DNA of 64,000 nucleotides from an archaeon. Its GTDB lineage: Archaea; Micrarchaeota; Micrarchaeia; CAILAH01. The stretch covers positions 3,897 to 67,896 of the forward strand of contig JAJSAH010000020.1 in the NCBI GenBank assembly GCA_024274875.1. Reading direction: 5' to 3'. Positions 1-64,000 of the stretch are shown here, piece by piece (within the stretch, counting starts at the first letter, position 1; every line of letters begins with the position of its first letter). Under the pieces are notes generated by a model that saw only the letters and a list, made by a program, of their open reading frames with translations, had not been told where the DNA came from and did not search any database. Position numbers and translations under genes: made by a program.

Positions 1-32
1 GATAAAGCGCGAAAGTACATAAGGTAGGTTTT

Positions 33-1040
33 ATGTGGGACCTTCTCAAATCAAAAATATCTAATTTTGTGTCTAAAGTAAAAGGGGAGGAGGAAAAATC
101 GGAAACTATCTCGAGTAAGAAAATAAGTAAGCAAGATGATGAGAGAATAAGCATAAAAGTTGGAATCAAGGACAAGATAAAGAAAACAATACTAAAAAAA
201 ATAACTCTTGATAAGTCAAAAATTGAAGAAATTGCCGATGAGTTGGAGTTATCTTTAATACAAGCAGATGTGCATCCGGATGTTGCAATGGACATTTGCA
301 GCAAAATTAAGGAGAGATTGTCTGATACTGAATTTACTAAGCAAAACTTGGAGGATGAAATTAAAGAAGTGCTCAAAAACATATTCAGGGAAGAGGTATT
401 TGGAGAGAGCAATGCGCCAGATTTGGTTGAGAAAGTTAAGGAATGCGCTAAACCTTGCAAGATTCTTTTTGTAGGACCTAACGGCGCAGGCAAGACCACC
501 ACTCTCGCGAAAATCGCGCGCTTATTAATGAAAAATGGATTCAAAGTAGTCATTTCTGCATCAGATACGTTTAGAGCAGCAGCAATCGAGCAGACGGAAG
601 AACATGGAGGCAAATTAGGAGTTAAAGTGATTAAGCATGCTTATGGAGCAGATGCTGCCGCTGTTGCGTATGATGCAATAAAACATGCCGAAGCAAAAGG
701 AATCGATGCAGTTTTAATAGACAGTGCTGGCAGGCAGGACACGAACGTTAATTTGCTTAGAGAACTTGAGAAAATGAAGCGAGTCATAAAGCCAGACCTA
801 ATAATTTTCATAGGGGAATCTATCGCTGGAGGTTCGCTATACCAACAAGTTGAAACATTCAAAAACAGCATAGGACTTGATGGCGTGATACTCACAAAGA
901 TTGATTGCGATGCTAAAGGGGGCACTGCAATATCTATTATGAGAGAGACCGGCGTGCCCATAATCTACCTTGGCGTGGGGCAAAAGCACGAAGATATTGT
1001 AAAATTCGATCCAGAATACATCATATCAAACATAATGTGA
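33..1040 (+). CDS. ftsY: Signal recognition particle receptor FtsY (SRP-type GTPase)
   Basis: NG domain motifs FVGPNGAGKTTT, DTFRAAAIEQ, DSAGRQDTN, TKIDCDAKGG; Lys/Glu-rich N-terminus. Confidence 0.9.
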   Translation: MWDLLKSKISNFVSKVKGEEEKSETISSKKISKQDDERISIKVGIKDKIKKTILKKITLDKSKIEEIADELELSLIQADVHPDVAMDICSKIKERLSDTEFTKQNLEDEIKEVLKNIFREEVFGESNAPDLVEKVKECAKPCKILFVGPNGAGKTTTLAKIARLLMKNGFKVVISASDTFRAAAIEQTEEHGGKLGVKVIKHAYGADAAAVAYDAIKHAEAKGIDAVLIDSAGRQDTNVNLLRELEKMKRVIKPDLIIFIGESIAGGSLYQQVETFKNSIGLDGVILTKIDCDAKGGTAISIMRETGVPIIYLGVGQKHEDIVKFDPEYIISNIM

Positions 1041-1044
1041 AAAA

Positions 1045-1269
1045 TCACGAAAGAGCCTTTTTCAACGCTTTCTCATCGGAGACATCAACAATTTGATCAA
1101 GGGGCTCTAAGTGGGATATGTTGGCTCGCCTGGGTTTTTTCCTCGCTGCTGAAACAACTTCCACAAAATTATGGTCAATTATCTCCTTAATCACGCATTT
1201 TTTTCCAGCGTCCCTCCCTCTTAATTTAATGCATACTCTTCCAGGTTCAATACTCCTCATGCTTATCAC
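1045..1269 (-). CDS. rpl14e: Ribosomal protein L14e (eL14, KOW)
   Basis: 74 aa, PGRVCIKLRGRDAGKKCVI KOW-like start; sits downstream of cmk/L34e as in archaeal secY-adk-cmk cluster. Confidence 0.75.
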   Translation of the reverse strand: MISMRSIEPGRVCIKLRGRDAGKKCVIKEIIDHNFVEVVSAARKKPRRANISHLEPLDQIVDVSDEKALKKALS

Positions 1270-1777
1270 CTATCATTTTTGCAATATATATTATTATTTC
1301 GGCTATTTGTTTAGGTTCAAACTCGCCGCTGTTTATGCAAATATGAAATTTATTTAAATCCATAATATTTATATTATATACTTCAAGGTACCTTTTTTTA
1401 TTCTGAGCATCTCTCCTCATCATGCTTTTTAAAGCGTCTTCATAACTCACGCCATCGCGCTTAGCAACCCTCTCCGCACGTATAGAATCCTCTGCATACA
1501 GCCAAACATTCAAATCCGCATCAGCAAACCACGGACCCAACCAAGTGCTTGTGACAAAGCTGTCATGTTTTTTAATTTCACCCTTCTGCCTGTCATCAAA
1601 CTCCAAGTCGATATTTTTATTCTGTTCCGCCAGTTTCTGCAATTCTGAGAGCGTAATTCCCCTCAGTTTCGCCTCTTCCTTAAATGAAAAAGAAATATGG
1701 GGGATGTTGAGCATGCGAGCAACATAAGAGGCAGCAGTTGTCTTTCCAACGCCAGTTAAACCACATATGCTTATCTT
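1247..1777 (-). CDS. cmk: Cytidylate kinase (archaeal type)
   Basis: P-loop MKISICGLTGVGKTT at internal Met; position between L34e and L14e matches conserved archaeal order. Confidence 0.7.
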   Translation of the reverse strand, partial: KISICGLTGVGKTTAASYVARMLNIPHISFSFKEEAKLRGITLSELQKLAEQNKNIDLEFDDRQKGEIKKHDSFVTSTWLGPWFADADLNVWLYAEDSIRAERVAKRDGVSYEDALKSMMRRDAQNKKRYLEVYNINIMDLNKFHICINSGEFEPKQIAEIIIYIAKMIGDKHEEY

Positions 1778-1801
1778 CATCGCAAACACTACCATGCGCG
1801 C

Positions 1802-2104
1802 TTAGAGGTACTGCTGGAAAACCAACGGCACATCCATTCCTTTCATATCTCCATTCTTTACCCTCGCGCGATACATTACAACTCTCTCAGCACATTTATG
1901 GCACAGATTGCCGCCAAAAATCCTCTCCGGCCTGCGCTCAGTTTTTCTAACCTTTCTGGGATTTGAAGCAGTGCCCTTAAGCTTAACCCCGCATACTGCG
2001 CATTTAGGCGCATTCATCTTCTCCCTCTTTGTGCGAGTTCTTAATTTACCGCCAGGAGACCTGTATGAAACTCTCTTTTTTGATCTTTCACTTCGTCTTA
2101 CCAT
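1802..2104 (-). CDS. rpl34e: Ribosomal protein L34e (eL34)
   Basis: MVRRSERSKKRVSYRSPGGK ... C-x2-C ... C-x2-C zinc motif, basic. Confidence 0.85.
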   Translation of the reverse strand: MVRRSERSKKRVSYRSPGGKLRTRTKREKMNAPKCAVCGVKLKGTASNPRKVRKTERRPERIFGGNLCHKCAERVVMYRARVKNGDMKGMDVPLVFQQYL

Positions 2105-2603
2105 TTTTCACACCTCCTATTTTCATCTGCGCTATGAAACTGAACAACATGAAGCTTATCCAAAACCAACCTACTGGACCAAATGCATCCCTCCAACTTA
2201 TCAGATGCTCTAAATTAAATTGCGGAATAGGTATGCTGAACGGAAACATAATCACATAATCTGAATAGACCTCTCGCAATTGACCCGCAATAAATGTTGA
2301 TACTAAAAGCAAAGGGAGAGTTATTAACATTGGCTTTAATTGAGATTTGAGCATATCTCCAGCCATCTTATTCATCTTTTCTTCATATTTCTTAAGTTCG
2401 CTGTCGCGCCTCGCCCTTGCAGCAGAAATGTATTTCTTGTTAATCTCCTTCATCTCTTCCTGCAACTGCTTATTTTTTTCCATAAGCTTGCGCATGCCCC
2501 CCAACTCATACATCACATACCTAAGCACTGCTGAGTACGCACCTGCCGCTATCGCTATTATAAATGTAATGGTTATTGGCTCCGAAATCATATCCTCACA
2601 CAC
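2088..2603 (-). CDS. DUF106/EMC3-like integral membrane protein (conserved between adk and cmk in archaea)
   Basis: 2-3 TM segments plus charged coiled stretch KLMEKNKQLQEEMKE; conserved genomic position. Confidence 0.55.
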   Translation of the reverse strand: MCEDMISEPITITFIIAIAAGAYSAVLRYVMYELGGMRKLMEKNKQLQEEMKEINKKYISAARARRDSELKKYEEKMNKMAGDMLKSQLKPMLITLPLLLVSTFIAGQLREVYSDYVIMFPFSIPIPQFNLEHLISWRDAFGPVGWFWISFMLFSFIAQMKIGGVKNGKTK

Positions 2604-3139
2604 TCCTCAAACATCTTTATCGATTGCTCTAATTTACCATCCTCATTTAATATAAACTTTATGGGTGCATTAGCATAACTTGAATACGAGCACACCATAG
2701 ATAAGTTAATCTGCTCATGAAAATATATGTTATGCTCAGATTCAATATCCCTCTTTCTTGATCTGTCCTTCTTCCTCCTGCCAAGGATCTCTTTAACAGA
2801 TGCATGAATGTATATGAATGCATCAACGCTTAACTTAGAGAGCACATAATATGGAAATCCTGGGTAATATCCGTCAGCCGTCTTAACGGATGCGTGAGTA
2901 TCAACTATGATTTCTTTGCCAAGCGTTAGAAGCCTGTTTGCCGCCTTATTCTGCAAACTGCGAAATTCTGATCTCTTAAGCCTGCGCATATCATCCCGGT
3001 TTTGCATGCCAAGTTCATGCGAAGCAATCTCAAACATAAGAGTGCCAAAACTCACTACATTTGCATTAGGATGGCGCTTCCTAAACTCCCTAATTATTGT
3101 GGTTTTGCCTGCACCGGGCGTGCCCATCACAATTATCAT
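2588..3139 (-). CDS. adk: Adenylate kinase (archaeal AdkA type)
   Basis: Start taken at internal Met: MIIVMGTPGAGKTTI P-loop; immediately downstream of secY. Confidence 0.85.
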   Translation of the reverse strand: MIIVMGTPGAGKTTIIREFRKRHPNANVVSFGTLMFEIASHELGMQNRDDMRRLKRSEFRSLQNKAANRLLTLGKEIIVDTHASVKTADGYYPGFPYYVLSKLSVDAFIYIHASVKEILGRRKKDRSRKRDIESEHNIYFHEQINLSMVCSYSSYANAPIKFILNEDGKLEQSIKMFEECVRI

Positions 3140-3140
3140 C

Positions 3141-4607
3141 TCAAGCACCCAACATTCCCCGCAGCGCAGGGTACATCTCAAACATCCTCTGGGACTCCAT
3201 CTCTTCATACATTCTGTACAATATTCCCGCTGTCAGTAGAATACCCGTCCCTGTGCCCAACGCGCCTGTGAGGTCTGCAAATGCCGCCAAGAGACCTACA
3301 AACCCGCTTCCAAGTATTGTAATCACAGGAATGTACTTAGCAAGTATTCTCTCAATCATGCGCTGATCTCTGCGAAATCCAGGAATTGATAGACCTACTC
3401 CTTTAAGTTGGTTTGCTACATCGCGTGCAGTCATTGAAGAGGTCTCGGTCCACAAATAACCAAAGATTACTGAAAGAATGCATAAACTAATTGCATATAA
3501 TATCGCATGCACATATTGAGGCACAAGCACTGCTCCGACAAATGGCACAAGCAAAGTATTGCTGCTCGTCAGCATAAGATTTATGTAAACAGGCATGCCG
3601 CCCGCAATCGCTATGGGTGATGGAAAGTTTGGGCTTATCAGATAAAGCAATCCCCCTGACAGCTGACCAGTAGGGTCATATGCAGCTATGAATGAAGCCA
3701 AACTTACACCCCCTATCTGAACATTTATGCCCTCTATAAACCTGCCAACCAACTGCAACGATGACAAAAACGCAAATGCAAGTATAACTGGCATGTTAGA
3801 TGTGTACAGAAATTTGATGGGGTACCTCCCTCCATAGCCGCGCGCCCTATCAAATGCAAGGGGAACTTCCACCTTGATTCCCTCTGCATAAACGGACGCT
3901 GCAAGAACAACGATCGTGGAAATTAATGGAGCGAGAGCAATTATGGCAAGAGGTATTGCATTCGCACCGCCTTCAGCCAAGTTGTGGATAAGAGTGTTTG
4001 ACTGCGGTATTCCTCCAAATCCTGTCAGGATGCCCATCATTCCTGAAACCACTGCAAGAGAAACTCCTCCCGCAATAAACAGCCCGATTCCACTGCCTAC
4101 ACCATACTTCGATATGACTTCATCAAAATACATTAACAATATAGACCCTAATGCAACCTGCAAAGCAACTATTATGCGAGTCGCTTCAGCTCCAAAAATT
4201 GGGTCGATAGTCATTAAATTTGTATACACATACGCTTCGAAAAGCGCAAGTATGATTGTGAGCAACTTCTGCGCGCCTTGAAAGAGCGCTTTGTTCTTTG
4301 GATCTGACAAATCCATATCAATTATTTTGGCGCCAACAAACAGCTGAAGGAATATTGATGCAAGAACAATTGGACCAATACCTGTTGTAACTAAGGAACC
4401 TATTTTTGAAGCCAACACCAACTGCAGAAATTGCATGCTTGAATCTTCGCCAACAATCACGCCAACTGGATAAACATGATACATTACATAAAACAGCACC
4501 AATATTGCCCCGGTATAGAACAACCTTTCTTTCAGAGAGGGGGGAACACTGGGCGGCCTCACTTCTGGCAAACGATCGATTGCAGGCTTTAGGAAATTAA
4601 GGTTCAT
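3141..4607 (-). CDS. secY: Preprotein translocase subunit SecY
   Basis: 488 aa, 10 TM helices, follows L15 in r-protein cluster. Confidence 0.95.
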   Translation of the reverse strand: MNLNFLKPAIDRLPEVRPPSVPPSLKERLFYTGAILVLFYVMYHVYPVGVIVGEDSSMQFLQLVLASKIGSLVTTGIGPIVLASIFLQLFVGAKIIDMDLSDPKNKALFQGAQKLLTIILALFEAYVYTNLMTIDPIFGAEATRIIVALQVALGSILLMYFDEVISKYGVGSGIGLFIAGGVSLAVVSGMMGILTGFGGIPQSNTLIHNLAEGGANAIPLAIIALAPLISTIVVLAASVYAEGIKVEVPLAFDRARGYGGRYPIKFLYTSNMPVILAFAFLSSLQLVGRFIEGINVQIGGVSLASFIAAYDPTGQLSGGLLYLISPNFPSPIAIAGGMPVYINLMLTSSNTLLVPFVGAVLVPQYVHAILYAISLCILSVIFGYLWTETSSMTARDVANQLKGVGLSIPGFRRDQRMIERILAKYIPVITILGSGFVGLLAAFADLTGALGTGTGILLTAGILYRMYEEMESQRMFEMYPALRGMLGA

Positions 4608-4615
4608 CTATACAC

Positions 4616-5038
4616 CTATTTCTCGCTCTGCAGCACGCGCGCTTCTCCACCTACCTGCTCAATTTTTTCCACAGCATTTTTTGAAAAATGCTGCGCCTCA
4701 ATCACCACCGGAAACAATAGCGTGCCAGCACCAAGAACTTTTCCATCGAACTTATAATAAAATATGTTATCCCTCTTCTTAATCTCCCCATTAGCAATCA
4801 TCCGCGATATTGAAGATAAGTTCATTTTATTAATTTTCTTCAATGTTGGATTTAGAAATCCATTCCTACCATAAAACCCTTTTTCATACTTATATGTGTA
4901 TGTTTTTTTATGCTTTCTGGATCCTCCGCGGCCTGTGCCGCCTCTGCAACCGGAACCCCTTCCTTTTTTGGTGTTGCCCCTTCCATGCGACCTTGTTCCA
5001 GCATACTTGCGTTTCCTTGATTTATGAGTCCTTACCAT
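4616..5038 (-). CDS. rpl15: Ribosomal protein L15 (uL15)
   Basis: MVRTHKSRKRKYAGTRSHGRG...GRGGSRKHKK Gly/Arg-rich N-term. Confidence 0.9.
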   Translation of the reverse strand: MVRTHKSRKRKYAGTRSHGRGNTKKGRGSGCRGGTGRGGSRKHKKTYTYKYEKGFYGRNGFLNPTLKKINKMNLSSISRMIANGEIKKRDNIFYYKFDGKVLGAGTLLFPVVIEAQHFSKNAVEKIEQVGGEARVLQSEK

Positions 5039-5493
5039 CAGATCATCCTCCTCAATAATGCATTAATGGCTTCTCTCCTATAACCAAGCGCCCCGCGAGG
5101 ATATGCATACTTTATATGTTTATATCCCCCGCTCGGCGGATGCAACCGAAATACAGGTTTAATCCCAATATCTTTTGCTTTCTTGCCGCTCAAAATTGCT
5201 TCAGCCAATTCATTATAATTCTTAAAACCTTTGTCTTTAAGGAATTTTTTAGAAATGCGCTTGTTGCCTGCTAAACGCCCTCTTTTCTGCACAACCTTTG
5301 CAAACACATCCTTATTAACTTCTCCCCAAGTCACATAATCTTTGCATTTGTTGAGCATCCCTTTCAACTGCGCAGATTCACCCATGACCACGCAATGATT
5401 CACCCTCGTCAAATTAAGCAAATGCATCGTGCGTTTTATATCAGGTTTTATGCCTGTTCTTCCTCTCACCCTAATGATAGCATAATATTTCAT
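5038..5493 (-). CDS. rpl30: Ribosomal protein L30 (uL30)
   Basis: MKYYAIIRVRGRTGIKPDIKRTMHLLNLTR; start moved to internal Met to clear S5. Confidence 0.85.
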   Translation of the reverse strand: MKYYAIIRVRGRTGIKPDIKRTMHLLNLTRVNHCVVMGESAQLKGMLNKCKDYVTWGEVNKDVFAKVVQKRGRLAGNKRISKKFLKDKGFKNYNELAEAILSGKKAKDIGIKPVFRLHPPSGGYKHIKYAYPRGALGYRREAINALLRRMI

Positions 5494-5497
5494 ACAA

Positions 5498-6142
5498 TCA
5501 CTCCTCTGACCAATCAACATTGGATTGCATATTCGTAAGCTCTTTCAGCGCTCGATACACAGCAATAGCAGTATTGTACCTTGTGGAAGTGTGGCCTTTT
5601 GAATGCGACCACACATCGCTTAACCCAACTTTTGAAAGAACTTTCTTGACAACATTATTGCCGACAATACCAACCCCTCTCGGCGCAGGTTTAAGCATCA
5701 CGCTAACGCTGCCGCATTTCCCAGATACCTTTACAGGCAAGCTGTGGCGCGTCCCGCAACCGCATTCCCAAGAACCGCATCCAAACGGAACATAAATTAT
5801 GTTCATCTTCGCATCGCGAATAGCATTCTCTATAGCAGGCCTAACCTCATCTGACTTGCCTGCGCCTATGCCCACATGACCATGACCGTCTCCTACCACA
5901 ACAACTGCCCTGAATCTTATCTTTCGCCCTGAATCAGTGACTCTTTGCGTAGTGCCAAGTTTTAAGATTTCATCCTTCAAATCCGGCAAGAGTTTATCAA
6001 CGATTTCTGATTCTAATATTTTCTCTCCGCTAAGAATGATTTCATCAATGCTTGTTATCTGACCGCTAGCCACTTTGCGACCCAACTCAGTTTTTGGAAC
6101 CCATTCCACCTCAACTTCCTTTGATTGACCTCTCATCACCAT
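5498..6142 (-). CDS. rps5: Ribosomal protein S5 (uS5)
   Basis: FRAVVVVGDGHGHVGIGAGKSDEVRPAIENAIRDAK signature. Confidence 0.95.
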   Translation of the reverse strand: MVMRGQSKEVEVEWVPKTELGRKVASGQITSIDEIILSGEKILESEIVDKLLPDLKDEILKLGTTQRVTDSGRKIRFRAVVVVGDGHGHVGIGAGKSDEVRPAIENAIRDAKMNIIYVPFGCGSWECGCGTRHSLPVKVSGKCGSVSVMLKPAPRGVGIVGNNVVKKVLSKVGLSDVWSHSKGHTSTRYNTAIAVYRALKELTNMQSNVDWSEE

Positions 6143-6154
6143 AACAATACCCCT

Positions 6155-6733
6155 TTACATTTTAGATTTCACATCCTCTACCAACGCAGGCAGGTTGCCC
6201 GGATCAATCTTGCTTGAAAGATACTTTGAGAACAATCTTTTGTACATCGCCTCATCGGATTTCTTAACTTGATTAGCGTACTCAGCTATATGCTTGCCAG
6301 AGAACCTGTCCATATCAAATACACTCTCACTATGAGGAATATCCATGCCAGCATCAATCGCACCTTTCAAAACCGCATATGCAAAAAATGATTTGGTAGG
6401 AGTCCTTCTACCAAGATCCAAAACCGCTTTCTTGATATTCTTTGCAATTGCGCGCTTGCCAAGCAGATACCCTATTAAATATGCAAACGGAGCGCTCTTC
6501 ATATTAGGAAGACCATACTTAGACAAATCTTTCGATGATGCACTGACCGCAACCTTATCCCCCTCTGGAGAATATGCAACTATCTGCGCAATAATGTTCC
6601 TGCAAGTTTTCCTAACAACAAGCCTATCGCCAAACTTCAATAAGGCAATGCGCTTTGAATAGTTAGTTTTACCTTCCCTCCGTCTCCTAAAAGCCACTTT
6701 ATAAGTGCATCTTGTCGCTCTTCCCATAATCAC
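6155..6733 (-). CDS. rpl18: Ribosomal protein L18 (uL18, L5e family)
   Basis: AFRRRREGKTNYSKR...RLVVRKTCRNIIAQI. Confidence 0.9.
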   Translation of the reverse strand: MIMGRATRCTYKVAFRRRREGKTNYSKRIALLKFGDRLVVRKTCRNIIAQIVAYSPEGDKVAVSASSKDLSKYGLPNMKSAPFAYLIGYLLGKRAIAKNIKKAVLDLGRRTPTKSFFAYAVLKGAIDAGMDIPHSESVFDMDRFSGKHIAEYANQVKKSDEAMYKRLFSKYLSSKIDPGNLPALVEDVKSKM

Positions 6734-6735
6734 AC

Positions 6736-7173
6736 CTACTTAAACAAGTTGTTATCTTTTATGTAATGCATCAACTGCGAACATGACTTAAACTCACCGC
6801 CTTTTATCTTAAGGTATAATCTCCTGTATGCAGAATCCTTAAGCGCAGACTTAACCTTTCTGAGCGTTCTTCTCTGAGCCCTCGTATGCAAAGTCCATAT
6901 CCGCTTCTTAAGATTGGAAGGTCTCCCCTTCACACTGCCTGCGCCGCGCCTTCCCTTGCGCTTTCTCTCATCATTCAACCTTCCTCTGTATCTTGATGTG
7001 CCGCGCTTTTTCTCAGATGTTATTGTCCCCTGCATTATGAGCACTTTTACATCATCGCGCGTGAGCGCTGAGGATGCTTCCGAAAACTTCTCCGGATTAA
7101 TCTTAATCCTATTCTCACCGCATTTGAGTATGTCCGCGGCCATTCTTTTAACAGTTTTTATGCTCATAAACAC
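6736..7173 (-). CDS. rpl19e: Ribosomal protein L19e (eL19)
   Basis: KRMAADILKCGENRIKINPE...very basic C-terminus. Confidence 0.9.
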   Translation of the reverse strand: MFMSIKTVKRMAADILKCGENRIKINPEKFSEASSALTRDDVKVLIMQGTITSEKKRGTSRYRGRLNDERKRKGRRGAGSVKGRPSNLKKRIWTLHTRAQRRTLRKVKSALKDSAYRRLYLKIKGGEFKSCSQLMHYIKDNNLFK

Positions 7174-7176
7174 ACC

Positions 7177-7539
7177 CTAATTCAACAATTTCAGCCCAAG
7201 CTCTGTTACCTTGCTAACTATCTGCTCCCTCTTTCTCTTGCCTATGCTTGATGCAATCCTAACCGCTACAGATTCCTTATCTATTCCATCTAAATCATGC
7301 AAAGATCTCACAAGCACTTCTGAATATCCACTGGGGTGAAGCCCACGCAACGCACGTGGGTTGCGATATCCAACATTCGGCAGCGCCCCCATCTTGACCT
7401 GCTTCTCCCTTTGCTTATTATCAACACCTCTGGGTTTCCTCCATGTATCTTTAAGCCTCCTTCTGTCTGGCCTGCCTACATTAGGCCTAACAAAACGCGG
7501 ATGTTTAACTTTTTTTGATCGCAATTTATCCGATTTCAT
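7177..7539 (-). CDS. rpl32e: Ribosomal protein L32e (eL32)
   Basis: KHPRFVRPNVGRPDRRRLKDTWRKPRGVDNK...GYRNP. Confidence 0.9.
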   Translation of the reverse strand: MKSDKLRSKKVKHPRFVRPNVGRPDRRRLKDTWRKPRGVDNKQREKQVKMGALPNVGYRNPRALRGLHPSGYSEVLVRSLHDLDGIDKESVAVRIASSIGKRKREQIVSKVTELGLKLLN

Positions 7540-8039
7540 TCTCTCACCAAGTATATGCCATCTTGAAATATGCGCTCATCCTTTCCTCTTATGCGAGTAG
7601 CGCCTCTAAGGTTTGCTGCGGTCTGGCCCACACCGTATATATCAGGACCCTGTATAATCACTTCCTTGCCTTTCACTTTAACCTGAGTATTTCCGACCAC
7701 TTTAGCAATCCTATCAACCTTTGCCCCAAGAAAGTTCTTTATATGAATTTCATTTCCCTTTACTTCAATCTTTATTGGAAAGTGCGAGTATAAAACCGAC
7801 ATCTTCATCTCGTGCCCTTGCATTACGCCTTTAATCGCGTTGAGAATGTGGGCTTTGCATGTGTTCACAAACATTTTCGGTCCAACAATCTTCAAAGAGT
7901 CGTTCTCGCGATTCAAAGAAAGTTTCTTAGACAATGGAATGCTGACTTCGCCCTTCGCCCCTTTAACCGTAACAGCTTCCGGCGTTACTGTTATGTCGAC
8001 TTCTTTTGGAATTTCAACAACCGCGTCCACAACACTCAC
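7536..8039 (-). CDS. rpl6: Ribosomal protein L6 (uL6)
   Basis: two-domain L6 pattern; EIPKEVDITV...VKGAKGEV; position between L32e and S8. Confidence 0.9.
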   Translation of the reverse strand: MSVVDAVVEIPKEVDITVTPEAVTVKGAKGEVSIPLSKKLSLNRENDSLKIVGPKMFVNTCKAHILNAIKGVMQGHEMKMSVLYSHFPIKIEVKGNEIHIKNFLGAKVDRIAKVVGNTQVKVKGKEVIIQGPDIYGVGQTAANLRGATRIRGKDERIFQDGIYLVRE

Positions 8040-8423
8040 CTAATAAATATATCCTATCAACCTTCCGCCAATGCCTTTCTCTCTTGCTTCTATATTCGTC
8101 ATTACGCCCTGGGAAGTTGATACTATCAAATGCCCAAACTCCTTGCTGAGAATGTATCTCTCCTCCCACTTAACCCAATCATTTGCGCGCACAGAAAACC
8201 TTGGCTTGATAGCGCCGCAATCATTTATTGAACCGATTCCGCTAATTATGAGCTCCCCGCCTCTACCATTTTCAACTAATTCATATGATTGAATGTATCC
8301 TTTATCTTTGAGAATTTGCACAACATTCAAAAGCAACTTCGAAACTGGCTTAAGCTTGCATTCATGCTTTCCAACTTTTTTGTGAGTTTTTATTACATTT
8401 AATCCATCGGCAACTACATCCAT
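8040..8423 (-). CDS. rps8: Ribosomal protein S8 (uS8)
   Basis: DVVADGLNVIKTHKKVGK...IVSTSQGVMTNIEAREKGIGGRLIGYIY. Confidence 0.9.
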   Translation of the reverse strand: MDVVADGLNVIKTHKKVGKHECKLKPVSKLLLNVVQILKDKGYIQSYELVENGRGGELIISGIGSINDCGAIKPRFSVRANDWVKWEERYILSKEFGHLIVSTSQGVMTNIEAREKGIGGRLIGYIY

Positions 8424-8433
8424 AATAACACCT

Positions 8434-8604
8434 TCAATACTTCCTGAATCCTATCCTCTCACCGTAATCCCTAAAACATCTCCTGCATATGTTAAGCCTG
8501 TACTTCCTAATCAACCCTCTCGCAGTGCCGCAAAAACGGCATTTCCTGTTTCCCTTGCCTTTATACTTGGATAAATATTTCTTCTCATCTTTTGGCTCCA
8601 AACA
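8434..8604 (-). CDS. rps14: Ribosomal protein S14 type Z (uS14, zinc ribbon); TTG start, absent from ORF track
   Basis: Hand translation of minus strand: (L/M)[54 protein letters not shown]; C-x2-C...C-x2-C; fills the canonical L5-S14-S8 gap; no in-frame ATG after the L5 stop, two in-frame TTG. Confidence 0.7.
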
Positions 8605-8605
8605 A

Positions 8606-9124
8606 TCACCCTTCTATTTCAACACCAAACTTATCACGCAAATACTCCTGCGCCTCATCATCTGTTATCACATGCTTCTTCCCAACGCGAGACCTTGCAA
8701 CCTTGCGCTTCGCGACTCTGTATCCAGGCCTCTCCAGATTAACGCAAACATCAAAACCCAGAACACCAATCTTTGGATCATACTTTGCACCGGGAAAATC
8801 AATGTACTCTTTCACGCCAAACGAGAAATTTCCTCTGCCATCAAACGCGCGCTTATTCAGCTTGTTTCCCACCGCAGTAAATGCTTTCTTCAGGAATGAT
8901 TCGGCATCCTCCCCGCGCAATGTGGTTTTTGCACCTATGGGAAGGCCTTTTCTGATGCCCCAAGTAGGGTTCCTTGTCTTTGATTTAGTGAGCACCACAT
9001 TCTTGCCAGCGAGCCTGCTTAAGAAAGCTGCTGCATTCTCCAATTCTTCTCCTGCCTTGCCTATTCCCATGTTCACGACAACTTTTGACAGATGAATTTC
9101 TCTCATTTTTGACATATCATTCAC
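8606..9124 (-). CDS. rpl5: Ribosomal protein L5 (uL5)
   Basis: [17 protein letters not shown]...[19 protein letters not shown]. Confidence 0.95.
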
Positions 9125-9806
9125 CTAAAACAAACAAGTACTCTTTTAACGTGACAAATTTCTCACCTGCATCAGAAACAACTACTGCCTTCGCCCTTGC
9201 CTGCGGTGTGCCTGCAATGATTGATTCAACCGCGCCAACATCGCCAGCATGCTTGCCTTTAAGAACCTTGCACTTGGATCCATCTTTCAAAGGAAATACC
9301 TTCAATACCTTAAAATCAGGTATTGAGAATTTAACTACATCGCCCATATTCAATTCCTTATCCAACAGCATCGAGCGACCATCATCAAAAGAGTACTGCA
9401 TCCTGCCTTTTGAAACCTTGCGCTTGCCTACAACTTTAAGAAATTTGTGCTTCAAATTGTAATTCCTTTTTGGAACTAGCCTGCCCTTCGAATCAAGATC
9501 TATGTAATATGTCATGTTCATGCCCTTTATATGGACAACATCCATAAACCCTATTGGAAACTTAATATCTTTAACAACCTTTCCATCCACAAGCACTTTT
9601 CCTTGCGTTATGATATATTTTGCCTCCTTGCGAGTGTGAGCCACATTCAATAAATCGCGCAGCAATGAACCAAGCGCTATACTCTCGGATGCCGAATGCG
9701 TGCCTGCATTCGGCTTAATCAACCAAGTCTTGCCCTTTTTAGGCAACAAGATTACGCGGGAAATGTTCAACCGCTTCAATGTGTTATCATGACCATGCTT
9801 TGCCAT
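9117..9806 (-). CDS. rps4e: Ribosomal protein S4e (eS4)
   Basis: KRLNISRVILLPKKGKTWLIKPNAGTH; KOW region GDVVKFS. Confidence 0.9.
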   Translation of the reverse strand: MAKHGHDNTLKRLNISRVILLPKKGKTWLIKPNAGTHSASESIALGSLLRDLLNVAHTRKEAKYIITQGKVLVDGKVVKDIKFPIGFMDVVHIKGMNMTYYIDLDSKGRLVPKRNYNLKHKFLKVVGKRKVSKGRMQYSFDDGRSMLLDKELNMGDVVKFSIPDFKVLKVFPLKDGSKCKVLKGKHAGDVGAVESIIAGTPQARAKAVVVSDAGEKFVTLKEYLFVLGE

Positions 9807-9814
9807 ACTTACAC

Positions 9815-10165
9815 CTATTTAGACCTCGCAGCAGATTTTGTCTCCTTCGCCTCAAGACTTGTAAGCATAAGAATGGAAGGATCGAGAAAAATGGGCTTTT
9901 CCTTGCCATCGGGCTTTCTCACAGTTATTCCTTCAAGCGCCACCTTGCGCTCCTTCAGCTTGACCTTAACTACTTTCGCCTCTTTGCCCTTATGCTCGCC
10001 TCTCATCACTTTAACAATATAGCCATTTTTAACGCGCGCAGAACGCCTGCCCAGCGTCTTGCGGAGATCCTTAGATACATGAACTGACACCATATCTTGC
10101 TTTCTATGCAAAGGAGCATTTTCTAAAAACTTCCGCTGCTTTCTCCTAGATTTAGTTACCATCAT
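9815..10165 (-). CDS. rpl24: Ribosomal protein L24 (uL24)
   Basis: KOW: GYIVKVMRGEHKGKEAKVVKV. Confidence 0.9.
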   Translation of the reverse strand: MMVTKSRRKQRKFLENAPLHRKQDMVSVHVSKDLRKTLGRRSARVKNGYIVKVMRGEHKGKEAKVVKVKLKERKVALEGITVRKPDGKEKPIFLDPSILMLTSLEAKETKSAARSK

Positions 10166-10590
10166 ACCACCACTGATGCAATCGCCGCCACTTTAGGGAA
10201 CCTTTCAGCAATCTCCCTAGCAATCGCACCCTTAATCTCAGTTCCCTTAGGCAGCTTATTATCATCCACCAGCACAGCGGCGTTATCCTCAAACATCACA
10301 CGCGTGCCGTTGGCCCTTTTAAACTCTTTCCTTTGGCGGATTATCACCGCTTTCTCAATGTTTTTCCTTACCTTAGGGGAACCTTTTTTAACCGAAACTA
10401 CAACAATATCGCAAATGCCCGCAGAAGGGTACTTCGATTTTGTGCCCTTATATCCTATCTTCCCGATGATTTGAAGTATCCTTGCACCGCTGTTGTCATC
10501 GCACAACAATCTCGCACCAACAGGAAGAGGTTTTGTTATTTTTGAAGTAAGCGCTCTCATAAACATCCCCTTTGCTCTACTCTTTACCAA
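10162..10590 (-). CDS. rpl14: Ribosomal protein L14 (uL14)
   Basis: GARLLCDDNSGARILQIIG...ICDIVVVSVKKG. Confidence 0.95.
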   Translation of the reverse strand: MVKSRAKGMFMRALTSKITKPLPVGARLLCDDNSGARILQIIGKIGYKGTKSKYPSAGICDIVVVSVKKGSPKVRKNIEKAVIIRQRKEFKRANGTRVMFEDNAAVLVDDNKLPKGTEIKGAIAREIAERFPKVAAIASVVV

Positions 10591-10879
10591 TAACTACCCA
10601 ATTCTTCGTCTTGCTCAACCGCCTGCATTGTTTTAGCCGAACCACATCACCCACGCCAACATCCATGCATGGCGGAAGATGAGCATGAAGTTTTGAACGG
10701 TTTTTTGCGTACCTCTCATACTTAGGAACGTACAACAAATACTCGCGCTCGACGACAACTGTCTTCTTTGCGCCCTTGCTGACAACCTTTCCAGACACCT
10801 CTAAACCATACGTGCTTAAGTTGCCATGCACTGCGCATCGTTCATCATCGCATTCAACCATCTTAACACCTTTAATCAT
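10577..10879 (-). CDS. rps17: Ribosomal protein S17 (uS17)
   Basis: LSGKVVSKGAKKTVVVERE...GDVVRLKQCRRLSKTKNWVV. Confidence 0.9.
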   Translation of the reverse strand: MIKGVKMVECDDERCAVHGNLSTYGLEVSGKVVSKGAKKTVVVEREYLLYVPKYERYAKNRSKLHAHLPPCMDVGVGDVVRLKQCRRLSKTKNWVVIGKE

Positions 10880-10899
10880 ATGAATATGCGACTTATTTA

Positions 10900-10930
10900 A
10901 ACGGTCTAATATTTATATAAGTTATGCCGC
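10900..10930. promoter_or_regulatory. Putative BRE/TATA promoter for the S17-led r-protein operon
   Basis: aatatttatataagtt about 30 bp upstream of S17 start (minus strand); AT-rich 126-bp intergenic. Confidence 0.35.
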
Positions 10931-11005
10931 ATACCATTCGTAGATGTAATTAAAAAGAGAAGGTATTTTAAAACTAATGCCAAGAACTGCAAAAATATAT
11001 GAACC

Positions 11006-11206
11006 TCAAATCCTTGCAAGCTTAATGTCATCCTCAGTGACAGTTTTCCTTCCCGCGTGCCTTGCAAGCTTAATTGCGCGCGTTGCAATCTTAATAGCCT
11101 CTTCCTCTAAAACATCAGCAAGCGCTTCAACCGCTCCATCACTGACCCTCTCCGCGCCAGCACGCTTTATCAGGCGCTCAATGGGTGCCCTGGGCAATTC
11201 TACCAA
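11006..11206 (-). CDS. Archaeal histone (HMf-like histone fold)
   Basis: 66 aa: ELPRAPIERLIKRAGAERVSDGAVEALADVLEE...ARHAGRKTVTEDDIKLA, classic archaeal histone. Confidence 0.85.
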   Translation of the reverse strand: MVELPRAPIERLIKRAGAERVSDGAVEALADVLEEEAIKIATRAIKLARHAGRKTVTEDDIKLARI

Positions 11207-11250
11207 AATATCACCTATGTTTAATAATATATGGAAAGAATATAACCTTA

Positions 11251-12696
11251 ATGGTGCTCAAACAGGGCATACTGCCTCGAAAATACCAAACTGAGATAGC
11301 AGAGAACGTTTTACGCAAGGGAAACTCATTGATCGTGCTTCCAACCGGGTTGGGCAAGACATTAATAGCAATGCTTATCGCAGACAGATTGAGGAATAAA
11401 GGAAATGTGCTGTTCCTTGCGCCTACTAAACCGCTGGTAAACCAGCATGTTAAATCCTTCGCAGAGTGCATTGAAAACGCAGATGTGATCCCAATAACAG
11501 GAGAACTGCAAAAACAAAAGAGAAAAGATATGTGGAATGCGCATAACATTATCGTAGCAACTCCGCAAACGGTTGCAAGCGACATAGAACATATTGACAA
11601 GAGCAGGTTTGCACTAGTTATATTTGATGAGGTGCACAGAGCTGTGGGCAAATATGCATACTCGCTGATTGCAAAAGAGTTCAGGCCTTACGCGTTGCTG
11701 GTAGGATTAACTGCTTCACCAGGCGGCAAAAAAATCAAGATTGATGAGATCAAGAAAACGCTCGGAATAATAAATGTGGAAAGCAGGGATTATAGTGATG
11801 AAGATGTATCTAAATATGTTAAGCAGATGGATATAGAATGGATTGTTGCAGAGCAGGACCCTATCTATAAAAAAATCTCAAGCCGGCTGAAAGACCTCAC
11901 TAAATGGTACTTAAAGATGGTGAGGGGGTATGGGTTTAGAGTGGGAAGCACGCGAAAAAGCATGATAAGCGCGAGAACATCTATACTCAACAGTCCAATA
12001 AAATCAAAGTATCATGCCATTAAGTATTTGAGCGCAGCAATCAATCTGGATTATGCCGCTGAAATGGTTGAAACGCAGAGCATGAATGCATTTTTAGAAT
12101 ATGTTGATAACCTTAAATCAAGGGAAGGCAAAGGAGTCAAGATGCTGCTTAAAGATGGGAGATTTGAGCAGATAATAAAAGATGTGAAAAGCAATATGCG
12201 AACGCACCCTAAGATGAAAGTGCTGGCATCTATACTCAAACAAAACCCCAACTCAAAATACATCATTTTCTCGCAGTACACTGCTCAAATAAAACATATT
12301 CATAATACGCTAGAGCGCGAGGGATTTAAGTGCAAGATGTTCGTTGGGCAGCGGAAAGGGTTTACAAGAAAACAACAACTGGAAGTAATCAAGCAGTTCA
12401 GAGAAGGGATTTTCAATATACTTATAGCGAGTTCAATTGGAGAGGAAGGGCTCGACATACCTTCAGTGGATTATGTTATTTTTTATGAGCCCATCCCAAG
12501 CGAGATAAGGACTATACAGAGACGGGGCAGAGCAGGAAGGGCTAAGAAAGGATATGTTAGAATATTAATTGCCAAAGGGACAAGAGATGAAGCATACTAC
12601 TTTGTGGCAAAAAGAAAGGAGAAAAAAATGAAAGCAATAATAAAACAAATGGGAAAGAGAGAGAAAAGGACAGGAACATTAATCGATTTTATGTGA
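11251..12696 (+). CDS. Hef/FANCM-like (RIG-I-like) DEAD/DEAH-box helicase, helicase module only
   Basis: RKYQTEIAENVL...LPTGLGKT (motif I), DEVH (II), TASPGG (III), HelC QRRGRAGR; start set at internal Met to clear the histone gene. Confidence 0.7.
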   Translation: MVLKQGILPRKYQTEIAENVLRKGNSLIVLPTGLGKTLIAMLIADRLRNKGNVLFLAPTKPLVNQHVKSFAECIENADVIPITGELQKQKRKDMWNAHNIIVATPQTVASDIEHIDKSRFALVIFDEVHRAVGKYAYSLIAKEFRPYALLVGLTASPGGKKIKIDEIKKTLGIINVESRDYSDEDVSKYVKQMDIEWIVAEQDPIYKKISSRLKDLTKWYLKMVRGYGFRVGSTRKSMISARTSILNSPIKSKYHAIKYLSAAINLDYAAEMVETQSMNAFLEYVDNLKSREGKGVKMLLKDGRFEQIIKDVKSNMRTHPKMKVLASILKQNPNSKYIIFSQYTAQIKHIHNTLEREGFKCKMFVGQRKGFTRKQQLEVIKQFREGIFNILIASSIGEEGLDIPSVDYVIFYEPIPSEIRTIQRRGRAGRAKKGYVRILIAKGTRDEAYYFVAKRKEKKMKAIIKQMGKREKRTGTLIDFM

Positions 12697-12972
12697 GGAG
12701 CGAGATTGTTTAGAACAACCTTCTGAATAAACATCCATCTCTATGCGATACATTTTGCAATAAAAATCATCTCCCTCTTCATCGCACACGCGCTTGAACT
12801 CTTTAATGCTTCTTATGAGTTTTGCGCATTCAACAGCCATGCGCTCTTCGCTGTACTTCTTTATTAGTGGCCTATTCTGCGCTGCGCAACTGCCTACAAG
12901 CAGAGATGCTGATAGAAATAAAGAGGCCCTTCTGCGAGCCGATTTTCGCCTCTGAGCAAATGACTGTGCCAT
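12679..12972 (-). CDS. Small secreted/lipo-anchored hypothetical protein
   Basis: Signal-like RRASLFLSASLLVGSC; 6 Cys; no recognised domain. Confidence 0.3.
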   Translation of the reverse strand: MAQSFAQRRKSARRRASLFLSASLLVGSCAAQNRPLIKKYSEERMAVECAKLIRSIKEFKRVCDEEGDDFYCKMYRIEMDVYSEGCSKQSRSSHKID

Positions 12973-13059
12973 GCAAACATTTGCCTCATGCTATATTATA
13001 AACATTGCGAGCATGCAGTATGGAAATATATATATAGTTTAACATTAAGAAAGATTGGC

Positions 13060-13350
13060 ATGAGCATAAAACGCATCTTAGAAAAAAGGAACGGCCGCAT
13101 CGCGCGAAAGGGCGTGTTCAACAAGGCGAAGAATGATGCGGCTGAACGCGAGATGCATATTATAGATACTGCGCTCATAGTGGCGTGCTGGAAAGGAAAT
13201 TTAAACATGGCAATAGAAGCGATTAAAAACGGAGCAAACATAAATGCACAGGATATAGCGGGCACGAGCGCGCTTGAGTGGGCAAAAAAATCCGGCAATA
13301 AAGAACTAATTAAATACTTAAAAAGCAATGGAGCAAAAGATAAAATATAA
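13060..13350 (+). CDS. Ankyrin-repeat protein (2-3 repeats)
   Basis: TALIVACWKGNLNMAIEAIKNGANINAQDIAGTSALEWAKKSGNKELIKYL; TATA aatatatatatag about 30 bp upstream of the chosen Met. Confidence 0.6.
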   Translation: MSIKRILEKRNGRIARKGVFNKAKNDAAEREMHIIDTALIVACWKGNLNMAIEAIKNGANINAQDIAGTSALEWAKKSGNKELIKYLKSNGAKDKI

Positions 13351-13608
13351 TCATTTCAGCAAGAAGTCCAATGACGATTTGCCCTTTGGAAACACGATTA
13401 TGCCAGCGGCGCGTATCGGCAAGCCGACTTCGTTGCTTAAATTGGATAATTCGTGTATTCCTATCTGCCTTTCAGCAACCAACAGCTTGTATTTTCCAGC
13501 AGGGGAAGGTTCGGCGACCATTCGAAACACAACGCGCTGGTACATGCCGCTGCGCTTAACTCTCAACTGCACGCTCCCGCCTTCAACAAATTCCACAGAC
13601 ATGACCAT
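13351..13608 (-). CDS. Hypothetical protein, co-oriented directly downstream of RNase HIII gene
   Basis: 85 aa ORF, abuts rnh stop; no recognisable motif. Confidence 0.3.
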   Translation of the reverse strand: MVMSVEFVEGGSVQLRVKRSGMYQRVVFRMVAEPSPAGKYKLLVAERQIGIHELSNLSNEVGLPIRAAGIIVFPKGKSSLDFLLK

Positions 13609-14435
13609 TATTTCCTCTTAAGATATTTAAGCTTGCATACATTGCGCAAAAAACCTTCATCAAACTCAAGCATCCTTGAACGAGTTGCTTTGCCCAAATC
13701 TATGCCTGTTGATTGGCTGTGCGATAAAATCCACCTCATATACTCATGCTTAGCAATTATGCTTGCGCACGACACGCTTGGGTGGGCTTCCGCGCGCGGC
13801 TCGATCACTACATCTACTTCCTGCGAACCGAACACCTGTTTTATCTCGGAGATAAGCGTATCGCTTGCCTCACTGCCCCCAAACTTATCAATTATCACTG
13901 CACATCTTCCTTTAGAGAAAGGTGCGAGCGATGCGATGCATCGCATGTGAAGAGAAACCATAATCGAGGTTAAATTGTTGTTAAACTGCTTGTTAAAATC
14001 CCTCGGAGAGAGCATGCGCACGCTATGCTTAAACTTGCTTATCCTGGCAAAGACATCATTAATCTGAGATTGCGATAAAAGTTTGCTATCCATCGCACCC
14101 TGCAACCTCGCAAAAGCGCGCTCGCGTTTGCTTCTCAACAGAACAGAACCTACAACCAAAGGGCCCATAAATTCCCCCTTTCCAACCTCATCTGTCCCTA
14201 TTGTGCAACCGCTAAACGGGTCAACGCTCTCAAACATTCGAACAATGCTTTCGCTCAACTTCTCAGATGGAAATTTCGAGAAAACAACTTTTCCCGTGGA
14301 ATACACCACAATTAAATTGCCGTCATGCTCATACCTTGCCAGCTCATGCTTATTTGTTGGCGAACATCTTTTTCCGGAAGAAATCATGCGAATGAATAAA
14401 TTTATTTCATTGCCGTTGAGCTTAATTATATGCAC
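13608..14435 (-). CDS. rnhC: Ribonuclease HIII-type (RNase H type 2 fold with N-terminal TBP-like domain)
   Basis: GTDEVGKGEFMGPLVVGSV (HIII-style GxDExGKG-D/E-F/Y-x-GP), DSKLLS, SCASIIAK; about 80-aa N-term with VVYSTGKVVFSK like the HIII N-domain YxSGKLxxQG. Confidence 0.65.
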   Translation of the reverse strand: MHIIKLNGNEINLFIRMISSGKRCSPTNKHELARYEHDGNLIVVYSTGKVVFSKFPSEKLSESIVRMFESVDPFSGCTIGTDEVGKGEFMGPLVVGSVLLRSKRERAFARLQGAMDSKLLSQSQINDVFARISKFKHSVRMLSPRDFNKQFNNNLTSIMVSLHMRCIASLAPFSKGRCAVIIDKFGGSEASDTLISEIKQVFGSQEVDVVIEPRAEAHPSVSCASIIAKHEYMRWILSHSQSTGIDLGKATRSRMLEFDEGFLRNVCKLKYLKRK

Positions 14436-14656
14436 GCTTAAAAATATGTTGCAAATAATTTTAAGGCTTAATTATTTCATATGAGCTAAAACAGAGGAGA
14501 ATCGTTTTATTTAATAAAAACACGCTCTCAGAAGCCCTTTTCGGCAAAAAAACGATTTTTAAGAAGCAATTCAGAAATAAATCGCTCAAAACGATTTTTT
14601 TTGAAAAATAAGCATTAATAGAAATATTTAAATAAATTACAGCACTAAAAACTGAT

Positions 14657-15031
14657 ATGATTAAAGATGCATTAGTTTCAGCCTCAAAAAACACAGTTTT
14701 AGGGCGCCATATCGTTGCAGAAGCTGAAATAAGCGATCTGGACCTTTTAAATGATGAAAAGCGGCTTTTAGAGGCTATAACTATTGCATCAAAAAAGGCG
14801 GGGATGACTGTTATAAACGGGTCTTCGCACAGATTCAGTCCGCAGGGAGCCACAGCAATTGTATTGCTTGCTGAGTCGCACGTATCAATACACACTTGGC
14901 CAGAGTATAGTTATGCGGCTATAGATATATACACCTGCGGCAAAGATCCAGAGCCAATTATGGAAGAATTAAAAGGCCTCCTGCCCATACATTATACAAA
15001 GGTGATGGTTATTGACAGGGGGCCAGAATGA
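14657..15031 (+). CDS. speH: S-adenosylmethionine decarboxylase proenzyme (pyruvoyl-dependent)
   Basis: LAESHVSIHTWPE self-cleavage/active-site motif; about 124 aa. Confidence 0.85.
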   Translation: MIKDALVSASKNTVLGRHIVAEAEISDLDLLNDEKRLLEAITIASKKAGMTVINGSSHRFSPQGATAIVLLAESHVSIHTWPEYSYAAIDIYTCGKDPEPIMEELKGLLPIHYTKVMVIDRGPE

Positions 15032-15887
15032 ATTCTGCATCGTTGAAAAGAACAACCATGTCTCGCATGTTATCCCGTTTTCGCTTGTTTCGCATGTAAA
15101 ATCGCAATACCAAGACATAAAAATTGCAAGCAATAATAAGTATGGGAAATGCCTAATACTTGATAATGCAATTCAGCTTGCAGAATATGATGAATTCATG
15201 TACCACGAATTCCTTGTCCAACCTGCGATGCATATCTCTAAACCAAAGAGAGCGCTTGTGCTTGGGGGTGGAGACGGATGCGCATGCAGAGAGATGCTTA
15301 AACATGAATCAATTGAGGAAATCGTGCTTGTAGATATAGACAGAGATGTTGTGCAGCAGTGCAAAATTCATATGAATGATATAAATAATGGCTCGCTTGA
15401 TGATGATAAAGTGAATATAATCATAGGAGATGCAATAGAGTATGTGGAAACTTGCAATGAAAAGTTTGATGTGATTATATCTGACATCACGGATCCAGAT
15501 ATGGTAGGAGATTACTTTTACAGTGAAGAATTCGTAAGCAAGTGCAAAAACGTGCTGAGCGATGGAGGGGTTTTTGCAACGCAGGCAGGCATGCTGTCGT
15601 ACGAAGAGAATATAGCAAGGACAATATTCGATAAAATAGGAAAACTATTCAAGCATTCAGTATTATATTCTTCGCCATACATCGGCTCATTCAACTCAAC
15701 ATGGGGATTTGTCGTGTGCTCTGACGCGTTTGGAGTGAAAGAATGCAGGAAGGTTGAAATCAAGTGCAGGATATTCTCTGAGCAGATGCACTCAGCGATG
15801 ATTTGCTTAGCAAATGCAATCAAAGGAAACAAAAAATATGATGAAAATAAATATTATGAGAGAAGCTGCAAAGAGATTAACCTATAA
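15012..15887 (+). CDS. speE: Spermidine synthase / polyamine aminopropyltransferase
   Basis: ALVLGGGDGCACRE, DVIISDITDP; forms speH-speE pair. Confidence 0.85.
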   Translation: MTGGQNEFCIVEKNNHVSHVIPFSLVSHVKSQYQDIKIASNNKYGKCLILDNAIQLAEYDEFMYHEFLVQPAMHISKPKRALVLGGGDGCACREMLKHESIEEIVLVDIDRDVVQQCKIHMNDINNGSLDDDKVNIIIGDAIEYVETCNEKFDVIISDITDPDMVGDYFYSEEFVSKCKNVLSDGGVFATQAGMLSYEENIARTIFDKIGKLFKHSVLYSSPYIGSFNSTWGFVVCSDAFGVKECRKVEIKCRIFSEQMHSAMICLANAIKGNKKYDENKYYERSCKEINL

Positions 15888-17399
15888 AAATGCCTCCACA
15901 TCTTCCTTCTTCTGCTCCAACTCCTTTTCATAATCCCTTGCAAGAGATTCAAGGTTAGGAGATTCAAAAGCAAAATCTGCATTGCGCTTTCTAACTTTAA
16001 CAAACACTGGTTGCACAACTGCTTCGCCTACCAAAAGCGCTTCGCCCGTTTTCAATGAAGTTATGCTGTCAAGCATATACTTATCGATCCCTTCGCTGCT
16101 TTCCCCGATATGCTTTATGTCATAAGGGTTAGTTACGCGCATAATTACATGTGTATTGCATTGCGATAATGCTGTTGTGCTTAGTTTTACCGGACGCTGT
16201 GAAATCAAGCATATAGATGCGCCAAACTTCCTCCCTTCGCGCGCTATCAACTCAATCTCGTATTTAGAAAGCATGTCTTCCTTCTTTACCTTTTCGCCGG
16301 CAAAATTATGGGCTTCTTCGATAACTAGTATGAAAGGAGGAATGCGCTTCTTCTTAACCGCTCTGAACAACCTGCGCGAATAATACGCAACGAGCAGCTG
16401 TTTTTTCTTGATGCTGTCAACATTTTTCATATCTATTATGCTTACCTTGCCTGGCTGAACAAGAGAAGTTATTGAAGGATCATCAACCTTCCCGAGCAAT
16501 CTCATTCTTTGCATGCTGTTTAAATGCTCAGCAAGAGTGTCGCGCGATTGAGCAGTTTTTTTATCGCTTTCAGAGAGTATGCAATTGATAAGATCTCTCA
16601 AAGTGAATAGCTTGCGCTCCGTCCTAGCTGACTTTTTTAAAGAACGAAGCTCAGTATTAAGTATGCGCTTCTGCGGACCGCTCAAAGAATTGTAAAATGG
16701 AAACATGTCTGCAGAAAGATTCTTCAGCCCAATCTTTATTTTTGATGCATCATGCACAACTACATTTTTTGAGTAGATGCTGTTTTTCATATGTGCGTAC
16801 TCGCCATGCACATCTATCACAACTACACCAACTCTTCCGTGCTCCTTCTTTCTGCTCAGAAGTTCTTCAAGCAGAACGCTCATTAAATAACTTTTGCCTG
16901 CGCCGCTCATTGCAAGTATTGCTACATGCTTCTGAAACAATTTTGATAGGCCAAGCTTAACATTTGTATTATGATTTAAAAGTGTTCCTATATTGAGGCC
17001 GTCTTGTTTGAATCCTAAATATTTAGATAACATTTCATCTTCAACGCTGCGCACATCATTGCCAGGTGAGGGGGGAAAAGAGCATCTATGGAGCATAGAA
17101 CCATCAAACACACCGATTATGCCTGCTTCTGCAATTGTATAACTCCAATCTGAAACCGGAAACTGCGAGGACAACATCCCTATGCGTTCATACTCCGCCA
17201 CGCTTTCAGCGCGTTCAAAATACCTGTTTGAGCGGAATATGTCTTTAACTACTGCAATCAGCGTCCCGTTTTCATGTTCAAGCTTGATGAACTGACCTTT
17301 CTTTACAGCATTCACTGCATCATCATTAATTACAAATGCAAACCGTGTTGTGTTCGGGCTGTCGGCAAGAGATATAACTGTTCCAAGCTTGCGGACCAT
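15882..17399 (-). CDS. herA: HerA-like (DUF87) FtsK/HerA-superfamily ATPase
   Basis: N-terminal HAS-barrel-like region, Walker A AMSGAGKSYLM, Walker B VVVIDVHGEY, C-term ISQRP; no adjacent nurA. Confidence 0.6.
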   Translation of the reverse strand: MVRKLGTVISLADSPNTTRFAFVINDDAVNAVKKGQFIKLEHENGTLIAVVKDIFRSNRYFERAESVAEYERIGMLSSQFPVSDWSYTIAEAGIIGVFDGSMLHRCSFPPSPGNDVRSVEDEMLSKYLGFKQDGLNIGTLLNHNTNVKLGLSKLFQKHVAILAMSGAGKSYLMSVLLEELLSRKKEHGRVGVVVIDVHGEYAHMKNSIYSKNVVVHDASKIKIGLKNLSADMFPFYNSLSGPQKRILNTELRSLKKSARTERKLFTLRDLINCILSESDKKTAQSRDTLAEHLNSMQRMRLLGKVDDPSITSLVQPGKVSIIDMKNVDSIKKKQLLVAYYSRRLFRAVKKKRIPPFILVIEEAHNFAGEKVKKEDMLSKYEIELIAREGRKFGASICLISQRPVKLSTTALSQCNTHVIMRVTNPYDIKHIGESSEGIDKYMLDSITSLKTGEALLVGEAVVQPVFVKVRKRNADFAFESPNLESLARDYEKELEQKKEDVEAFL

Positions 17400-17465
17400 A
17401 AAACAAGTTAGGGTGAATACCTATTTAAACAAAACGCAAGCGCATTTCCAATAAAAAAGAAAAAA

Positions 17466-18878
17466 TTAGTTTTTCTTGCGAAGCAGGAATGCCAACAACG
17501 GCGGGGAGAGTAAAGTGGTCAAAATCACCATAACTACGATTATGGAAAACAGCTGGCTGTTGATTACACCTAAATTTTTGCCGATCATCGCGAAAATAAG
17601 GCCTACTTCGCCGCGTGGCACCATGCCTACGCCAACCATAAGCTTATCTACGCCTTTGCTCGCCGCTATGCCAGCAACCACTTTGCCTATGAAAGCAACA
17701 GCAGTTATCGCAAGAGCGAGCATCAATATCTGCGTATCAAATAATGTTTGCAGCTCAACGCTCATCCCAGTAACTACAAAGAACACCGGCACAAGAAAAT
17801 AACTCACAGGTTCAATTAAATCCTCTATATGTTTTTCGGAATGTTTCTCAAGCACCCTGCTAATCTTTTCTCTTGTGCTCTGGCTAGCTGACTTTATTGC
17901 ACCCTTCACATCATCAACAAACGCTGGGTTCTTGAAAAACTTGAAGTGCACTGGATCCAAAATCAGCCCTATTGCAAATGCGCCAACTATGGGCGCCAAC
18001 CCAATCATTTGCGCAAGGTATGCAAAAATGAGGCAAAACGCGATCGCAACAGTGAATTTCATAGGTATGCCTGCATGTATTTGCGAGAATGCTTTGTTAA
18101 AGAACGGTGCGAAATACTGGCCAAGCGCAATTGAACCTCCAAGGAAAAGCACGGCTTTAAGCACTATGAAACCTATGTCTGCAAATCCAACTGCGCCAGT
18201 GGTAACGATTGCTGAAACAACAGCAAGTATTATCAGTCCCATCACATCATCTATAACTGCTGCGCCCAAGATTGTCTGCGCTTCGGGAGTTTTTAGTTTT
18301 CCAAGGTCTCTGAACACCCGTGCAGTGATTCCCACTGATGTTGCAGTCAGCGCGGCGCCCAAGAACAAGTATGCATTATCAGAAAGCCCAGGAAACACTG
18401 CTGGACCAACAACATATGTTCCAAGCACAAACGGAGCAATCACTCCTATGAGAGCAACTAAAAATGCGCTTACGCCAACCTTTTTCATTTCGTGAATGTT
18501 CGATTCGAGACCTATTTGAAACAGAAGAATAACAACGCCCAGTTCAGAGAGAAACAGTATGATGCTGTCAGTTTTTATCGGCTCAAAAAATGTAATGCCA
18601 AAAAGCACCAAGTTTCCTAAAATCAAACCTATAACAAGCTCTCCGAGAACTGTGGGTTGGCCAAAACGTTCAACGAATCCTGCAATTTTTGCAGCAATGA
18701 GTATGACTGCAATCCATAAGAAAGTCAATGCAGCGCCAGACCCATGGCCTTCCACATCCTGTTCGCTAGTGTTGCCGTGTTCAGCAGAAAATGCAAGCGA
18801 ACAGAGCAAAAGAATTGCCAATACTCCAAACAATTTGCTCATGCAACCACTCCTTTCAAAGATGCGGTATTTCTGCAA
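17466..18878 (-). CDS. Cation:proton antiporter (CPA2, Na+/H+ exchanger family)
   Basis: Signal peptide plus about 12 TM; GELVIGLILGNLV...LSELGVVILLFQIGLES. Confidence 0.8.
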   Translation of the reverse strand: MQKYRIFERSGCMSKLFGVLAILLLCSLAFSAEHGNTSEQDVEGHGSGAALTFLWIAVILIAAKIAGFVERFGQPTVLGELVIGLILGNLVLFGITFFEPIKTDSIILFLSELGVVILLFQIGLESNIHEMKKVGVSAFLVALIGVIAPFVLGTYVVGPAVFPGLSDNAYLFLGAALTATSVGITARVFRDLGKLKTPEAQTILGAAVIDDVMGLIILAVVSAIVTTGAVGFADIGFIVLKAVLFLGGSIALGQYFAPFFNKAFSQIHAGIPMKFTVAIAFCLIFAYLAQMIGLAPIVGAFAIGLILDPVHFKFFKNPAFVDDVKGAIKSASQSTREKISRVLEKHSEKHIEDLIEPVSYFLVPVFFVVTGMSVELQTLFDTQILMLALAITAVAFIGKVVAGIAASKGVDKLMVGVGMVPRGEVGLIFAMIGKNLGVINSQLFSIIVVMVILTTLLSPPLLAFLLRKKN

Positions 18879-18925
18879 GGGAAAATATATTAAGATAACT
18901 AAGTGAATACTCTATTGCATTGAAC

Positions 18926-19175
18926 GGGCCCGTGGCTCAACTTGGATAGAGCGGCTGGCTTCGGACTCAGGGATGAAACCAGCAGGTTGCGGGTTCAAAA
19001 CGAGGGCGCTTCCGCCCCTCGTGCTCCCAGGTAATTTCGCTAACGCGAAATGAAAAAGGGAAACTAACGAGGGCGCTTCCGCCCCTCGTGCTCCCAGGTA
19101 ATTTCGCTAACGCGAAATGAAATAGGGAAACTAACGAGGGCGCTTCCGCCCCTCATGAAAATCCCGTCGGGCCCG
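18926..19175 (+). tRNA. tRNA-Arg(UCG) with two putative introns: 13 nt at 37/38 and about 162 nt inside the T-loop
   Basis: Hand-folded: acceptor GGGCCCG/CGGGCCC (18926-32 / 19168-74), U8, D-arm GCTC/GAGC with GG loop, anticodon stem GCTGG/CCAGC, loop CU-UCG-G [13-nt insert] A, T-stem GCGGG (18989-93) / CCCGU (19163-67), T-loop starts TTCAAAA; 3' partner only found after the 162-nt insert. Confidence 0.55.
19001..19155. repeat. 67-bp tandem repeat, 2 full + 1 partial copies (GC-rich, two hairpins per unit), inside the tRNA T-loop insert
   Basis: Units 19001-19067 and 19068-19134 identical except A/T at one position; third copy diverges after cgagggcgcttccgcccctc; hairpins GAGGGCG-cttc-CGCCCCTC and ATTTCGC-taac-GCGAAAT. 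Confidence 0.85.
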
Positions 19176-19241
19176 TTCCTTATTTGTTCGCGATTCCGCA
19201 AATATTTATATAATAACCTTTCCTAAAATCTATGTGGTTTT

Positions 19242-19811
19242 ATGAATGAAACCAAAAAACTTATAGAACGAAATGGTGTTAAGCTATTTTTGAAGAAAAT
19301 TGCCGGATCATGCGCTCCAACAATTGTTTCAAATCTTGTGAAACCAATAAGCGATGAAGATTTAGCAGAAATGTGCGGCATGCGTTCTGCAGATGTGAGA
19401 ATGATTCTCAACAAACTGCATTATGTTGGGCTTATTGATTACAACAGATCAAAGGATAATGAGAGCGGATGGTATTACTATTCTTGGTTCGTGAGACCAG
19501 ATAAACTGCTTGAAACATACATCAATAGTAAAAAACAAGACCTTGAAGATTTGGAGGAGATGCTGGAGAATAATGAGATTTACACCATGTACATATGCAG
19601 GAAATGCGATCAAACATACGATTTTGATAAAGCTGCTGAGCTCCTGTATCATTGTCCGCTATGCGAATCTATACTTGACAGGGGCACTACTGACGAGGAC
19701 ATACGCAAAATGAAAATGATTGCAAGAAGCATAAAAAAAGAGATAAGCGAAGTAATATCGGCATACGGAAAATTGTCTGAGATTAAGCACAAATCAATGA
19801 AAGTGCTGTAG
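19242..19811 (+). CDS. tfe: Transcription factor E (TFE, TFIIE-alpha homolog)
   Basis: N-terminal winged helix plus Zn ribbon CRKCDQTYDF...HCPLCES; TATA aaatatttatataat about 30 bp upstream. Confidence 0.8.
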   Translation: MNETKKLIERNGVKLFLKKIAGSCAPTIVSNLVKPISDEDLAEMCGMRSADVRMILNKLHYVGLIDYNRSKDNESGWYYYSWFVRPDKLLETYINSKKQDLEDLEEMLENNEIYTMYICRKCDQTYDFDKAAELLYHCPLCESILDRGTTDEDIRKMKMIARSIKKEISEVISAYGKLSEIKHKSMKVL

Positions 19812-21143
19812 GTGTTTGCATTGGGAAAACGCATCTTAAACAAAAAAAAGAGGCCCATAGAGTTTGCAGCATTTTTGCTCGTCAGCATCGCAGCTGCATA
19901 TCATTCGTTCGTGCACATCGGATATTACTGGACAGTGCTAATACCTAACTTGTTTTTGCTTTACATTACAACAGTATTATTGCTCGTGTATCTCGAAGAT
20001 AAAGACAAGTACGACTATGTTAGCCATGAAAAACTGCTTCCCCCCGTATCAATCATAATTCCATCCTACAACTGCAAAAAAACAATTGGGAAGACAATTC
20101 AATCTATAAAAAACTCGAACTATGCAAATGATATTGAAATAGTTGTGGTTGATGATGGAAGCACAGATGGGACTCGCGAGTTTCTGAAGAACATTAGAGG
20201 CATAAAACTCATAACCAAACAAGTTAATGAAGGAAAAGCTGAGGCGCTCAACTATGGGATACAAAAATGCTCGCATGAGCATGTGTTCTGCATAGATTCT
20301 GACTCGTATGTTGAAAAAAATTCCATAAGAAATATGGTATGCAAAATGCTCAGCGATGACAAATATGGGGCAATCACATGTTTCGTAAAAGTTGCTAATA
20401 ATAATTCACTGCTGGGGAAAGTTCAAGAGATTGAATATTTTGTTGGGTTTGGGTTCTCAGCCATATCGAATTACCTAATAGATGCGGTGTTTGTAACGCC
20501 TGGTCCGCTGACATTGTTCAAGAAATCTGCGGTCATAAAAGTCGGGTTGTTTGATGCTAAGAATATTACCGAAGACCTTGAGATGGCTTGGAGATTGAGA
20601 AAGAACGAATATAAGATTGGATATGTTTATGAGGCCGCGGTATACACGATTGTCCCTGGCACATTCAAAGATTTGTGGAGGCAAAGAATCAGATGGTACC
20701 GCGGAAAACTCTCTAATATAATAAAGCATAAAGATATGTTGTTTAATCCAAAGTACGGGTACTTTGGGATGTTCGTGATGCCGTTCTCGCTTGCAAGCGA
20801 GTTCGCAGCGATGGCAACAGTGTATTTTCTTATGTATGTAATCGGGTACACTATTTACTGGAACATTTTAGCGATTGCATCCTTCTTGGAATTGAACAGC
20901 TTGACTTTATCAAACCTGCTTACAGGAGTTATGGGATCTTCAGCAGGCATGATAATGTTTTTAATTGTTGTAATTCCCTGGATTACAGTGCTGATAATCA
21001 GCCATAAACTTGGCAATAAGAAAATGGGCGTGAAAGACATACCATTCATCTCATTCTTTCTTTTCATATACAGCGTGTTTCTATCTGCTGTTTATGTATA
21101 CAGCCTTTATGAAGAAATATATGGAAGTGATTACTCATGGTAA
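19812..21143 (+). CDS. Processive family-2 glycosyltransferase (CesA/NodC/HAS-like, membrane-embedded)
   Basis: VSIIIPSYN, VVVDDGSTDGT, DSD, and QRIRWYRG (QxxRW) motif; TM helices N- and C-terminal. Confidence 0.8.
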   Translation: MFALGKRILNKKKRPIEFAAFLLVSIAAAYHSFVHIGYYWTVLIPNLFLLYITTVLLLVYLEDKDKYDYVSHEKLLPPVSIIIPSYNCKKTIGKTIQSIKNSNYANDIEIVVVDDGSTDGTREFLKNIRGIKLITKQVNEGKAEALNYGIQKCSHEHVFCIDSDSYVEKNSIRNMVCKMLSDDKYGAITCFVKVANNNSLLGKVQEIEYFVGFGFSAISNYLIDAVFVTPGPLTLFKKSAVIKVGLFDAKNITEDLEMAWRLRKNEYKIGYVYEAAVYTIVPGTFKDLWRQRIRWYRGKLSNIIKHKDMLFNPKYGYFGMFVMPFSLASEFAAMATVYFLMYVIGYTIYWNILAIASFLELNSLTLSNLLTGVMGSSAGMIMFLIVVIPWITVLIISHKLGNKKMGVKDIPFISFFLFIYSVFLSAVYVYSLYEEIYGSDYSW

Positions 21144-21799
21144 GCAAAAATGTTTTCGTAAAAGCTGCGCTGATAACCGCAATCCTTTTGCTCATATCCA
21201 TAACTATTGGGAGTTATATTGAGGGCAGCGCATACAGCAAATTTGACAAAGAGATTCTTAGGATGAATGAAAACAGCGAAGCAATCCTAATAATGCAATC
21301 ATTCTCAAGCTCGAACGACCCTAAAATATGCAGCATGATAAGCAGCCAAATAGATGCTATTAACTCAGATATATACTCATTCAGATCAGAGCTTGAAAGA
21401 GAGAAAAGCACCAGCATACTGATGAACTATGATGCAATCAAACGCAGATATTTCATCGCAAACGCCCGATTGCTTGCGCTAACTAAACAGTATAACAACA
21501 AATGCAACGGAACAGATGATATTATTTTATTCTTCTACATAAGCGAGAAGGACTGCCCTGAATGTTATGTGCAGGGCAAGGCATTGGATGATGTGAGAAA
21601 CGCATGCAAAAATGCAAAGATATTCTCTTTCCCAATAGATGCTGATATGCAAATAATAAAATCATTCATGGCATATTACGGGATTGAGCATGCGCCAGCC
21701 ATAATCATCGACAAGGAAAATGAGAAGGATATTGCTTACAGAGACCTTGTAAGCGCGCCTGCAATCATGAACAATTTAAATTGCAAGGGGGCTGATTAA
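21137..21799 (+). CDS. Membrane-anchored hypothetical protein, overlaps GT2 stop by 7 nt
   Basis: N-terminal TM AALITAILLLISITIGSYI; CPECYVQGK motif; translationally coupled to GT2. Confidence 0.4.
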   Translation: MVSKNVFVKAALITAILLLISITIGSYIEGSAYSKFDKEILRMNENSEAILIMQSFSSSNDPKICSMISSQIDAINSDIYSFRSELEREKSTSILMNYDAIKRRYFIANARLLALTKQYNNKCNGTDDIILFFYISEKDCPECYVQGKALDDVRNACKNAKIFSFPIDADMQIIKSFMAYYGIEHAPAIIIDKENEKDIAYRDLVSAPAIMNNLNCKGAD

Positions 21800-21801
21800 C
21801 A

Positions 21802-23124
21802 TTGGAGTTTAACCTTGGCAGAAGAATCAGAAAAGCAATATCAACTTTTACAGGGAAGGCGCTGATTGATGAAAAAGCCATAAAAGAGATTGTTAAGGAG
21901 CTTCAAAGAGCGCTCATAAGCGCTGATGTAGATGTGCATTTAGTATTAAAAATCACCAAGGAAATTGAGAAAGATGCGATGGAAATCGAAAAAAGGAGAG
22001 AGCTTGATGCAAGAGAACAAATTGTAAAAATAATATATGATAAACTTGTTGAACTGCTTGGAGAAAGGTACGAACCAGAGATTAGAAAAAAGAAAATACT
22101 TTTGTTAGGGTTATATGGAAGCGGGAAAACCACAACTGCCGCAAAACTTGGAAAATTCTACAAGACGCGAGGACTTAAAGTTACGTTGGTGTGCGCAGAT
22201 GTCGACCGGCCAGCCGCATACGAACAGCTTAAGCAATTGTGCAGCAAAGCAGGTCTTTCATTCTACGGAGAGAAAGATAATAAAAATGCTCGCGAGATTG
22301 TCAAACATGCAATGGAAAAATTGGATGGGTTTGATGTCTTAATTGTTGACTCATCTGGAAGAAGCGGATTGGATGATGTTCTCATAGATGAGTTGAAACA
22401 AATTAATGAAGAGTTGTCTCCTGATGAGAGAATCCTTGTGCTGAGCGCAGATATTGGGCAGGTGGCAGGCAAGCAGGCGAAAGCATTCAACGATAGCGTA
22501 GGGGTAAATGGCATCATAATCACAAAAGCTGATGGGAGCGCAAAGGCCGGCGGCGCATTAAGCGCGGCAAATGCAGCGAACGCAAAAGTGATGTTCATAG
22601 GCACAGGAGAACGCATAGAAGATCTGCGGCCTTATGACAGCAAGAAATATGTGGCAAGGTTGCTCGGATTTCCTGATTTAGAATCATTGATTGAGAAAGT
22701 AAAAAATATCGAGCAAGAGAGCCAAATAGATGCAACGAAGATGATTGGCGAAAAGCTTACAATGAAAACATTCATGGAGCAGTTAAAAGCAGCAAAAAAA
22801 ATGGGGCCATTGAAAGATGTATTCTCTATGATGGGCGCTCCGGATGTTCCAGAGGAGCTGGTTTCGCAAAGTGAAGAGAGAATGAAAAAGTTCGAATCTA
22901 TCATAAATTCTATGACTGAATATGAGCGTGAAAACCCTGATGCAATACGCAAGAGCGCTAGCAGAATCAAGAGGATTGCGCTTGGATCAGGATGCGATGT
23001 GTCTGATGTTAAAGAGCTTCTAAGGCAGTTTGACATGATAAATAAGATGATGCATGGTTTCAAGACAGACAGAGGAATGAGAAAGAGAATTGAAAGAATG
23101 CTTAAGAAGGGATTTAAGTTTTGA
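21802..23124 (+). CDS. srp54: Signal recognition particle protein SRP54
   Basis: N domain, G domain LLGLYGSGKTTTAAKLG, DVLIVDSSGR, TKADGSAKAGGALS; M domain C-terminal. Confidence 0.95.
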   Translation: MEFNLGRRIRKAISTFTGKALIDEKAIKEIVKELQRALISADVDVHLVLKITKEIEKDAMEIEKRRELDAREQIVKIIYDKLVELLGERYEPEIRKKKILLLGLYGSGKTTTAAKLGKFYKTRGLKVTLVCADVDRPAAYEQLKQLCSKAGLSFYGEKDNKNAREIVKHAMEKLDGFDVLIVDSSGRSGLDDVLIDELKQINEELSPDERILVLSADIGQVAGKQAKAFNDSVGVNGIIITKADGSAKAGGALSAANAANAKVMFIGTGERIEDLRPYDSKKYVARLLGFPDLESLIEKVKNIEQESQIDATKMIGEKLTMKTFMEQLKAAKKMGPLKDVFSMMGAPDVPEELVSQSEERMKKFESIINSMTEYERENPDAIRKSASRIKRIALGSGCDVSDVKELLRQFDMINKMMHGFKTDRGMRKRIERMLKKGFKF

Positions 23125-23616
23125 ATGAGTAATTATATCATGTCAGTTCGGTTCAAGGCATTAGGCAACCGATTAAACTTGCGATTGCGAAACGCTTTCT
23201 CTGCGATGCCTCTCTCAAAAGGGATTGATTCTGCTATGTTCGGGCTCATGAGATACACTATAAGGCATCCTGCCGCAAGGTGGAGGTTGGGCAATTTCCG
23301 AGTAATTAAAAATGAGTTGGATGGAGATTTGAGGATTATCATCATTAAAGGAGAGAAAGTGCAGGAGTATGTGTTCTGCAAGGATGACAGAGGAATCAGC
23401 TACATAATATCATTGCCTAAGATTAGCCTTCATTCGCAGCTCATTGAGGTCCTTGAAGACGCCCTCCATGTTAACATAACATTTCTTAAAGGAGGGATGA
23501 TGGCATTTGATAAGGACGAGATTGCGTTGTATGGGTTTTCTTCAGTGTTTGGCGCGGCGGACCATAGAAAAATTTCGAATATTTTGCGCGCCCACGGGAT
23601 CAAAGCGCATTCATAA
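23125..23616 (+). CDS. Hypothetical protein
   Basis: 163 aa ORF immediately after srp54; no recognised motif. Confidence 0.3.
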   Translation: MSNYIMSVRFKALGNRLNLRLRNAFSAMPLSKGIDSAMFGLMRYTIRHPAARWRLGNFRVIKNELDGDLRIIIIKGEKVQEYVFCKDDRGISYIISLPKISLHSQLIEVLEDALHVNITFLKGGMMAFDKDEIALYGFSSVFGAADHRKISNILRAHGIKAHS

Positions 23617-23655
23617 CCGCAAAGTATATATACGACTTCTTCTCTAAAGATATGC

Positions 23656-23994
23656 ATGGTAGCTATTTGCTCATACAAACCTCAAATAGATAAGTGGAAG
23701 CCATCTGTTGCAAAGCCCCGCATACCTCTATGCAGAGGAGCAAGAAGAAGCAATGTAGTTTTTGCTGGCGAACCGTTGGTTGAAAATAAAGTTAATTTAG
23801 CAAGCATAGATAATATGTGCTGGAAAAAATATGGAATAAAAGAGTGGTACAACAAAATATTAAGAAAGGGATGGCCTGGCGTGAAAGGAAAGGTCAGGCT
23901 TGGCAGGCCAGTCGTAAATAAATTTGGGGAGATTATAGTAATCACGCTGAACGATCAAAGAATGCCAAAATGCACTTTGATAGGAAAGGCGTGA
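23656..23994 (+). CDS. Hypothetical protein
   Basis: 112 aa basic ORF; no recognised motif. Confidence 0.3.
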   Translation: MVAICSYKPQIDKWKPSVAKPRIPLCRGARRSNVVFAGEPLVENKVNLASIDNMCWKKYGIKEWYNKILRKGWPGVKGKVRLGRPVVNKFGEIIVITLNDQRMPKCTLIGKA

Positions 23995-24009
23995 TTGCCG
24001 TGGAAAAAT

Positions 24010-25707
24010 TCACAAACGGTAATCAAGAGTAGGATGTTCATGGCCGAGACGCTTGCGTTCTGTTAACTCATCAAGATGCCGGGCTTTTTCTGAAATAAAT
24101 TTGTTCAAATCAACCCCATAACGAAGAATGAGGTTTGATGCATGCTTGCCGCCAAGGAAATGCGGCATGATTACATAGTCCACACCTTCAGAATATAAAT
24201 TAATGGCCTCATCTATCTTGTGCGCTGTCGCTATGAAGATAGTTTTCTTCTTGCGGAGCGTCTTCTTAATATGCCTAGCTATGAAAATGTTGGTTCTCGC
24301 ATCGGGTATCGTTGACACAACCATCTTTGTTTTTGAGAAATTAAGTTCTGATATGAAATCCATATCGCTTGCGTCCCCATAAACAACTGGAATGTTTTTT
24401 TCCTTCAGCATGCTCACTATCTCAGGATCATAATCCACCACTAAACAGGATAACTTCATTTTATCAAAGGATTTCAGCAGGTCATACCCTACTCTATTAT
24501 ACCCAAACAACACAACATCAGGGCCCTTGCCCTTGTGCATTCTCTTACGAGGTTCTCTGGCTTTAAACACCCAAGAATAAATTTTTCTTCCATGCACAAT
24601 TAAGTATGATGATGCTGCAATAGACAGCATGCCAACCGCAGTTGCAATTTCCATTTCGCTGCCGGCAACATATCCTAGCGAGATGCCCAACGCCAAAAGA
24701 ATGAATGAGAACTCGCTGACTTGCGATAAAGATAACCCTGCCAACAGCGCAACCTTCTTGCTGTACCCGCTCAACCTAACCCCTATATAAGTAAATAATA
24801 TCTTGCTCAGCATAGTTACAACCGTTAATGCCGCAATTAACGGAAGAACCTGCATCACGCTACCTATTGAAAGGTGCAAGCCCAATGCAACAAAAAACAT
24901 TATTATGAAGAAATCCCTAAGAGGTTTTATTCGCGCAGAAATTTCATAATGATAAGGAGATGTTGATAAGCTGAGTCCAGCTATCAGGGCGCCTATCTCG
25001 AGACCTATGCCAATTATATTAAACAGCGCAGCCACCACAAAACACCAGCTTATCGTGAACATGAACAACAACTCCTGCGAGCGCGCAATCAATCGCGTGA
25101 ACCTTGGGAGTATGTGAACGCTGAACACATATAGCAAAAATACGATCACGCCCCATTCAATGAATGATGATGTAATATTATCTGGCTGGCTTGCTGGACT
25201 GAGCGAAACTGCAAGCATAAGTGCAAGGACTGCGACTATGTCCTGCACGATGAGTATTCCAAGAGCTGTGCGGCCGTACAACTTATGTATATCTTCATTA
25301 TCAGACAGCAGTTTAACCACTATAACTGTGCTGCTGAATGACAATGCAATCGATAAGAACGCTGCTGGAACAAACGGAATCGCAAAAAGCTGAAGAACCA
25401 TAAAAGTTGCAATTGCAGTTAGCGAAATCTGGAACAATCCAGCAACAAGCGAAACTACGCCCATGCGCCTTATTATGCGCAAATCAAGCTTGATGCCTAC
25501 GATAAACAACAACAGCGCTATCCCTATCTGCGAGAATGCATCTATCGAACTTTGCGAGATGCTCACAGGTCCAAACAACACGGGAATTAGTACTCCTGTA
25601 AGTATGTATGCAATCAATATGGGCTGTTTTAAGAGCCGCGCTATCACAGATAATATCAATGTTAATATTAGGATTAAAGAAATCTCTGCAAAAATTCCTA
25701 TTTCCAT
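24010..25707 (-). CDS. K+/H+ antiporter KefC-like (CPA2 with C-terminal TrkA-N/RCK domain)
   Basis: about 12 TM then Rossmann VVLFGYNRVGYDLLKSF...VVDYDPE...VYGDASD; start set at internal MEIGIF. Confidence 0.8.
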   Translation of the reverse strand: MEIGIFAEISLILILTLILSVIARLLKQPILIAYILTGVLIPVLFGPVSISQSSIDAFSQIGIALLLFIVGIKLDLRIIRRMGVVSLVAGLFQISLTAIATFMVLQLFAIPFVPAAFLSIALSFSSTVIVVKLLSDNEDIHKLYGRTALGILIVQDIVAVLALMLAVSLSPASQPDNITSSFIEWGVIVFLLYVFSVHILPRFTRLIARSQELLFMFTISWCFVVAALFNIIGIGLEIGALIAGLSLSTSPYHYEISARIKPLRDFFIIMFFVALGLHLSIGSVMQVLPLIAALTVVTMLSKILFTYIGVRLSGYSKKVALLAGLSLSQVSEFSFILLALGISLGYVAGSEMEIATAVGMLSIAASSYLIVHGRKIYSWVFKAREPRKRMHKGKGPDVVLFGYNRVGYDLLKSFDKMKLSCLVVDYDPEIVSMLKEKNIPVVYGDASDMDFISELNFSKTKMVVSTIPDARTNIFIARHIKKTLRKKKTIFIATAHKIDEAINLYSEGVDYVIMPHFLGGKHASNLILRYGVDLNKFISEKARHLDELTERKRLGHEHPTLDYRL

Positions 25708-25847
25708 GCAACTATTATCAGTAAAACTTTTATATATGTGAAGGTATAACTTAGTCGGCAATGAAGAGACCACCCCAGAGGAGCAGTCAGATGCTATGAC
25801 TTTCGGAGTAACTTCTGAGCCACATTTTTAAGTTTTAAGGCGTATTC

Positions 25848-26555
25848 TTGTTCATGGCGCGCAAAAGAATTTGTTCTGGCATAAAAGGGCTGGATGAGAT
25901 GATTGAGAATGGATTTTTGGAAGGGCAGATTATACTGCTTGCAGGCGATGCTGGCGCAGGCAAGACCACATTCGCATCTCAGTTCATATACAACGGTGCT
26001 ATGCAGCATGACCAAAACGGCATGCTCATCAGTTTTGAAGAACCAAAAAAACTGATATATGAAAATATGAAAAGGTATGGATGGGATTTCGAGAAGGCTG
26101 AAAAAGAAGATAAGGTTATGTTCTTAGAGTATCCCACGCAAGATGTTGAGCATTTCCTGTCCCATGAAAACATAATACGCGATTCTATTGAAGAGAATAA
26201 CATAAAACGCGTTGCGATTGATACAATAACAGCATTTGCCCTTATATATGAGACCGAATACAAACGCAGGCAGGAAGTTGCGCGATTGCTTAACAAACTT
26301 AGGAAATGGGGATGCACAATTTTGCTTACTTCAGAATCTCGCGCGATGGATGAAGAGTATCATGTGCGGTTTGGGCTTGATTCGCTTGCTGATGGATTAA
26401 TCTATCTTTACAACATACGAAAGCTTGAAGTTAGGGTGAGAGCGCTTGAAGTGATGAAGCTTAGAGGAACAAAGCATATGCAAAGGATGGTGCCTATGAA
26501 ATTCGCCAAAAACGGACTGGTCGTATTCCCGGAAGAGCATGTGTTCAGCGAATGA
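25848..26555 (+). CDS. KaiC/RadA-like RecA-superfamily ATPase (single domain)
   Basis: GIKGLDEMIENGF...LLAGDAGAGKTTFASQF Walker A; ILLTSE Walker B-like. Confidence 0.65.
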   Translation: MFMARKRICSGIKGLDEMIENGFLEGQIILLAGDAGAGKTTFASQFIYNGAMQHDQNGMLISFEEPKKLIYENMKRYGWDFEKAEKEDKVMFLEYPTQDVEHFLSHENIIRDSIEENNIKRVAIDTITAFALIYETEYKRRQEVARLLNKLRKWGCTILLTSESRAMDEEYHVRFGLDSLADGLIYLYNIRKLEVRVRALEVMKLRGTKHMQRMVPMKFAKNGLVVFPEEHVFSE

Positions 26556-26562
26556 ATAATTA

Positions 26563-29244
26563 TTATGGTTTGCTGTCCTCATAGTAAGAGCAAGAGACAG
26601 TTGTGACCTGAGCAACGGAAATGCTGTCCATATTCACTGCATCCAACGTTGATGATATTCCGCTGTCAGCATCAAGCAAGCTTATGGATTTAGATAGCAT
26701 CGAATTAAGCGCAAGATTTCCAAACGCATCTGCCTCCACCACGCAGTCATTTCTCGAGGATATGCAGTATCCATAAATCTCTTCAGATAATGTATCGCAC
26801 TCCTGCGCAACTTGGTCGTTCATTCCTTCATAAGCGCTTGAATATGCATCGAGAAGATATTCTGTGAACATATCTATGCACGCATCTTGTGTTTGCTGTT
26901 TCAAACTTTCGCATGACGATATGATTGACGCTTCGCTTGAGCATTCATCATAATTCTGCGCGCATATTAAGTTTGCGCATAATGAAATTACTTCGTTGGA
27001 GAACCAATCGCACCTGGATGCATACACTCCTTCCGGATGCATATCACCTTCCCAAAGACCTCTAAAAACATCTTTGCACGCATATTTATCCGCATCGTCC
27101 AGCAATTTGCTGCACAGCGAATCCGCAGTTGATGCGCATGAATAATAGTTGCCATAATAATTGCCCTCGCAGGCGCTATGCATGCATTCCATAGATAAGT
27201 TTAACTGCGCATGCCTGATTCCCTCATATAAAAATGATGTAATAACTGGATTCACCTTTGTCGAGCAATCTGGCTCCCTGCCAAGCAGAAAAATCTTTCG
27301 GATAGGGTTAGTTGCGCCATACGGCGCAGCAATCATGTATCTCCATTCCAAATATGAACATCCCGAATAATACTTCTCCTGGCCTTTTATGTAAGGAGAT
27401 CCTCTCATTACTAATACGCCTGTGCTTGCGACAGCAGGTTTTAATTCATCTGGCACTGCAATATCAGTAAGGTAATCTGCAAGTTCTTTGAATGCAATAT
27501 TAATCCTTTGCGAATATCCAAACCCTAGAAGATATATGTTAAATGTATCGCTCACATTTCCATACAACTGCGTTCCAAGCAAGTATTTTTGCTCTGCAGT
27601 CAGCAGTTTCGAATTAAAGCATAGCGATTCAGTAGTTATATCAACAACCTTGCAGGTTCCATCTTCGCACACATCCCTCATACACTGCCTATCAAAAGCA
27701 TCAACTTTCCCGTCTCCATTAAAATCAAACCTTCGGTCATACAATGAAGTGCACTGCGCATAACTCTCTGAAGAGCCAATATTTTCACCGCAATACGCAT
27801 CGAATATCTGCAAATCTGCAGTGTTTAGCAGCTCATCGCCATTCAAATCATACATTGCGCCATCATAATTGCACTCATAATAATTATCTACGCATATTTC
27901 AGGAGATTCTGTTTCAAAAACCCATGATGGAAGATCGGGATTATCCATCCAATCGTTAAATTGGTCTTCAGTGAATGTAGTCCATTCATTTTCGCCCTGC
28001 TCATCAGTTGATGTGCAGGCGATTGAGCCCGTGCTTAAAGGCAATACTCCAAATCCTCTGGCAATCAAGTTAGATAAATCAATGCATAAGAACTCAATGT
28101 CGCCTCTCTCAAACACTTCGCCCTCTTCACTGGCGCATGCGCCTGTTGATGCATCCCTGCATTCATACGGGCATGCGGGATCATAAACAAACCCTGGCGG
28201 GCAATCGCCGGCGCTCATGCAAGAGTATGTTTCAGAATCCGGCAAGGTCTTTGCGCACACTGAACCTGCGCACTCAACGCATGTCCCTGAAGCATCGCAC
28301 ACAGAGCACTGCTGGCCAACCAGTGATTCAGCGCATAGCATATTTTCGCATGATGCGCAATCCCCGCTGTTGACATCGCAACACCCAGAATCGCATCCTG
28401 CGCACGAATAATAACCTTCAGGGCACGCACCGATATCTGCGCATGTGTATGTTCCTAAAACGTTTGCGCACACTGAATCGCTGCACTCAACGCAGGTTCC
28501 GGAAGCATCGCACACAGAACACTGCTGGCCAATCTGTTCTGGGGAGCATTGCGCACCGCTGCACGATGCGCATTCTCCAGTTGCTGCTGCGCAGCATCCA
28601 GTATCGCAGTTATCGCATTGAACATAACCTGCGGGGCATGCGCCTTGCTGCTTGCACACATTCCTGTTGAGCAACGAATCATACGCGCAATAACTGTTAT
28701 CAGTGCAATCCGCGCAATTGCCTGATGAATCGCATATCTTGCATCTTTCTCCGGGTTCATCGCAAGGTTTATCGCTGCACCCTTCCAACAGTTCGCATCT
28801 GCCCTGAGCATTGCATGCATAATCCGAACAACAGGACTGCACATCCTGCGGATCGCACAGCAACCCTGCCTCGCAAGGCGCGCACTCTCCATCTGAACAC
28901 ACATATCCTGCGCAGCACGAGTCCTGCTCGCCGCACGATGCCGGATTTACACACGCTTGCTGAACCGCAAGACATTCCTGAGGGTTATCAACACTGCAAC
29001 ACTCGCCTTTCGGATTCATCACATATCCCTGCCCGCAAACGGAATAATCGCAGTAATCGATCTGATTGCCTAATGCATCAAGCACGCAGCACCCGCACGG
29101 ACTATTGCACTCAAATGCTTCATCAGGGCATTCCACTCCTCCATGTTGCGAGAACAACCATATTATAAGCAATCCAAGCACGACAAGCACTACTAATGCA
29201 ACGATTATTCTGTAATCTGCCTCGCCTCTATTTAACATTCCCAT
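26563..29244 (-). CDS. TM-anchored cysteine-rich surface protein with dockerin-like repeat pair (893 aa)
   Basis: N-term TM IVALVVLVVLGLLIIWLF; about 100 Cys in CxxC/CC modules in first 370 aa incl. a duplicated ~71-aa module; DLNGDELLNTADL...DFNGDGKVDAFD; last gene of operon. Confidence 0.7.
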   Translation of the reverse strand: MGMLNRGEADYRIIVALVVLVVLGLLIIWLFSQHGGVECPDEAFECNSPCGCCVLDALGNQIDYCDYSVCGQGYVMNPKGECCSVDNPQECLAVQQACVNPASCGEQDSCCAGYVCSDGECAPCEAGLLCDPQDVQSCCSDYACNAQGRCELLEGCSDKPCDEPGERCKICDSSGNCADCTDNSYCAYDSLLNRNVCKQQGACPAGYVQCDNCDTGCCAAATGECASCSGAQCSPEQIGQQCSVCDASGTCVECSDSVCANVLGTYTCADIGACPEGYYSCAGCDSGCCDVNSGDCASCENMLCAESLVGQQCSVCDASGTCVECAGSVCAKTLPDSETYSCMSAGDCPPGFVYDPACPYECRDASTGACASEEGEVFERGDIEFLCIDLSNLIARGFGVLPLSTGSIACTSTDEQGENEWTTFTEDQFNDWMDNPDLPSWVFETESPEICVDNYYECNYDGAMYDLNGDELLNTADLQIFDAYCGENIGSSESYAQCTSLYDRRFDFNGDGKVDAFDRQCMRDVCEDGTCKVVDITTESLCFNSKLLTAEQKYLLGTQLYGNVSDTFNIYLLGFGYSQRINIAFKELADYLTDIAVPDELKPAVASTGVLVMRGSPYIKGQEKYYSGCSYLEWRYMIAAPYGATNPIRKIFLLGREPDCSTKVNPVITSFLYEGIRHAQLNLSMECMHSACEGNYYGNYYSCASTADSLCSKLLDDADKYACKDVFRGLWEGDMHPEGVYASRCDWFSNEVISLCANLICAQNYDECSSEASIISSCESLKQQTQDACIDMFTEYLLDAYSSAYEGMNDQVAQECDTLSEEIYGYCISSRNDCVVEADAFGNLALNSMLSKSISLLDADSGISSTLDAVNMDSISVAQVTTVSCSYYEDSKP

Positions 29245-29251
29245 TTAACAT

Positions 29252-30862
29252 TCACCTCTGAACCACAACTGGGTCTGCAAAACATTGTTGCCCTTCCGGG
29301 CATGTTGCCGCTATGTTATCGCAATAATCTTCAGGAAGCACTTTCATAGAGTATGTAGGGTATTCATACGGAGACACTTGAGATGAGCTGTAATATGAAT
29401 TGCCACCGCAATCAAACGCATAATTAAACACTCCATCGCCCTGCTCATATGAAACTGTGCAACACGAACCCTGTTGCGCATCCTGATACCCTGATGCGCA
29501 TACATCAGAGGTTGTTGAAACAACACCGTCAGGGATGGCATTGCGCGGCAGTATGTACATGCAACATGCGTCAGGGTTATCGCTGCATTCGAATGCTCCA
29601 CTTGGACATGCCGCCTCAACAGATGGAGCGCATATGATCATGCCTCCTATTTGCTCGCACTCAGGCAATATAACTGCGCAACCGCGCCCTTCGCATAAGA
29701 ATGTTCCTTCTGGGCAAGCCACTATATTTTGCGCGCCCTGCTCGCAACAGCTGCAACCCTCTACATTTTCACATGGGTGACCGCTTGCACAGACCGAACA
29801 TTCGCCGGTCAAAGCATCGCAGCATCCTGAAGCGCAATCCTCCGCACTGCAAGCAACCTGTCCTTCACCGCAATTCCCAGAACTTTGACAAGTGAACATA
29901 GACGCTGCATCATTCCACGCGCACACAGTATCATCTGCGCAATCAATGCAATCATTTCCTGAGCAAACTATGCATGCTTCGCCAGGGTTGGAACATGGAA
30001 AACCTTCGCATGATTCCGCATACGCGCACGAACCCTGCGAACATACGCCGTCATCGCAGCAATCCTCGCTGAATGAACACGACCTGTCGCAAGATTCGCA
30101 GGCATTTGCATTCATATTGCATTCAAACCCGTTGCAGCATGGCTTGTCTTCATCGCAATACGCGCCCTGCTCGCAACCGCTGCACGATCCGTCTATGCAT
30201 GCATCGCCATCGCAACAATCCACATCAGATGAGCAGGAACGATAACAGCTTTCGCAGGCTCCAGCAACGCAGTTCCATCCGTTGCAACACTCATCATCTT
30301 CCGCGCAGGTTCTCTCGCATGAGATGCAAAACTCATTGCTGCACTCATAACCGCCGCAACAATCCGAATCAGATGCGCACGCAACATTATTGCAAGATTC
30401 GCATGTTCCCTCAGCCGTGCACATGAAACCTGAGCAACATGAGTTTGGGTCCTGCGGATCGCATACAAGCCCTGCTTCGCATGGAGCGCATCTTCCATTA
30501 CTGCATGAATAACCTTCGCAGCAATCCAAACTGCTTTCGCATGAGAGAGGATTAACGCATACTTTTTGATTAGTTATGCAATTCGCTGGGTTCTGAGCAT
30601 TGCAACACTGCCCTGTGCTTGGATTAAGTGAAAAACCTTCTGGGCACGACCCTGTCTCGCAGTACTCTACCAAATTGCCAAACCCATCTTCCACGCAGCA
30701 TCCGCATGCGCTTAGTGATGCATCGCACTGCACAGCTCCTTCTGGACAATTCCCGCCCAAATTCTGAAACAAAAGCATGAACAACAGCAAAAGCATGAAC
30801 CCAATAAGTAATATTGCAAGAAGTTCCATGCCTGTGTCATTATTTCTCCAAAACGGCATCAT
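29252..30862 (-). CDS. TM-anchored cysteine-rich protein, paralog of the N-terminal half of the 893-aa protein (536 aa)
   Basis: N-term TM LLAILLIGFMLLLLFMLLF; shares GRCAPCEAGLVCDPQD block (vs GECAPCEAGLLCDPQD); >90 Cys. Confidence 0.7.
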   Translation of the reverse strand: MMPFWRNNDTGMELLAILLIGFMLLLLFMLLFQNLGGNCPEGAVQCDASLSACGCCVEDGFGNLVEYCETGSCPEGFSLNPSTGQCCNAQNPANCITNQKVCVNPLSCESSLDCCEGYSCSNGRCAPCEAGLVCDPQDPNSCCSGFMCTAEGTCESCNNVACASDSDCCGGYECSNEFCISCERTCAEDDECCNGWNCVAGACESCYRSCSSDVDCCDGDACIDGSCSGCEQGAYCDEDKPCCNGFECNMNANACESCDRSCSFSEDCCDDGVCSQGSCAYAESCEGFPCSNPGEACIVCSGNDCIDCADDTVCAWNDAASMFTCQSSGNCGEGQVACSAEDCASGCCDALTGECSVCASGHPCENVEGCSCCEQGAQNIVACPEGTFLCEGRGCAVILPECEQIGGMIICAPSVEAACPSGAFECSDNPDACCMYILPRNAIPDGVVSTTSDVCASGYQDAQQGSCCTVSYEQGDGVFNYAFDCGGNSYYSSSQVSPYEYPTYSMKVLPEDYCDNIAATCPEGQQCFADPVVVQR

Positions 30863-30872
30863 TCCACCTATT

Positions 30873-33800
30873 CTACTCGCATTTATATTTCTTATACAAC
30901 TCCATCAAACGCGATTGGTCGCACATGTTGCCCTGCTGACCTTTAGGAATATCACTTTCAGAGAATATCATCAACGCCTGGCCTTCTCCCATATAATAGT
31001 AATTGCCGCATAAGTCAAACCAATGGCGCGCATACGGATCCTTCCTAACTGCGTTCTCAAGTATAACATCTGGATTGTTAACATCTTCAAATGAATTTAA
31101 CAGGTCTGCAACATCACTGCCTTCTCCGAAACTTGGCAGAGATATTCCTGATGAAGACAGCAGGTCTGAGTAAGATGATATTGTGTTTTCAAACTGCCCA
31201 TAACTTGATGCAAGATCCCCCTCCGTTTCGAAAGATGTGCTTGCAGACGATCCAAACATCGCTCCAGCATACTGCGAAAATGTGGGCATTCCGGGATACA
31301 GTTGATCCGTATGCACTCCATACGTGAATGGATCTTCCCCGCTTGTTGATGAATCATAATACAATCCGTAATCTTCGCCAGCTATCCCTGTTGACAATGG
31401 TTTGCACGAAGTATCAACCAAACAATACTGCCCCATGCCTATTATGCCTGAGCCGATCATTATCACAAAATCCTGGCCGTATAGGTCTTTCAGCTGCTTA
31501 ATCATTTCAGTATTAGTCCAACACGATTCATCCTCGTTTGCATTTCTATTTATGCCAAACCCTATTATTATTGATGGCATTCCATGATTAACAAGAGCAT
31601 ACCGCGATACATTATACAATCCTTCCAAATATGAAGAAATGGTGCACTCGCCTCTGCGCCCTGCGCCAGGGTCATCAATCACGACAATATATCCAACCAT
31701 ATCTGCCCTTTGCAGACCTTCACCCATTTTTTCTTTCAGCTTTTCATCAATCGCATCAATAGCATTCTTCATATTCTCTATATCAGCATCGCTCAACCTA
31801 AGTTCATTTGATGACATATGTATGTAAAACGGAATTGTCGAAATGCACCTCTGCTTGTAAACAGTGTTCTCATAAGGGCACATATACTTATATTGCAAAC
31901 CGTAACTTTCGCAGAAATCCTTATCTAAATCAACGCAGATGCCAGTATCCTCATCGCAGCAGCATCCATCAATTGAAAAATCGCGGTAGTCATAAGTATG
32001 CTCGATGTTTTCAGTTTCGGATTGTTCAGTTGCGCCGCCGCAAACTTCATCATCAACAGATTTAACGCTTCTGCACACACCCTCAATCTCTGCAATCTGG
32101 TCAGCAAGCCCTGAATAGCCTTCATCGCCTACGCTCGCAAGCTGGCTTACATCAATAAGCTCAGTTGTGATAAAGGAAGGTGTTGCAGGAGCGCGCGGGT
32201 TTAGCAGCTGCGTCCTGTAAACTGGATTATCCGCGCCCATTTTAGGCTCTGCGATTGATTCAGCAATCTCAGCCAGTATTGATAATTGGCTCGGGCTGCC
32301 AATCTCATCAACTGTGGCATATAGTTGCCTCTGCGTCAACGAATCTATAATTGAATGGGTGCTAACACGCTGCGCATCTCTGCATACGCGATCTCCAGGG
32401 CTCAAAGATTGCTCATCTTCAAAACCAGTTAAATAGTCTTTGAATATCACCGTTCGATCTTCATCATCTCTGTTAGTTATGCATAAGCGCGAATCTTCGC
32501 TGTTAGGAATGCTTACTTTTCGCGGCTGGAATGAGCTTATGTCTAACTCAATCTGAACCTCAGGTTTATACACATTAACTGTAAAGCTTTTTCCAGAGTA
32601 AGGGTTGTAAAATAGATACCTGATTTTTTTGCCATCGTTCGGTATCTGCAGCTCATTCGCAGTATTGAATGTTTGATGCTCGCCAGGACTTAATTCAAGC
32701 CGTCTTATCTTATCGCCCATCTCCACAGATTTGGCAGACAAGTATGCATCCATATCGATCGGGCTTACTGAATACTGCACGGAATCAATTATGCAATCCT
32801 CATAATCTCCGCTGCATATTTTGGTCATCTTATTCTGTATAACTCCATATATATCATCTTCCGAACACGGATCGAGCGCGCCGTAATACCATACAACTGC
32901 ATCAGGCCCTGTGTTATTTATAACTATTTCATCGCCGAGAGCAACATCAAGCTCATCAACTGAAACTGCGGTAGACGGATCACCTGGATCGATCTGCTGC
33001 ATTACGGTTAAGTTGTATAGATACACATCTGCATACAATGCGTTCTCCATAATGTAATCCATGCTAAGCGAAGTATTTCTGTACATTCTCCCATCGTGCG
33101 CAAAAGATGGCACTTTGTACAGCAAATCGCCCAACTCAGTATCTGCAAGATTGCGAGCGAACGGCGATATATGAGAAAATATAATTTCCTTCCCATCTTG
33201 CACATCTAAAAGATTTGGGTAGTAAGGCGACTCATGCACTGAATACCATCCCTGCATATCTGGAGAGTATGAAACCGTGCCAAGCGGCGAGATAACCTCT
33301 TGAATTCCATCAAATGTGTCCTCTCCATAACAAACCGCTTTCAGCCCTGACTCGCTGTTAATTTGGAATACGTCTGAGATCGCATAACCCTGCCCAAACT
33401 CGCTCACTCCTTCCTGAACCTCGCCTGCCAAAAAGTACGTGCGCCCAGGATCAATGCTGTTCACCATGAACAGAATGCCGTTTGTAAGAGAAGATTCATC
33501 TATTCCTCCTCTTATTCTGTTTCCTGGATCTAAATCATTGTTTGGATTGCTGGATGTATCGCAGGGCGTTTCTGGGAATTCGTAATAATCATTATTTATG
33601 AACCTATACACTCCATTATACTGGCCCACTGGATTTGATAGGTCGAAAAAGCGCACTCTTCCGCTCTCATCTTCTGAATATGCAAATGAATCTATTCCGC
33701 CAATCACATTCGCCAAATACCAATTGTCATCTCTCGTGCCCTTCAACTGGGAATCTGCGCCCCAATCCTGCTTTGTAGCCCTGCACCAATACCAAAGCTC

Positions 33801-36800
33801 TGTGCCTTCCTCATCAACTGTGCTATCTTCTGCAGGATAACCGCACAGCGCCCCGTATTTGTTGTATATTATCAACGGCTTAGAAGCAGCAACTATTAAA
33901 TCTGACCACAAAGCATTCTTAACATCATTGCTTAACCTACCTGGGATAGGCTTTGCTTCAAAATCCCGCTTATCACCGCAAGTCCTGCCGCCATAATTTT
34001 GGTTATAATCTCCTACAAAATCGCCCGTAAGCAAAAACGGCTGGGTCGTAATCAGCCTGCCGCACGGCCTCTGTATAGAATAATCATCAACAAATTTGAG
34101 GGCCGCATCATTGATTATTTCGCCATTCGCCAATATGAGCGTTTCTGGAACAATTTCAACAAAGCGTGAATCTGCGATATCGATTTTTCCATAATCCTGC
34201 CTATGCGACAGATCATACGGGTTTGGCACACTGCCAGGCATAATCGAACCAAATCCATACTGCAATCTGCCCACAACCTGCGGAAGCAGCACATAATCAT
34301 TTCTCTTGCTGCGCAAATACTCATATTTGCCAACGCCCCCAGCAAACGCGTCTCCTCCAAGCTCAGGCACTCCAATAATATGAGGAAATGAGTATGCAAA
34401 TTCTTCAGGATACACTGTGTTGTTGAACGGAACTATGAACCCAATCTTTTCTCCGATAGTATTTACATAACCGCACCCTGATTTCACCCAACCTGGCCTT
34501 TCCTCGCCGGGATTCTCGTTGTGGTACCACTTATCATACCACATGCTTGGGAATACATTAACACCCTTAACAACAAACAACGATCCTTTCCAATTCTTCA
34601 GCATGCTTTCACTGAATGCGCCTCCCGAATCGCTGTTGCTTAATATCCACGAACGGCCTGGCGCATACCTCCTGAGCAGTACTGAATAAGAATCTGAATA
34701 AACATCTCCTCCCAAGTCAACATATGTAAATCTCATTATCTTGTCGGATGTCTCTAACGCAATAGGAGTGAATATTCTGTACTCCCTTACTGCAAAGGTA
34801 TCCTTCATCCCTGTGATATACCCAGGAGTTAACTCAATTGTTCGCTGTTCAAGCTTAGATGTATATGTGTTTGGGATTATCCTATGCGTGCTTTTCAGCA
34901 CAAGAGACCCTACTCCATTTTCATCTGTATCTTGACTCCTGCCCAAAGATAATTTAATATCATCATATCCCATGTTCGGCAGCAGGGTTATATCAGTAAC
35001 TTTGGCTGCGCCGCCAACATACGGATCATGATTTGATAACGCATCTATATCGCTTGCCGATAAAGAATATGCAGTCATTTTCTGCGGGCTCCAAAACTGC
35101 TGAAGATCTGCTGTTGCGGGAGAGCCGTCATCAACTAACATGCAGTAAGAGTTTGCGCTGACATCGCTCGGCCTAAGCATTACTGCTCTGGGATCCTCTG
35201 CAAGATTGTGAAGCCTAACGAGATAATTGTCCGTTCCATGACTGTCCATTCTGTACGCATCATAAGAAACTTTCAATTCGTGAGTAACCGCGGCTTTCTT
35301 TAAATTGAACTGCTTTGACACTGTTCCGCTGCTCACGCTGAAAGTTATATCTTCATCAGGCATTTCAAAACTCCATCCATTCAACGAAGGCGAATATGCG
35401 CCAGCTTCAGGAGGAGCAGATACATCATCTCTTGAAATTCCATCTGCAAGCGTCACATTGACCTTGCTGCCTTCTGCGATTGAATAATTCTCAGGAATCG
35501 AAGGGTCAACCATATTAACATCAGTATCGCCAATTCTGGAATACACAAATACAGGCAATGCGTTATCATACGCGAGCATAGAACGCGCCTGCATAATCTC
35601 TGTCTTGCTCGGAACGCCGGACAACATTTGAACGCCAAACCCTAATGTGCTGCTTGAACCTACCCTTCCCAACGCAGATGCAGAACCTCCTTCAACATCG
35701 CCGCGTATCACTAACATATTTTTGGGAATATTGAACTGCTGCGCATCTTCATCATAATAACTTAGAGCAATGCCTCCTATCCTGCGCACAACAAAAACAT
35801 TAGCGCCAGGACGCAAAACTATTGAATCTCCACTGATCATGCGCCGCGCATTAATGCCAACCTCGAGATTTACAAAACCTGATTTCATATCATCCTCCTT
35901 GTACTGCACATTAAGCGCGCGCATCTTGTAATCTCCAAGCTGATATTCATACACTACCTGCTCGTTCGCAGGCGCTGTGATTGAGCGTTCTCCGTTTGAT
36001 GAATAAACTTTAATAGATATATCATAATCCGCATTGTTGCGTATCACGACATCCGGCACAGACAAATCTAACCTTGCCATGCTGAACCCTGTCCCATTTG
36101 AGATAGATAAATCCTCATACACTTTGTAATTAATATCATCAAGATTAACTACTTTTACATCAGGGAATTGCGAGAACAGATCTAAATTGAGCGGACCTTC
36201 AAACGCAGATGCGTAATCTGGAAACGCAACTTCAGCATATCCAGGCACGGAATTGCCGTTTACTATATATAATATGTTCTTGTCCCCTACCGCAACAAGA
36301 GCGTACAACCCAGTATCAGCATTCCTGAACATGTGCAATCCATCTGAATTCATATCATAGCATCTTTTCTGGCCTTTGGAAATCAATTCGCCTGACTGCG
36401 CAGCGCCGTTATCCCATTCCAAAGAAGACGAATCTGAAACTAATGTTGGCCCAATTATCCTAACATCAGAATCTACAGCATTTATGCATACCTTTCCGCC
36501 TTGAGCGACCCTTCCATCAGTAGGAACAAATGCAGTTGAATACGCATCTATGTTAAGAACATCGCCCCCAGTAGTTGAGATGTAAAACTTTGCGCCGGAC
36601 AATGTATCAACCAATTCATAGTTTGCTTCATTCTCAGACAAACTATAATCGCAGTAATCCTGCAACGGAGGCAACATAAATGAACCTGAATGCCCTTCAT
36701 CGCTCGAATACTCAACCTCTCTCTCTTCTCCAACAGGGTTTGAGATGCATATGAGGTCATCCTTTTTTGCGATAGATGAATACGGGGAATAATCATAATC

Positions 36801-39296
36801 ATTCACCCGAATGTTTGATTGGACATCCGATGGGAACACAACAACATACGCTTTGTTTCCAGCAGGATACTCTTTGTCTGAAATCCTGTAAATGCCGGGC
36901 TCTTTTATATCAAAACAGCATTCAAGACCAAAATATGATGATTTTGCCTGCACAGGCAGGTATGAATTCGGTTCATACAACGCCTTCTTTTCAAGCACAA
37001 GCGTTTTCTTTCCGCTGGGAGCTTCATTGCGCACGCACAACTTTGAGCCAAAAGGAATGGAGATTGCAACTGGAGCAAACAACGGCTCGTTGCTTCCCTG
37101 CACAGTTATAGTATCACCTTCAGTGTAAACTACATAACTGAAATCTTCGCTGCCTATGGTTGCAGTATACTCACCCGGGCCAGGCGCATACAGCAAGCGG
37201 ACTTTGTCATGCTCTACAACACGCATCACTATGCGCAATGACGAATCGCCTGCATCAAAAGAATCAGTCATTTCATCCTCTTGAGACCCGCTCCCTTCTA
37301 AATATACTGAACCATCCTCATTAACGCCAAAAGTTATTCCTTCGCCTAAATCCACTGAACTGCCCCTGCTCATCTCAGATATATCAAGATCGGCGCCTCC
37401 ATAAGATGCGCCAAAATAACTGCCTTCATTAATGGAGAAACTTGGACCCTGCAACTCTCCAGTGAACACTCCTGAAGCGTCATAATCTGCAGATGCAAAC
37501 ACTGCATCCAATTTAACAACGCCTTTGTAATAGAACTCAGGATTGCCTGCATTGTCAAGCCGCATCTCATTAAAATCAGTTATGGTTAGGTCTTCAGGAG
37601 TTATCACGCTAACTATGGCAAATGCATGCTCATTATCATCTACACCTATCTTTGTGGTTCCCAGAGTGAAATTTGTGCCCGAACCTGTTGGGAAACAGGT
37701 GCCTTTTCCTGCTTCAAGATATTTCAGAAGCGTCCTTGCCCCGCCATTTCCAATTAAATGCAATGTGTGATCCTTGCCTCCAACGTTGTCAAAGCATACC
37801 TCACCACCTTCAAACACAGTTGTGGTGCTTGGAGAGAATGGCAATAATCCTGCGCTTATTTCAATGTCCGCAGGTTTTGATGGCTTGCATAGTTTTTTAG
37901 CAAGCTCGTAATCATTAAAAGAGGGTCCCTGGCCAAGCATGAATATAGGTATTTCTTGGTTCTCGCTTGTCAGAACTTCCTTATACAATCCAGATGAGAA
38001 ATTATGCACTCCATAAACATACCCGCCCTGCGAAGAAGTATCAGATGTCTTCTTGCAGTATGTGTAATAATACTCATCATTTGAATTCGGCCGAGTGCAT
38101 TTGTATGTAGAATACACTGCAATATCGCATCTGCACTTGCAGATGAAATATCTCTGCTCGTCTTCTCCAGAGAATTCATCTTTGCCGCAAGTGTACACAT
38201 TCTTATAATACGGACCCAATGCATCCATCACCTCAATGCGCACATACCTGCCTTTTCCTATCCCTGCCCTGTCTATTTCAACGCATGGGTTTAAGCCATT
38301 GCATTTATTGAACTCTAAATCGGAATATGAGAACCCGCGCGCAGTAACGCCTGCATCAGATTTGCTGAAATCCTCTATGTCATCATTCGCATGCTCGCGC
38401 GAACACCTGTTGCACTCTTCACCTTTATCAGGGTTTTCCTTCGCTTCGCTGCATATATCTTCGCATCCTTTCACATATGTATCTGAACTTTCTTCAGATG
38501 AAGAATCAAGATACTCCTGAGCCAATTCTTCAAGCAACCTGTAATCATCTCTCAAGTTATCTATTCTCTTTGAATCAGGAGGATAAGCTGATGTGTCAAG
38601 AATAGGGTTGTATTCGAACCCTTTGGCATTGTATGGATACTGAATCGGCATGTTGGCTTGGCAGCCCATAGGGATTTTATAGGATAGTATGCCCCCCTCA
38701 TCACAGGTATAGCAACCTTCCTGCAAACTCGTGCAATTCAACGCATATTCAGAATTCCTAGCTGAGTCAGATACTGCGTTGCATCCCATATAATATGTTT
38801 CATCGCTTTGCTCATCCAACTTGAACTTCCCTATTGATCCCAAACCATCATAAAAAGATCCAGGATGGAGCGATTCGGAAGGGTATGCAATTCCAAACCC
38901 ATACCCGCGATCTCTCTTACCGCAGACCATTCCAGTGATGTAATACCCTACTTTTTTCTCAGTATCGAATGAACAATCATATTTAAGGCACAGCGTATCT
39001 GGAATGCTTAATACCTCGCATCTGTCACCTCTGTCTTCATAATACACAGTCCCCCGCGGGTCATCATTTGCCCCTTTATACGCAGGAGAACACTCCCACT
39101 TAACGTTCTTTTTCTCAACTTCTTTAACAACTGCCATGCAGCTTGCTTGTTTGCATTCGATGGGGGATTCAGGCACAGTCGGTTCGGCAGATTCCACAGT
39201 AATTTTCGTTGGGAGCTCTTGCCGAACATCATATTTAAGGCACCCTGCAAAGAACAATGCAACCAACAATAACAGCGCAGCGGTTAGTTTATACAC
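30873..39296 (-). CDS. Giant surface protein, 2807 aa, lipoprotein-type signal peptide
   Basis: MYKLTAALLLLVALFFAGC (lipobox-like), uninterrupted 8.4-kb ORF, many N-x-S/T sequons, Cys pairs, acidic Ser/Asp-rich tail; no TM beyond signal. Confidence 0.8.
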   Translation of the reverse strand: MYKLTAALLLLVALFFAGCLKYDVRQELPTKITVESAEPTVPESPIECKQASCMAVVKEVEKKNVKWECSPAYKGANDDPRGTVYYEDRGDRCEVLSIPDTLCLKYDCSFDTEKKVGYYITGMVCGKRDRGYGFGIAYPSESLHPGSFYDGLGSIGKFKLDEQSDETYYMGCNAVSDSARNSEYALNCTSLQEGCYTCDEGGILSYKIPMGCQANMPIQYPYNAKGFEYNPILDTSAYPPDSKRIDNLRDDYRLLEELAQEYLDSSSEESSDTYVKGCEDICSEAKENPDKGEECNRCSREHANDDIEDFSKSDAGVTARGFSYSDLEFNKCNGLNPCVEIDRAGIGKGRYVRIEVMDALGPYYKNVYTCGKDEFSGEDEQRYFICKCRCDIAVYSTYKCTRPNSNDEYYYTYCKKTSDTSSQGGYVYGVHNFSSGLYKEVLTSENQEIPIFMLGQGPSFNDYELAKKLCKPSKPADIEISAGLLPFSPSTTTVFEGGEVCFDNVGGKDHTLHLIGNGGARTLLKYLEAGKGTCFPTGSGTNFTLGTTKIGVDDNEHAFAIVSVITPEDLTITDFNEMRLDNAGNPEFYYKGVVKLDAVFASADYDASGVFTGELQGPSFSINEGSYFGASYGGADLDISEMSRGSSVDLGEGITFGVNEDGSVYLEGSGSQEDEMTDSFDAGDSSLRIVMRVVEHDKVRLLYAPGPGEYTATIGSEDFSYVVYTEGDTITVQGSNEPLFAPVAISIPFGSKLCVRNEAPSGKKTLVLEKKALYEPNSYLPVQAKSSYFGLECCFDIKEPGIYRISDKEYPAGNKAYVVVFPSDVQSNIRVNDYDYSPYSSIAKKDDLICISNPVGEEREVEYSSDEGHSGSFMLPPLQDYCDYSLSENEANYELVDTLSGAKFYISTTGGDVLNIDAYSTAFVPTDGRVAQGGKVCINAVDSDVRIIGPTLVSDSSSLEWDNGAAQSGELISKGQKRCYDMNSDGLHMFRNADTGLYALVAVGDKNILYIVNGNSVPGYAEVAFPDYASAFEGPLNLDLFSQFPDVKVVNLDDINYKVYEDLSISNGTGFSMARLDLSVPDVVIRNNADYDISIKVYSSNGERSITAPANEQVVYEYQLGDYKMRALNVQYKEDDMKSGFVNLEVGINARRMISGDSIVLRPGANVFVVRRIGGIALSYYDEDAQQFNIPKNMLVIRGDVEGGSASALGRVGSSSTLGFGVQMLSGVPSKTEIMQARSMLAYDNALPVFVYSRIGDTDVNMVDPSIPENYSIAEGSKVNVTLADGISRDDVSAPPEAGAYSPSLNGWSFEMPDEDITFSVSSGTVSKQFNLKKAAVTHELKVSYDAYRMDSHGTDNYLVRLHNLAEDPRAVMLRPSDVSANSYCMLVDDGSPATADLQQFWSPQKMTAYSLSASDIDALSNHDPYVGGAAKVTDITLLPNMGYDDIKLSLGRSQDTDENGVGSLVLKSTHRIIPNTYTSKLEQRTIELTPGYITGMKDTFAVREYRIFTPIALETSDKIMRFTYVDLGGDVYSDSYSVLLRRYAPGRSWILSNSDSGGAFSESMLKNWKGSLFVVKGVNVFPSMWYDKWYHNENPGEERPGWVKSGCGYVNTIGEKIGFIVPFNNTVYPEEFAYSFPHIIGVPELGGDAFAGGVGKYEYLRSKRNDYVLLPQVVGRLQYGFGSIMPGSVPNPYDLSHRQDYGKIDIADSRFVEIVPETLILANGEIINDAALKFVDDYSIQRPCGRLITTQPFLLTGDFVGDYNQNYGGRTCGDKRDFEAKPIPGRLSNDVKNALWSDLIVAASKPLIIYNKYGALCGYPAEDSTVDEEGTELWYWCRATKQDWGADSQLKGTRDDNWYLANVIGGIDSFAYSEDESGRVRFFDLSNPVGQYNGVYRFINNDYYEFPETPCDTSSNPNNDLDPGNRIRGGIDESSLTNGILFMVNSIDPGRTYFLAGEVQEGVSEFGQGYAISDVFQINSESGLKAVCYGEDTFDGIQEVISPLGTVSYSPDMQGWYSVHESPYYPNLLDVQDGKEIIFSHISPFARNLADTELGDLLYKVPSFAHDGRMYRNTSLSMDYIMENALYADVYLYNLTVMQQIDPGDPSTAVSVDELDVALGDEIVINNTGPDAVVWYYGALDPCSEDDIYGVIQNKMTKICSGDYEDCIIDSVQYSVSPIDMDAYLSAKSVEMGDKIRRLELSPGEHQTFNTANELQIPNDGKKIRYLFYNPYSGKSFTVNVYKPEVQIELDISSFQPRKVSIPNSEDSRLCITNRDDEDRTVIFKDYLTGFEDEQSLSPGDRVCRDAQRVSTHSIIDSLTQRQLYATVDEIGSPSQLSILAEIAESIAEPKMGADNPVYRTQLLNPRAPATPSFITTELIDVSQLASVGDEGYSGLADQIAEIEGVCRSVKSVDDEVCGGATEQSETENIEHTYDYRDFSIDGCCCDEDTGICVDLDKDFCESYGLQYKYMCPYENTVYKQRCISTIPFYIHMSSNELRLSDADIENMKNAIDAIDEKLKEKMGEGLQRADMVGYIVVIDDPGAGRRGECTISSYLEGLYNVSRYALVNHGMPSIIIGFGINRNANEDESCWTNTEMIKQLKDLYGQDFVIMIGSGIIGMGQYCLVDTSCKPLSTGIAGEDYGLYYDSSTSGEDPFTYGVHTDQLYPGMPTFSQYAGAMFGSSASTSFETEGDLASSYGQFENTISSYSDLLSSSGISLPSFGEGSDVADLLNSFEDVNNPDVILENAVRKDPYARHWFDLCGNYYYMGEGQALMIFSESDIPKGQQGNMCDQSRLMELYKKYKCE

Positions 39297-40070
39297 TCAT
39301 GACCCCCCTACTTCCAAAAGTTCTACATCAAACTTTTTATTCTTATTATCGTCATACACAATGTGCCTAAGCATTATTGGGATGCTCTCATCCACCCACA
39401 GCTCTTCCTCCCCATTCGCGTATATGAACACGCTTGCGTTGAATTTTCTTCCGCCTGCATTGTATGTTTCATACCTATCGAAGCTTTCCGCATCCAAATG
39501 CTCCTTGCACACAAACCATACTGGATACCCTGAACAGCTCATAACATTATTGTTGGACTGCTGAAAACTGCCAAAACCCTGCAAATCTGTTTGGTATTGC
39601 ACGCATTTCCCATCGCTCGCATAAGTATAGTATATGGCTATCTCTGTATGCCTTCCGCCGTAATTAGAAGTAACTGTTGATTTTATTCTGTAATACTGCC
39701 CAGTGAAAGAATCAAACTGATATGTTGAATGGACCGTGATATCCTCGAAGCTTACTGCATACTTCGTGCGCAATAACATTAATTCACTGGGATTGCCGAG
39801 CGGCGTGCAGTTGGAGAACTCCGATTGCTGATCAAACCATGTTCCCGAGCTCTGCTCAACAGCAGATTCTGGTTCTCTGTCGCCAATATTCTCACCAAAA
39901 TCCGCACCTGAAGATTCCTGGTTAGAACTCTGTTCAATTTCAGCAGCATTCGCAAACGGCATAACTTCATCATTATGCGAAGGTGAGTTTAAGTATGACA
40001 ATATAAGCACAAATGCGAACATCGCGCCTATCAGCAAAACTATCATCGTGTTGTCTTTGCTCAAATCCAC
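39297..40070 (-). CDS. Membrane-anchored hypothetical protein (257 aa)
   Basis: N-term TM MIVLLIGAMFAFVLILSYL then acidic Ser-rich linker and globular domain; stop abuts giant gene start. Confidence 0.5.
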   Translation of the reverse strand: MDLSKDNTMIVLLIGAMFAFVLILSYLNSPSHNDEVMPFANAAEIEQSSNQESSGADFGENIGDREPESAVEQSSGTWFDQQSEFSNCTPLGNPSELMLLRTKYAVSFEDITVHSTYQFDSFTGQYYRIKSTVTSNYGGRHTEIAIYYTYASDGKCVQYQTDLQGFGSFQQSNNNVMSCSGYPVWFVCKEHLDAESFDRYETYNAGGRKFNASVFIYANGEEELWVDESIPIMLRHIVYDDNKNKKFDVELLEVGGS

Positions 40071-40071
40071 C

Positions 40072-41136
40072 CTAAATCACCCTTACCATGCCGCGGCCAA
40101 TATCTGCAATATTGCCGCCAAGTATTTGCGCAACTGTTCTTGCGAACAGCACTGTCCCAACCATTGCTATGAACGGGAAGAAATACGAATATAAACGCAC
40201 TACGGAGAATCCTGATGCATCCATCTTTGGCAATGCACTGCCATACCCGCTTCCCGATGACTTCTGCTTAAAGAATTCCTCGACTGCTGACGGATCGTTT
40301 GGGCACAGCTTCTTGCCCTGCTGCGCAGGAGGGCTCTCCTCAACCTCTGCGATTATGGAGCAACTCGACGGAAGTTTAGGTCCGCTGAAAAATAAAATAT
40401 TCAAGAGGAACGGATACACAAAATACAGCGAGATTGATACAGCCATTATCGCTGCTCCGGCGCCGCGAGTGTAAGGGAATGAACGCAACAGAATGCCTAT
40501 GGGGAGGTAGACTGCCACCATGCTTGCCTCAATCCACTGCAGGAAGTTTATCTGGAAATATGTGGCTATAGAAAGCCAAAGTATATTCTCTGATTCAACG
40601 ATCGAATTCATCAAGGATTTCCATGTTGAAATGAATAGCGGAGATAAAGGCAACGGGATGTTCGCGCCAAGAACATACGTAGACAATCCCATGCGAGTTA
40701 AGATCTCCTCAGATTGATCATTAAGCCTTGCCTCATATTCTGATTTGAGGCACTTTGTCATAGCGATGAAATATACATAAGATACATCAAATATATTTAC
40801 TTGAAATCCTGGCTTGCCAAGAAGCCGTTGAGCTGCTTCCTCGCTAATCATATCGCGTATATCCTTGTCCTGCGTGATGAGCAACGCAGATGATGACTCA
40901 AACGCAGCAAGAAACATAATCAAAATTATAGTTGCGCCAAGCTGATACATCTCCTTTCGCACAGTCATCTCTAATCTCCGAGAACTGAATACGCGCGAGA
41001 TCATGTACAACAAAGACAGCGAAAATGCAATAATCATTACCACTGTCATTGCGATGGAAAGCCAACCTGCCGGCAGATTTCCTGCAAGATTGCTCGCAGA
41101 AGTTTCCCACAATGAACCTATCGTAAACCAAAACAT
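40072..41136 (-). CDS. Polytopic membrane protein, paralog 1 of 6 (novel family)
   Basis: LPIGILLRSFPYTRGAGAAIMAVSISLYFVYP and C-term GGNIADIGRGMVRVI. Confidence 0.6.
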   Translation of the reverse strand: MFWFTIGSLWETSASNLAGNLPAGWLSIAMTVVMIIAFSLSLLYMISRVFSSRRLEMTVRKEMYQLGATIILIMFLAAFESSSALLITQDKDIRDMISEEAAQRLLGKPGFQVNIFDVSYVYFIAMTKCLKSEYEARLNDQSEEILTRMGLSTYVLGANIPLPLSPLFISTWKSLMNSIVESENILWLSIATYFQINFLQWIEASMVAVYLPIGILLRSFPYTRGAGAAIMAVSISLYFVYPFLLNILFFSGPKLPSSCSIIAEVEESPPAQQGKKLCPNDPSAVEEFFKQKSSGSGYGSALPKMDASGFSVVRLYSYFFPFIAMVGTVLFARTVAQILGGNIADIGRGMVRVI

Positions 41137-41137
41137 G

Positions 41138-42241
41138 TTATACCGCCCTCATAATGCCGCTTATGTCAACTTCCGTGCCTAACGCACCTGAAATGCTGCG
41201 GACCGCTGCTGCCATAAGCATCACTTCCAAAACTGGCAGGAAGAATGCTATCAGCATTATTGACCCAAATGATGAATAAACGCTTGCTAAGTCGGATTCA
41301 ACATATTCCGAAGATCCGGTTATAAACCCTAATTCTGATGCAGCCATGGTTGATCCTGTTGCAATGCCCATTACCGCTCCAAGCTTCGACGCGCTTCCTA
41401 TTGCGCCTGCCAAAGATACGCCAAGCATGGCTGCAGATAACGGGACTATATAAACCATTGCGTCAACGCTGTCAAGCTCGCTGTAATCAACACCTCCCGC
41501 CATTTCAAACCCGAAAGTAACCATCAAAGGATATATGAATGACATTCCAAGCGACACTGCGATTAGCACGCCGCCAAATTTCCTAGTTAAAGAAAATGAC
41601 CTGAACACCAACCCCACAGGAAGAAGCATCATGAATACTTTGCTCTGCGCAATCTTGAATATAGTATACTGAAAGATTATGGAAAAATACGCAAGCAAAA
41701 CTGATTGAGAAACTGGGGCAATCATGCTTGCCACTATGCTATGCGTGCCGAATGGGGATAACAGTACGCTCACGCCATGCAATGAAAAACCTGTGTAAGC
41801 GCTGCCAAGTTTTGAGTAATCCATGATTGCATTCGACATATCAAGGTATACATCAAGGATTGTTCCAGCAAGCATCTGAAATTTGCTCTCCGTCTGAACA
41901 ACCATCGCGCTCACCCCTCCGTTATAACCCAATCCATCTTCATATATGGAGATGCCGCATAGCAAAGGGATGACTGCGCGCAATGCAACTGCAAGCAGCA
42001 AAGTAATCCCTATCTGCTGGAATTCATTTTTAGTGGTCGCCTCTATTTCCGGGCTGCCCATCAGGCTGCCAATCATATACCATAATGAGACAAGCAGCCC
42101 AGAAATCATTATTCCCATAAGGAATATTGATGCAAGGTCATCTGAAATAATTTGCGCGCAGGAAGATGATTGCGCGTGCGCATCGCTGGCAATTATTGCA
42201 AGCATGATGACCAATGATGCTGCTAGTGTTCTTAACTTCAT
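41138..42241 (-). CDS. Polytopic membrane protein, paralog 2 of 6 (signal peptide)
   Basis: LPVGLVFRSFSLTRKFGGVLIAVSLGMSFIYP; C-term GTEVDISGIMRAV; N-term MKLRTLAASLVIMLAIIASDAHA. Confidence 0.6.
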   Translation of the reverse strand: MKLRTLAASLVIMLAIIASDAHAQSSSCAQIISDDLASIFLMGIMISGLLVSLWYMIGSLMGSPEIEATTKNEFQQIGITLLLAVALRAVIPLLCGISIYEDGLGYNGGVSAMVVQTESKFQMLAGTILDVYLDMSNAIMDYSKLGSAYTGFSLHGVSVLLSPFGTHSIVASMIAPVSQSVLLAYFSIIFQYTIFKIAQSKVFMMLLPVGLVFRSFSLTRKFGGVLIAVSLGMSFIYPLMVTFGFEMAGGVDYSELDSVDAMVYIVPLSAAMLGVSLAGAIGSASKLGAVMGIATGSTMAASELGFITGSSEYVESDLASVYSSFGSIMLIAFFLPVLEVMLMAAAVRSISGALGTEVDISGIMRAV

Positions 42242-42242
42242 A

Positions 42243-43334
42243 TCATACCACCCTTACCAACTGCGAGAAATCAATCTCGCTACCAAGCAAATGCGCAAAC
42301 TCGCGCGCCATTCCTAATGAAACAATAATTGCAAGCATTGGCAACAGCATGCCTTCCACGCCCATCGTCAGAAAGATAACTGCTATGCCTGAACTGCTGC
42401 CATAGGACAGGTTGTCTGCCGCATTCCCAACTAAATCTGAAATGGTGGGGTTGTCAAAACCTGAACCAACGCCAAATTCAGAAGCAAGACCTTTGTATGC
42501 ATCTGTCTTGCCTGCGAACTTAGTCATTATGACGCCTCCTAGGTCAGTGAGGATATCTGATTCTCCGCACTTTGGATCTGACGGATTATAGCTCATCCCC
42601 ATCGTTTGCACGAGCAATTCTTTGTTGAACAGGTACATGCCAGGCAGCACTAAGTACAGAGCCATGAACAGCGCTATGAGAAGGTTGCCCGCATGCCTGG
42701 AGAACTTAAACGACCTAAAGAATATGCCTAGCGGGAGCAGAGCGCTTGCCCCTTTATCGACAACAAACGAAATGATCAAATGATGCAATTTAACCATGCC
42801 AAGAGGTATGAACATATAACTCTGCACATTTGCAACTGAAGTCAAAAGCGGCTGCAGAAACGGCGCAAACGATATGCCTGCATGCCAAGTTGACAAGCCA
42901 GGCGCCTTGCCTTCCTCTTTGTCCTTCCCGCTGGATTTCATATTGGCAGTATCAGTATCCGATGCAGATTTAACATCCTGCGGAGTGCCTCTCATGCTGA
43001 ATACAGATGGATTAAAATTGAATGTTATCGATGCAATCAGCGAAAGAACATTGGAATCAGCAATGAAGGATGCCTGACATGAAACCATCTTGTTGAACAA
43101 GTAAGATATATACTCCTGCGAAGAGGTCACATAATCAGTTATGTATGAAAATGATGCAAAGGACGCCAAACTTGCAAACAGAACTAAAGTGATGAACACA
43201 TTCTGCATCTCGAGCTTCGACCAAGCTCGCAGAACTTCTGAGTTAAGGAGGTATGACAGCATGTATATGAGCACAGTAAGCAGGTATGATGAAATTACAC
43301 CTATTATTGCAAGCTCGTTCCAAGTAACCATCAT
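42243..43334 (-). CDS. Polytopic membrane protein, paralog 3 of 6
   Basis: LPLGIFFRSFKFSRHAGNLLIALFMALYLVLP; C-term GSEIDFSQLVRVV. Confidence 0.6.
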   Translation of the reverse strand: MMVTWNELAIIGVISSYLLTVLIYMLSYLLNSEVLRAWSKLEMQNVFITLVLFASLASFASFSYITDYVTSSQEYISYLFNKMVSCQASFIADSNVLSLIASITFNFNPSVFSMRGTPQDVKSASDTDTANMKSSGKDKEEGKAPGLSTWHAGISFAPFLQPLLTSVANVQSYMFIPLGMVKLHHLIISFVVDKGASALLPLGIFFRSFKFSRHAGNLLIALFMALYLVLPGMYLFNKELLVQTMGMSYNPSDPKCGESDILTDLGGVIMTKFAGKTDAYKGLASEFGVGSGFDNPTISDLVGNAADNLSYGSSSGIAVIFLTMGVEGMLLPMLAIIVSLGMAREFAHLLGSEIDFSQLVRVV

Positions 43335-44728
43335 AACAACCTCCCTAACGCAGGTATCTCAACATCGCCGCCCAACAATGGAGACAGCCCGCGTATGAAT
43401 GAGAATAATACATAGAAGTTTATCAACGGCAACGCCAGCGCAACTATCAGGTATCGAGAAATAAGGTCAAACGCGCCTACCTTTCCTGTTTCATAGTCTG
43501 TGTACAAATCATTCGCATCCTTGATTGTTGCACTGTTAAGGCTGCTTATAGCTACCAACACTGATATAAGCACAAGCACATCGATAGCCGTTTTAAGGAT
43601 GCCTCCAGGGGTCGTCACAAGCTTTACTATTTCAGCTACGCGCAATGCAGTAAAACCCATTATAACTAATAGCATTGCAAGAGCCGAACCTAGCGTGCTA
43701 TCCCCAAATGCATCGGGCAACTCTGATATTGTTTCAAAGAAATCCTCCTCGCCAGTTTCAGGAATACCCATGCCAGACATGCTAGCGCTCTCAGATATGC
43801 CTGCCTCCTGCATAGGTTTTATATCAATCGTGTACCACCCCAATGCATAAAGCATCGGAAGAACATACATAAACCCAATCCCCATCGCAAGGAATAAGCC
43901 TCCGGCTTTTCTGAATACCCATATTGACCTAAATAAGATGCCAAGAACTATCAACCCGCTCGCAAGGCCGAACTCAAAAAACTTGAGTATGCTTTCTTGG
44001 AATTTGATGATCATCATTATCTTTTCCGTGAATGCAATGAGGTTGTCAAGAGTGTTCAGAAGCACTGAGTGCAGCGGGAAAGATGATGCAAAACTTATCC
44101 CAAAAATCTGGTCAAGAATGCTCATGTCTGTGCTGAACCCAAACGAATCTATTGAGTAATATATTGAGTAATCATGCATGAAATTTTTCAAAAGAACTGC
44201 AAGCTTTTCATAAGTTATCCCTAAGTACGAACGTGCCATGAGGAATTTTGGGTCGCAGTTTTCAGCGCCTGGACCTGTGCATACTGCCTTGCCTCCGACC
44301 ACCGAAACTTTTAGCCCATTTCCTGATTCTCTCCACCTGTTTGAGGCGGGATCATAAACCAAATCAGTCCTTAATTGGTGGCATTCAGGACCTTCGCAGC
44401 TCACCTGCGGATTAACGATGCCTACAAAAAACTCATCAGTAATGCCATTCACAAGCGCAAGCGCGCCTACCAGCGATGCAACGATTATTGCAGAAAATAC
44501 TGCCTGCATAACCTCATTCCTGCACCACGCTTTGATTTCCTCATCTTCAAGCATATACGAAACCATGTACGCAAGCGAAACCAACAGCAGATGAATTATG
44601 ATTACTGCTGCAGCAAGCGAAATCCAACCTGTTGTGTTGAACAGGTCAAACCACCCAACATCATCGCTAGCAGCGTAAGCAAGAATCATCAACATCGCGA
44701 ATGACAGAAGAATTTTGCTAGACATCAC
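43331..44728 (-). CDS. Polytopic membrane protein, paralog 4 of 6 (Cys-containing extracellular loop)
   Basis: LGILFRSIWVFRKAGGLFLAMGIGFMYVLP; C-term GGDVEIPALGRLL; loop CEGPECHQ...CTGPGAENC. Confidence 0.6.
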   Translation of the reverse strand: MMSSKILLSFAMLMILAYAASDDVGWFDLFNTTGWISLAAAVIIIHLLLVSLAYMVSYMLEDEEIKAWCRNEVMQAVFSAIIVASLVGALALVNGITDEFFVGIVNPQVSCEGPECHQLRTDLVYDPASNRWRESGNGLKVSVVGGKAVCTGPGAENCDPKFLMARSYLGITYEKLAVLLKNFMHDYSIYYSIDSFGFSTDMSILDQIFGISFASSFPLHSVLLNTLDNLIAFTEKIMMIIKFQESILKFFEFGLASGLIVLGILFRSIWVFRKAGGLFLAMGIGFMYVLPMLYALGWYTIDIKPMQEAGISESASMSGMGIPETGEEDFFETISELPDAFGDSTLGSALAMLLVIMGFTALRVAEIVKLVTTPGGILKTAIDVLVLISVLVAISSLNSATIKDANDLYTDYETGKVGAFDLISRYLIVALALPLINFYVLFSFIRGLSPLLGGDVEIPALGRLL

Positions 44729-45657
44729 ATCGGCACCTCACCAATAAAGTCTTTTGAGAACATTGGGAACACTGACCTCGCTGCCGCAATAGACAAAATC
44801 ACCGCAAGCAATGGCAGAGTTAGCGCGTAAGGCGATATGTACGCGAGCCTCGTGACCGCTTTAAGCGAATCTCCATCATCAAAATCATACGCATCGCCAA
44901 GCGCAGAACGATCTATGCGCTTCTCAAGCTGCTTCAAGAAATCCTTGCTAACATCCTCATGAATCTTCGCGCCGAGCACATACACCATGGGATACACAAA
45001 ATAGAATGCAAGGGAAAGCGATATTAAATACGCACCTGCATCGCGCGTGGTTGGGAGAATCTTCAGTATAAATCCTGCCGGAAGCAACAGAGCTAAGAAA
45101 TATCTCTTTATGAAATCAAGCGCTAATATCTGCATCACCAAAGATGCCGAAAAAGGGATTATTACATTAGCCATCATCTCAAGATTGTTCGCTATGTACA
45201 CGCTGCCTGCCTTCTCCGTATAACACGTCCCTGCCATGCATGAAGGAGCGGGAGTGATGAGAGTTGATTCTACGCGCGCTTTGACTGCAGAATCCCACAG
45301 GATATTTATGTTAAGAGGTATGGAGTCCTCATAAACTGATCCTATTGCAAACCGAGCAAGGTAGGCTCTGCCAACTGAGAACGGATCCTCGCCTTCACCT
45401 ACCATGAGCGAAGTTGTTTCATACAACAGCGCAGCAAACCCAATTATCCCTATTATCATGAGCAATGAGATGACCAACCTTGCAAACTCTACCTTTGCCC
45501 TGCCTTCCCAATCAGGCCTCTGCATAACCCTCGCTATCATGTAAAACAGCGCAATTATAAGATAAGTGATTATGAACAGCAGCATTACCACAGGTATCCA
45601 AGAGAAATACCCTTGAGGCTCAAACAATAAATCAATGAATGTCACCACCATAATCAC
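44725..45657 (-). CDS. Polytopic membrane protein, paralog 5 of 6
   Basis: LPAGFILKILPTTRDAGAYLISLSLAFYFVYP; divergent C-term. Confidence 0.55.
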   Translation of the reverse strand: MIMVVTFIDLLFEPQGYFSWIPVVMLLFIITYLIIALFYMIARVMQRPDWEGRAKVEFARLVISLLMIIGIIGFAALLYETTSLMVGEGEDPFSVGRAYLARFAIGSVYEDSIPLNINILWDSAVKARVESTLITPAPSCMAGTCYTEKAGSVYIANNLEMMANVIIPFSASLVMQILALDFIKRYFLALLLPAGFILKILPTTRDAGAYLISLSLAFYFVYPMVYVLGAKIHEDVSKDFLKQLEKRIDRSALGDAYDFDDGDSLKAVTRLAYISPYALTLPLLAVILSIAAARSVFPMFSKDFIGEVPM

Positions 45658-47040
45658 CTATATGAATGTAAGCATGTTTACCACTGATTCATCACCGCCG
45701 AACGCTTCAACAAGCGCTTTCATGCCGCTCAGCACAAACACTATGTTAAAGAACGGCATGAAAAATGCATACGCAAACATATCTGCGCTCATGGCAATTT
45801 GGCTTGCGATGGCTTCTCCAATCTGAATGCCTACCAATCCAGGACCGCTCAAAATCAATGACAATACGGCCGATACGGATGTAAGCACGCTGTACACCAA
45901 GCTTATTATGGTCCATAAGACATCAAATGTCCATACAACTACGCCCAATACAGGAAATATGGATACGCATACAGCAATGCATATGTACCTCAAGAAGCCT
46001 GACGGGCATTGGTCAACAAGCCAATTGAAAAAGTCCCATAAATATACTGGTATGTTAAGCAGGCTGAAAAAATTAACTATATCTGAGGGCAGGCCTGATG
46101 CAGATGACACAGTGCTATCCATGCTTATGCCTAAATTGTTTAATCCTGCATCGCGCAAAAGAATCTCGGAAGATGTGCTCCCTGAAGAATCTATGCCTGT
46201 CAACTGGCCTGATGCGCTAAGCTGCGAATACACCGCTGCCTCAAACACAAGTATCAACTTGAAGAACAAAAACCCGCCTAAAAATATGCCTAATAAAGTG
46301 CTTCCCATCCTCCTCGTAAAAGTGAATGCGCGGAGAAATAACGCAAGGCCTATGAATATGTGAATTGTTTTCTCAAAAAATGCCAGCAGAAGCATCTGCC
46401 CGGTTATAGAGATAATTGCTGTAATAAGTATGGGCATGAACATGCTCGCAAATACCATAACTAAAGAATATGCTGTCTGCGGCGCGTAGTAGAATGAATA
46501 CGTCCAGCTCACAAAAAATGTGTTGTATGCTGCGGGAGACCAACTAATTGCGTTGAGCAATGATGCAAAAGATGTAAACTGCGAAAGGCCAACCAACTGG
46601 TCAACTGATGAATGAATCACTGAAGAAAAAACTTCTTGATATGTTTGATCAGGAGTAAATGAATTTACCAACGCATCGAATACCGGGAAAAATGCAACTA
46701 TCAGAGCAGCATACACCGTGCTCATAAACACTTCCCTAAGCTCTGCTCTGCTCCAAATCTCCAACTCCCTTGAAGAGAATATTGAAGCGCCCATAAACCC
46801 TAACGCAACGATTGCATATGAAATTATCAGCGCAATCGCAATCCCATAATCAAATAGAAAACTTTCCAAACCAGTATCCTGCGGTGGGACCTGAAACTCA
46901 GATCCTTGCACTCCCGCCTGCGGAAATGCTTCGAGCTCTGAGCCCTGGCCTTGCAACGGATGAACCTGAGAATAAGCCGCGCCTGCAATTAAAATGAAAA
47001 AAAGCACCGGCAAGAACAGGCGGTTAGCGCTTGCATCCAT
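45658..47040 (-). CDS. Polytopic membrane protein, paralog 6 of 6 (first gene of operon; signal peptide)
   Basis: IGLALFLRAFTFTRRMGSTLLGIFLGGFLF; start set at MDASANRLFLPVLFFILIAGAAYSQ (ORF-track start 47136 would overlap divergent gene). Confidence 0.55.
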   Translation of the reverse strand: MDASANRLFLPVLFFILIAGAAYSQVHPLQGQGSELEAFPQAGVQGSEFQVPPQDTGLESFLFDYGIAIALIISYAIVALGFMGASIFSSRELEIWSRAELREVFMSTVYAALIVAFFPVFDALVNSFTPDQTYQEVFSSVIHSSVDQLVGLSQFTSFASLLNAISWSPAAYNTFFVSWTYSFYYAPQTAYSLVMVFASMFMPILITAIISITGQMLLLAFFEKTIHIFIGLALFLRAFTFTRRMGSTLLGIFLGGFLFFKLILVFEAAVYSQLSASGQLTGIDSSGSTSSEILLRDAGLNNLGISMDSTVSSASGLPSDIVNFFSLLNIPVYLWDFFNWLVDQCPSGFLRYICIAVCVSIFPVLGVVVWTFDVLWTIISLVYSVLTSVSAVLSLILSGPGLVGIQIGEAIASQIAMSADMFAYAFFMPFFNIVFVLSGMKALVEAFGGDESVVNMLTFI

Positions 47041-47098
47041 AACTTGAATTCGCTGATTAAATATATAAATATGATATGAAATATAGCTTTGACATAAC
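47041..47098. promoter_or_regulatory. Divergent promoter region with shared TATA element
   Basis: ttaaatatataaatat centred about 30 bp from both the 47040(-) and 47099(+) starts. Confidence 0.4.
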
Positions 47099-50000
47099 AT
47101 GAGCATGAAAGCTTTGCACAGCAGTTTGCTAGCCATATTTGTAATTTCGTTGTTAGCGCTTAACCTAATCCATGCTAGCGCAGGATGTCTTATTCAAAAA
47201 ATCCCCACAGCGCTTGAGTTAAAAGAATCATACGATCCAGACACAAACAAGCTAATACTTTATGCTAAGTTGACATACATAGACCCAAATACTGGATTGG
47301 GCAAACCGCTCGAACAAAAAAAACTTAAATTCTACGTGAATTACACCACATCGCAAGGCAGTGAAAAAACTGATTCTTCAGTTTTATTTACTGACAGCAA
47401 AGGGAAGGCATCTGCGTTATTCGTTCTAAGCAATGCAGCAGAGCATAATTCAGCGGTTGTCTTTGAAGGCGATGATCTGTTTGGGAAAAGCATAGGCACA
47501 TTAAGCGGTGCGAAGGGCGCGCCGCAATCGTTTGAAACAAATCTTCCTGAAGGCATAAACATTACTACATGCATGCCGCTGCTTCTGCTGTTGGGATTTC
47601 TCGGTGCAGCGATGTATGCATCTGGAATGAATCCGTTTGGAGCTATTGATTTTACCGCGCCGCGCGGATTTACGATGCAGCGCAGGCTAAGGAAAGCATA
47701 CCAAGCAGGGTGGTTCTCAAGCATCGCAAGAGCTGTAGGGGGAACGCTGAGCGCAGTCGGCAGGTCAATGGTTAAAGGAAAAGGGGTTAAGGAAGAGGCG
47801 ATGAAAGAAGGAGAGAATGCAAACGAACAGAAGACCAAAGAGAAACTGCCTGTTAAGGGTAAGGGCAAGGGCAAATTGCCTACAAAAAGCAAAGGCGTGC
47901 GCATGGCCAGCAAGCAAGCGAAAAAAGCAATGGCCGCAAAAAAGCCTGTTGCAAAACCTAAAAAAATGGAAAAACCTCTGGGAGCGAAAGCAACGCTTGG
48001 AAAAGCCGCTCCAAAAGATGTTAGTTTAGAACAGCCAAAGACAGCTATCGCGCTCACCGCAACAGCAGGTTATGGGTTGATGCTCGACTTTTTAGGATGC
48101 ATTGCATCCGCCATGGGCGGCAATGTATGGGCTGCTAGTGGAATGAAGCTCAAAAAGCTCGATTTCATTAAAGATGGAAATAAGTACAAAGGTTATGTTA
48201 TACTCACGAACGCAACAACTCAAATCGTCAAAAAAGCTCTCTTTGAAGCTGCAAAAGAGCTATGGGCTAATAATTCATCTGTGCGCGAGGTAGGAAGCGC
48301 TTTGGCAAATGCAGTGCGTCAACTATCAGTGAATGCAGAGATTGGAAAAGACCTTGCAAAACGATTGGAAGAAGCAGTAGACTCGTTAAAAAACAAAGAA
48401 AAAAAGCTTAAAAAATCCATCAAATCGCTAAAAAAAGAAATAGAAAAAATCGAAGATAAGATGGATGTTGTGGGACCTGAAGAAAGAAAGTCACTCGCAA
48501 AGAAGCTTAATGAGAAAAACATTGAGCTGGACCTTGCTAAAGAACATCTCAGCGATGTTAAAGAAAGGATTACTGCTATTGAGGGAAAGATAAAAGCAAC
48601 TGAATCAATCATTGGAATGCCTACAAGGCTTGAGCAGATTGCGGAAGGCGCAAAACAGGTGAGCGAGATTGAAGAATCGCTTGCTGAAGTGCGTGAATCA
48701 GCGAAAAAAATATTTGAAGAGTTTGGCAGGGAGATGGGCGTAAGAAGGTATGACCAAATAAAAGTGAATAATCTCGAAGAATTCGCAAAACAATTAGAAA
48801 AGAAAGGCGATACTGAGAGGGCTGCACAGCTTCGAAACATGCTTGATGAATTCAAATCGAGCATGATTGATGCAGCGAACGCGCTAAGCAATGCGAGCAT
48901 GTTTGTGGGAAGTTCAAACGCAATGATACATAAAGGAAGCAAATTGTTGGGCGAATCTAGATTCCTTGCGGATGTTGATTCAAAAACTGTGCTGCAAGCA
49001 AAGTTGGGGGATATGGCAAGAAACCTGGATAATGCCATTGTTGGTTTCAACACGGTCAAAACCATGATTGATAATGGAATTCCAGTGAATTACAACATAG
49101 CTGTGAACTGCATAGATGATTTGACTGCTACGCTCGCAGCGCAGGGCATCAAATCAAAAAAGCTTGATGAACTGAGAATTAAAATGCATGAGTTAATTAA
49201 AAACCCTGAAACTGCCAGCGAAACCTTGAAAAGCATGCTCTCAATCGCGGATACGGATGTTTTACAAAATATTCGCAAGCACACCGAAAAATATGGCGTG
49301 CAGATAAAAACGCGCGGAGAGTTTGATAAGTTTATAACTAATATGAATGAGAAAGTGCAAAAAGCCGAAAAACCCGTGCAGGAAAAATTAGCTGAACCTG
49401 TTAAAAATCTTAAAGAATCCTATGATGCGCTGATTTCGTTCAGGGAACAGATGAAAGAGAATAAAGAGGTTGATTATCAGAAGCTAAACGAGCAAATCAA
49501 TAAAGCTAAAGAGTCGATTAACGCGCTTGGAATCAAACCCCCTGAAGCGCTTGACAAAATTAAGGAGAAAATTAAAGAACAGCCTGAATATGCAGATGAC
49601 AAATCTATCGGCAATATAATTGCAACAATAGATGTAGAAATTCTTCCTGAAGTAAAGAAACTGGCTGAGGAGAATAATCTTGAAGTAACCACAGAAAGCA
49701 GGTTTGATGAATATGTAAAAAATCTGAAGAAAGAATCAACGAAAGCGTGGGAGAAGAAAGACAAATATGTAAAAGAATACATGGCGGAGAAAGCAAAGAG
49801 CATGGCAAAAACTGAAAAAGAAAAAAAGATGGCTTCTAAATCTCCTGAGGCGGTGGTGCTGCGTCCAGTTGAACAGCCAATACCAAAAAACATAAAACTT
49901 GAAACCCCGCATTACGATGAAATTGTTAAGGAATTAAATAGAAGAAGTTACGAAAAGCTTGACAGATCGATAGAAGAAAGGAATAAACAGATTAACGACT

Positions 50001-50227
50001 TCTTGGAAATAGTTCCTGAAGAAAAACGGGATGCGATGGAGAAAGAACTATTTAATGAAAGACCGTTAATGCAAATGGATTTTGGAACGCTTGGCCCTCA
50101 AAAAGTTTTAGATATAGCTGAGGAAGAGGGGATAAGCAAAAGCGTGATAAAAGATGCAAAAAGAGAGATCGAGGGAATTAATCTTTTAAGAGAGGCATTG
50201 GGCCTTCAAAATGAATCTTCTGAATAA
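47099..50227 (+). CDS. Lys/Glu-rich coiled-coil membrane protein (1042 aa), divergent partner of the membrane operon
   Basis: Signal peptide ALHSSLLAIFVISLLALNLIHASAGC, TM ITTCMPLLLLLGFLGAAMYASG, AKK/PKK-rich linker, then about 700 aa heptad-like K/E-rich sequence. Confidence 0.6.
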   Translation: MSMKALHSSLLAIFVISLLALNLIHASAGCLIQKIPTALELKESYDPDTNKLILYAKLTYIDPNTGLGKPLEQKKLKFYVNYTTSQGSEKTDSSVLFTDSKGKASALFVLSNAAEHNSAVVFEGDDLFGKSIGTLSGAKGAPQSFETNLPEGINITTCMPLLLLLGFLGAAMYASGMNPFGAIDFTAPRGFTMQRRLRKAYQAGWFSSIARAVGGTLSAVGRSMVKGKGVKEEAMKEGENANEQKTKEKLPVKGKGKGKLPTKSKGVRMASKQAKKAMAAKKPVAKPKKMEKPLGAKATLGKAAPKDVSLEQPKTAIALTATAGYGLMLDFLGCIASAMGGNVWAASGMKLKKLDFIKDGNKYKGYVILTNATTQIVKKALFEAAKELWANNSSVREVGSALANAVRQLSVNAEIGKDLAKRLEEAVDSLKNKEKKLKKSIKSLKKEIEKIEDKMDVVGPEERKSLAKKLNEKNIELDLAKEHLSDVKERITAIEGKIKATESIIGMPTRLEQIAEGAKQVSEIEESLAEVRESAKKIFEEFGREMGVRRYDQIKVNNLEEFAKQLEKKGDTERAAQLRNMLDEFKSSMIDAANALSNASMFVGSSNAMIHKGSKLLGESRFLADVDSKTVLQAKLGDMARNLDNAIVGFNTVKTMIDNGIPVNYNIAVNCIDDLTATLAAQGIKSKKLDELRIKMHELIKNPETASETLKSMLSIADTDVLQNIRKHTEKYGVQIKTRGEFDKFITNMNEKVQKAEKPVQEKLAEPVKNLKESYDALISFREQMKENKEVDYQKLNEQINKAKESINALGIKPPEALDKIKEKIKEQPEYADDKSIGNIIATIDVEILPEVKKLAEENNLEVTTESRFDEYVKNLKKESTKAWEKKDKYVKEYMAEKAKSMAKTEKEKKMASKSPEAVVLRPVEQPIPKNIKLETPHYDEIVKELNRRSYEKLDRSIEERNKQINDFLEIVPEEKRDAMEKELFNERPLMQMDFGTLGPQKVLDIAEEEGISKSVIKDAKREIEGINLLREALGLQNESSE

Positions 50228-50595
50228 AAGGAATCTACTCGGTTGTCAATGTGCGCGCGGTCTTTCCCGTACACATGAGGCAGCAGGGCGCCGCTGAATG
50301 TCTTAGGTATGTGGAGGAGCTCGTGCAAAATCGTCTTCTCCTTCTCAATGCTGCTTAGCTTATCAAAATGTTCATGCAACACTTCTAAAACATAAAATGC
50401 ATCAATATCAAGAGCAATTTTCCAAACCTGCGGCATGCTCCATATCCTAGCATAAGCGTTAGCTTTGCTGCCATAAGACCGCACGCAAAGAATCCTGTAT
50501 GAATTTATATGCGTTAATTTATCCCTAAATTTCTCGCTAACATTGATAACGATTGCATCAACATCAGGAGCTTTCTCATATCGCATCCTAACCAT
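50206..50595 (-). CDS. Small HExxH-motif putative zinc metallopeptidase
   Basis: ILHELLHIP; 129 aa; 3' end overlaps 47099..50227 by 22 nt (convergent). Confidence 0.45.
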   Translation of the reverse strand: MVRMRYEKAPDVDAIVINVSEKFRDKLTHINSYRILCVRSYGSKANAYARIWSMPQVWKIALDIDAFYVLEVLHEHFDKLSSIEKEKTILHELLHIPKTFSGALLPHVYGKDRAHIDNRVDSFYSEDSF

Positions 50596-50622
50596 ATAAT
50601 ACTTTTCACCATAAACAATTTT

Positions 50623-51147
50623 ATGGGTATCACAATTCTAAGACTCGGGCATCGCATAATCAGGGATCAAAGAATCACGACGCATGTTGCGCTAACAGCA
50701 AGAGCTTTTGGAGCGGACAGAGTAATAATTAGCGGTGAAAAGGATGATGGGGTTGTGCATAGCGTTGCAGGAGTTTGCGAAGAATTTGGGGGAGATTTTG
50801 CCATTGAATACGCAAAAGACTGGAGAGCAATCATCAAGGAGTGGAAAGGTTTGGTTGTTCATCTAACTATGTATGGAATGCAATTTAACGAAGTTATTCA
50901 AGAAATTCGAGCCCATGAAAAGCATGGCGAAATTCTTGCGGTTGTGGGGGGCTCCAAAGTGCCGCCAGAAGTGTATGATTGGGCGGATTATAATGTTGCA
51001 ATCGGCAATCAACCGCACTCTGAAGTTGCCGCAGTTGCAGTGTTCTTAAGGGAGATCATCGATGAAGAAGAGGTTGAGCGTAAGTTCAAGGACGCAAAAA
51101 AGACAATCGTGCCATCTCCAAAGGGAAAAAAAGTAGTGGAACATTAA
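50623..51147 (+). CDS. trm56: tRNA (cytidine56-2'-O)-methyltransferase aTrm56 (SPOUT)
   Basis: ILRLGHRIIRDQRITTHVALTARAFGADRV typical aTrm56 N-terminus. Confidence 0.85.
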   Translation: MGITILRLGHRIIRDQRITTHVALTARAFGADRVIISGEKDDGVVHSVAGVCEEFGGDFAIEYAKDWRAIIKEWKGLVVHLTMYGMQFNEVIQEIRAHEKHGEILAVVGGSKVPPEVYDWADYNVAIGNQPHSEVAAVAVFLREIIDEEEVERKFKDAKKTIVPSPKGKKVVEH

Positions 51148-51176
51148 ATATTAAGTTTTAGTGCGTAATTTATGCA

Positions 51177-51476
51177 ATGGATAAGCAAACAGTAATAAAT
51201 GCGCTTAAAGAAGTAATCGATCCTGAAATAGGAGTGAACATAGTCGATTTAGGGCTCATATATGATGTAAGCGTAGAAGGAAACGATGTTAGAATTAAGA
51301 TGACGCTGACTACGCCTATGTGCCCTCTGGGCCCGATGATCGTTGATAATGTGAGGAAACGCGTTGAAAAAATTGATGGAATCGGCGATGTGGATGTGCA
51401 GGTTGTGTTCGAGCCTGCATGGTCTGCGGACCGGATTGACCCAAAAGTGAGGGAAAAACTTGGGTTTGAGGTGTGA
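51177..51476 (+). CDS. DUF59/MIP18-family Fe-S cluster assembly protein
   Basis: EVIDPEIGVNIVDLGLIYDV...TLTTPMCPL. Confidence 0.85.
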   Translation: MDKQTVINALKEVIDPEIGVNIVDLGLIYDVSVEGNDVRIKMTLTTPMCPLGPMIVDNVRKRVEKIDGIGDVDVQVVFEPAWSADRIDPKVREKLGFEV

Positions 51477-52216
51477 TTATGGTTGTTGAACTTGCATGGA
51501 AAACATTTAAGAACAATTTAGGGTTGCTGCTCGTATTTTCTGTATCATTCTTGCTTGGGTTTTTGATGCCCATCGTTGCGAGCACTCCAACTTACAACGC
51601 AATAGGTGGCGTGTTCTTAAGGTTTATGAGCCTGCCGGAAATGACTGCTCTTGATGCAGTTTTCATAGCAGTTGCATTCCTTGTGTCAAATTACTTCATA
51701 TCATTTGGAATAGTGGCGGCAAACCTCATTGTGAAAAAAGAGCGCATGATGATTAATCTAACGAGAGAAGCGCTGAACAGCATATCAAAATACACTGCAG
51801 TTGTGTTCATGGTGTTTGTGTTTTTATTCATGATTAATGCAGCAGTGCAAGTAGCGCTTGCCGAACTGCAGGCGCCTTATTGGATTTCAGCAATCATATT
51901 CATCCTTATATACCTGCCCTCGTTTTACATAGGTCCAGCAATCGTTATAGATGAGCTTAAGCCGTTCCATGCGCTCAAGGTCAGCGCAAAACACATAAAG
52001 ATGCGTCCTATGAGAGTTGTTAAATGGGTTATTGCTGGATTGGCAATGCTGTTCATCACAACTTATGTAAGTTATCTAATCGCGCCGGCATATTTCCAGT
52101 GGATTACTATTTTAATAAATTCGTTCTTAATCATACCGTTCCTTTTAGTATACCAATCGCACTGCTACCTGGAAAAGTACGGTATACTAAAGAAGAAAGC
52201 AAGACGAAAGAGGTGA
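51473..52216 (+). CDS. Integral membrane hypothetical protein (about 6 TM)
   Basis: hydropathy only; overlaps DUF59 stop by 4 nt. Confidence 0.45.
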   Translation: MIMVVELAWKTFKNNLGLLLVFSVSFLLGFLMPIVASTPTYNAIGGVFLRFMSLPEMTALDAVFIAVAFLVSNYFISFGIVAANLIVKKERMMINLTREALNSISKYTAVVFMVFVFLFMINAAVQVALAELQAPYWISAIIFILIYLPSFYIGPAIVIDELKPFHALKVSAKHIKMRPMRVVKWVIAGLAMLFITTYVSYLIAPAYFQWITILINSFLIIPFLLVYQSHCYLEKYGILKKKARRKR

Positions 52217-52220
52217 GCAA

Positions 52221-52967
52221 ATGTTTAAGATTGATCTGGATGATGTAAAGGATTTTAGGAGCGCTATGGAAGCGCTGGGCAATTTAATAGATGAAGGCGA
52301 GTTCTCAATAACTAAAAAGGGTATGGGCTTGCATGCGCTTGACCCATCGCAGATTGCGATGGTGATATTCAACATGCCCGACTCAGCATTCTCAAATTAT
52401 GAAGCTGACAGCGAGCAAAAAGTTGGAGTGAAGCTCGATAATTTCAACAAAATACTCTCCAGAGGCAAAGGTAGCCGCATGAGCTTATACGACATGGATA
52501 ACAAGCTTGTTGTTGAGTTTAAAGGCGAGAAAAGCAAAAAAAGCTTCAAAATACCTATTATTGAGATAGGGCCAGGCGTTGAAAGAGAACCTAAGGTTGA
52601 GCATGATGTTAATATTGCTATGAGAGCAAGCGCTTTGAAGGATGCTGTCAGAGATGTATCGCTCGTAAGTTCGCATATCACATTGGAAGCAAAAGGGAAA
52701 ACATTAAAAATCAGCGCAAGCGGTGATGATGCAGAAGCAGAGGTAGAGTTTGAGCAGGGCGAGGACAGCGGAATCAAAGAGATGGAGGTTAAGAATGCTG
52801 CAAGAGCAACATTTCCTGTGCAGTATTTGGATGATATGATTAAAGGCGCAGAGGACAGCAGCGATATAAAAATCGCGCTGAGAACAAACGCGCCCATCAA
52901 AATAAGCTATTCGCTCGGAAATGCAGAATTCACTTATTATTTGGCGCCTAGGATCGACCTGGAATAG
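52221..52967 (+). CDS. pcn: DNA polymerase sliding clamp PCNA
   Basis: 248 aa; two-domain PCNA pattern, start MFKIDLDDVKDFRSAMEALGNLIDEGEF. Confidence 0.9.
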   Translation: MFKIDLDDVKDFRSAMEALGNLIDEGEFSITKKGMGLHALDPSQIAMVIFNMPDSAFSNYEADSEQKVGVKLDNFNKILSRGKGSRMSLYDMDNKLVVEFKGEKSKKSFKIPIIEIGPGVEREPKVEHDVNIAMRASALKDAVRDVSLVSSHITLEAKGKTLKISASGDDAEAEVEFEQGEDSGIKEMEVKNAARATFPVQYLDDMIKGAEDSSDIKIALRTNAPIKISYSLGNAEFTYYLAPRIDLE

Positions 52968-52984
52968 ATGCAGAAAACAGAAAA

Positions 52985-54187
52985 TTAAAATTGGTGCTGC
53001 AAAGCAGCAGCAAGCCTCCGTATGCTTGCGCGGTATGCAGCCTCTCTATAACTTATTTTATCGGTTTTTTCAGATAATACCCTTGAGAATGCGCGGTCCA
53101 TAACTACTTTAAGCTTATCTACCACTGCATCATAATCGTATACATTGCCTTCCCTGTTCTGCACCCATTCTAAATAACTTGCAGATACGCCGCCGCAATT
53201 CACAAGAATGTCAGGAAGCACCTCAACACCATTCTCTGCAAGTATTTGGTCTGCTTCGGGGGTTATTGGATTATTGGCTGCTTCAAACACATACTTAGCT
53301 TTAATCTTATCTGCATTATCCCTCCTAATCTGATTATCTAATGCTGCAGGCACGAGCGTATCGCAATCTAACTCAAGCAGTCGCTCATTGCTTACTTTAT
53401 CGCCTTTTTCAAACTCTTGCACAGGTTTGCGCGAACGCTTAAACTCGATAAGCGCAGGGATGTCCAATCCATCTGAATTATAAATTCCGCCTTTGGAATC
53501 GCTCACTGCAACAACTTTGTATCCATTCTCATGCAGTATGCGCGCAAGATTCATACCTACATTGCCAAAACCTTGTATTGCAATGCCAGCTTTCTTTGAA
53601 ATGTTATGCCGTTTAAACACGCTCATCATTATGAAATAAGCGCCTCTGCCCGTTGCTTCGCCCCTTCCTTTAAGACCGTTAAAGTCCACAGGCTTGCCAG
53701 TAAAAGAAGCAAACTCTTTCCTGCCAGCCAAACTATTGTATTCATCAACCATCCAAGCCATAACCTCTGCATTAGTGTTCACATCTGGGGCCGGAATATC
53801 AACATCTGGCCCTATGAATTTGAATAGGTTGCGGACATATGATTTAGATACGCGTTCAATTTCAGTTTTGCTGAATTGTTTAGGATTGAATTGCACGCCG
53901 CCTTTTCCGCCACCGTAAGGCAAACCTGCAAGCGAGTTCTTGAATGTCATTAACTTTGATAGTAAAACTACCTCATCTCTGTCAACATTCTCATGAAACC
54001 TTATGCCTCCCTTGCAAGGCCCAAGAGCCGAATTATACTGAGACCTAAACCCTTTAAGAAATATTACATCACCATCATCCTTCCTCAATGGAAACGTGAA
54101 CTCAATCACGCGTTCAGGATGCTCCAAACGCTCAGCGTATTTTTTATCCACGCCAAGCGCATCAACAGATTCTTGTATTAAATCCAT
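52985..54187 (-). CDS. gdhA: Glutamate dehydrogenase
   Basis: GGGKGG(V) Lys active-site box, GFGNVG Rossmann; start at internal Met to clear aglB. Confidence 0.9.
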   Translation of the reverse strand: MDLIQESVDALGVDKKYAERLEHPERVIEFTFPLRKDDGDVIFLKGFRSQYNSALGPCKGGIRFHENVDRDEVVLLSKLMTFKNSLAGLPYGGGKGGVQFNPKQFSKTEIERVSKSYVRNLFKFIGPDVDIPAPDVNTNAEVMAWMVDEYNSLAGRKEFASFTGKPVDFNGLKGRGEATGRGAYFIMMSVFKRHNISKKAGIAIQGFGNVGMNLARILHENGYKVVAVSDSKGGIYNSDGLDIPALIEFKRSRKPVQEFEKGDKVSNERLLELDCDTLVPAALDNQIRRDNADKIKAKYVFEAANNPITPEADQILAENGVEVLPDILVNCGGVSASYLEWVQNREGNVYDYDAVVDKLKVVMDRAFSRVLSEKTDKISYREAAYRASIRRLAAALQHQF

Positions 54188-54200
54188 GCAAACCACGCTC

Positions 54201-57026
54201 CTATATCTTCCTGTATATGCGGATTGGCAATACGCCCAATCCCTTAACATCTTCCGGATAAACCTGCTCGAACCCATCCAGCTGCCCTAAAAAGAATGCC
54301 TTGTAGAACACTGAATCATATCCTTTAAGAGGGGCATCATCGATGCTGTCATTAGTGTATACCATAAGAAATTCTGAATATCTCCGGCCGTCAAACGTCC
54401 TATCCCCTACCTTCAAAGGAATCACACTTAATTGTTTGCCGGTCTGCGCATCAAAAACAAAGAGCATTCTGTCCTGTTCGAGCACGCAGTATGTGCCCAA
54501 TACCCTGCCATTGTATATTGAAAATGATAGCTTGCCGTAGGTTTGAGAGAATTGGTCAAGCACGCACATCTCGTTGATCGTTGGATTGTTTGGGACATAA
54601 ATCCTCTCAAATTGGTATGATGCGCTGCACTCCGATTCATAAGGCATTTCAGTTGGAGATGTCTCATTATTGTACACGCATGACAGATAAGTTAATGCGC
54701 CCCATTTGCCTATCAAATCCATATCAAACAGCGCGTATGTTGAATTTCTCGAGTCCATGTATTCTTTAAGCGCTTCAGGAGTGTTTGCAACAAACTTGTC
54801 GGCAACCTCTAAATCAAGTATGACAAACGGGTGGTCGTTTCGGGTTACCGTGCGCTGCCTGCCAAAGTAATTTGTCCAATGCCCATAATCCCACCACGAG
54901 ATCACATAAGAATCATCATTTACATTGTCACGAAGCCATTCCATCGCATCATACCAATAATTAGGGATTACATTGCAGTAAATAACCGATAAGTATGCTG
55001 AACCGCTGCTCCTAACATCACTGCAAAACTTAACAACGCTCGCATGATCGGTAATATTTATAGACGCATAACTTATTGAGTGCGGTATTACTGTGATATT
55101 GTTCAGCGCAAACGGAAGCAAGAGCACTACCATGCTCATCGCAAACACGCGGTCCAACTTGCCTTCCCTATACCATTCATGGCTGTAATACAGAACAACT
55201 GCGAGGACGATCGCAAAGAGCACATAGTATGCCGGATTGGAAGTTGCAAAGAACGGAATTGACCCGTCACCTATGAAATAAGTTATGAATCCCCATGAGT
55301 ATGAAAGAGCTGCATATCCAGCTATCACTAAGAGAATAACGCCAGCATAATACCCTAAATGCCTCTGCCATCCTTTTGAATCCTTGCTCTTCGCAGATTC
55401 ATAAGCTTCTGAAGCAACGCACGCAAGCGCAAGCGCAAGAACAAGACCCAAATGCGGCGTGTATTTTATCTTCTGCAATCCAATCCACGATACAGAAACA
55501 ATGAATATGAAAAGCAGCAAAGTTAACGAGAACTTGCGGCGCAGGATGCTTGACACAAATGAAAGCACTAACAGCAAGTATATGAGAGGAACTGCGGCGA
55601 GCGACCCATATTTTGATATGAATTTTGAAGTTATTTTGCTAACATCAAGGGAAATTCCAACATACCCAAACCTATTCTGCAGATAACTGCTGTAAAGGTT
55701 TTCTTCTGCAACGGTTTTTTGGAGCGCGCTCGTAGTGCTAAGCTGGCCGACTCCTGAGAGATAGCCTAAATAATTCAATACAGGATGACCCAAAGGCGTT
55801 GCAAGGAACAGCGCTCCAATCAATCCGATGCCGCACAGCGCGTATGCTCTTTTCTTCATCGTGGTTAAGTGACTCTTCCCTCTATCAAGCAAATGATATG
55901 TGAAGAATGAAAATGCAGACGCAAGCAAAATCACTATAGTCATCGCATTGGGCATCAGACCTGCTGAACCTCTCATGTACAAATCAAACAGCAAGTTTGA
56001 TGCATAAGTGAAAACCGCAAGCACCGCAGGAAACTCATAGTAGAATTTATCGCGCTTGTTATGCAGGAAATCATGCGCAGCAAGGATTGCAATGTATGCT
56101 GAGCCAATAACAACAGGCATCATGCCGGCTTTTGAGCCGAGCACTGCGCCAAGCACCGCGATTATTGCAGGTATATAATAAATGCGGTCGTTCTTATGCT
56201 TCACTGCAAAGTATATGAACGCAATGCCTGCGACCGCAGCATAAATTCCCCATGGGAGCTGCTCGGCAACCCCTGCAAGAAATTTTGTAAAGAGCGCAGG
56301 CATGAACGCAACCGCGAAAGCAGCTGCAACAGCAAGCCAATTTGAATATTCATCTTTAAACAGCATATAAACCAAAAATGCGACCAACCCTATCAACAAT
56401 GGGGGGTAAACATTTGATATAACAGCATTGTATAAATGGTTATAGTTGAATCCAAGAGCAAGCGAGTACCAAATTGCAGTGAGGTATTGAGGAACGGGCA
56501 GCACTCTATGATTAATCAACCTAAGCTGGTAATCCTGCCCATTATGGTGGATCACTTCATTGCTCGCGTATGCAAGGTCATCATGCATAGGCACAGAACC
56601 CTGCGTTATGAGAAATTCAGGAATCATCATGTAGTAATATGGGTCAAATTCATAGAAATACGATGATAACGATTGAACATGCAGGTAAAATGACGCGAGA
56701 AATATCAATAAGACAACAATAGAGGATTTTGAAAAATTAAAATGATATTCTTGCAGTTTGAACTTCCCTGCAATAATTAAATACGCTGAAATTGATAACG
56801 GAATCAAAAAAATGATTGCAATCAAAAGCATGGAAAATGAGATTAAAAAATTGAGCAGCCAAGCAATAACCGGGCTCGCCATAATAGAGAGCACGAGGGA
56901 TAACAATCCCAACTCAATTAAATTATACTTATGCTTTCTAAAAATGTAACCTACGAGCGGAATGTAAAATGCCACAAACGCTACTAAGTTTATTATGCCA
57001 CCAGGAATCAAACTAATTAAGTTCAT
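54201..57026 (-). CDS. aglB: Archaeal oligosaccharyltransferase AglB (STT3)
   Basis: 13 TM N-terminal, WWDYGHW catalytic motif, long C-terminal soluble domain. Confidence 0.9.
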   Translation of the reverse strand: MNLISLIPGGIINLVAFVAFYIPLVGYIFRKHKYNLIELGLLSLVLSIMASPVIAWLLNFLISFSMLLIAIIFLIPLSISAYLIIAGKFKLQEYHFNFSKSSIVVLLIFLASFYLHVQSLSSYFYEFDPYYYMMIPEFLITQGSVPMHDDLAYASNEVIHHNGQDYQLRLINHRVLPVPQYLTAIWYSLALGFNYNHLYNAVISNVYPPLLIGLVAFLVYMLFKDEYSNWLAVAAAFAVAFMPALFTKFLAGVAEQLPWGIYAAVAGIAFIYFAVKHKNDRIYYIPAIIAVLGAVLGSKAGMMPVVIGSAYIAILAAHDFLHNKRDKFYYEFPAVLAVFTYASNLLFDLYMRGSAGLMPNAMTIVILLASAFSFFTYHLLDRGKSHLTTMKKRAYALCGIGLIGALFLATPLGHPVLNYLGYLSGVGQLSTTSALQKTVAEENLYSSYLQNRFGYVGISLDVSKITSKFISKYGSLAAVPLIYLLLVLSFVSSILRRKFSLTLLLFIFIVSVSWIGLQKIKYTPHLGLVLALALACVASEAYESAKSKDSKGWQRHLGYYAGVILLVIAGYAALSYSWGFITYFIGDGSIPFFATSNPAYYVLFAIVLAVVLYYSHEWYREGKLDRVFAMSMVVLLLPFALNNITVIPHSISYASINITDHASVVKFCSDVRSSGSAYLSVIYCNVIPNYWYDAMEWLRDNVNDDSYVISWWDYGHWTNYFGRQRTVTRNDHPFVILDLEVADKFVANTPEALKEYMDSRNSTYALFDMDLIGKWGALTYLSCVYNNETSPTEMPYESECSASYQFERIYVPNNPTINEMCVLDQFSQTYGKLSFSIYNGRVLGTYCVLEQDRMLFVFDAQTGKQLSVIPLKVGDRTFDGRRYSEFLMVYTNDSIDDAPLKGYDSVFYKAFFLGQLDGFEQVYPEDVKGLGVLPIRIYRKI

Positions 57027-57095
57027 AACGGAAATTTTGATAATGATATTTTATTAAATTAACACGCATATAACTTTGTGCTAAAGGTGGTATGA

Positions 57096-57593
57096 GTGAA
57101 TAAAGTTTTGTTATTGGGAGGCGCTGTGCTATTTGCAGCGTTGTTGTTCGGGTGCATTGGAGGAGAACCCAACCAGGGGCCTGGGATAGGCACGCCAGCT
57201 GGAGGCGGAGGAATGCAGGTGCAGCAGGCAGCGCCGCAGAAATGCGTTATCATGGATAAGGAGAGCGGATACCAGTATACATACTATTTCGATGGCAAAG
57301 GAAACATGCGAATGGAAGCTACAATGGAAGGCGAGCATGTCGTGATGATAACAAAAGATAATATGGTGTATCAAGCTGTAAGCGGTGACGATTCGCAGTG
57401 CGATTGGATGAGCATAGAAATGGGCACGCAAGGCGGCACATTGGGGATTACTGGATACGATGATATTAATAACATCGAAATGGTGCAACCTCAGCTTTCC
57501 GTAGATTGCACGAACATTCCTCTTGATGAGAGCATGTTTACGCCTTCCGGAAAAATCTGCTCTATGGAAGACATGTTCGGAGCATACCAATAA
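57096..57593 (+). CDS. Small secreted lipoprotein, hypothetical
   Basis: Signal plus lipobox LLFGC; Gly-rich linker; paralog of 59921..60643 (QCDWMSIE / CSMEDMFG vs RCDWIMME / CDLSEMMG). Confidence 0.5.
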   Translation: MNKVLLLGGAVLFAALLFGCIGGEPNQGPGIGTPAGGGGMQVQQAAPQKCVIMDKESGYQYTYYFDGKGNMRMEATMEGEHVVMITKDNMVYQAVSGDDSQCDWMSIEMGTQGGTLGITGYDDINNIEMVQPQLSVDCTNIPLDESMFTPSGKICSMEDMFGAYQ

Positions 57594-57633
57594 TTTAATT
57601 TTTTTATTTTTGCAAAGGTTTAAGGTTGATTTT

Positions 57634-58668
57634 ATGGGGCTAATCGATGATGCGAAAAATCTCGGGACTGATGATGCAATCAACTTGCTCGAAAAAAACG
57701 GAAAGGAATATAAGGAGCTCATGCACCTTGCTGACCTGTACATGAAAAAAGGTGAGCACGAAAAACTCCTTAAACTGCTCAACAGAATAATCAGTGAAAA
57801 TGGCCCTTCAAAAGGGCTGTTAATGAAAAGAAGCGTGGTATTGTTCAAACTCAACAGGAAACAAGATGCGCTGAAAGATATACTAAAGGCAAGAGAGATA
57901 GATAAGAATGATGTTGCAGTCATAAAAGGGTTGATAGATGTGAATGCATCGCTCGGCAATTATGAGAAAGCGATGGAGGAGATTGAAGCGCTCGAAAGGA
58001 TGAATGAGGTTGACCAGGGGATAAAAGAGAGAAAAAGCAATCTGCTTAAACTAATCAAACTGAAAGCGGAATCAGACAAGCATAACTTTCTGCTCGATGC
58101 AGTCAGAGAGAATATGAAAAATGAGAGATTGCTCATTGCAAAATCGTTGTTAAGCAAAATAGATGAGAGGAAAACTACTGAATATTATGAAACAGCATGC
58201 GTTCTCTACCGCAAGTTGGGGATGCCGCATGAGGTTATTCAAATTGCCAAAGAAGCCATCGAAAAAGAATTATATGATAATAAAGTTCTCAGAGCATATG
58301 CATTCGCGCTGATGGACCTTCACAAATTCAGAGAGGCAGTGAAAGTGTTCGACGAAATGCTTGAAAATGAGAATGATGATCCGCGCGCATACGCAGACCG
58401 CGCAATCGCAAGAGCCAATATTGGAGAGTTTGATGGCGCGCTGGAAGATATAAACAAAGCGATACAAATTGATCCTATGAGAGATATATTTTACATCAGA
58501 AAGGGTGATATTATCGCGCGCATAAATGGCGTTGAGAAAAGCCTGCAATACTATAATAAAGCCATAGAAGTCAATCCGCTGAATGCAGAAGCGCACGAAA
58601 GAAAGGAAAATGCGGAATCAATACTCAACCGCAGAGCAGGCAAGCACGATGAAAAACTGTTCAGGTGA
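57634..58668 (+). CDS. TPR-repeat protein
   Basis: Multiple 34-aa repeats (…AYADRAIARANIGEFDGALEDINKAIQIDP…); start at internal Met to clear upstream gene. Confidence 0.7.
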   Translation: MGLIDDAKNLGTDDAINLLEKNGKEYKELMHLADLYMKKGEHEKLLKLLNRIISENGPSKGLLMKRSVVLFKLNRKQDALKDILKAREIDKNDVAVIKGLIDVNASLGNYEKAMEEIEALERMNEVDQGIKERKSNLLKLIKLKAESDKHNFLLDAVRENMKNERLLIAKSLLSKIDERKTTEYYETACVLYRKLGMPHEVIQIAKEAIEKELYDNKVLRAYAFALMDLHKFREAVKVFDEMLENENDDPRAYADRAIARANIGEFDGALEDINKAIQIDPMRDIFYIRKGDIIARINGVEKSLQYYNKAIEVNPLNAEAHERKENAESILNRRAGKHDEKLFR

Positions 58669-58689
58669 ACGCAGGAGGAGTGCAGCAGT

Positions 58690-59889
58690 ATGTTGATTGG
58701 CGTTGTTGGAAAACCAAATGTTGGAAAATCAACCTTCTTCCAAGCGTTGACTATGGCACCTGCGCAGAGAGCTAATTATCCCTTCACAACAATAGATGCT
58801 AATAGGGGAGTAGGGTATGTTGAGATCGAATGCGTAGATAAAGAGTTCGGTATTAGGTGCAACCCACGGCATGGATTTTGCGAAAATGGCAGGAGGTTTG
58901 TCCCAGTGGAAGTGATGGATGTTGCAGGGCTGGTCCCAGGCGCGCATGAAGGAAAAGGGTTGGGCAATAAATTTCTTGATGATTTAAGGCAGGCGGATGC
59001 GCTTATACACATCATCGATGCAAGCGGAAGCACTAATGAGAATGGCGAACCTGTGCAACCCGGATCCTATGACCCAGTAAATGATGTGAAATTTCTTGAA
59101 GAAGAACTGGATTACTGGATAAAAGGGATACTGAATAAAAACTGGGCAAAATTAAGCAGGCTTGAAAAAACAACATCGCGCGATAAGGCTAACCTACTGA
59201 GTGAGCAGTTGAGCGGACTTAAAATCAGCCAGCCGGAGATTTTGGATGCGCTCAAAGAATCAGAAGTTGATGAAAAGGATCTGGAAAGCTGGAATGAAAA
59301 TGAGAAGATTAAGTTTTGCAGGAGCGTGCGCAAAGCAAGCAAACCTATGGTGATTGCAGCAAACAAATGCGATATGCCAGCTGCTAAGGAAAACATTGAG
59401 CGTTTAAAAAAAGCATTCCCTGAATATATCATAGTGCCTGTATCTGCTGAGAGCGAGCTCGTGCTTAAAGAAGCGGCAAAAAAAGGAATGATTAAATACA
59501 CGCCTGGCGATTCGGAGTTTGAGGTGTCTAACCCACAGCAGTTGAACGAGAAACAGGTAAGGGCGCTTGAATTCATATCAAAAAATGTGCTCAAAATATA
59601 CGGCAGCACAGGAGTTCAAAGATGCATCAATGCAGCAGTGTTTGACATGTTGAAATATATTGCAGTATTCCCTGGAGGAGTGAGCAAGCTTGCTGATGCA
59701 GAGGGAAATGTGCTTCCAGATGTATTTTTAATGCCGCCTAAAAGCACAGCGCTCGATTTTGCAGAAAGAATTCATAAGGATATGGCTAAGCATTTCATAC
59801 GCGCAATAGATGTAAAAACTAAAAGAGCGCTTGGAGCGGATTACGCGCTGAAGCATAGGGATGTTATAGAAATCGTATTTGGAAGATAA
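58690..59889 (+). CDS. Obg-family P-loop GTPase/ATPase (YchF/OLA1-like) with C-terminal TGS-like domain
   Basis: G1 VGKPNVGKST, G3 DVAGLV, G4 ANKCD; C-term TGS-like. Confidence 0.75.
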   Translation: MLIGVVGKPNVGKSTFFQALTMAPAQRANYPFTTIDANRGVGYVEIECVDKEFGIRCNPRHGFCENGRRFVPVEVMDVAGLVPGAHEGKGLGNKFLDDLRQADALIHIIDASGSTNENGEPVQPGSYDPVNDVKFLEEELDYWIKGILNKNWAKLSRLEKTTSRDKANLLSEQLSGLKISQPEILDALKESEVDEKDLESWNENEKIKFCRSVRKASKPMVIAANKCDMPAAKENIERLKKAFPEYIIVPVSAESELVLKEAAKKGMIKYTPGDSEFEVSNPQQLNEKQVRALEFISKNVLKIYGSTGVQRCINAAVFDMLKYIAVFPGGVSKLADAEGNVLPDVFLMPPKSTALDFAERIHKDMAKHFIRAIDVKTKRALGADYALKHRDVIEIVFGR

Positions 59890-59920
59890 AAATAAAAAGA
59901 GGAGCTTCATAATAAAAAAG

Positions 59921-60643
59921 ATGAAAACGAAAATTATTGTTGCGGTGATCCTTGGATTGTTTGTTCTTTTCTCTGGATGCATCAACCTCAATCCAGAGCA
60001 GGTTAAAGATTAAATAAAGGATAATGTTGAAAATGCATCCGAACAGGCGCAGGATATTGTTGAGAATGCTGGCGAGACATTATCGCAAACGACATTGGAA
60101 ACTGCAATGTCAAGCGGCGTGGCGTATGAATGCACAGCAATATCTGAAAATGAAGGGCAGACGTATACAGCTCATTATTGGGTTCACGGAGATAAGTTCA
60201 AAATAGAAATGAATCCATCTAATGGCATAACCCTTACTGCAATCGTAAAAGACGATAAGATATACACTAAATCAATATATGGTAATGCAATGCAGTATAA
60301 CGGGGTTAGATGCGACTGGATAATGATGGAAAAACAGCATGAGCAAACTTACGATGGCGCGCATGAATATGATGCGAATATAGATAATTTTGAAGTAATG
60401 AGCAGTGCGCAATCCGCAAAAGTAAATGTAGAATGTCATCCATCAACTTTTGGCGATGATGTGTTCAACCCTGAGGGCAATGTATGCGATCTCAGCGAGA
60501 TGATGGGACAACTTAATAATGGGAACATGCAAGAACCGCCTCAGCAAAGCTATGAAAATAACATAGGACCTAAAGAATGCAACGGGCTCAGCGGCCAGGA
60601 AATGATGGATTGCTTGCAAAATTATATGGACCAAATGGAATAA
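59921..60643 (+). pseudogene. Lipoprotein paralog interrupted by in-frame TAA (60011-60013); could also be two ORFs
   Basis: MKTKIIVAVILGLFVLFSGC...EQVKD-TAA-IKDNVENASEQ... continues in same frame into ORF 60095..60643. Confidence 0.45.
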
Positions 60644-60671
60644 TTTTTCTATTTTTAATTTTGCAAGTGAT

Positions 60672-61682
60672 TTAGGGGTTTGCTGAATTGTACGCTTCAT
60701 CATATTCTTCTTTCGACACGAACTTTGCTCTGACATAAAATCTTCCCGCATACCACTTCCCACCAGCGCAATTTCTGTGGTCTATCCAATAATTATCATT
60801 GCTAGCCGCTGCTGAACCTGCCTGGCATGCAATGATATATTGGTCTCCAATGATTTGGGATCTCCCAGGCAAGGGAAGATCTATTACGCGCAGCTTATTT
60901 ATGTTTGTAATCAGACCGTAATATACATATGATGCATCAGCACTTATTCTGCACAAGTCATCAAAAGCATTTAAATCGCCATTCATCGCGAATAGTTCGC
61001 TATTTCCTATTACATGGGAAGGTATGTTGTGATCCATGCATATCTGATGCACTGCCCTAAACACATCACATCCTGAAATGTTGTTCTCTTCACATTCTTC
61101 AAAAGAATCCCTTGCGTTCGCAAATTCCGTGTATGTGCTTGAATCCCCTGGCACCCAGTTTTCAGGAGCATACGGATCGTAGTTATTTTCTTCTTCATAA
61201 TGCATCCTTTCATTGGATTCAACCGCGATGCCATCATTCTCGCCAACAAGTCTTTCATCCTCAAATAATGAATCCCTTTCAAATCCCTGCTCGCTTTGAT
61301 CGAGCAGTTCAATACCTAAATCACTCCTCAATTCGAAGTTCTCAAGTTGCTGTTCTTTTCCATCGCGCAAATCAACGGAATCAACTCGCGCATCTGGCTC
61401 GAATGCATCTGCGTCCCTATTCTCGCTTATTTTCTCAAATCTTCGGTCCTGCTCTTGGTCAGCATGCTCCAACTCAATGCGCAGACCATCATTAAAACTA
61501 CTGCGATGCGATGGGACAACTGAGCCGGAATCGCATGCGCTAAAATTACATATGCCTGCCAAGCTCATCGCAATGCTTATTGCATACCTCTTGGGCTTCT
61601 TTAAGATTGTTTCGCATAATAAACGCGCTTTCGCGAATCTCTTTTCTTTTGGAACAATAATAGGCTGGCTAAAAATATGCAT
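60672..61682 (-). CDS. Secreted/lipo-anchored hypothetical protein, paralog of 61784..62767
   Basis: Signal AISIAMSLAGICNFSAC; shared C-terminal blocks with neighbour. Confidence 0.45.
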   Translation of the reverse strand: MHIFSQPIIVPKEKRFAKARLLCETILKKPKRYAISIAMSLAGICNFSACDSGSVVPSHRSSFNDGLRIELEHADQEQDRRFEKISENRDADAFEPDARVDSVDLRDGKEQQLENFELRSDLGIELLDQSEQGFERDSLFEDERLVGENDGIAVESNERMHYEEENNYDPYAPENWVPGDSSTYTEFANARDSFEECEENNISGCDVFRAVHQICMDHNIPSHVIGNSELFAMNGDLNAFDDLCRISADASYVYYGLITNINKLRVIDLPLPGRSQIIGDQYIIACQAGSAAASNDNYWIDHRNCAGGKWYAGRFYVRAKFVSKEEYDEAYNSANP

Positions 61683-61783
61683 ATGTCAACACCAAATATA
61701 ATTTCTCATCAGGCACTTATAAACATTTCTTTAATTCCTTTATGCTACTGCGGAACGCATGAAAAATAAAAAATTAATAGATG

Positions 61784-62767
61784 TTAGTACCTCGCCTTGA
61801 ACTCCTCAAACAGTGCTTTGTCAATAACTGCAATGTTTGCATAATATTTTCCTTCAAAAACATCTGGGTTGAAATGCCCTTCTCCAATCGAACCAATCTG
61901 GCAACCAACTGCATAATGATCATTGTTATCGCTGTATGTTCCAGGGATAGGGAAATTCTTCGTATCATACATTCCTAATGGTTTGCTTATTTTTGTCTTT
62001 ATAACATATCTGCCACTGCTTAAATACAAATTACCCATAGTCACAGTCGGAGCAGACCCTTCACCGACAAGGAGTTCAATCGCAGATCCTCTGGTTATTG
62101 CCACGAATTTCATATCGTACCCTTCTACTCCATAGGTCTCAATACCGTCAAAGTTCTCTGTGCATATTGCATCAATCATCTTCTTAAAATCGCAATATGA
62201 GCCAGAATCGCACTCTGCCGCCCTGTCGCCTGCATTAGCCATATCTATATAATCATCAACCAAATCGGGGCGAAGCCAATTCTTAGGGTTATAGTGCTCA
62301 TCAGTGTACTGCTTTTCAGATGATTCATTCTCATAACTCTCCTGGCCATTTTCACTGAACGTGCCTGCATCGCTCTCATAACTCTCTGAGACCTCTGCGT
62401 CGCGACTGCCACTTGCACTGCCATTGCCACCGCAGGATACTGAGAAAGTTACGCCTGCCGCCAACGACAACACAGCAAGCATTCTTGCTGACCTGCCAGC
62501 TGTGCGCTTCCACGCATCCTTAAACCTGCTGAACAGCGTGCGCCTGCGCACTGAATGCGTATCTTCCTCTATACGCTTAATATTAGCAGCCATACTTTTC
62601 ATAATCACACCATACTTATAAGCATTGGTTATATTTATATAATTTGCGATTCTGTGCATGCTAAGAACATCACATTTGAACAATTTGCATGAAGAAAGCA
62701 AATAATTAGCCAACTGGAACCCGCGCCTTAACTTCAAGAAAATGCCTGCCTGAAACATTGGTCGCAT
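61784..62767 (-). CDS. Secreted/lipo-anchored hypothetical protein, paralog of 60672..61682
   Basis: Signal MLAVLSLAAGVTFSVSC; Ser/Glu-rich linker then globular domain. Confidence 0.45.
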   Translation of the reverse strand: MRPMFQAGIFLKLRRGFQLANYLLSSCKLFKCDVLSMHRIANYINITNAYKYGVIMKSMAANIKRIEEDTHSVRRRTLFSRFKDAWKRTAGRSARMLAVLSLAAGVTFSVSCGGNGSASGSRDAEVSESYESDAGTFSENGQESYENESSEKQYTDEHYNPKNWLRPDLVDDYIDMANAGDRAAECDSGSYCDFKKMIDAICTENFDGIETYGVEGYDMKFVAITRGSAIELLVGEGSAPTVTMGNLYLSSGRYVIKTKISKPLGMYDTKNFPIPGTYSDNNDHYAVGCQIGSIGEGHFNPDVFEGKYYANIAVIDKALFEEFKARY

Positions 62768-63119
62768 TAACTGAATGCGGTGTTAGGCGGGCTGTTTTAA
62801 CAATTGCATAGCCGTCTTCAGTTTCTTTAAGAGTATGAAGCAGTATTGGAAAATGAACGTTGAACATCCAAAATGATTCATCAACCGGCTTATCATACAC
62901 AAATAAAATTCCCTCATCATCTTCAACATCCGCAGGATCCCTGAACATATAGCCTATGCTCCGCGATATTGCATTATCAGCGATGTATGCTTTAATTGTC
63001 CTGTTGCCAACTTTAATGTATTCATGCTTAGAGTACGGGCTCGAAATAAGCAACAGAGGCAACATTAAGATGAATAACAACGAAACAACAAAACTTTTGC
63101 CAAACAGAGAGACAATCAT
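62706..63119 (-). CDS. DUF192 (COG1430) family protein with N-terminal TM
   Basis: FWMFNVHFPILLHTL resembles DUF192 FWMKNT...PLD core. Confidence 0.55.
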   Translation of the reverse strand: MIVSLFGKSFVVSLLFILMLPLLLISSPYSKHEYIKVGNRTIKAYIADNAISRSIGYMFRDPADVEDDEGILFVYDKPVDESFWMFNVHFPILLHTLKETEDGYAIVKTARLTPHSVNATNVSGRHFLEVKARVPVG

Positions 63120-64000
63120 ATGAAACTGAACCTCTTGCTAAGCTGGTTTGACAGAGATAATTCCTCATAAGGATACATCGCAGTTTTCTCAGAAACTTCT
63201 GTTATTAGTTCATCAACAGTCATCGATAACTGCTCTCTGCTGCCTCTCTTCCTTACCGCAACAGTGCCTTTCGCCGCCTCCTCTTTCCCAACAACAGCTA
63301 TGTACGGCACCCATTCCTTCTCTGCCTCTCTTATTCTCTTGCCCAAACTCTCATTCCTGTCATCAACATCCGCGCGAACTTTCCCTCTCATATTATGCAC
63401 AATGCCGCGCGCGTAATCTACCTGGTCCGCAGACACAGGGATAACCCTAACCTGCGTAGGCGCGAGCCACAACGGAAACATAGGCACACCGCCGCTTGAC
63501 TTAACCATGCCCTGTTTTTCCAAAACAGCATATATGTCCCGCTCAATCGCGCCACTTATGCTTGCGTGAAGTATATACGGCCTTTTTTTGGAACCATCGC
63601 TCGAAACGTAACTTATGTTGAACCTTTCAGCATTTTCAACATCAATCTGCACTGTGGAAAGCGCAGTGCATTTATCCAAACTGTCAACCACATTGAACTC
63701 AAATTTGGTTATGAAATATGCGTATCTTTTATCGAACATTTCTATTAACATTGGTTTTCCAACCTTCTTCGCAAACTCAGCATACCACTCCCTGTTTTGC
63801 TCATACCATTCGCGCAGTATCCTAAACGCAACGACATAAGAAATATCTATATCTGACATAAACGATTGGCACATTTCGAACTGCTTGCCAAACTCCTCCT
63901 TTGCTGAGTTAAGGTCAACAGTAAGAGTGTGCATATCAGGCATGGTGAATGCGCGAAGCCTTCTCAACCCTGCAACCTCACCGCTCTGTTCTCTCCTGAA
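63116..64000 (-). CDS. thrS: Threonyl-tRNA synthetase, C-terminal part (gene continues beyond window)
   Basis: Class II motif 3 region STVQIDVENAERF, GAIER, anticodon-binding LAPTQVRVIPVS...DDRNESLGKRIREAEKEWVPYIAVVGKEE. Confidence 0.8.
   Translation of the reverse strand, partial: FRREQSGEVAGLRRLRAFTMPDMHTLTVDLNSAKEEFGKQFEMCQSFMSDIDISYVVAFRILREWYEQNREWYAEFAKKVGKPMLIEMFDKRYAYFITKFEFNVVDSLDKCTALSTVQIDVENAERFNISYVSSDGSKKRPYILHASISGAIERDIYAVLEKQGMVKSSGGVPMFPLWLAPTQVRVIPVSADQVDYARGIVHNMRGKVRADVDDRNESLGKRIREAEKEWVPYIAVVGKEEAAKGTVAVRKRGSREQLSMTVDELITEVSEKTAMYPYEELSLSNQLSKRFSFI

Follow-up and report, generated by a model that had tools for sequence, protein, structure and literature searches.

The window analyzed here, a 64,000-nt stretch of archaeal DNA, is a piece of core chromosome (it carries a ribosomal-protein operon, SecY, HerA, TFE, SRP54, PCNA, and aTrm56) with ~42% G+C and ~93% coding sequence. 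On its plus strand, at positions 18926-19175, lies a tRNA-Arg(UCG) gene with two introns inside, which is the only tRNA gene found in the 64 kb; intergenic GC peaks that were considered as other hidden tRNAs turned out to be short coding stretches. The gene for TFE is located just downstream of the tRNA, and its homologs are labelled Candidatus Micrarchaeia, which agrees with the mention of DPANN archaea in the original prediction. The window contains a second tandem repeat (28250-28638), situated within an 893-aa Cys-rich ORF.

The acceptor stem of the tRNA is a perfect 7-bp helix between GGGCCCG (18926-18932) and CGGGCCC (19168-19174), two strands that are 235 nt apart. The D (GCUC/GAGC), anticodon (GCUGG/CCAGC), and T (GCGGG/CCCGU) stems lie between these strands and read as originally proposed. 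Deleting both inserts in silico (18965-18977 and a 162-nt block) results in a 75-nt product that ARAGORN calls as tRNA-Arg(tcg), whereas the raw window, for which the same program had been named as a check, yields no call, with or without the intron option. Likewise, no tRNA in the 64 kb reaches the Rfam gathering threshold; on the raw locus, the Rfam tRNA model gives a partial alignment of the 5′ two thirds (18926-18997) at 22.5 bits. The cloverleaf is nevertheless visible in the unspliced RNA: the unconstrained minimum free energy (MFE) structure of the 250-nt precursor contains all four cloverleaf stems at -110.6 kcal/mol (z = -4.7), and none of 200 shuffles was equally stable.

Three exons make up the product. 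Exon 1 (18926-18964, plus strand, positions 1-37) carries the acceptor 5′ strand, the D arm with A20, the anticodon stem 5′ strand, and C32 U33 U34 C35 G36 G37. Exon 2 (18978-18999, plus strand, positions 38-59) contains A38, the anticodon stem 3′ strand, the variable loop AGGUU, the T-stem strand GCGGG, and U54 U55 C56 A57 A58 A59, while exon 3 (19162-19175, plus strand) consists of U60, the T-stem strand CCCGU, the acceptor strand CGGGCCC, and the discriminator G73; CCA is not encoded at the 3′ end. The conserved tRNA bases U8, G18G19, U33, U54U55C56, and A58 are present, together with G37. The anticodon is U34 C35 G36 (loop CUUCGGA), and A20, by the established rule an identity base of arginine tRNAs, is present as well, the D-loop AACUUGGAUA placing an A after G18G19. 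The assignment to tRNA-Arg(UCG) made in the original prediction thus stands, both by the ARAGORN call and by a match of 74/75 nt between the spliced product and the mature tRNA-Arg(TCG) of the closest relative found (L024).

Sequences flanking the gene resemble transcription signals. An A/T-rich, TATA-like box, AAAATATATTAA (18882-18893, plus strand), is found ~40 nt upstream of tRNA position 1, and a comparable box, CATATATTAAAAA, is present at a similar distance upstream of the tRNA-Arg of L024. Directly downstream, a T-rich tract, TTCCTTATTTGTT (19176-19188, plus strand), has counterparts in the T4-T5 runs found at the matching place in orthologous tRNA-Arg genes. From their sequence and position, we infer that the former is a putative archaeal promoter and the latter a putative termination signal. 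In archaea, CGA codons are read by a UCG anticodon, and CGA is used 45 times across the 58 ORFs of the window; a UCG decoder is therefore needed.

Intron 1 is 13 nt long (ACUCAGGGAUGAA, 18965-18977, plus strand) and occupies the canonical 37/38 site, exactly where it had been predicted. In silico splicing restores the anticodon loop, and orthologs have introns at the same site, of 54 nt in L024 and 92 nt in a more distant relative (L020). The splice motif of the window intron is relaxed (hBH/BHL type): three of the four central helix pairs form (C32:G, U34:A, and C35:G, with a U33.U mismatch), the 3′ cut lies in a bulge (AA|A38), and the 5′ cut site falls inside a loop. The 37/38 intron of L024, for comparison, has a perfect 4-bp central helix. 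In the arm of intron 1, the canonical register has a stability of -5.3 kcal/mol vs -11.1 kcal/mol for a competing fold, making it 5.8 kcal/mol less stable. The U.U mismatch and the less stable register both count against protein splicing at this locus. Relaxed motifs of the hBH/BHL type are, however, cleaved by the enzyme of ARMAN-2 (PMC3239211). The predicted exon 1/exon 2 junction after splicing is CUUCGG|ACCAGC.

Intron 2 interrupts the T-loop and spans 162 nt (19000-19161, plus strand), a length filled by a 67-nt unit in 2.4 tandem copies. A run of A residues lets the T-loop cut slide from 56/57 to 60/61 by sequence alone, the length being 162 nt regardless. The cut is placed at 59/60 on the basis of the T-loop of L024, TTCAAAT (UUCAAAU), and of the bulge-helix-bulge geometry. 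The size of ~162 nt and the T-loop position given in the original prediction are thereby retained, and its boundaries are corrected from 60/61 (19001-19162) to 59/60 (19000-19161). Removal of the insert restores a canonical tRNA, with the same junction as in L024, which lacks a T-loop insert.

The geometry used here follows a rule derived from the canonical 37/38 case and the established A-I pair rule: on each strand, a 4-nt helix is followed by a bulge of 3 nt, in which the cut falls behind the second base, and by a flanking helix. In intron 2, the exon strand of the central helix is U54 U55 C56 A57 (18994-18997, plus strand), which pairs with the intron strand UGAA (19156-19159, plus strand). 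The 5′ bulge is formed by A58 A59|A (18998-19000) and the 3′ bulge by A A|U60 (19160-19162). After a C19001.A19155 mismatch, a second helix follows by long-range pairing of GAGGG (19002-19006, plus strand) with CCCUC (19150-19154). The result is a near-canonical motif with two 3-nt bulges on opposite strands, a 4-bp helix between them, and helices on both flanks. Of the bulge-helix-bulge motifs for which the original prediction had proposed to look at both junctions, the one of intron 2 thus comes close to the strict form, whereas that of intron 1 is the relaxed variant described above. The central helix and 3′ bulge of intron 2 are already present in the unconstrained MFE structure, and the full hBHBh′ conformer, after subtraction of the intron-1 term, is less stable than the MFE structure by only ~1 kcal/mol. 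The predicted exon 2/exon 3 junction is GGUUCAAA|UCCCGU, and the predicted junction of the circular intron is ...CAUGAAAA|ACGAGGG.... A group I or group II intron core was searched for between 18800 and 19300, with no Rfam intron family match at E values up to 10, and 162 nt is too short for a self-splicing intron of either group.

Because the UUCA partner in the T-loop is universal, an insert at 59/60 that ends in UGAA-NN should be spliceable in any tRNA, which to our knowledge has not been stated before. Other tRNA genes of the lineage follow this pattern. The tRNA-Leu(CAA) of L001 and the tRNA-Ala (UGC, G3:U70) of L008 both have introns at 37/38 and 59/60 and are both recognized by ARAGORN once spliced. 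The 3′ ends of their 59/60 introns read UGAA-AU|U (tRNA-Leu) and AGAA-AA|U (tRNA-Ala), so that UUCA/UGAA pairing fits the recurrence of UGAA-like 3′ ends in Arg, Leu, and Ala genes.

In L024, where TFE is 89% identical and flanking DNA and genes are 72-75% identical, the same tRNA-Arg gene is located between HerA and TFE and scores 54.2 bits with Rfam. It has its 37/38 intron and no T-loop intron, and its intron is unrelated in sequence to those of the window. Exon 1 is identical at 38/39 positions, and exons 2 and 3 are identical throughout. Exons that match at 74/75 nt while the flanks diverge by ~26% argue that the tRNA gene is real and under selection. L020 (TFE 58% identical, gene order shared) contains a tRNA-Arg with a 35-nt T-loop intron in addition to its 37/38 intron, and in silico splicing again gives Arg(tcg); its T-loop intron, at 57/58 by sequence, does not fit the 59/60 bulge-helix-bulge geometry. 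In two further contigs, L018 and L023, the sequence UGAAAA|U CCCAY CGGGCCC G follows 4 and 10 nt after the contig start. It represents a T-loop intron 3′ end and shares the UGAA-AA|U signature of the window. The original appeal to archaeal genes with multiple introns is borne out by the introns of L020 at the same two places and by the T-loop intron ends of L018 and L023. Across the orthologs, exons are conserved and intron contents are unrelated, ranging from 13 to 162 nt. A search for orthologs via the neighbouring antiporter was unproductive, its homologs being from Patescibacteria.

These comparisons bear on the alternative that the locus is a pseudogene, in which a repeat has recently inserted and been amplified in the T-loop and stays unspliced, with tRNA-Arg(UCG) supplied by another gene. 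Such a reading would account for the intact T-loop of the closest relative, for the rejection of the locus by standard tRNA finders, and for the repeat module that, as described below, also occurs outside introns and elsewhere in the opposite orientation, like mobile DNA. It sits poorly with an insert that ends in exactly UGAA AA, as the 4-bp helix with U54-A57 and the two 3-nt bulges at the exon borders require, and with a single substitution per 75 nt of exon relative to L024 against flanks that are ~26% diverged. The same 3′ signature in the T-loop introns of L018, L023, and other tRNAs of the lineage, and the experimental cleavage of 59/60 introns in ARMAN-2 (PMC3239211), also go against it. 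We consider a pseudogene improbable. As L024 has no T-loop intron, the insert in the window could be too recent for exon decay to have occurred.

We instead regard the locus as very probably a functional tRNA-Arg(UCG) gene of the Micrarchaeia, with two introns spliced by proteins at bulge-helix-bulge motifs, a reading based on sequence comparison and predicted folds. Transcription from the A/T-rich box would yield an RNA precursor some 260 nt in length. The archaeal splicing endonuclease, in this lineage probably the broad-specificity epsilon2 type, would cut both sites: the 13-nt intron at 37/38 would be recognized via its relaxed bulge-helix-loop, and the 59/60 site via pairing of U54-A57 with the intron UGAA, with the T stem on one side and GAGGG/CCCUC on the other, placing the cuts in the 3-nt bulges AA|A and AA|U. 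An RtcB-type ligase would then join the three exons into the 75-nt tRNA, and the introns would be released and probably circularized. Pfam searches with 49 window ORFs identified neither a splicing endonuclease nor RtcB; this set leaves out three ORFs (97 aa; 893 aa, 26563-29244; and 2807 aa, 30873-39296) as well as four at 60095-63967. This negative result and the poor fit of the L020 T-loop intron count against the reading. Disrupted genes make up 56% of the tRNA genes of ARMAN-2, where introns recur at 59/60; its epsilon2 endonuclease cleaves, in vitro, a strict motif as well as a relaxed 59/60 intron of 13 nt (PMC3239211). By analogy, this published work supports the feasibility of the proposed splicing.

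The content of intron 2 is a tandem repeat. Tandem Repeats Finder reports 18999-19154 with a period of 67, 2.3 copies, and 98% matches, and a 21-nt hairpin occurs three times vs 0.00 expected. Unit 1 (19000-19066, plus strand) starts with hairpin A (19000-19022; ACGAGGG-C-GC-UUCC-GC-CCCUCGU), a stem of 7 bp and 2 bp, separated by a bulged C and capped by a UUCC tetraloop. This is followed by the 11-nt linker GCUCCCAGGUA (19023-19033), by hairpin B (19034-19051; AUUUCGC-UAAC-GCGAAAU), and by an A-rich tail (19052-19066), all on the plus strand. Unit 2 (19067-19133, plus strand) differs from unit 1 by one substitution, an A to T change in the tail (GAAATAGGG). The partial unit 3 (19134-19161, plus strand) consists of hairpin A only, with a G to A change at the last stem position (1 mismatch), and then UGAAAA, the source of the helix and bulge at the 3′ splice site. 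The order of the array is thus A-X-A-X-A′. The splice motif uses only the outer half-hairpins (5′ half of the first A, 3′ half of the last A) and UGAAAA, so copy number should be free to drift, by slippage or unequal recombination, with splicing unharmed.

Repeats of this type raise the possibility that the copies were made or miscounted by the assembler and that the real intron is shorter, with one unit or none. Five related contigs (L003, L005, L006, L018, and L023) end inside arrays or introns, and copy number varies between near-identical genomes, as an assembly problem would predict. The copies in the window are not identical, though: the A to T change in unit 2 and the G to A change in the last hairpin argue for distinct genomic copies. 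The array also lies within a long contig, between unique flanking sequences, and a single unit would still leave an intron with its splice motif. An artefact of this kind is very unlikely. A CRISPR-like mini-array, or another known repeat system, is an explanation to which we give next to no credence. It was suggested by weak minus-strand matches to Rfam CRISPR-DR34 (23.5 and 20.2 bits, E = 0.03 and 0.25) spaced at the 67-nt period. These scores are under the gathering score of 35, the 16 nt matched are a coincidence with a bacterial type II repeat, and no cas genes are present among the window ORFs scanned. Moreover, the 'spacers' are identical and the whole 67-nt period is repeated at 98%, which makes this a plain tandem repeat, and a CRISPR array was rejected.

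The 67-nt unit has relatives elsewhere. When 185,579 species genomes were scanned for hairpin A, a single true match emerged, in Candidatus Micrarchaeum sp. SulCav_AS07-7 (L008); six further matches in that scan were due to chance, in high-GC bacteria. The L008 copy is identical to the window unit at 34/34 nt (hairpin A plus linker) and then carries a different perfect hairpin at the matching spot (GUCCGC-UUCA-GCGGAC). It lies in an rRNA spacer, on the strand that does not encode the rRNA operon, with 3 nt separating it from the tRNA-Ala 5′ end. A descriptor search of 129 kb of Micrarchaeia DNA found the hairpin A architecture at three places only: the window, L008, and L001-L003. In L001-L003, it is part of an 80-nt tandem unit in front of tRNA-Leu (5′ leader). 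Again the module is on the opposite strand, with a gap of 3 nt to the tRNA-Leu 5′ end, and hairpin A is followed by the related linker TACCCCTGATAG and a 7-bp hairpin. The window module therefore recurs at two other tRNA-linked places, a 5′ leader and an rRNA spacer, neither of which is an intron, and relative to the host transcript the L001 and L008 modules are oriented opposite to that of the window. The hairpin-linker core gave one match in metagenome contigs, a chance match in a bacterial coding region, and viral scans with three module cores gave only chance matches, all to Lys/Ala-rich coding sequence.

Between the window and L001, ~3 compensatory pairs are seen under a structure-guided alignment made by hand. 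A MAFFT alignment of the modules is shifted by one base through the G/C runs and is out of register with the hairpins, and a covariance model of the module was abandoned for this reason. As the two alignments disagree and the compensatory changes rest on the one made by hand, covariation between the window and L001 modules is suggestive only.

Some of these features could mean that the intron serves as a vehicle that delivers one or more functional small RNAs, with the two-hairpin module released by splicing and possibly circular, in analogy to the C/D box RNA housed in the tRNA-Trp intron of Haloferax. Hairpin A and the linker are 100% conserved in two genomes, with hairpin B keeping its shape and differing in sequence; the hairpin A architecture recurs in L001 with changes on both strands; and modules are always found within transcribed regions that are removed by tRNA processing. 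An RNA acting from the sense strand would not be expected to occur in the opposite orientation, as it does in L001 and L008. In addition, the 67-nt unit contains no C/D boxes (C RUGAUGA, D CUGA) or H/ACA boxes, no Rfam family scores above noise in intron 2, neither the 16S and partial 23S of L008 nor the window contains a complement of the linker, and the closest relative does without the module. We judge a small-RNA function unlikely. It would be compatible with splicing of the tRNA gene and is not an exclusive alternative to it. The content of intron 2 is best read as tolerated repeat DNA in a part of the transcript that is discarded, and the repeat is probably mobile at the DNA level.

Arrays at tRNA loci also vary between closely related strains. 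L001 and L002, whose flanks match at 99.9-100%, show a difference of precisely one 80-nt unit. L004, L005, and L006 encode an identical TFE protein and are 99.7-99.8% identical downstream, yet have differing arrays of a second repeat family, with a nested 117-nt hairpin-rich insertion in the L005 array. Over 42-49 nt, units of this second family share 92-94% identity with the T-loop intron of the L008 tRNA-Ala, and they adjoin a tRNA fragment. The L004-L006 locus contains a minus-strand 3′ part of tRNA-Val(TAC) and a plus-strand Arg-like 3′ half; the 5′ parts of these tRNA-Val and Arg-like pieces were looked for and not found.

We tentatively propose that the 67-nt unit belongs to an undescribed Micrarchaeia family of two-hairpin modules, which would spread at the DNA level, insert at exon borders, persist only where host processing discards pieces of tRNA and rRNA transcripts, and form strain-variable arrays. 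Members of the family might be defined by a hairpin A (G/C clamp, bulged C, and tetraloop), a conserved linker of 11-12 nt, and a hairpin B of free sequence, a possible definition that draws on three or four lineages. Their niches could perhaps comprise T-loop introns, 5′ leaders, and operon spacers. Reviews consider the transposition of archaeal tRNA introns to be probably a DNA-level process, and the module orientations agree with this view (PMC4090602).

The gene type itself is known, as Micrarchaeia tRNA genes have introns at 37/38 and 59/60. The ARMAN-2 genes share with the window the lineage, the 59/60 T-loop site, strict and relaxed motifs, more than one intron per gene, and introns of 13 nt; they differ in that the T-loop intron assayed there was 13 nt long, compared to a 162-nt tandem repeat studied here by sequence (PMC3239211). 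In Thermoproteales, too, a tRNA gene may contain as many as three introns, located at non-canonical sites, and related introns across their tRNA genes have been read as DNA-level spread. Similarly, the L008 tRNA-Ala intron resembles the L004-L006 units, and the window module is found beside tRNA-Ala and tRNA-Leu. Thermoproteales belong to another phylum and have another type of endonuclease. Furthermore, the sequences shared among Micrarchaeia are also found outside introns, in either orientation and in copy-variable arrays, which we did not find described for Thermoproteales. In Haloferax volcanii, the tRNA-Trp intron is reportedly ~100 nt long, removed via a bulge-helix-bulge motif, circular, and active as a C/D box guide RNA. 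It is long and structured like the intron in the window, and both have a bulge-helix-bulge; it differs in its 37/38 position and in having C/D boxes, through which it directs methylation of the tRNA it comes from, whereas the window intron is without such boxes or detectable target complementarity.

In the split tRNAs of Nanoarchaeum equitans and Caldivirga and in the gene disruption of Caldiarchaeum subterraneum, breaks also occur at bulge-helix-bulge sites, intervening sequences are related to same-position introns of relatives, and populations are heterogeneous (PMC4390854, PMC3293823). Unlike split genes, the window gene is contiguous and would be spliced in cis; the L004-L006 locus alone might be a split gene or a remnant 3′ half. 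Palindromic repeats of the bacterial REP/BIME and MITE types are short hairpin modules that occur in either orientation and in tandem clusters within non-coding pockets of compact genomes. The likeness of the Micrarchaeia modules to these is by resemblance only (hairpin modules with conserved structure, in tandem and in either orientation): the present analysis identified neither a transposase nor terminal inverted repeats or target-site duplications, and the modules are tied to tRNA exon borders. In the literature searched, the coverage of which is incomplete, no report of repeat-built archaeal tRNA introns was found, in keeping with the original view that a repeat-filled T-loop intron of 162 nt is unusual. 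What is new is the size of this T-loop intron and its make-up from tandem repeats, the kinship with modules at other tRNA borders in either orientation, and the strain-level variation in copy number of tRNA-linked arrays.

Since ARAGORN and Rfam both miss the gene, surveys of DPANN genomes will arrive at tRNA counts that are too low and may mistakenly conclude that decoders are missing. In five related assemblies, contig ends fall together with repeat arrays at tRNA loci, and the module family, if true, would explain both broken assemblies and tRNA-finder misses at such loci. The tRNA-Arg series, with the same two intron sites in one tRNA of four lineages, unrelated contents, and a nearest relative without one of the introns, forms a compact natural set for the gain, loss, and turnover of enzyme-spliced introns. 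If the module is mobile, it shows where repeats persist in a 93%-coding genome, rendered harmless by RNA processing, and the module family, if true, would provide a concrete and testable route for the gain of tRNA introns.

The closest relative found (L024) carries a tRNA-Arg gene whose 54-nt intron at 37/38 (L024 2833-2886) contains, in order, UGAUGA, an 11-nt spacer and CUGAUGA. Judged by sequence, these two motifs resemble the C and D boxes of guide RNAs, and a search of the intron against Rfam returned just a weak snoZ40 match (14.9 bits). At the more distant ortholog locus L020, the tRNA-Arg (2156-2356) has an A3·C70 mismatch in its acceptor stem and a T-loop intron of 35 nt that is placed by sequence at 57/58 and lacks a UGAA partner. 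Both of these syntenic loci are without an antiporter gene, and HerA directly adjoins the tRNA there. In the window, HerA and the tRNA gene are separated by a gene for a Na+/H+ antiporter (17466-18878, minus strand), whose top homologs (65-70% identity) belong to Patescibacteria (CPR bacteria). The antiporter beside the tRNA gene looks like the product of a cross-domain gene insertion.

Tandem arrays are also found upstream of TFE in three related genomes with identical TFE proteins (L004 1590-1904; L005 1-360; L006 1-300). Here, the 3′ part of a tRNA-Val(TAC) with a 37/38 intron lies on the minus strand and an Arg-like 3′ half, running from position 38 to the end, lies on the plus strand, separated by arrays that differ among the genomes. 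The 5′ parts of both were not found, so the arrangement may reflect a split tRNA, what remains of an integration event, or genes that are interleaved. L005 additionally contains a hairpin-rich insertion of 117 nt (113-229, with ends ACATGC...GCATGT), nested within a single repeat unit; neither L004 nor L006 has it. One hairpin of this insertion, ATTTTCGC-TGT-GCGAAAAT, is similar to hairpin B of the 67-nt repeat unit in the window's T-loop intron.

Repeated motifs of the CUUUCUUUGGG / CCAAAGAAAG type occur in Candidatus Micrarchaeum sp. SulCav_AS07-7 (L008), across the 16S-23S spacer and the introns of the tRNA-Ala located in that spacer (3340-3560, minus strand); these introns measure ~120 nt at 37/38 and ~57 nt at 59/60. 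Five contigs from independent assemblies (L003, L005, L006, L018 and L023) end within tRNA-linked arrays or T-loop introns, which fits fragmentation induced by repeats or by population heterogeneity.

Elsewhere in the window, an 893-aa cysteine-rich ORF (26563-29244, minus strand) contains a tandem repeat (28250-28638; 213 nt, 1.8 copies, 75% matches) that sits in a locally G+C-rich stretch and has no relation to the tRNA. Large ORFs fill a 21-kb block at 29252-50227, where none of the 10 ORFs scanned, a set that does not include the 2807-aa ORF (30873-39296), matched Pfam. After the block comes a small gene (50206-50595) with a match to a putative phage metallopeptidase. The block may be surface-protein or mobile DNA.

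The window also encodes aTrm56 (50623-51147, plus strand), the methyltransferase for T-loop C56. In the tRNA-Arg precursor, the T-loop splice motif buries C56 in its central helix, and methylation of C56 by aTrm56 therefore presumably comes after splicing.

Follow-up and report, generated by a model that had tools for sequence, protein, structure and literature searches.

A conserved array of six paralogous membrane proteins followed by a giant lipobox protein: a candidate cell-surface apparatus of Micrarchaeota

What kind of structure is encoded by a long run of tightly coupled membrane and surface protein genes in a small archaeon? The question is raised by a window of 64,000 nucleotides from a DPANN archaeon, for which an earlier note had proposed a DPANN-like source; the source organism belongs more specifically to the Micrarchaeota. 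Ten genes are tightly coupled on the minus strand (26563-47040) and encode, in order of transcription, six membrane proteins (M1 to M6, here called the hexad), the single-span protein S7, the giant protein G8, and the Cys-rich proteins C9 and C10. A coiled-coil membrane protein of 1042 aa, CC, is encoded divergently (47099-50227). The coordinates of the open reading frames agree with those of the earlier note, and so does the coupling it described: successive gaps between the ten genes measure 0, -4, -4, 1, 1, 1, 0, 10, and 7 bp, and stop and start codons of neighboring genes overlap or abut. The M1 reading frame has a longer start at 47136 and an alternative start at 47040. The latter is most likely the true one, as it yields a signal peptide and fits the 460-aa product on record (P0001). 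With this start, a spacer of 58 bp (47041-47098) precedes the divergent gene, as had been claimed. It is 78% A+T and includes TTAAATATATAAATAT, read directly from the sequence, a TATA-like run with a putative promoter function.

The six membrane proteins are all encoded on the minus strand. M1 (45658-47040, 460 aa) is a polytopic protein with a signal peptide that matches the family HMM at E 3.6e-55 and has orthologs at position 1 in three other loci (L001, L003, L010; 47-50% identity). M2 (44725-45657) is the smallest, core-only member with 310 aa, and its orthologs (46-83% identity) are found only in Micrarchaeota. M3 (43331-44728, 465 aa) carries an enlarged, Cys-bearing extracellular insert, and position 3 is the expanded member (812-1683 aa) in distant loci. 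A CARDB (adhesion-type) domain was seen on a related long family member. M4 (42243-43334, 363 aa) and M5 (41138-42241, 367 aa, with a signal peptide) were assigned by paralogy, family HMM, and position match, and M6 (40072-41136, 354 aa) is the best-conserved member. Pairwise BLASTP among the six gives E-values between 1e-5 and 2e-11 at 20-25% identity, and the family HMM matches all of them (E 1e-55 to 1e-84) but no other open reading frame of the window. Judged by these comparisons, M1 to M6 are true, ancient, and very divergent paralogs, as the earlier note had proposed for its six polytopic proteins.

The family comprises 2,951 representative clusters (50% identity) at E <= 1e-3 and 2,044 at E <= 1e-10, and every named member originates from Micrarchaeota. 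The profile searches that had been suggested as a check matched the six paralogs to no known transporter or secretion family in Pfam or NCBIfam, nor was the family matched in PHROGs, PADLOC, or PDB; by its absence from these five resources it is new and previously undescribed. In the window and eight related loci, a handful compared with the thousands of family members, every complete locus contains exactly six tandem members. The protein at a given position best matches the member at the same position in other loci, even at 22-28% identity, so that 193 of 216 cross-locus best matches keep their position (about 36 expected). R205 and G208 are invariant in 56/56 aligned family members, indicating that no copy is degenerate. 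The strict copy number and the positional orthology across deep divergence thus argue for six non-redundant subunits of one hetero-oligomer, and they strongly back the multi-subunit membrane platform suggested earlier. The six paralogs would most likely assemble 1:1:1:1:1:1, plausibly as a pseudo-hexameric ring. They would then be one of few archaeal examples of paralogs that form an obligatory hetero-hexamer.

Family members appear to have an external N-terminus, five transmembrane (TM) helices, a large loop after TM2, and a cytoplasmic C-terminus, and many carry signal peptides. On the outside, each hexad protein exposes two variable, acidic regions that contain Cys and are built on very long helices. 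Conservation reaches 0.76-0.82 in the cytoplasmic loops and TM3-TM4, versus 0.58-0.59 in the extracellular loops, and the cytoplasmic turns contain invariant Arg/Gly and near-invariant Glu/Arg residues. The AF2 model of M2 has a pLDDT of 79.5 and a pTM of 0.72, and the predicted models contain helices of 50-54 residues, long enough to reach beyond the membrane. Foldseek returned no match against PDB at E <= 1e-3. The hexad fold is without a solved relative, and consequently nothing favors an anchor over a channel.

VirB6/TrbL/CedA proteins are of the same general type, i.e., polytopic inner-membrane proteins with the N-terminus outside, some five TM helices, and a large loop on the extracytoplasmic side. 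The predicted topology of the hexad proteins equals that which Jakubowski et al. reportedly described for VirB6 in 2004 (N-out, five TM helices, a large loop after TM2, C-in). In addition, tandem amplification in host-associated organisms with small genomes, as seen here, occurs in the VirB6 arrays of Rickettsiales and in the Trw adhesion system of Bartonella. The six proteins might accordingly be extremely divergent channel subunits of a degenerate type IV secretion system (T4SS) or a Ced/Ted-like system with its ATPase encoded elsewhere, given that archaeal CedA/TedA VirB6-like proteins were found only by profile-profile methods (PMC9905601) and that a DUF87/HerA-type ATPase gene lies 9 kb away (15882-17399). 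We consider this highly improbable. M1 to M6 show no Pfam match to VirB6/TrbL (PF04610) even at E <= 1, and hhalign of the 56-sequence family against a narrow alignment of 16 TrwI sequences (Neff ~2.8; TrwI, not CedA/TedA) gave a probability of 0.13%. A fold match to the VirB6 structure (TrwI, 7o3v) was not reproduced with a better model of M6, which gives generic helical hairpins and has no VirB6 among its top 60 structural matches. No VirB4/CedB ATPase, VirB2/CedA1-like pilin, or other T4SS gene was found among the cluster genes of the window and the eight related loci, and small pilin genes would not fit into intergenic gaps of at most 10 bp. The HerA-like gene encodes a HAS barrel, and housekeeping genes lie between it and the cluster.

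Other known machines were considered as well. The earlier note had seen no ATPase, pilin, secretin, or sortase-like gene, and none of these domains was detected in any cluster protein; an ATPase domain is likewise absent from the cluster genes of the window and the eight related loci. Archaella and type IV pili were rejected since neither the cluster nor its flanks contain T2SSE, T2SSF, or pilin domains, and an ABC-2/ABC permease was rejected for want of a Pfam or NCBIfam match and of a nearby ABC ATPase. The Mce system of Actinobacteria is comparable in its gene logic only: six tandem, membrane-anchored paralogs in a fixed order form one heterohexamer with a long helical projection. Mce subunits have a single TM helix whereas hexad subunits have five, no MCE domain, YrbE permease, or MceG ATPase occurs here, and a Foldseek match to Mce1 (probability 0.11) is meaningless.

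This gene logic nevertheless bears on the question whether the hexad serves as a dedicated channel or translocon instead of an anchor, be it a pore through which the giant lipoprotein and the Cys-rich proteins are exported or inserted, or an Mce-like uptake conduit for host lipids and metabolites. Several features would suit such a channel: the six paralogs are ordered and non-redundant, as in mce operons, long helices could line a tube, charged residues are conserved at the cytoplasmic face, and the hexad is always coupled to a very large secreted protein that resembles a substrate. The reliance of Micrarchaeota on metabolites and lipids of their hosts (PMC8975820) would suit it as well. The proteins have no MCE, ABC, RND, or Sec-like domain, though, and the sole PDB sequence match, some 100 residues aligned to an ABC transmembrane region, is non-significant (E 0.04). 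None of the clusters supplies an ATPase or permease partner, and all partner proteins carry ordinary Sec-type signal or TM sequences, so that no special exporter is required. We therefore regard a dedicated channel as a possible but rather unlikely function of the hexad.

The most constant partner of the hexad is the giant protein. G8 (30873-39296, minus strand) is an acidic surface protein of 2807 aa with 64 Cys, and its N-terminal hydrophobic segment ends in the lipobox FFAGC, in agreement with the original description. In 9/9 loci the gene directly after the hexad encodes a large lipobox protein, even where the giants can no longer be aligned, a synteny that strengthens the proposed link between the giant and the paralog array. 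A full-length ortholog of G8 (39% identity) is present in locus L018; both proteins show a weak cupredoxin-like match at an equivalent position. The archaeal lipobox is defined as [L/V/I][A/S/T/V/I][G/A/S]C, and archaeol lipidation of archaeal lipobox proteins has been shown by experiment (PMC12462473). The signal peptides of the counterpart giants end in x-[A/S/T/F]-G-C in 8/8 cases, some deviating at position -3. G8 and its positional counterparts thus share, as a sequence-based prediction, the type of signal peptide of archaeal lipoproteins (lipidated through AliA/AliB), and G8 is probably archaeol-anchored at its N-terminal Cys. The view that G8 is full of N-x-S/T sequons was not borne out: it contains 11, versus 18.3 ± 3.8 expected from its own composition, and is thus depleted in them. 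The oligosaccharyltransferase gene aglB does lie downstream as noted before (AglB, 54201-57026), but it is simply a housekeeping neighbor and the glycosylation argument falls.

The cluster as a whole is surrounded by a conserved housekeeping neighborhood, of which AglB is part, and not by a mobile island, and no relatives of the hexad family were found on viral contigs. This core-genome location supports the favored reading, a Micrarchaeota-specific, vertically inherited envelope machine. The same location and the vertical inheritance would also suit a role in general envelope or S-layer biogenesis and anchoring, or in processing of the adjacent lipobox protein, with no part in cell-cell contact. 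The hexad always adjoins a lipobox protein, and one lineage that has it is putatively free-living. In archaea, the lipoprotein signal peptidase has yet to be assigned and AliA is missing from some species (PMC12462473), and how the S-layer protein of Micrarchaeota is anchored is still open (bioRxiv 10.1101/2021.04.28.441871). We nonetheless judge this quite improbable. The S-layer protein of Ca. Micrarchaeum harzensis (PF05123, ~101 kDa, few Cys) is unlike G8, in which no S-layer domain was matched and which was therefore rejected as a protein of this type in view of its 2807 aa and 64 Cys. Moreover, an enzyme would not typically consist of six paralogs in a set order, and no catalytic-type Cys/His/Asp motif is conserved in the hexad family, the conserved residues being Arg, Gly, Glu, and Pro.

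We therefore favor, with a probability of roughly one half, a Micrarchaeota-specific cell-envelope machine with the hexad as its core and a surface complex formed around the giant lipoprotein. Translational coupling means that the subunits are made together with the giant; in the close clade, S7, C9, and C10 would join it in a large surface complex seated on the hexad. The function of this envelope machine would most likely be the anchoring and display of a contact or adhesion structure toward a host cell or substrate, with a passive conduit role of the hexad as the alternative. No cluster encodes an energy source, which fits a passive structure and leaves any export beyond Sec unexplained. 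Attachment to a host specifically, as the earlier note proposed, may be involved; in its strict form this role is weakened by the presence of the hexad in Ca. Gugararchaeum, which its describers propose to be possibly host-independent (PMC8561730). Of the earlier interpretation, then, the multi-subunit platform, its link to the giant, and the DPANN setting are supported, while the appeal to glycosylation is not.

With its rigid genomic grammar, in which a giant lipobox protein comes after six paralogs in fixed order, the cluster matches no known machine and is a concrete candidate for a lineage-defining cell-surface apparatus of the Micrarchaeota. A large share of archaeal diversity falls within the DPANN archaea, which live attached to other cells. 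Attachment sites between Micrarchaeota and their hosts have been observed by cryo-ET and filamentous connections by EM, with no gene tied to either (PMC8975820). In a bolder and unlikely scenario, the hexad would be a new hetero-hexameric, envelope-spanning base or hemichannel that bridges to other cells together with the giant and its disulfide-rich partners and draws lipids or metabolites from them; it would then supply the molecular apparatus so far lacking for the DPANN-host contact sites visible in cryo-ET. Even if the function should turn out to be envelope maintenance, the family merits a name, a profile model, and a structure.

The remaining genes, S7, C9/C10, and CC, are kept only in the closer clade and are therefore accessory and not core parts. 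CC (47099-50227, plus strand, 1042 aa) starts with a signal/TM segment and a small ectodomain; after a second TM segment comes a cytoplasmic coiled coil of about 870 aa. Conservation in the close clade covers its N-terminal 230 aa, its database matches are of the coiled-coil type only, and no counterpart was found beside distant hexads; its membership of the system is uncertain. The terminal organelle of Mycoplasma combines giant adhesins with coiled-coil cytoskeletal proteins. The present cluster resembles it in its very large surface protein, accessory membrane proteins, and long coiled coil (CC), all in a wall-less or minimal-genome symbiont, but differs in showing no homology and in that CC is unlinked to the hexad outside the close clade; the organelle is not known to have a counterpart of the six-paralog base.

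S7 (39297-40070, minus strand), the TM-anchored 257-aa protein of the earlier note, has indeed one N-terminal TM segment, followed by an acidic linker and a beta-rich ectodomain in which four Cys are invariant; it matched no family in our searches, and orthologs occur only in the close clade. The two TM-anchored Cys-rich proteins were likewise recovered as described: C9 (29252-30862, minus strand, 536 aa, 16.2% Cys) and C10 (26563-29244, minus strand, 893 aa, 10.0% Cys) have one TM segment each and are paralogous to each other (E 1e-36). Their order after the giant is conserved in the close clade, and C9 has orthologs at the same position in loci L018 and L016 (39% identity). C10 additionally carries a dockerin-like module at about residues 465-521. 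Cohesin-dockerin assemblies (cellulosome-like, also archaeal) differ from the present cluster, in which no cohesin partner and no carbohydrate-active domains were detected. The module scores just under the Pfam cut-off (22.8 versus 22.9 bits; 21.1 bits in the L018 ortholog) and is thus borderline, and it contains a double Ca-loop whose two clean motifs, DLNGDELLNTAD and DFNGDGKVDAFD, follow the canonical pattern D-x-N-x-D...D.

The ten minus-strand genes of the cluster run from 47040 to 26563 with spacings of 0, -4, -4, 1, 1, 1, 0, 10, and 7 bp, and all open reading frames that an earlier note had named in this region are present where it placed them. They encode six polytopic membrane proteins (M1 to M6, 47040 down to 40072; the hexad), a 257-aa membrane-anchored protein (S7), a 2807-aa lipobox protein (the giant), and two membrane-anchored Cys-rich proteins (C9 and C10). 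The start of M1 is best placed at 47040, which yields a signal peptide (the recorded product, P0001, is 460 aa long). The spacer between M1 and the divergent gene for the 1042-aa coiled-coil membrane protein CC (47099-50227, plus strand) is thus 58 bp long, with 78% A+T and a TATA-like run. One hydrophobic segment, at the N-terminus, is present in S7, the giant, C9, and C10 alike, in keeping with the membrane anchors and the lipobox that had been proposed. The order of the whole block (CC, six paralogs, S7, giant, C9, C10) is kept in the closer clade. The 3′ end of CC overlaps by 22 bp, tail to tail, with a small ‘phage metallopeptidase’ gene (50206-50595, minus strand; PF18894, E = 1e-18), which is syntenic in the related loci L001 and L003 and belongs to the core genome, not to a prophage.

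The six membrane proteins, the sole members of their family within the window, are the genuine paralogs that the earlier note took them for, and very divergent ones (20-25% identity; BLASTP E-values 1e-5 to 2e-11). Scans against Pfam, NCBIfam, PHROGs, and PADLOC covered all cluster proteins, the long fusion members of the family, and the giants of distant loci. They returned no match for M1 to M6 or the other cluster proteins, except for coiled-coil matches in CC, a borderline dockerin in C10, a weak cupredoxin-like match in the giant, and one CARDB adhesion-type domain, the only Pfam domain among the long family members (1,100-1,700 aa). Among PDB sequences, nothing significant was found for two family profiles, the giant or C10. 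An exhaustive profile search of 1.84 billion representative proteins recovered 2,951 clusters (E ≤ 1e-3), of which 2,044 reach E ≤ 1e-10; all matches with an organism on record are Micrarchaeota or ‘uncultured archaeon’. No curated model exists for the family, and no description of it or of the hexad was found in open-access papers and bioRxiv. The family is thus both large and unannotated.

AlphaFold2 models of M2 (pLDDT 79.5, pTM 0.72) and M6 (pLDDT 81.7, pTM 0.75) share two N-terminal TM helices followed by an extracellular helical hairpin with a small beta-hairpin, then a helix of 50-54 residues joined to a second long helix via a tight turn, and finally a variable region, the last TM helix, and a short tail. 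The family alignment places the N-terminus outside, with a signal peptide in many members, and the C-terminus inside. The inside loops are an 8-residue basic loop and an invariant FPxTRxxG turn, the outside ones a variable acidic Cys-bearing loop and a second variable acidic loop. Among M2 orthologs, conservation is 0.76-0.82 in the cytoplasmic loops and TM3-TM4 versus 0.58-0.59 in the extracellular loops. In the close clade (window, L001, L003, L010), positions 1, 3, and 5 of the hexad carry a signal peptide and positions 2, 4, and 6 carry none; in the distant loci L011-L014 nearly all six members have one. The alternation may hint at an (A-B)x3 arrangement or origin.

Each related locus of sufficient length has exactly six tandem family genes. 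The rule extends to L011, L012 (Ca. Gugararchaeum), L013, and L014, where identity to the window proteins is only 22-28%. Gene order is kept as well, with the member at a given position best matching the window paralog of the same position. In an all-against-all comparison of distant locus pairs only, position was kept in 193 of 216 best hits, versus about 36 expected. Two residues, R205 and G208 by M2 numbering, do not vary among the 56 members aligned, indicating that no position of the hexad has decayed. The six-copy rule, the kept order, and the invariant residues together show an ancient six-fold duplication in which each copy has been maintained individually. With its translational coupling, the hexad bears the likely signature of an obligate hetero-oligomer of six distinct subunits, an assembly that we infer from these features. 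Position 3 is always the enlarged member (465 aa in the window, 812-1683 aa elsewhere). In L014 (10053-14451, plus strand), positions 4 and 5 are enlarged too (754 and 709 aa), with long N-terminal extracellular extensions of approximately 350-450 aa that precede the first TM helix of the family, so that enlarged ectodomains occur at positions other than 3 as well.

In nine out of nine loci, the gene that immediately follows the hexad (or, in the close clade, S7) encodes a large Cys-containing protein, and the start of this gene overlaps or abuts the upstream gene. At all nine, a lipobox-like x-[A/S/T/F]-G-C forms the end of the signal peptide; in the window giant, the hydrophobic segment ends in the lipobox FFAGC. 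Archaeal lipobox proteins are archaeol-lipidated (PMC12462473). The complete partner proteins measure 1,321 to 2,948 aa, while that of Gugararchaeum is seen for 104 aa only, up to the contig end. In distant loci the giants are homologs of one another, but the window giant aligns with none of them by BLAST or profile search. The pairing is therefore conserved though the sequence is not, which fits a fast-evolving, outward-facing partner. The giant had also been described as full of N-x-S/T sequons and linked on that ground to the nearby AglB. We counted 11 sequons where its own composition predicts 18.3 ± 3.8, which is depletion and not enrichment, and the proposed N-glycosylation link is rejected. 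The giant is likewise no known Micrarchaeota S-layer protein, as the defining features are missing.

C9 and C10 are mutual paralogs and contain 16.2% and 10.0% Cys; that both are Cys-rich agrees with the earlier reading. The dockerin-like module noticed in C10 is borderline in Pfam (22.8 bits versus 22.9) with two canonical Ca-loop motifs, and it recurs in the C10 ortholog (21.1 bits); it suggests Ca-dependent docking to a partner. A homolog search with S7 recovered S7 alone, and a metagenome scan with the C9/C10 module gave no match. A single-domain KaiC/RecA-like ATPase (25848-26555, plus strand; PF06745, E = 2e-57) converges on C10 with a 7-bp gap. It was rejected as a component of the system, being absent beside C10 in the related locus L018. 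Nor is there evidence tying to the cluster a HerA-like ATPase (15882-17399, minus strand; DUF87 and a weak HAS barrel), whose neighbors are spermidine synthase and a Na+/H+ exchanger, with no NurA, Mre11 or Rad50 beside it.

The cluster cannot be placed with any secretion, pilus or transport system yet described, nor with an S-layer system. A VirB6-type subunit of a type IV secretion system was rejected on three grounds. Foldseek against the PDB found nothing at E ≤ 1e-3, and hhalign of the family against an alignment built from TrwI, the VirB6 protein of R388, gave a probability of 0.13%. The model of a second paralog, M6, matched generic long helical hairpins over less than half of its length (SMC coiled coil, prefoldin, designed bundles, ESCRT-III, colicin Ia), with VirB6 not among them. 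In archaea, Ced and Ted systems invariably encode a VirB4/CedB ATPase and a VirB2-like pilin (PMC9905601), and neither is encoded in any cluster examined. ABC permeases and Mce systems were rejected for the hexad, and type IV filament systems for the cluster, because the defining features are missing. The Mce heterohexamer, in which six ordered paralogs form one tube, is the closest parallel in logic but not a homolog. In lifestyle, the closest parallel comes from host-associated bacteria with amplified arrays of VirB6 or adhesins, again not homologs. Since sequence, fold, and gene organization match no known kind, we regard the cluster as a new kind of system.

We propose, at about even odds (roughly 0.5), that the hexad is a platform that anchors and displays a surface complex. 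Its base would be a hetero-hexameric membrane assembly with the conserved cytoplasmic face and the TM3-TM4 hairpins as assembly core. The long helices and variable ectodomains, that of position 3 above all, would reach into the pseudo-periplasm and hold the giant, itself presumably lipid-anchored, joined in the close clade by S7 and by C9 and C10 with their many disulfides. The six ordered subunits could instead form a dedicated channel that conducts material, but no energy-coupling protein is encoded and all partner proteins carry ordinary Sec-type signals, which makes a channel less likely and favors anchoring and display. A role of the cluster in host contact is plausible; no genes have been assigned to the attachment structures of this DPANN lineage (PMC8975820). 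Some caution is due, as the hexad also occurs in the Gugararchaeum lineage, which has been proposed to be self-supporting (PMC8561730). The earlier note, which envisaged a membrane platform exporting or anchoring a giant adhesin for host attachment, thus stands in its observations and, in part and sharpened, in its interpretation, while its glycosylation argument falls.

The window is a stretch of a Micrarchaeota (DPANN) chromosome with a housekeeping set of aTrm56, PCNA, SRP54 (21802-23124), FtsY (33-1040), SecY (3141-4607), TFIIE-alpha, and ribosomal proteins, and the nearest relatives of the window proteins are labelled Candidatus Micrarchaeota or Micrarchaeia. The cluster belongs to the core genome and is not an island. 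A mobile or viral origin was rejected, because the surrounding housekeeping genes are syntenic in the close clade and no relatives of the cluster were found on viral contigs. ARAGORN predicted no tRNA genes in the 64 kb. An AglB/STT3-type oligosaccharyltransferase is also encoded; this 941-aa candidate (54201-57026, minus strand) has a sub-threshold AglB-core match (24 bits, cut-off 27), its orthologs give weak STT3 matches, and the protein seems to be a highly diverged enzyme of this type. Four open reading frames of 220-336 aa are without Pfam match (60672-61682 and 61784-62767, minus strand; 51473-52216 and 21137-21799, plus strand), of which 51473-52216 is syntenic beside PCNA in relatives. 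Finally, G+C reaches 0.506 at 28001-30000 versus 0.39-0.45 elsewhere; the peak falls on the genes for C9 and C10, whose extreme Cys content makes coding-sequence composition a likelier explanation than a foreign origin.

Follow-up and report, generated by a model that had tools for sequence, protein, structure and literature searches.

A tiny symbiotic archaeon of the Micrarchaeia carries two adjacent minus-strand genes for proteins with a membrane anchor, here called A893 and B536, in which cysteine makes up 10.0% and 16.2% of all residues (89 and 87 Cys, slightly below the more than 90 each of the original prediction). What such proteins are, and what they might do at the surface of this cell, was addressed within a window consisting of the whole 64-kb stretch of DNA analysed.

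A small, conserved family at the end of a Micrarchaeia operon

Both reading frames lie exactly at the predicted positions (Table 1), and NCBI starts B536 at its second Met, giving 535 aa. No other frame at the locus comes close in length, the maximum being 149 aa when counted from a start codon and 165 aa from stop to stop. Relative to the closest orthologous locus, L001, the third codon position is the most divergent (differences at the three positions of 0.30/0.21/0.56 in A893 and 0.25/0.18/0.56 in B536) and every cysteine is kept (89/89 at 61% overall identity and 87/87 at 67%), which confirms the minus-strand frames. We give next to no credence to the alternative that skewed composition has created these frames and that the genuine gene is encoded on the plus strand or in a different frame: the density of stop-free alternative-frame stretches is about threefold that of neighbouring genes, but none exceeds the stop-to-stop maximum above, full-length homologues occur in several independent assemblies, and the codon-position divergence already refutes such a gene. 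GC content rises to 52.8% at 28–29 kb and ~48% at 29–31 kb, versus ~41–44% in flanking genes, coinciding with the Cys-rich segments; TGC accounts for 79/89 Cys codons in A893 and 68/87 in B536, and stop-free shadow stretches of at least 80 aa number 4.1 per kb in the Cys-rich parts versus 1.3–1.4 in the rest of A893 and in the giant gene upstream. The GC rise and the shadow frames are by-products of composition, as had been proposed from codon bias.

The protein family is undescribed. It comprises ~17 proteins among 1.84 billion representatives, and all named members are Micrarchaeia. B536 has eight homologues, with ~60 invariant Cys, and A893 has four orthologues of the same architecture; across both sets most cysteines are invariant even at 32–40% identity. 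Whole six-Cys units have been gained or lost between homologues (extra units in P0011, a deletion in P0012), and in P0004 the array has expanded to 10 units and 162 Cys. Alignment of A893 with B536 (BLASTP E = 1e-37, 32% identity over ~500 aa, and 53% over residues 33–150) bears out their predicted paralogy, and the near-identical block said to be shared is present in both, as GECAPCEAGLLCDPQD in A893 and GRCAPCEAGLVCDPQD in B536. By this comparative evidence, A893 and B536 are real, paralogous and modular proteins under purifying selection, with nearly invariant cysteines.

The two genes are the last of a tightly packed ten-gene operon (gaps of 0–10 nt), in which a run of membrane-protein paralogues (six here) is followed by a single-pass protein of ~260–280 aa, a giant protein of ~2,800–3,000 aa, then B and then A. 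Gene order is identical at loci L001, L002, L003, L005 and L007, and family members invariably close this operon, which these comparisons show to be retained within one small Micrarchaeia clade (DPANN archaea). Giants of ~2,800–3,000 aa occupy the equivalent position in L003, L005 and L007, and a syntenic gene of 257–281 aa is present in L005, L006 and L007. Neither the 2807-aa giant (Pfam, PHROGs, PDB) nor the six polytopic proteins (Pfam, NCBIfam, PHROGs, PDB) matched any family; the polytopic proteins have homologues in Micrarchaeia only, and the first of them probably starts at about aa 33 of its open reading frame.

Table 1 Genes of the operon and protein segments of A893 and B536, with window positions and the evidence for each.
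Feature	Position	Strand	Description and basis
A893 gene	26563..29244	-	893 aa, 89 Cys; type-II-like membrane-anchored Cys-rich protein; ORF list
A893 C-terminal helical bundle with conserved Cys, aa 666-850	26695..27249	-	AlphaFold2; Cys invariant in alignment A2
A893 dockerin-type-I-like double calcium-binding loop, aa 465-521	27682..27852	-	Pfam Dockerin_1; invariant loop residues
A893 three tandem copies of ~71-aa 12-Cys module, aa 156-370	28135..28779	-	Alignment A6
A893 two knottin-like six-Cys units, aa 98-121 and 124-150	28795..28953	-	Spacing, PDB profile, Pfam; include GECAPCEAGLLCDPQD
A893 N-terminal Cys-rich module, aa 39-97	28954..29130	-	BLASTP colinear with B536; Cys invariant in alignments A2 and A3
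A893 N-terminal hydrophobic anchor, aa 13-31	29152..29208	-	Hydrophobicity, flank charges; preceded by short tail with acidic patch and 2 Lys/Arg
B536 gene	29252..30862	-	536 aa, 87 Cys; membrane-anchored Cys-rich protein; ORF list
B536 C-terminal beta-rich domain, ~aa 440-536	29255..29545	-	AlphaFold2; conserved Y, F, SPYE and C columns in alignment A1
B536 single 12-Cys module, aa 285-358	29789..30010	-	Alignment A6, BLASTP
B536 seven tandem knottin-like six-Cys units, aa 102-279, two-residue linkers	30026..30559	-	Spacing, AlphaFold2, PDB profile, Pfam
B536 N-terminal Cys-rich module, aa 39-101	30560..30748	-	Paralogous to A893 aa 39-97
B536 N-terminal hydrophobic anchor, aa 14-32	30767..30823	-	Hydrophobicity; acidic motif NDTGME just before
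Giant protein gene	30873..39296	-	2807 aa, lipobox-like N-terminus (LFFAGC); ORF list
Single-pass protein gene	39297..40070	-	257 aa; N-terminal anchor resembles that of B536
Six tandem paralogous polytopic membrane-protein genes	40072..47136	-	Alignment A4; common motif LPxG...RSFxxTRxxG

Modular architecture and knottin-like units

A single strongly hydrophobic stretch of 19 residues (mean Kyte-Doolittle 3.2–3.4) is present in each protein, in line with the single N-terminal transmembrane helix predicted for both. The N-terminal Cys-rich module of A893 matches no known family. Its three 12-Cys copies are 39–48% identical to one another and their coding region contains a 116-nt direct repeat (77% identity, 213-nt spacing); the 12-Cys module returned no match in the PDB. 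In the AlphaFold2 model of A893 only the helical bundle reaches pLDDT 80–95, without a significant Foldseek match in the PDB, and the C-terminal domain of B536 is modelled with beta strands at pLDDT 80–91, likewise without a structural match in Foldseek. A dockerin-like module aside, Pfam returned nothing for either protein at E ≤ 0.01, and NCBIfam nothing at E ≤ 0.1, the catalogued Cys-rich repeat families of prokaryotes (Myxococcus-type and others) included. Multihaem cytochromes are ruled out by the scarcity of His (4 in A893, 1 in B536), none of it in a CxxCH motif.

The recurrent element is a unit of 22–27 residues with the pattern C-x3-6-C-x5-7-CC-x4-C-x4-6-C, found seven times in B536 and twice in A893. 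Family-wide, 92 distinct units fit C-x2-7-C-x4-8-CC-x3-5-C-x3-9-C, with the consensus CxxxxCxxxxxCCxGxxCxxGxC, and their six Cys follow the order C-C-CC-C-C with the short loops taken to mark a knottin. A profile of 58 units matched 22 PDB entries, all of them inhibitor-cystine-knot (ICK) peptides (best E = 0.003), including plant alstotides and spider toxins such as the double-knot Hi1a; such a profile consists mostly of six Cys at ICK spacing and tends to retrieve ICK peptides whether homologous or not. Scanned unit by unit against Pfam, the same set fell mostly into knottin toxin or inhibitor families (Toxin_12 28/58, Dickkopf_N 16/58, Toxin_23 13/58 and others) with best E-values of ~5e-4 to 3e-3, all knottin-family matches lying below curated cut-offs; those to Toxin_12 were weak (best E = 0.0011, at most ~16–20 bits versus a 21-bit cut-off). 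In the AlphaFold2 model of B536, built from a 12-sequence alignment, the array reaches pLDDT ~78–85 and each unit forms a short turn and a beta-hairpin that carries Cys V and Cys VI (EEEE--EEEE over CxxxxC), as in a knottin.

The resemblance to ICK peptides (Toxin_12 members ProTx-II, Tsp1a and Hi1a, and plant alstotide alpha-amylase inhibitors) extends over the cysteine framework, similar loop lengths, the local motif (D/E)CCxG(aromatic or aliphatic)xC and the predicted hairpin, and double-knot toxins provide a precedent for tandem arrangement. However, ICK peptides are free secreted eukaryotic peptides, whereas here seven units with acidic loops follow one another on two-residue linkers in a membrane-anchored archaeal protein, and their matches stay below family cut-offs. 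The units share the ICK cysteine framework and are knottin-like in sequence signature; that they are disulfide-bonded, and with the knottin connectivity (I-IV, II-V, III-VI, the third bond threading the ring), is a prediction.

Foldseek returned nothing for B536 at E ≤ 1e-3. The sole plausible and best single structural match was the N-terminal domain of Dkk4 (PDB 5o57; probability 0.92, 34% identity over 53 columns), and the Dickkopf_N domain also ranked first among the PDB matches when the whole protein served as profile (E = 0.012); Dickkopf and the present proteins have the motif C-x3-(D)-CC-x-G-x-x-C-x-x-G-x-C in common. Identity with the Dickkopf N-terminal domain (PF04706) was rejected at 20.9 bits against a cut-off of 25, with only the C-terminal half of the model aligned. 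Dickkopf is, moreover, an antagonist of Wnt in metazoans whose 10-Cys domain is not a classical knottin, and it has no other architecture in common with A893 and B536.

A putative surface stalk and its alternatives

We consider it reasonably probable that A893 and B536 serve outside the cell, as disulfide-stapled stalk or adhesion subunits of a surface complex specific to this lineage. The two paralogues would be single-pass proteins in N-in/C-out orientation, with ectodomains that may form rod-like stacks of small disulfide-stapled modules, predominantly the six-Cys ICK unit. B536 would present its knottin-like units beneath a beta-rich head, and A893 its knottin-like units, 12-Cys modules and a putative calcium-binding module beneath a disulfide-containing helical-bundle head. 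Such subunits could be rigid and resistant to proteases and stress; the dockerin-like module, together with the N-terminal region common to both proteins, might bring about assembly with other products of the operon, and contact with the outside, possibly with the host cell, might fall to the distal heads. Complex formation and an adhesive or structural role are what we infer from this arrangement. The original suggestion of disulfide-knotted extracellular stalks gains indirect support from the ICK framework, the modelled hairpins, the charges around the anchor, the dockerin-like module and the lipobox-bearing neighbour; the odd number of cysteines in both proteins, the lack of a cohesin match in the operon and the lack of a thiol-disulfide oxidoreductase match within the window count against it.

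Topology bears directly on this proposal. Lys/Arg residues occur in the N-terminal flank of the anchor in 22/23 members, and few are found among the 15 residues that follow it; because the N-terminal tails are net acidic, we caution that a charge-based topology call is weak. The dockerin-like calcium module and the lipobox-bearing giant neighbour also point to the cell exterior, where A893 and B536 are probably located. An alternative interpretation is that the cysteines bind Zn or another thiophilic metal instead of forming disulfides, perhaps in a cytoplasmic (N-out/C-in) metal store, sensor or zinc-ribbon-like scaffold. Dark Cys-rich archaeal domains are usually read as metal binders (PMC13607799), CxxC pairs recur regularly at the unit junctions (11–12 per protein), the acidic tails weaken the N-in prediction, and no thiol-disulfide oxidoreductase (Dsb-, VKOR- or thioredoxin-type), extracytoplasmic ones included, was found within the window. 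We nevertheless consider metal binding unlikely because the unit profile returned almost only disulfide-knotted peptides, albeit below threshold, and no zinc fingers, His is nearly absent, AlphaFold2 builds regular beta-hairpin mini-domains without metal, Lys/Arg is concentrated ahead of the anchor, and both the dockerin-like module and the giant neighbour suit an extracellular setting.

Alternatively, the arrays may be bioactive, acting as multivalent inhibitors or ligands, for instance blockers of channels or transporters or inhibitors of proteases or glycosidases, that the symbiont shows to surface proteins of its host. Micrarchaeota are host-dependent ectosymbionts (PMC8784108, PMC8975820, PMC11329633), ion-channel toxins (the double-knot Hi1a among them) and knottin enzyme inhibitors give the nearest sequence matches, and bivalent double-knot spider toxins act on surface proteins. 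Yet the loops between cysteines are short and acidic (79 D+E versus 11 K+R in B536), whereas channel toxins usually display patches that are basic and hydrophobic; the two-residue spacing and good conservation among orthologues suit a rigid rod better than fast-evolving effector loops. A bioactive rather than structural role is, on these grounds, improbable.

The dockerin-like module raises a further alternative, in which A893 is a cellulosome-like component that plugs into a cohesin-bearing scaffold, its Cys-rich part being a mere spacer. As in the type I dockerins of cellulosomal enzymes, the module has duplicated EF-hand-like calcium loops (DxNxDGxxxxxD), whose Asp and Asn are invariant in the four orthologues; Pfam Dockerin_1 (PF00404) scores 23.6 bits on the sub-sequence, above its gathering threshold of 22.9, and 22.8 bits on full A893, and a reciprocal search with the profile built from alignment A2 brings back genuine multi-dockerin proteins as well as dockerin structures from cellulosomes. 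A893, however, has just one such module, placed internally within a Cys-rich membrane protein, no operon product, the giant included, matches cohesin, carbohydrate-active enzymes such as glycoside hydrolases are absent from the neighbourhood, and B536 is equally conserved without the module; we regard a cellulosomal role as very improbable.

Returning to the stalk proposal, known surface proteins offer partial parallels. SLP_Mh, the S-layer protein of Ca. Micrarchaeum harzensis, is a surface protein from the same phylum that likewise has a hydrophobic segment at its N-terminus, but it has almost no sulfur-containing residues and recognisable S-layer domains; identity of A893 and B536 with archaeal S-layer proteins was rejected on their 10–16% Cys and the lack of any S-layer domain match in Pfam or NCBIfam. 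Secreted cysteine-rich repeat proteins (SCREPs) and the variant-specific and high-cysteine membrane proteins of Giardia have no sequence relationship to A893 and B536, and the variant-specific proteins differ further in their C-terminal anchor and reliance on CxxC motifs. Like the stalks proposed here, they string small disulfide-rich domains in tandem into exposed or secreted, protease-resistant proteins (PMC6262176); for SCREPs, the passages of that paper on taxonomic distribution mention bacteria and eukaryotes only.

Adjacent cysteine-rich genes under purifying selection

The two adjacent minus-strand ORFs A893 and B536 (hereafter A and B) lie exactly where the original prediction had placed them, with cysteine counts slightly lower than the more than 90 it gave for each. 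Reading frames were assessed by threading the DNA of L001, the closest orthologous locus, onto protein alignments of A and B. Differing positions amounted to 0.30, 0.21 and 0.56 at codon positions 1, 2 and 3 of A and to 0.25, 0.18 and 0.56 of B, and every cysteine was kept (89/89 in A, 87/87 in B) at overall identities of just 61% and 67%, respectively. This codon-position pattern and the full conservation of cysteines indicate purifying selection in the minus-strand frames, which had thus been called correctly, and rule out both a plus-strand gene and an artefactual ORF. NCBI's own call of B (P0005) starts at the second methionine, giving 535 aa, so that the AlphaFold2 numbering of this protein is the ORF numbering minus one.

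The local rise in GC and the stop-free shadow ORFs on the opposite strand had been ascribed to codon composition, and this explanation holds. GC reaches 52.8% at 28-29 kb and ~48% at 29-31 kb, compared with roughly 41-44% in flanking genes, and the rise overlaps the Cys-, Gly- and Ala-rich segments of both proteins, in which TGC is the main cysteine codon (79/89 in A, 68/87 in B). Alternative-frame stop-free stretches of at least 80 aa occur at 4.1 per kb in the Cys-rich parts, about three times more densely than in the remainder of A and in the giant upstream gene (1.3-1.4 per kb), and the longest at the A/B locus does not exceed 165 aa.

Features of the Cys-rich genes, their operon and neighbouring genes in the window
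Feature	Position	Strand	Description
KaiC-like ATPase	25848-26555	+	Single-domain, ArlH/RadB-type, 235 aa; convergent with operon end, 7-nt gap
A893	26563-29244	-	893-aa ORF, 89 Cys (10.0%)
A893 N-terminal ectodomain	28795-29130	-	
B536	29252-30862	-	536-aa ORF, 87 Cys (16.2%)
B536 N-terminal ectodomain	30400-30748	-	
Giant protein	30873-39296	-	2807 aa; lipobox-like N-terminus LLLLVALFFAGC
257-aa protein	39297-40070	-	Single-pass; N-terminus KDNTMIVLLIGAMF resembles B536 N-terminus NDTGMELLAILLIG
Six polytopic membrane paralogues	40072-47136	-	310-492 aa, 20-24% identical; shared LPxG...RSFxxTRxxG motif
1042-aa protein	47099-50227	+	Divergent from operon; N-terminal signal-like segment, further TM helix at ~aa 152-170
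941-aa membrane protein	54201-57026	-	Sub-threshold AglB core-domain match (24 bits, cut-off 27)

Paralogy and modular anatomy

Alignment bore out the proposed paralogy of A and B (BLASTP E=1e-37). Over aa 33-150 the two are 53% identical, or 42% identical when Cys columns are ignored, and this segment contains the near-identical block noted previously (GECAPCEAGLLCDPQD in one protein, GRCAPCEAGLVCDPQD in the other). Within-genome identity over this segment equals or exceeds that to distant orthologues (42-57%), a pattern suggestive of co-evolution of the adjacent paralogues or of gene conversion between them. The best 50-nt block common to both genes has a DNA identity of just 76%.

Both proteins start with a short tail bearing an acidic patch, followed by the single N-terminal hydrophobic segment that had been predicted, here a strongly hydrophobic 19-residue helix, and by a 60-residue Cys-rich module. 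In the A/B family members examined, the acidic patch (DDDG, DEDT or EEDS) is conserved and directly abuts the anchor helix on its N-terminal side; it may act as a signal for sorting or assembly. Next come units that contain six Cys in 22-27 residues (spacing C-x3-6-C-x5-7-CC-x4-C-x4-6-C), two in A (aa 98-150) and seven, joined by two-residue linkers, in B (aa 102-279), and then a 12-Cys module of ~71 aa, present once in B and as three tandem copies in A (aa 156-370; 39-48% identical, and visible as a 116-nt direct repeat too). What follows in A is an acidic, low-confidence linker, then a dockerin-like module (aa 465-521), an alpha/beta region and, at aa 666-850, a helical bundle with conserved cysteines; because the AlphaFold2 model of A was poor overall (mean pLDDT 56), only this bundle was used from it. 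The last domain of B (~aa 440-536) is beta-rich. Known matches were found neither for the 12-Cys module, which as a profile also had no match in the PDB, nor for the shared N-terminal module or either C-terminal domain.

The cysteine totals of both proteins are odd, so each chain would have one unpaired cysteine, perhaps available for an intermolecular bond; the totals are the same in the closest orthologues (P0002 and P0006), and in more distant homologues the parity is inconsistent. In some Micrarchaeia the A-type orthologue (P0004, at 10001-13627 of the related locus L003, and P0038) has ~1,200 aa and 162-163 Cys, with 10 knottin-like units alternating with CPAGQ...GCCDA modules, and array length is therefore evolutionarily plastic.

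Whole-protein searches of A and B against Pfam, NCBIfam and PHROGs returned nothing except the dockerin module. Against Dockerin_1 (cut-off 22.9 bits) this segment scored 22.8 bits within the complete protein and 23.6 bits when taken as a sub-sequence, and its two DxNxDGxxxxxD loops are invariant across four orthologues. The likeness holds in reverse: when the A-family profile was used in an exhaustive HMMER search, ~78 proteins matched the dockerin segment alone, all six of those checked being dockerin proteins by Pfam (five with at least five separately scored copies), and all seven PDB matches of the same profile were cellulosomal dockerins.

Resemblance of the six-Cys units to knottins

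From 23 family members we gathered 92 distinct six-Cys units and aligned 58, obtaining the consensus CxxxxCxxxxxCCxGxxCxxGxC, in which an aromatic residue often stands three positions past the CC doublet (for example CCAGYVC, CCNGWNC and CCNGFEC). Searched against 177,635 distinct PDB chains (E<=10), the unit profile matched inhibitor cystine knot (ICK) peptides in 22 of 22 cases (best E 0.003), as a profile dominated by six cysteines at ICK spacing is biased to do; the matches include the spider toxins Hi1a (double-knot), Tsp1a, ProTx-II, heteropodatoxin-2, hainantoxins, GsMTx2 and VSTx1, and plant alstotide alpha-amylase inhibitors. Scanned singly against Pfam, the 58 units matched Toxin_12 (28), Dickkopf_N (16) and Toxin_23 (13); lower counts fell mainly on families of which the majority are knottin families (conotoxin, squash-inhibitor, carboxypeptidase-inhibitor and others), and every one of these scores lies below its curated cut-off. 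Given these scores and the profile bias, we read the likeness as a systematic resemblance rather than as demonstrated membership.

Fold prediction, which had been proposed as a check for a knottin-like fold, agreed at the level of the single unit. With a 12-sequence alignment, AlphaFold2 gave a pLDDT of ~78-85 across the unit array of B and predicted in each unit a beta-hairpin bearing Cys V and VI, with the CC doublet preceded by a short helical turn, the same turn-plus-hairpin arrangement as in ICK peptides, whose defining connectivity is I-IV, II-V, III-VI. Foldseek against the PDB, on the other side, returned nothing at E<=1e-3; its sole plausible local match was the N-terminal Cys-rich domain of Dkk4 (prob 0.92, 34% identity over 53 columns), a chain that is also a weak profile match (E=0.012), in agreement with Foldseek. 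The main module of the A/B family appears, from sequence profiles and predicted models, to resemble a knottin.

A lineage-restricted operon

The A/B family is lineage-restricted and very small. A word-indexed search of 5.8 billion proteins yielded four A-type and eight B-type sequences, an exhaustive search of 1.84 billion representatives yielded ~17 proteins with similarity beyond the dockerin module, and a profile of A-type orthologues scanned against 185,579 species-representative genomes identified just three loci, all in Micrarchaeota; scanning the genome representatives with B alone found nothing. All named sources are Candidatus Micrarchaeia or Micrarchaeota and, judging by the names of records and samples, probably come from hot springs and lake sediments.

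A and B end a co-directional ten-gene operon with gaps of 0-10 nt. Its eight upstream products have no family match in Pfam, NCBIfam or PHROGs; the six membrane paralogues also lack matches in the PDB, where sequence searches with their profile and with the giant protein found nothing, and their homologues are Micrarchaeia hypothetical proteins only. The sole domain signal in the giant is a sub-threshold cupredoxin-like match (aa 2244-2302), and giants of ~2,800-3,000 aa occupy the equal position in related genomes. The order giant, B, A recurs in three related loci (L001, L002 and L003), where housekeeping genes border the cluster, and three others (L005, L006 and L007) share the upstream order of membrane paralogues, a 257-281-aa protein and the giant, with B next in L005 and L007. 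The window itself is core archaeal chromosome (ribosomal proteins, SecY, FtsY, SRP54, PCNA, TFIIE, an AglB-like protein and glutamate dehydrogenase). The recurrent gene order and housekeeping flanks argue against a mobile element and in favour of a system that is chromosomal and lineage-specific, and a viral or mobile origin was rejected on the basis of this neighbourhood, syntenic across genomes, and the lack of PHROGs matches.

Candidate stalk or adhesion subunits of a surface complex

Of 23 family members, 22 carry Lys/Arg in the N-terminal tail, and these residues are rare in the 15 positions after the helix, a placement that weakly favours an N-in/C-out signal anchor. A class III (pilin-like) signal peptide was rejected because an acidic motif precedes the helix, instead of the basic K/R-G expected of such signals. 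A and B are near-devoid of His and lack CxxCH, which dismisses a multihaem cytochrome, and whole six-Cys units are gained or lost between homologues. Together with the dockerin-like module and the lipobox-bearing neighbour, these features point toward the same extracellular reading. In the best-supported reading, which we consider reasonably probable, each ectodomain would be a rod outside the cell, composed of disulfide-stapled mini-domains that fold independently and carrying a distal head, and A and B would be stalk or adhesion subunits within an operon-encoded surface complex; the interpretation of A and B in the original prediction is supported.

A more specific proposal, which we regard as rather unlikely, is that the operon encodes a Micrarchaeia-specific envelope machine, in which the six paralogues form a hetero-oligomeric membrane platform that, together with an extracellular, lipid-anchored protein of ~300 kDa and two stalks armoured with knottins, mediates physical host contact or exchange, the arrays binding host surface or membrane proteins multivalently. 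If so, cystine-knot modules would be known from Archaea for the first time, in the form of these tandem knottin-like arrays. That the arrays are bioactive and act multivalently on host proteins is in itself improbable: the toxin-like signature of the units and a symbiotic lifestyle speak for it, but the units are acidic, conserved and tightly linked. We give the same low credence to metal binding by the Cys clusters, possibly in the cytoplasm, a reading favoured by the fact that no oxidoreductase resembling thioredoxin, Dsb or VKOR was detected in the 64-kb window (Pfam on ~40 ORFs and a six-frame CxxC scan, whose motif matches fell only inside A and B or in shadow frames). A cellulosome-like role for the dockerin module is very unlikely, since a cohesin partner was not detected in the giant or any other operon product. 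An S-layer protein was rejected, as that of Micrarchaeum harzensis is Cys-poor and unrelated to A and B.

A and B are among the most cysteine-dense prokaryotic proteins. As probable disulfide-rich repeat surface proteins of knottin-like modules they would belong to a known kind, in a new host domain and with a new architecture. A 2013 survey of PDB chains had none from Archaea among its predicted sequential tri-disulfide (knottin-type) peptides (PMC4491269), the passages on taxonomic distribution in an account of secreted cysteine-rich repeat proteins name only bacteria and eukaryotes (PMC6262176), and literature searches covering the A/B family, DPANN cysteine-rich proteins and archaeal knottins brought up no paper on the family. 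Were the six-Cys units true cystine knots, the knottin scaffold would reach Archaea as long membrane-anchored tandem arrays, with bearing on the evolution of proteins (by convergence or from an ancient origin), on extracytoplasmic disulfide formation in archaea without an obvious Dsb system and on the engineering of hyper-stable scaffolds; if the cysteines bind metal instead, A and B would be an unusual membrane-tethered metal store. The molecular basis of host attachment and exchange in DPANN and Micrarchaeota is largely obscure, and this conserved, lineage-restricted operon, all of whose products are membrane or surface proteins without known family, offers concrete candidates. Cryo-ET has revealed intercellular nanotubes in a Micrarchaeota co-culture (PMC11329633), and term searches of that study gave no named candidate proteins for them; as no evidence was found of the operon in that organism, any link between the two is speculative.

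Genes neighbouring the operon

The convergent arrangement with the KaiC-like ATPase is the same in L001 and L003 and not in L002. The divergent 1042-aa protein also contains a region rich in Lys and a long coiled coil that gives weak SMC-like matches, and the 941-aa membrane protein may, judging by its sequence, be a divergent oligosaccharyltransferase.

Follow-up and report, generated by a model that had tools for sequence, protein, structure and literature searches.

We report that an 893-aa cysteine-rich protein (P0001), encoded in an operon found only in Micrarchaeota, carries an internal module of the dockerin family. Profile searches place the module in the dockerin type I family, and the residues predicted to coordinate Ca2+ are conserved across the protein family. 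Within a surface assembly, the module most likely acts in docking or stabilisation that depends on Ca2+; we favor docking, at a probability of roughly 55%, to a partner other than a cohesin recognisable from sequence. That an archaeal surface protein carries a dockerin outside a cellulosome is no surprise alone, and a homolog is already annotated as such in GenBank. The module is an ordinary dockerin-family member within an uncharacterised gene cluster. The conserved dockerin provides an experimental handle on an otherwise unannotated operon, and the module could be used as bait for its partner. A full-text search returned no paper naming both dockerin and Micrarchaeota. The finding is relevant to the way in which the cell surface of ultra-small, host-dependent archaea is assembled, and possibly to their contacts with hosts.

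Results

Architecture of the cysteine-rich protein

The features of the gene and of its neighbors are given in Table 1, with positions in the window, i.e., the whole stretch of DNA that was analysed (64,000 nucleotides). Cysteine accounts for 89 of the 893 residues of P0001 (10%). The N-terminal hydrophobic segment, with R6 and R12 before it, is a predicted membrane anchor or uncleaved signal, so that the remainder of the protein would be extracellular. The protein is also strongly acidic. The stalk includes tandem repeats of about 71 aa, with a 213-nt tandem repeat at 28250-28638, and is paralogous to the adjoining 536-aa protein (BLASTP E=1e-37, 32% identity).

In the model of the C-terminal region, a small beta unit (residues ~610-656) is followed by a Cys-stapled helical bundle (~666-859), with pLDDT of 83-95 across most of residues 666-849. 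The C-terminal half showed no significant fold match in the PDB or BFVD; BabA-adhesin and 4-helix sensor-domain folds were considered and left unassigned, as their probability was only 0.06-0.69 and the rmsd was large. A profile of residues 420-893 found sequence relatives in the PDB for the dockerin only, and neither Pfam nor NCBIfam detected a catalytic domain in P0001. A plus-strand ORF of 91 aa (27488-27763) lies over the module; since it is the minus-strand frame that is conserved family-wide, this ORF is considered spurious.

Full-length orthologs of P0001 in Micrarchaeia MAGs share 32-60% identity with it. A scan for the family across the contigs of species-representative genomes matched five Micrarchaeota/Micrarchaeia representatives, together with two bacterial matches that were confined to the dockerin. 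An exact 50-mer from the P0001 gene had no match in the genome contigs, indicating that the genome of the window is not a GTDB representative.

Table 1. Positions in the window of the P0001 gene, its parts and the neighboring genes of the operon
Feature	Position	Strand	Basis or remark
Gene of P0001, Cys-rich, dockerin-bearing putative surface protein, 893 aa	26563..29244	(-)	Listed ORF; last in operon
Single N-terminal hydrophobic segment, residues 13-31	29152..29208	(-)	Kyte-Doolittle score 3.43; sole segment in P0001
Cys-rich stalk, residues 37-372, 62 Cys (18.5%)	28129..29136	(-)	Cys counts
Dockerin module with invariant Cys frame, residues 451-531	27652..27894	(-)	Invariant columns, 11 members
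Predicted Ca-binding loop 1, DLNGDELLNTAD, residues 466-477	27814..27849	(-)	Followed by helix 1, residues 475-485 (model)
Lineage-specific linker insertion, ~12 residues	27751..27792	(-)	Alignment; only in P0001 and P0002
Predicted Ca-binding loop 2, DFNGDGKVDAFD, residues 507-518	27691..27726	(-)	Followed by helix 3, residues 516-530 (model)
C-terminal region, residues 532-893	26566..27651	(-)	AlphaFold model
Paralog of 536 aa, 87 Cys	29252..30862	(-)	N-terminal anchor and Cys-rich stalk like those of P0001
Giant protein, 2807 aa	30873..39296	(-)	N-terminal signal; lipobox-like FAGC motif, G18 and C19 invariant
Protein of 257 aa	39297..40070	(-)	One N-terminal transmembrane segment
Six consecutive paralogous polytopic membrane proteins	40072..47136	(-)	5-10 hydrophobic segments each

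Two loop-helix repeats with conserved ligand residues

The minus strand at 27667-27849 translates to DLNGDELLNTADLQIFDAYCGENIGSSESYAQCTSLYDRRFDFNGDGKVDAFDRQCMRDVC, which corresponds to residues 466-526 of P0001 and is identical to the peptide quoted in the first-pass annotation. The segment consists of two repeats, each a Ca loop plus a helix. Both loops have 12 residues: positions 1, 3, 5 and 9 hold D or N, and position 12 holds Asp. The first-pass annotation had described the spacing D-x-N-G-D-G-x-x-D in both segments; loop 1 instead reads D-x-N-G-D-E-x-x-N and retains ligand-competent residues at every position. A pattern for EF-hand/dockerin loops matched these two loops and nothing else in the six frames of the 64-kb window. 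When the P0001 sequence was shuffled 200,000 times, 0.014% of the shuffles contained a loose pair of loop motifs at a distance of 20-60 residues, and two strict DxNGDx6D motifs arose at a frequency of 5e-6.

The module is framed by C451 and C458 upstream and by C521, C526 and C531 downstream, all of which are invariant in 11 family members. The linker insertion adds a further Cys pair, C485 and C498, which is found only in P0001 and P0002 and presumably forms a disulfide bond.

Conservation was assessed in an alignment of the 11 members (27-61% identity, with overall values as low as 27-35%). D466 and D477 of loop 1 and F508, D511 and D518 of loop 2 are invariant, and N468 and D470 (loop 1) and D507 and N509 (loop 2) are conserved in at least 90%. 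At positions 1, 3, 5 and 12, both loops show either invariance or conservation of at least 90%. Conservation among the orthologs extends from the ligand residues to the hydrophobic core and to YD(R/K)R(F/Y)DFN, a motif of the linker. The helix positions expected at a partner interface vary among them, which is equally compatible with co-evolution with a partner and with the absence of an interface constraint.

Profile and fold matches to dockerins

Dockerin_1 (PF00404) was the best Pfam family for P0001, with a match that spans residues 465-521. The whole protein scored 22.8 bits (E=1e-4), which is 0.1 bit below the gathering cut-off of 22.9; the isolated 77-aa segment scored 28.3 bits (E=2e-6), above the cut-off, over profile positions 2-51 of 57. 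With this HMM match and the conserved Ca-ligand residues, neither of the two grounds for refutation named in the first-pass annotation applies, and the dockerin-type pair of Ca-binding repeats that had been proposed for this site is confirmed. Eight of the 11 family members matched Dockerin_1 at E<=0.01, and only four members reached the cut-off as whole proteins. The other 10 members comprise these four (27.8, 29.5, 29.5 and 29.6 bits), three below the cut-off (21.1, 20.2 and 17.5 bits), and three distant members that gave no match at E<=0.01.

Searches in the opposite direction also led to dockerins. Against 1.84 billion proteins, the family profile matched ~70 proteins from outside the family, and these matches were restricted to profile positions ~510-570. 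The three of them that were scanned are all strong dockerin proteins (66-244 bits on Dockerin_1), two with 5-6 dockerin copies. When a profile of residues 420-893 was searched against PDB sequences, the best seven matches were dockerins; the top match, 2y3n_B (E=0.0019), covered both repeats.

Other Ca-binding repeats were considered. EF-hand_1 (10-16.9 bits; cut-off 25.4) and EF-hand_7 (17.7 bits; cut-off 30) matched single loops only. Position 12 of the loop is Asp in dockerins and Glu in canonical EF-hands; in the family it is an invariant Asp, and the model shows no full entering helix before loop 1. A canonical EF-hand pair was therefore rejected. Thrombospondin type 3 repeats were also rejected, since TSP_3 was absent among the Pfam matches at E<=10 for both the whole protein and the isolated segment.

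When residues 441-545 were modeled in AlphaFold2 with the 11-sequence alignment, the core had pLDDT values of 64-84 and a dockerin topology, in which each loop leads into a helix that starts at loop position 10 and a short linker helix lies between the two repeats. In a longer model built from 4 sequences, the pLDDT of the dockerin region was only 54-62. The best Foldseek match in the PDB was again 2y3n_B (rmsd 2.8 Å, TM 0.62 on target, probability 0.91), and the dockerin 2ozn_B also ranked at the top; the E-values of these fold matches were not significant (0.46 for the best).

An operon restricted to Micrarchaeota

The operon comprises 10 genes, with intergenic gaps of no more than ~10 nt or overlaps. 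It was compared with six syntenic loci from other Micrarchaeota assemblies (L001-L006): the whole cluster is kept in L006, and the downstream part in L001-L005. The 536-aa paralog has neither the dockerin nor the C-terminal domain of P0001; in L001, L002, L004, L005 and L006, an equivalent of 554-598 aa stands in its place. The C-terminal domain of the 257-aa protein has no database match; L005 and L006 encode counterparts of 235-257 aa. For the 2807-aa giant, Pfam at E<=10 gave a weak Cupredoxin_1 signal (17.7 bits), the sole signal in a scan that also took in the 257-aa, 536-aa and 1042-aa proteins and two membrane paralogs, and the only PDB match was a sub-threshold one to plastocyanin (E=0.8). 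The six membrane paralogs have in common an LPxGxxxRSFxxTRxxG-like motif and similar C-terminal tails. Their family was found only in Micrarchaeota/Micrarchaeia MAGs, where the members are always named hypothetical, and they have no match in Pfam, NCBIfam or the PDB.

GC content is uniform over the cluster, so that it looks native. Together with the conserved synteny with housekeeping genes in several genomes (KaiC, Na/H exchanger, SRP54, glycosyltransferase and TFIIE), this argues against horizontal transfer or a viral origin. Searches for tRNA and Rfam families had no match anywhere in the 64-kb window.

Search for a cohesin partner

The first-pass annotation had suggested that P0001 docks onto a cohesin-bearing partner, possibly the giant protein. 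The searches gave this suggestion no support. The cohesin family PF00963 was absent from the 36 window proteins scanned, including the giant; the Pfam threshold was E<=10 for P0001, the giant, two of the six membrane paralogs and the proteins of 257, 536 and 1042 aa, and E<=0.001-0.01 for the others. NCBIfam yielded no cohesin and, for all 10 operon proteins, noise only. Searches of the PDB by sequence and by profile, run on the giant, the six membrane paralogs and the 257-aa and 536-aa proteins, returned no cohesin, and for all but the giant they gave nothing relevant. Among the called genes of the syntenic loci, none has a recorded cohesin match, and sequence-level searches covering 64 kb of the genome detected no multi-cohesin scaffoldin. 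The giant is a candidate for the partner of the dockerin; the partner may also carry a divergent cohesin that is recognisable at the fold level, or may be encoded elsewhere, including in the host.

Discussion

We favor a docking role for the dockerin-family module of P0001. The module would be placed between the Cys-rich stalk and the helical C-terminal head of an anchored, disulfide-rich surface protein. Its two loop-helix (F-hand) repeats, joined by the linker, would fold around two Ca2+ ions, and the two helices would be offered as a Ca2+-dependent surface for protein–protein docking. Through this surface, P0001 as a whole or the head alone would be fixed to a different member of the cell-surface assembly to which P0001 belongs, and this member would be something other than a sequence-recognisable cohesin. 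Several observations count against docking: no cohesin was detected in the 36 window proteins or the syntenic loci, the module is internal and accompanies no recognisable catalytic domain, its presumed contact positions vary, the whole-protein Pfam score is marginal and three distant members lack a Dockerin_1 match, and the fold matches are not significant, with low pLDDT in the longer model. The biochemistry of a dockerin is predictable, as docking is Ca2+-dependent, EDTA-reversible and of high affinity, and few modules of surface proteins can be predicted to this extent.

The strongest competing explanation, which we consider possible and clearly less probable than docking, is a purely structural Ca site. 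A disulfide-locked, dockerin-like EF-hand pair would rigidify or orient the junction between stalk and head, with no partner involved. None of the sequences that could be examined yielded a cohesin, and the internal module is bracketed by invariant cysteines; both points are consistent with a structural site. The presumed interface positions are poorly conserved in comparison with the ligands, the hydrophobic core and the linker motif, and genomes that lack scaffoldins encode many dockerins of the non-cellulosomal kind (PMC9012536). However, the family profile most closely resembles true cohesin-binding dockerins, and the large surface proteins encoded in the same operon would need assembling. 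To our knowledge, moreover, functional tests of dockerins have in every case shown a docking module, which also argues against a structural site.

A more elaborate proposal, which we regard as unlikely, extends docking to the whole operon. The dockerin would be the Ca2+-dependent connector of an undescribed, Micrarchaeota-specific envelope machine, in which a membrane platform of the six paralogs would display the giant and the two Cys-rich stalk proteins. The dockerin would bind a non-cohesin or divergent cohesin-like beta-sandwich of the giant, and the assembly would serve attachment to, or exchange with, a host.

It is less probable still that the dockerin binds a host-surface protein and is an adhesin of episymbiotic Micrarchaeota, with no self-encoded partner. 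Micrarchaeota are host-dependent DPANN archaea (PMC8975820), an adhesin role has been proposed for non-cellulosomal dockerins that other ultra-small symbionts carry in giant ORFs (PMC10066038), and no self-encoded cohesin was detected in the cluster. On the other hand, the module is single-copy and buried in the middle of the protein, and the 360-aa C-terminal domain beyond it makes a more obvious distal tip. Finally, a chance motif or a generic EF-hand Ca sensor would be in keeping with the marked acidity of P0001, the whole-protein Pfam score 0.1 bit under the cut-off and the non-significant Foldseek E-values, but is effectively refuted by the rarity of the motif pairs in shuffles, their retention in 11 divergent homologs, the reciprocal searches that return dockerins, the Asp at position 12 and the EF-hand scores well under threshold.

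The docking module of P0001 can be compared with several known systems. P0004 (1208 aa), named in NCBI [quoted passage not shown], belongs to the same family and is 36% identical to P0001 over the shared parts. Both proteins have an N-terminal anchor, a Cys-rich stalk, an internal dockerin and a C-terminal domain, and their loci are alike in the succession of a giant, a Cys-rich paralog, the dockerin gene and then KaiC. P0004 differs in its extra Cys-rich repeats and insertions and in a shorter dockerin linker without the Cys pair, whereas P0001, which as a whole protein falls just below the Pfam cut-off, carries no database name.

The cellulosomal type I dockerins (PF00404), such as those of Pseudobacteroides cellulosolvens Cel48 (2Y3N_B) and Clostridium cellulolyticum Cel5A (2VN5), are the best sequence and fold matches of the module in the PDB. 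They share with it two 12-residue Ca loops plus helices, with the D/N and Asp positions given above, and the loop-helix/linker/loop-helix topology, which is predicted for P0001. In contrast to these dockerins, which usually lie at the C-terminus of an enzyme or subunit recruited to a scaffoldin, the module of P0001 is internal (residues 466-526 of 893) and accompanies no glycoside hydrolase or recognisable enzyme. It also has the invariant Cys frame, with the invariant C521 borne on helix 3, a Tyr before loop 1 where Gly is usual, and a linker that is 12 residues longer, and neither cohesin nor scaffoldin was detected in the DNA and proteins searched here.

Dockerins and cohesins outside cellulosomes are documented in archaea, and some have been shown to bind (PMC9012536). 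The examples from Archaeoglobus fulgidus and ANME (Peer et al. 2009, as outlined in PMC9012536) are, like P0001, archaeal, extracellular (as predicted for P0001) and non-cellulolytic, and in both cases the domain is thought to link surface proteins. The A. fulgidus/ANME genomes carry cohesin proteins, and some pairs bind, whereas no cohesin was seen for P0001; P0001 also differs in lineage (Micrarchaeota) and in operon context. The Omnitrophota described in PMC10066038 provide a further parallel, since they too combine a non-cellulosomal dockerin surface protein with a reduced genome and a probable dependence on a host, and a role in adhesion has been proposed there and, as the host-binding explanation above, for P0001. 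The Omnitrophota are bacteria with nine dockerins within a giant ORF, whereas P0001 has one dockerin and is encoded beside a dockerin-free giant.

Results

The peptide that the first-pass annotation had read as a dockerin-like Ca-binding repeat pair was the exact minus-strand translation of its interval in the window and corresponds to residues 466–526 of an 893-aa protein with 89 cysteines (10%). Its two 12-residue loops, DLNGDELLNTAD and DFNGDGKVDAFD, were the sole matches to the EF/dockerin loop pattern when the 64-kb window was read in all six frames. Shuffling the acidic 893-aa protein 200,000 times produced a loose motif pair with a spacing of 20–60 residues in 0.014% of cases and two strict DxNGDx6D motifs at a frequency of 5e-6. 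The loop pair is real and did not arise by chance.

A word-indexed search recovered three homologs, and an exhaustive profile search extended this to some twelve relatives, either full-length or N-terminal. Across 11 aligned members, with the lowest overall identities at 27–35%, D466, D477, D511, and D518 were invariant, and N468, D470, D507, and N509 were at least 90% conserved; eight of the 11 matched Dockerin_1 at E ≤ 0.01, with scores of 17.5–29.6 bits. Dockerin_1 was the best Pfam family for the 893-aa protein, scoring 22.8 bits for the whole protein against a cut-off of 22.9 and 28.3 bits for the isolated segment, where profile positions 2–51 of 57 were covered. In addition, the family profile recovered about 70 proteins from outside the family, with matches confined to the dockerin positions; the three that were scanned were all strong dockerin proteins (66–244 bits), with 5–6 dockerin copies in two of them. 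When PDB sequences were searched with a profile of residues 420–893, the seven best matches were all dockerins, and the only other match was troponin C, at E > 3. The Dockerin_1 match, the retention of the loop ligands across the family, and the reciprocal searches bear out the annotated repeat pair, and the module very probably belongs to the dockerin family.

Pfam EF-hand models matched single loops only, with scores far under their thresholds, and thrombospondin type 3 was not found in the protein by Pfam even at E ≤ 10. Both loops carry Asp at position 12, the dockerin signature, and not Glu, which is found in EF-hands. An EF-hand sensor or a chance motif is thus a highly improbable explanation of the module. 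An AlphaFold2 model of residues 441–545, built from an 11-sequence alignment (core pLDDT 64–84), predicted a loop, helix 475–485, a short linker helix (494–500), a second loop, and helix 516–530. The best Foldseek matches in the PDB were dockerins (2y3n_B, rmsd 2.8 Å, then 2ozn_B), with E-values that were not significant for a domain of this small size.

In the protein, a single hydrophobic anchor at the N-terminus (residues 13–31) is followed by a Cys-rich stalk (residues 37–372, 18.5% Cys) that repeats with a period of about 71 aa, and our analysis suggests that repeat gain and loss drives the evolution of stalk length. The corresponding tandem repeat in the DNA coincides with a local rise in GC to 0.51, compared with approximately 0.43 elsewhere. 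The number of stalk repeats varies between orthologs. The C-terminal helical bundle was modeled by AlphaFold from four sequences only, with a pLDDT of 83–95 over most of its length; it contains many conserved cysteines and had no significant structural neighbour in the PDB or BFVD. The bundle may represent a new fold or a “head” domain at the distal end.

Features of the dockerin gene and its neighbours (window positions)
Feature	Position	Strand	Description
893-aa dockerin protein	26563–29244	-	Cys-rich
C-terminal helical bundle	26668–27249	-	residues ~666–859 of dockerin protein
Dockerin module	27667–27849	-	residues 466–526
Tandem repeat of stalk	28250–28638	-	213 nt, 1.8 copies, 75% matches
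2807-aa giant	30873–39296	-	N-terminal signal, lipobox-like ...FAGC motif
257-aa protein	39297–40070	-	one N-terminal transmembrane segment, acidic low-complexity linker, ~170-aa C-terminal domain
Six consecutive paralogous polytopic membrane proteins	40072–47136	-	310–492 aa, 5–10 hydrophobic segments each
492-aa ORF	45658–47136	-	
1042-aa divergent protein	47099–50227	+	N-terminal signal, second hydrophobic segment ~153–171, Lys-rich tract, long coiled-coil

The operon genes lie on the same strand, separated by no more than about 10 nt. The 536-aa upstream neighbour is paralogous to the anchor and stalk (E = 1e-37) and has neither dockerin nor head. The giant has 64 Cys; a “G..(V/L)C(I/F)xN” motif marks several of its modules, which gave weak cupredoxin or plastocyanin signals only; G18 and C19 of its lipobox-like motif were invariant in three orthologs. 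Its orthologs (2876–2948 aa, ~40% identity) were found only in Micrarchaeia. Common to the six membrane paralogs are an LPxGxxxRSFxxTRxxG-like motif and C-terminal tails of similar sequence (..LGGxxDIxxxxRVV); all members of their family that were found come from Micrarchaeota MAGs and bear the name “hypothetical protein”. Beyond the weak cupredoxin signal of the giant, no Pfam, NCBIfam, or PDB match was obtained for these proteins, including the C-terminal domain of the 257-aa protein (Pfam and PDB).

The first 38 nt of the 1042-aa gene are shared with the 492-aa ORF. The database protein from this contig, P0108, is 460 aa long, so translation of the 492-aa ORF probably begins at Met33 (MDASANRL...), at approximately 47040.

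Among six syntenic loci from other Micrarchaeota assemblies (L001–L006), L006 repeated the complete 10-gene order together with the divergent coiled-coil gene, and L001–L005 repeated the downstream part, always adjoined by KaiC, Na/H exchanger, and SRP54. The position of the 257-aa protein was conserved in L005 and L006. Since a 1161-aa gene takes the same divergent position in L006, the 1042-aa coiled-coil protein may belong to the same system. This synteny, the restriction of all relatives to Micrarchaeota or Micrarchaeia MAGs, and the uniform GC content across the cluster indicate that it is a native, lineage-specific operon. Over the whole window (1–64000), ARAGORN found no tRNA genes and the Rfam search yielded no match at or above a family's gathering score, although the stretch carries housekeeping genes such as SecY, SRP54, FtsY-like, PCNA, AglB, and HerA.

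Discussion

Our results are best explained by a Ca2+-dependent docking module that would tie the dockerin protein to another component of a surface assembly encoded by the operon, a reading to which we give a probability of roughly 55%. The 257-aa protein is a candidate small docking partner.

The module is internal in the 893-aa protein, not C-terminal, and invariant cysteines frame it: C451 and C458 before, and C521, C526, and C531 after, with C521 inside helix 3. In this ortholog and its closest relative, the linker is also lengthened by an insertion of 12 residues that brings in two additional cysteines. The main rival interpretation is a purely structural Ca2+ site, disulfide-locked, where stalk and head meet, which we consider tenable and distinctly less probable than docking within the assembly. 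Tyr465 directly precedes loop 1, at a position that is usually Gly.

One family member is named “dockerin type I domain-containing protein” in GenBank, and dockerins are well known in archaea; thus, the domain type itself is not new. A full-text literature search found no paper mentioning dockerin together with Micrarchaeota. The surrounding operon is wholly uncharacterised, and the dockerin provides an experimental handle on it, of modest added value.

Non-cellulosomal dockerins and cohesins are established in archaea, with binding demonstrated for some (PMC9012536). An adhesin role has been proposed for the dockerins that other ultra-small symbionts carry in giant ORFs (PMC10066038); docking of the present module onto a host surface, as this precedent might invite, is unlikely. 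Known dockerins are stabilised by a non-covalent N-to-C “clasp” (PMC3821032), and by analogy a disulfide version of this clasp is plausible in the Micrarchaeota module.
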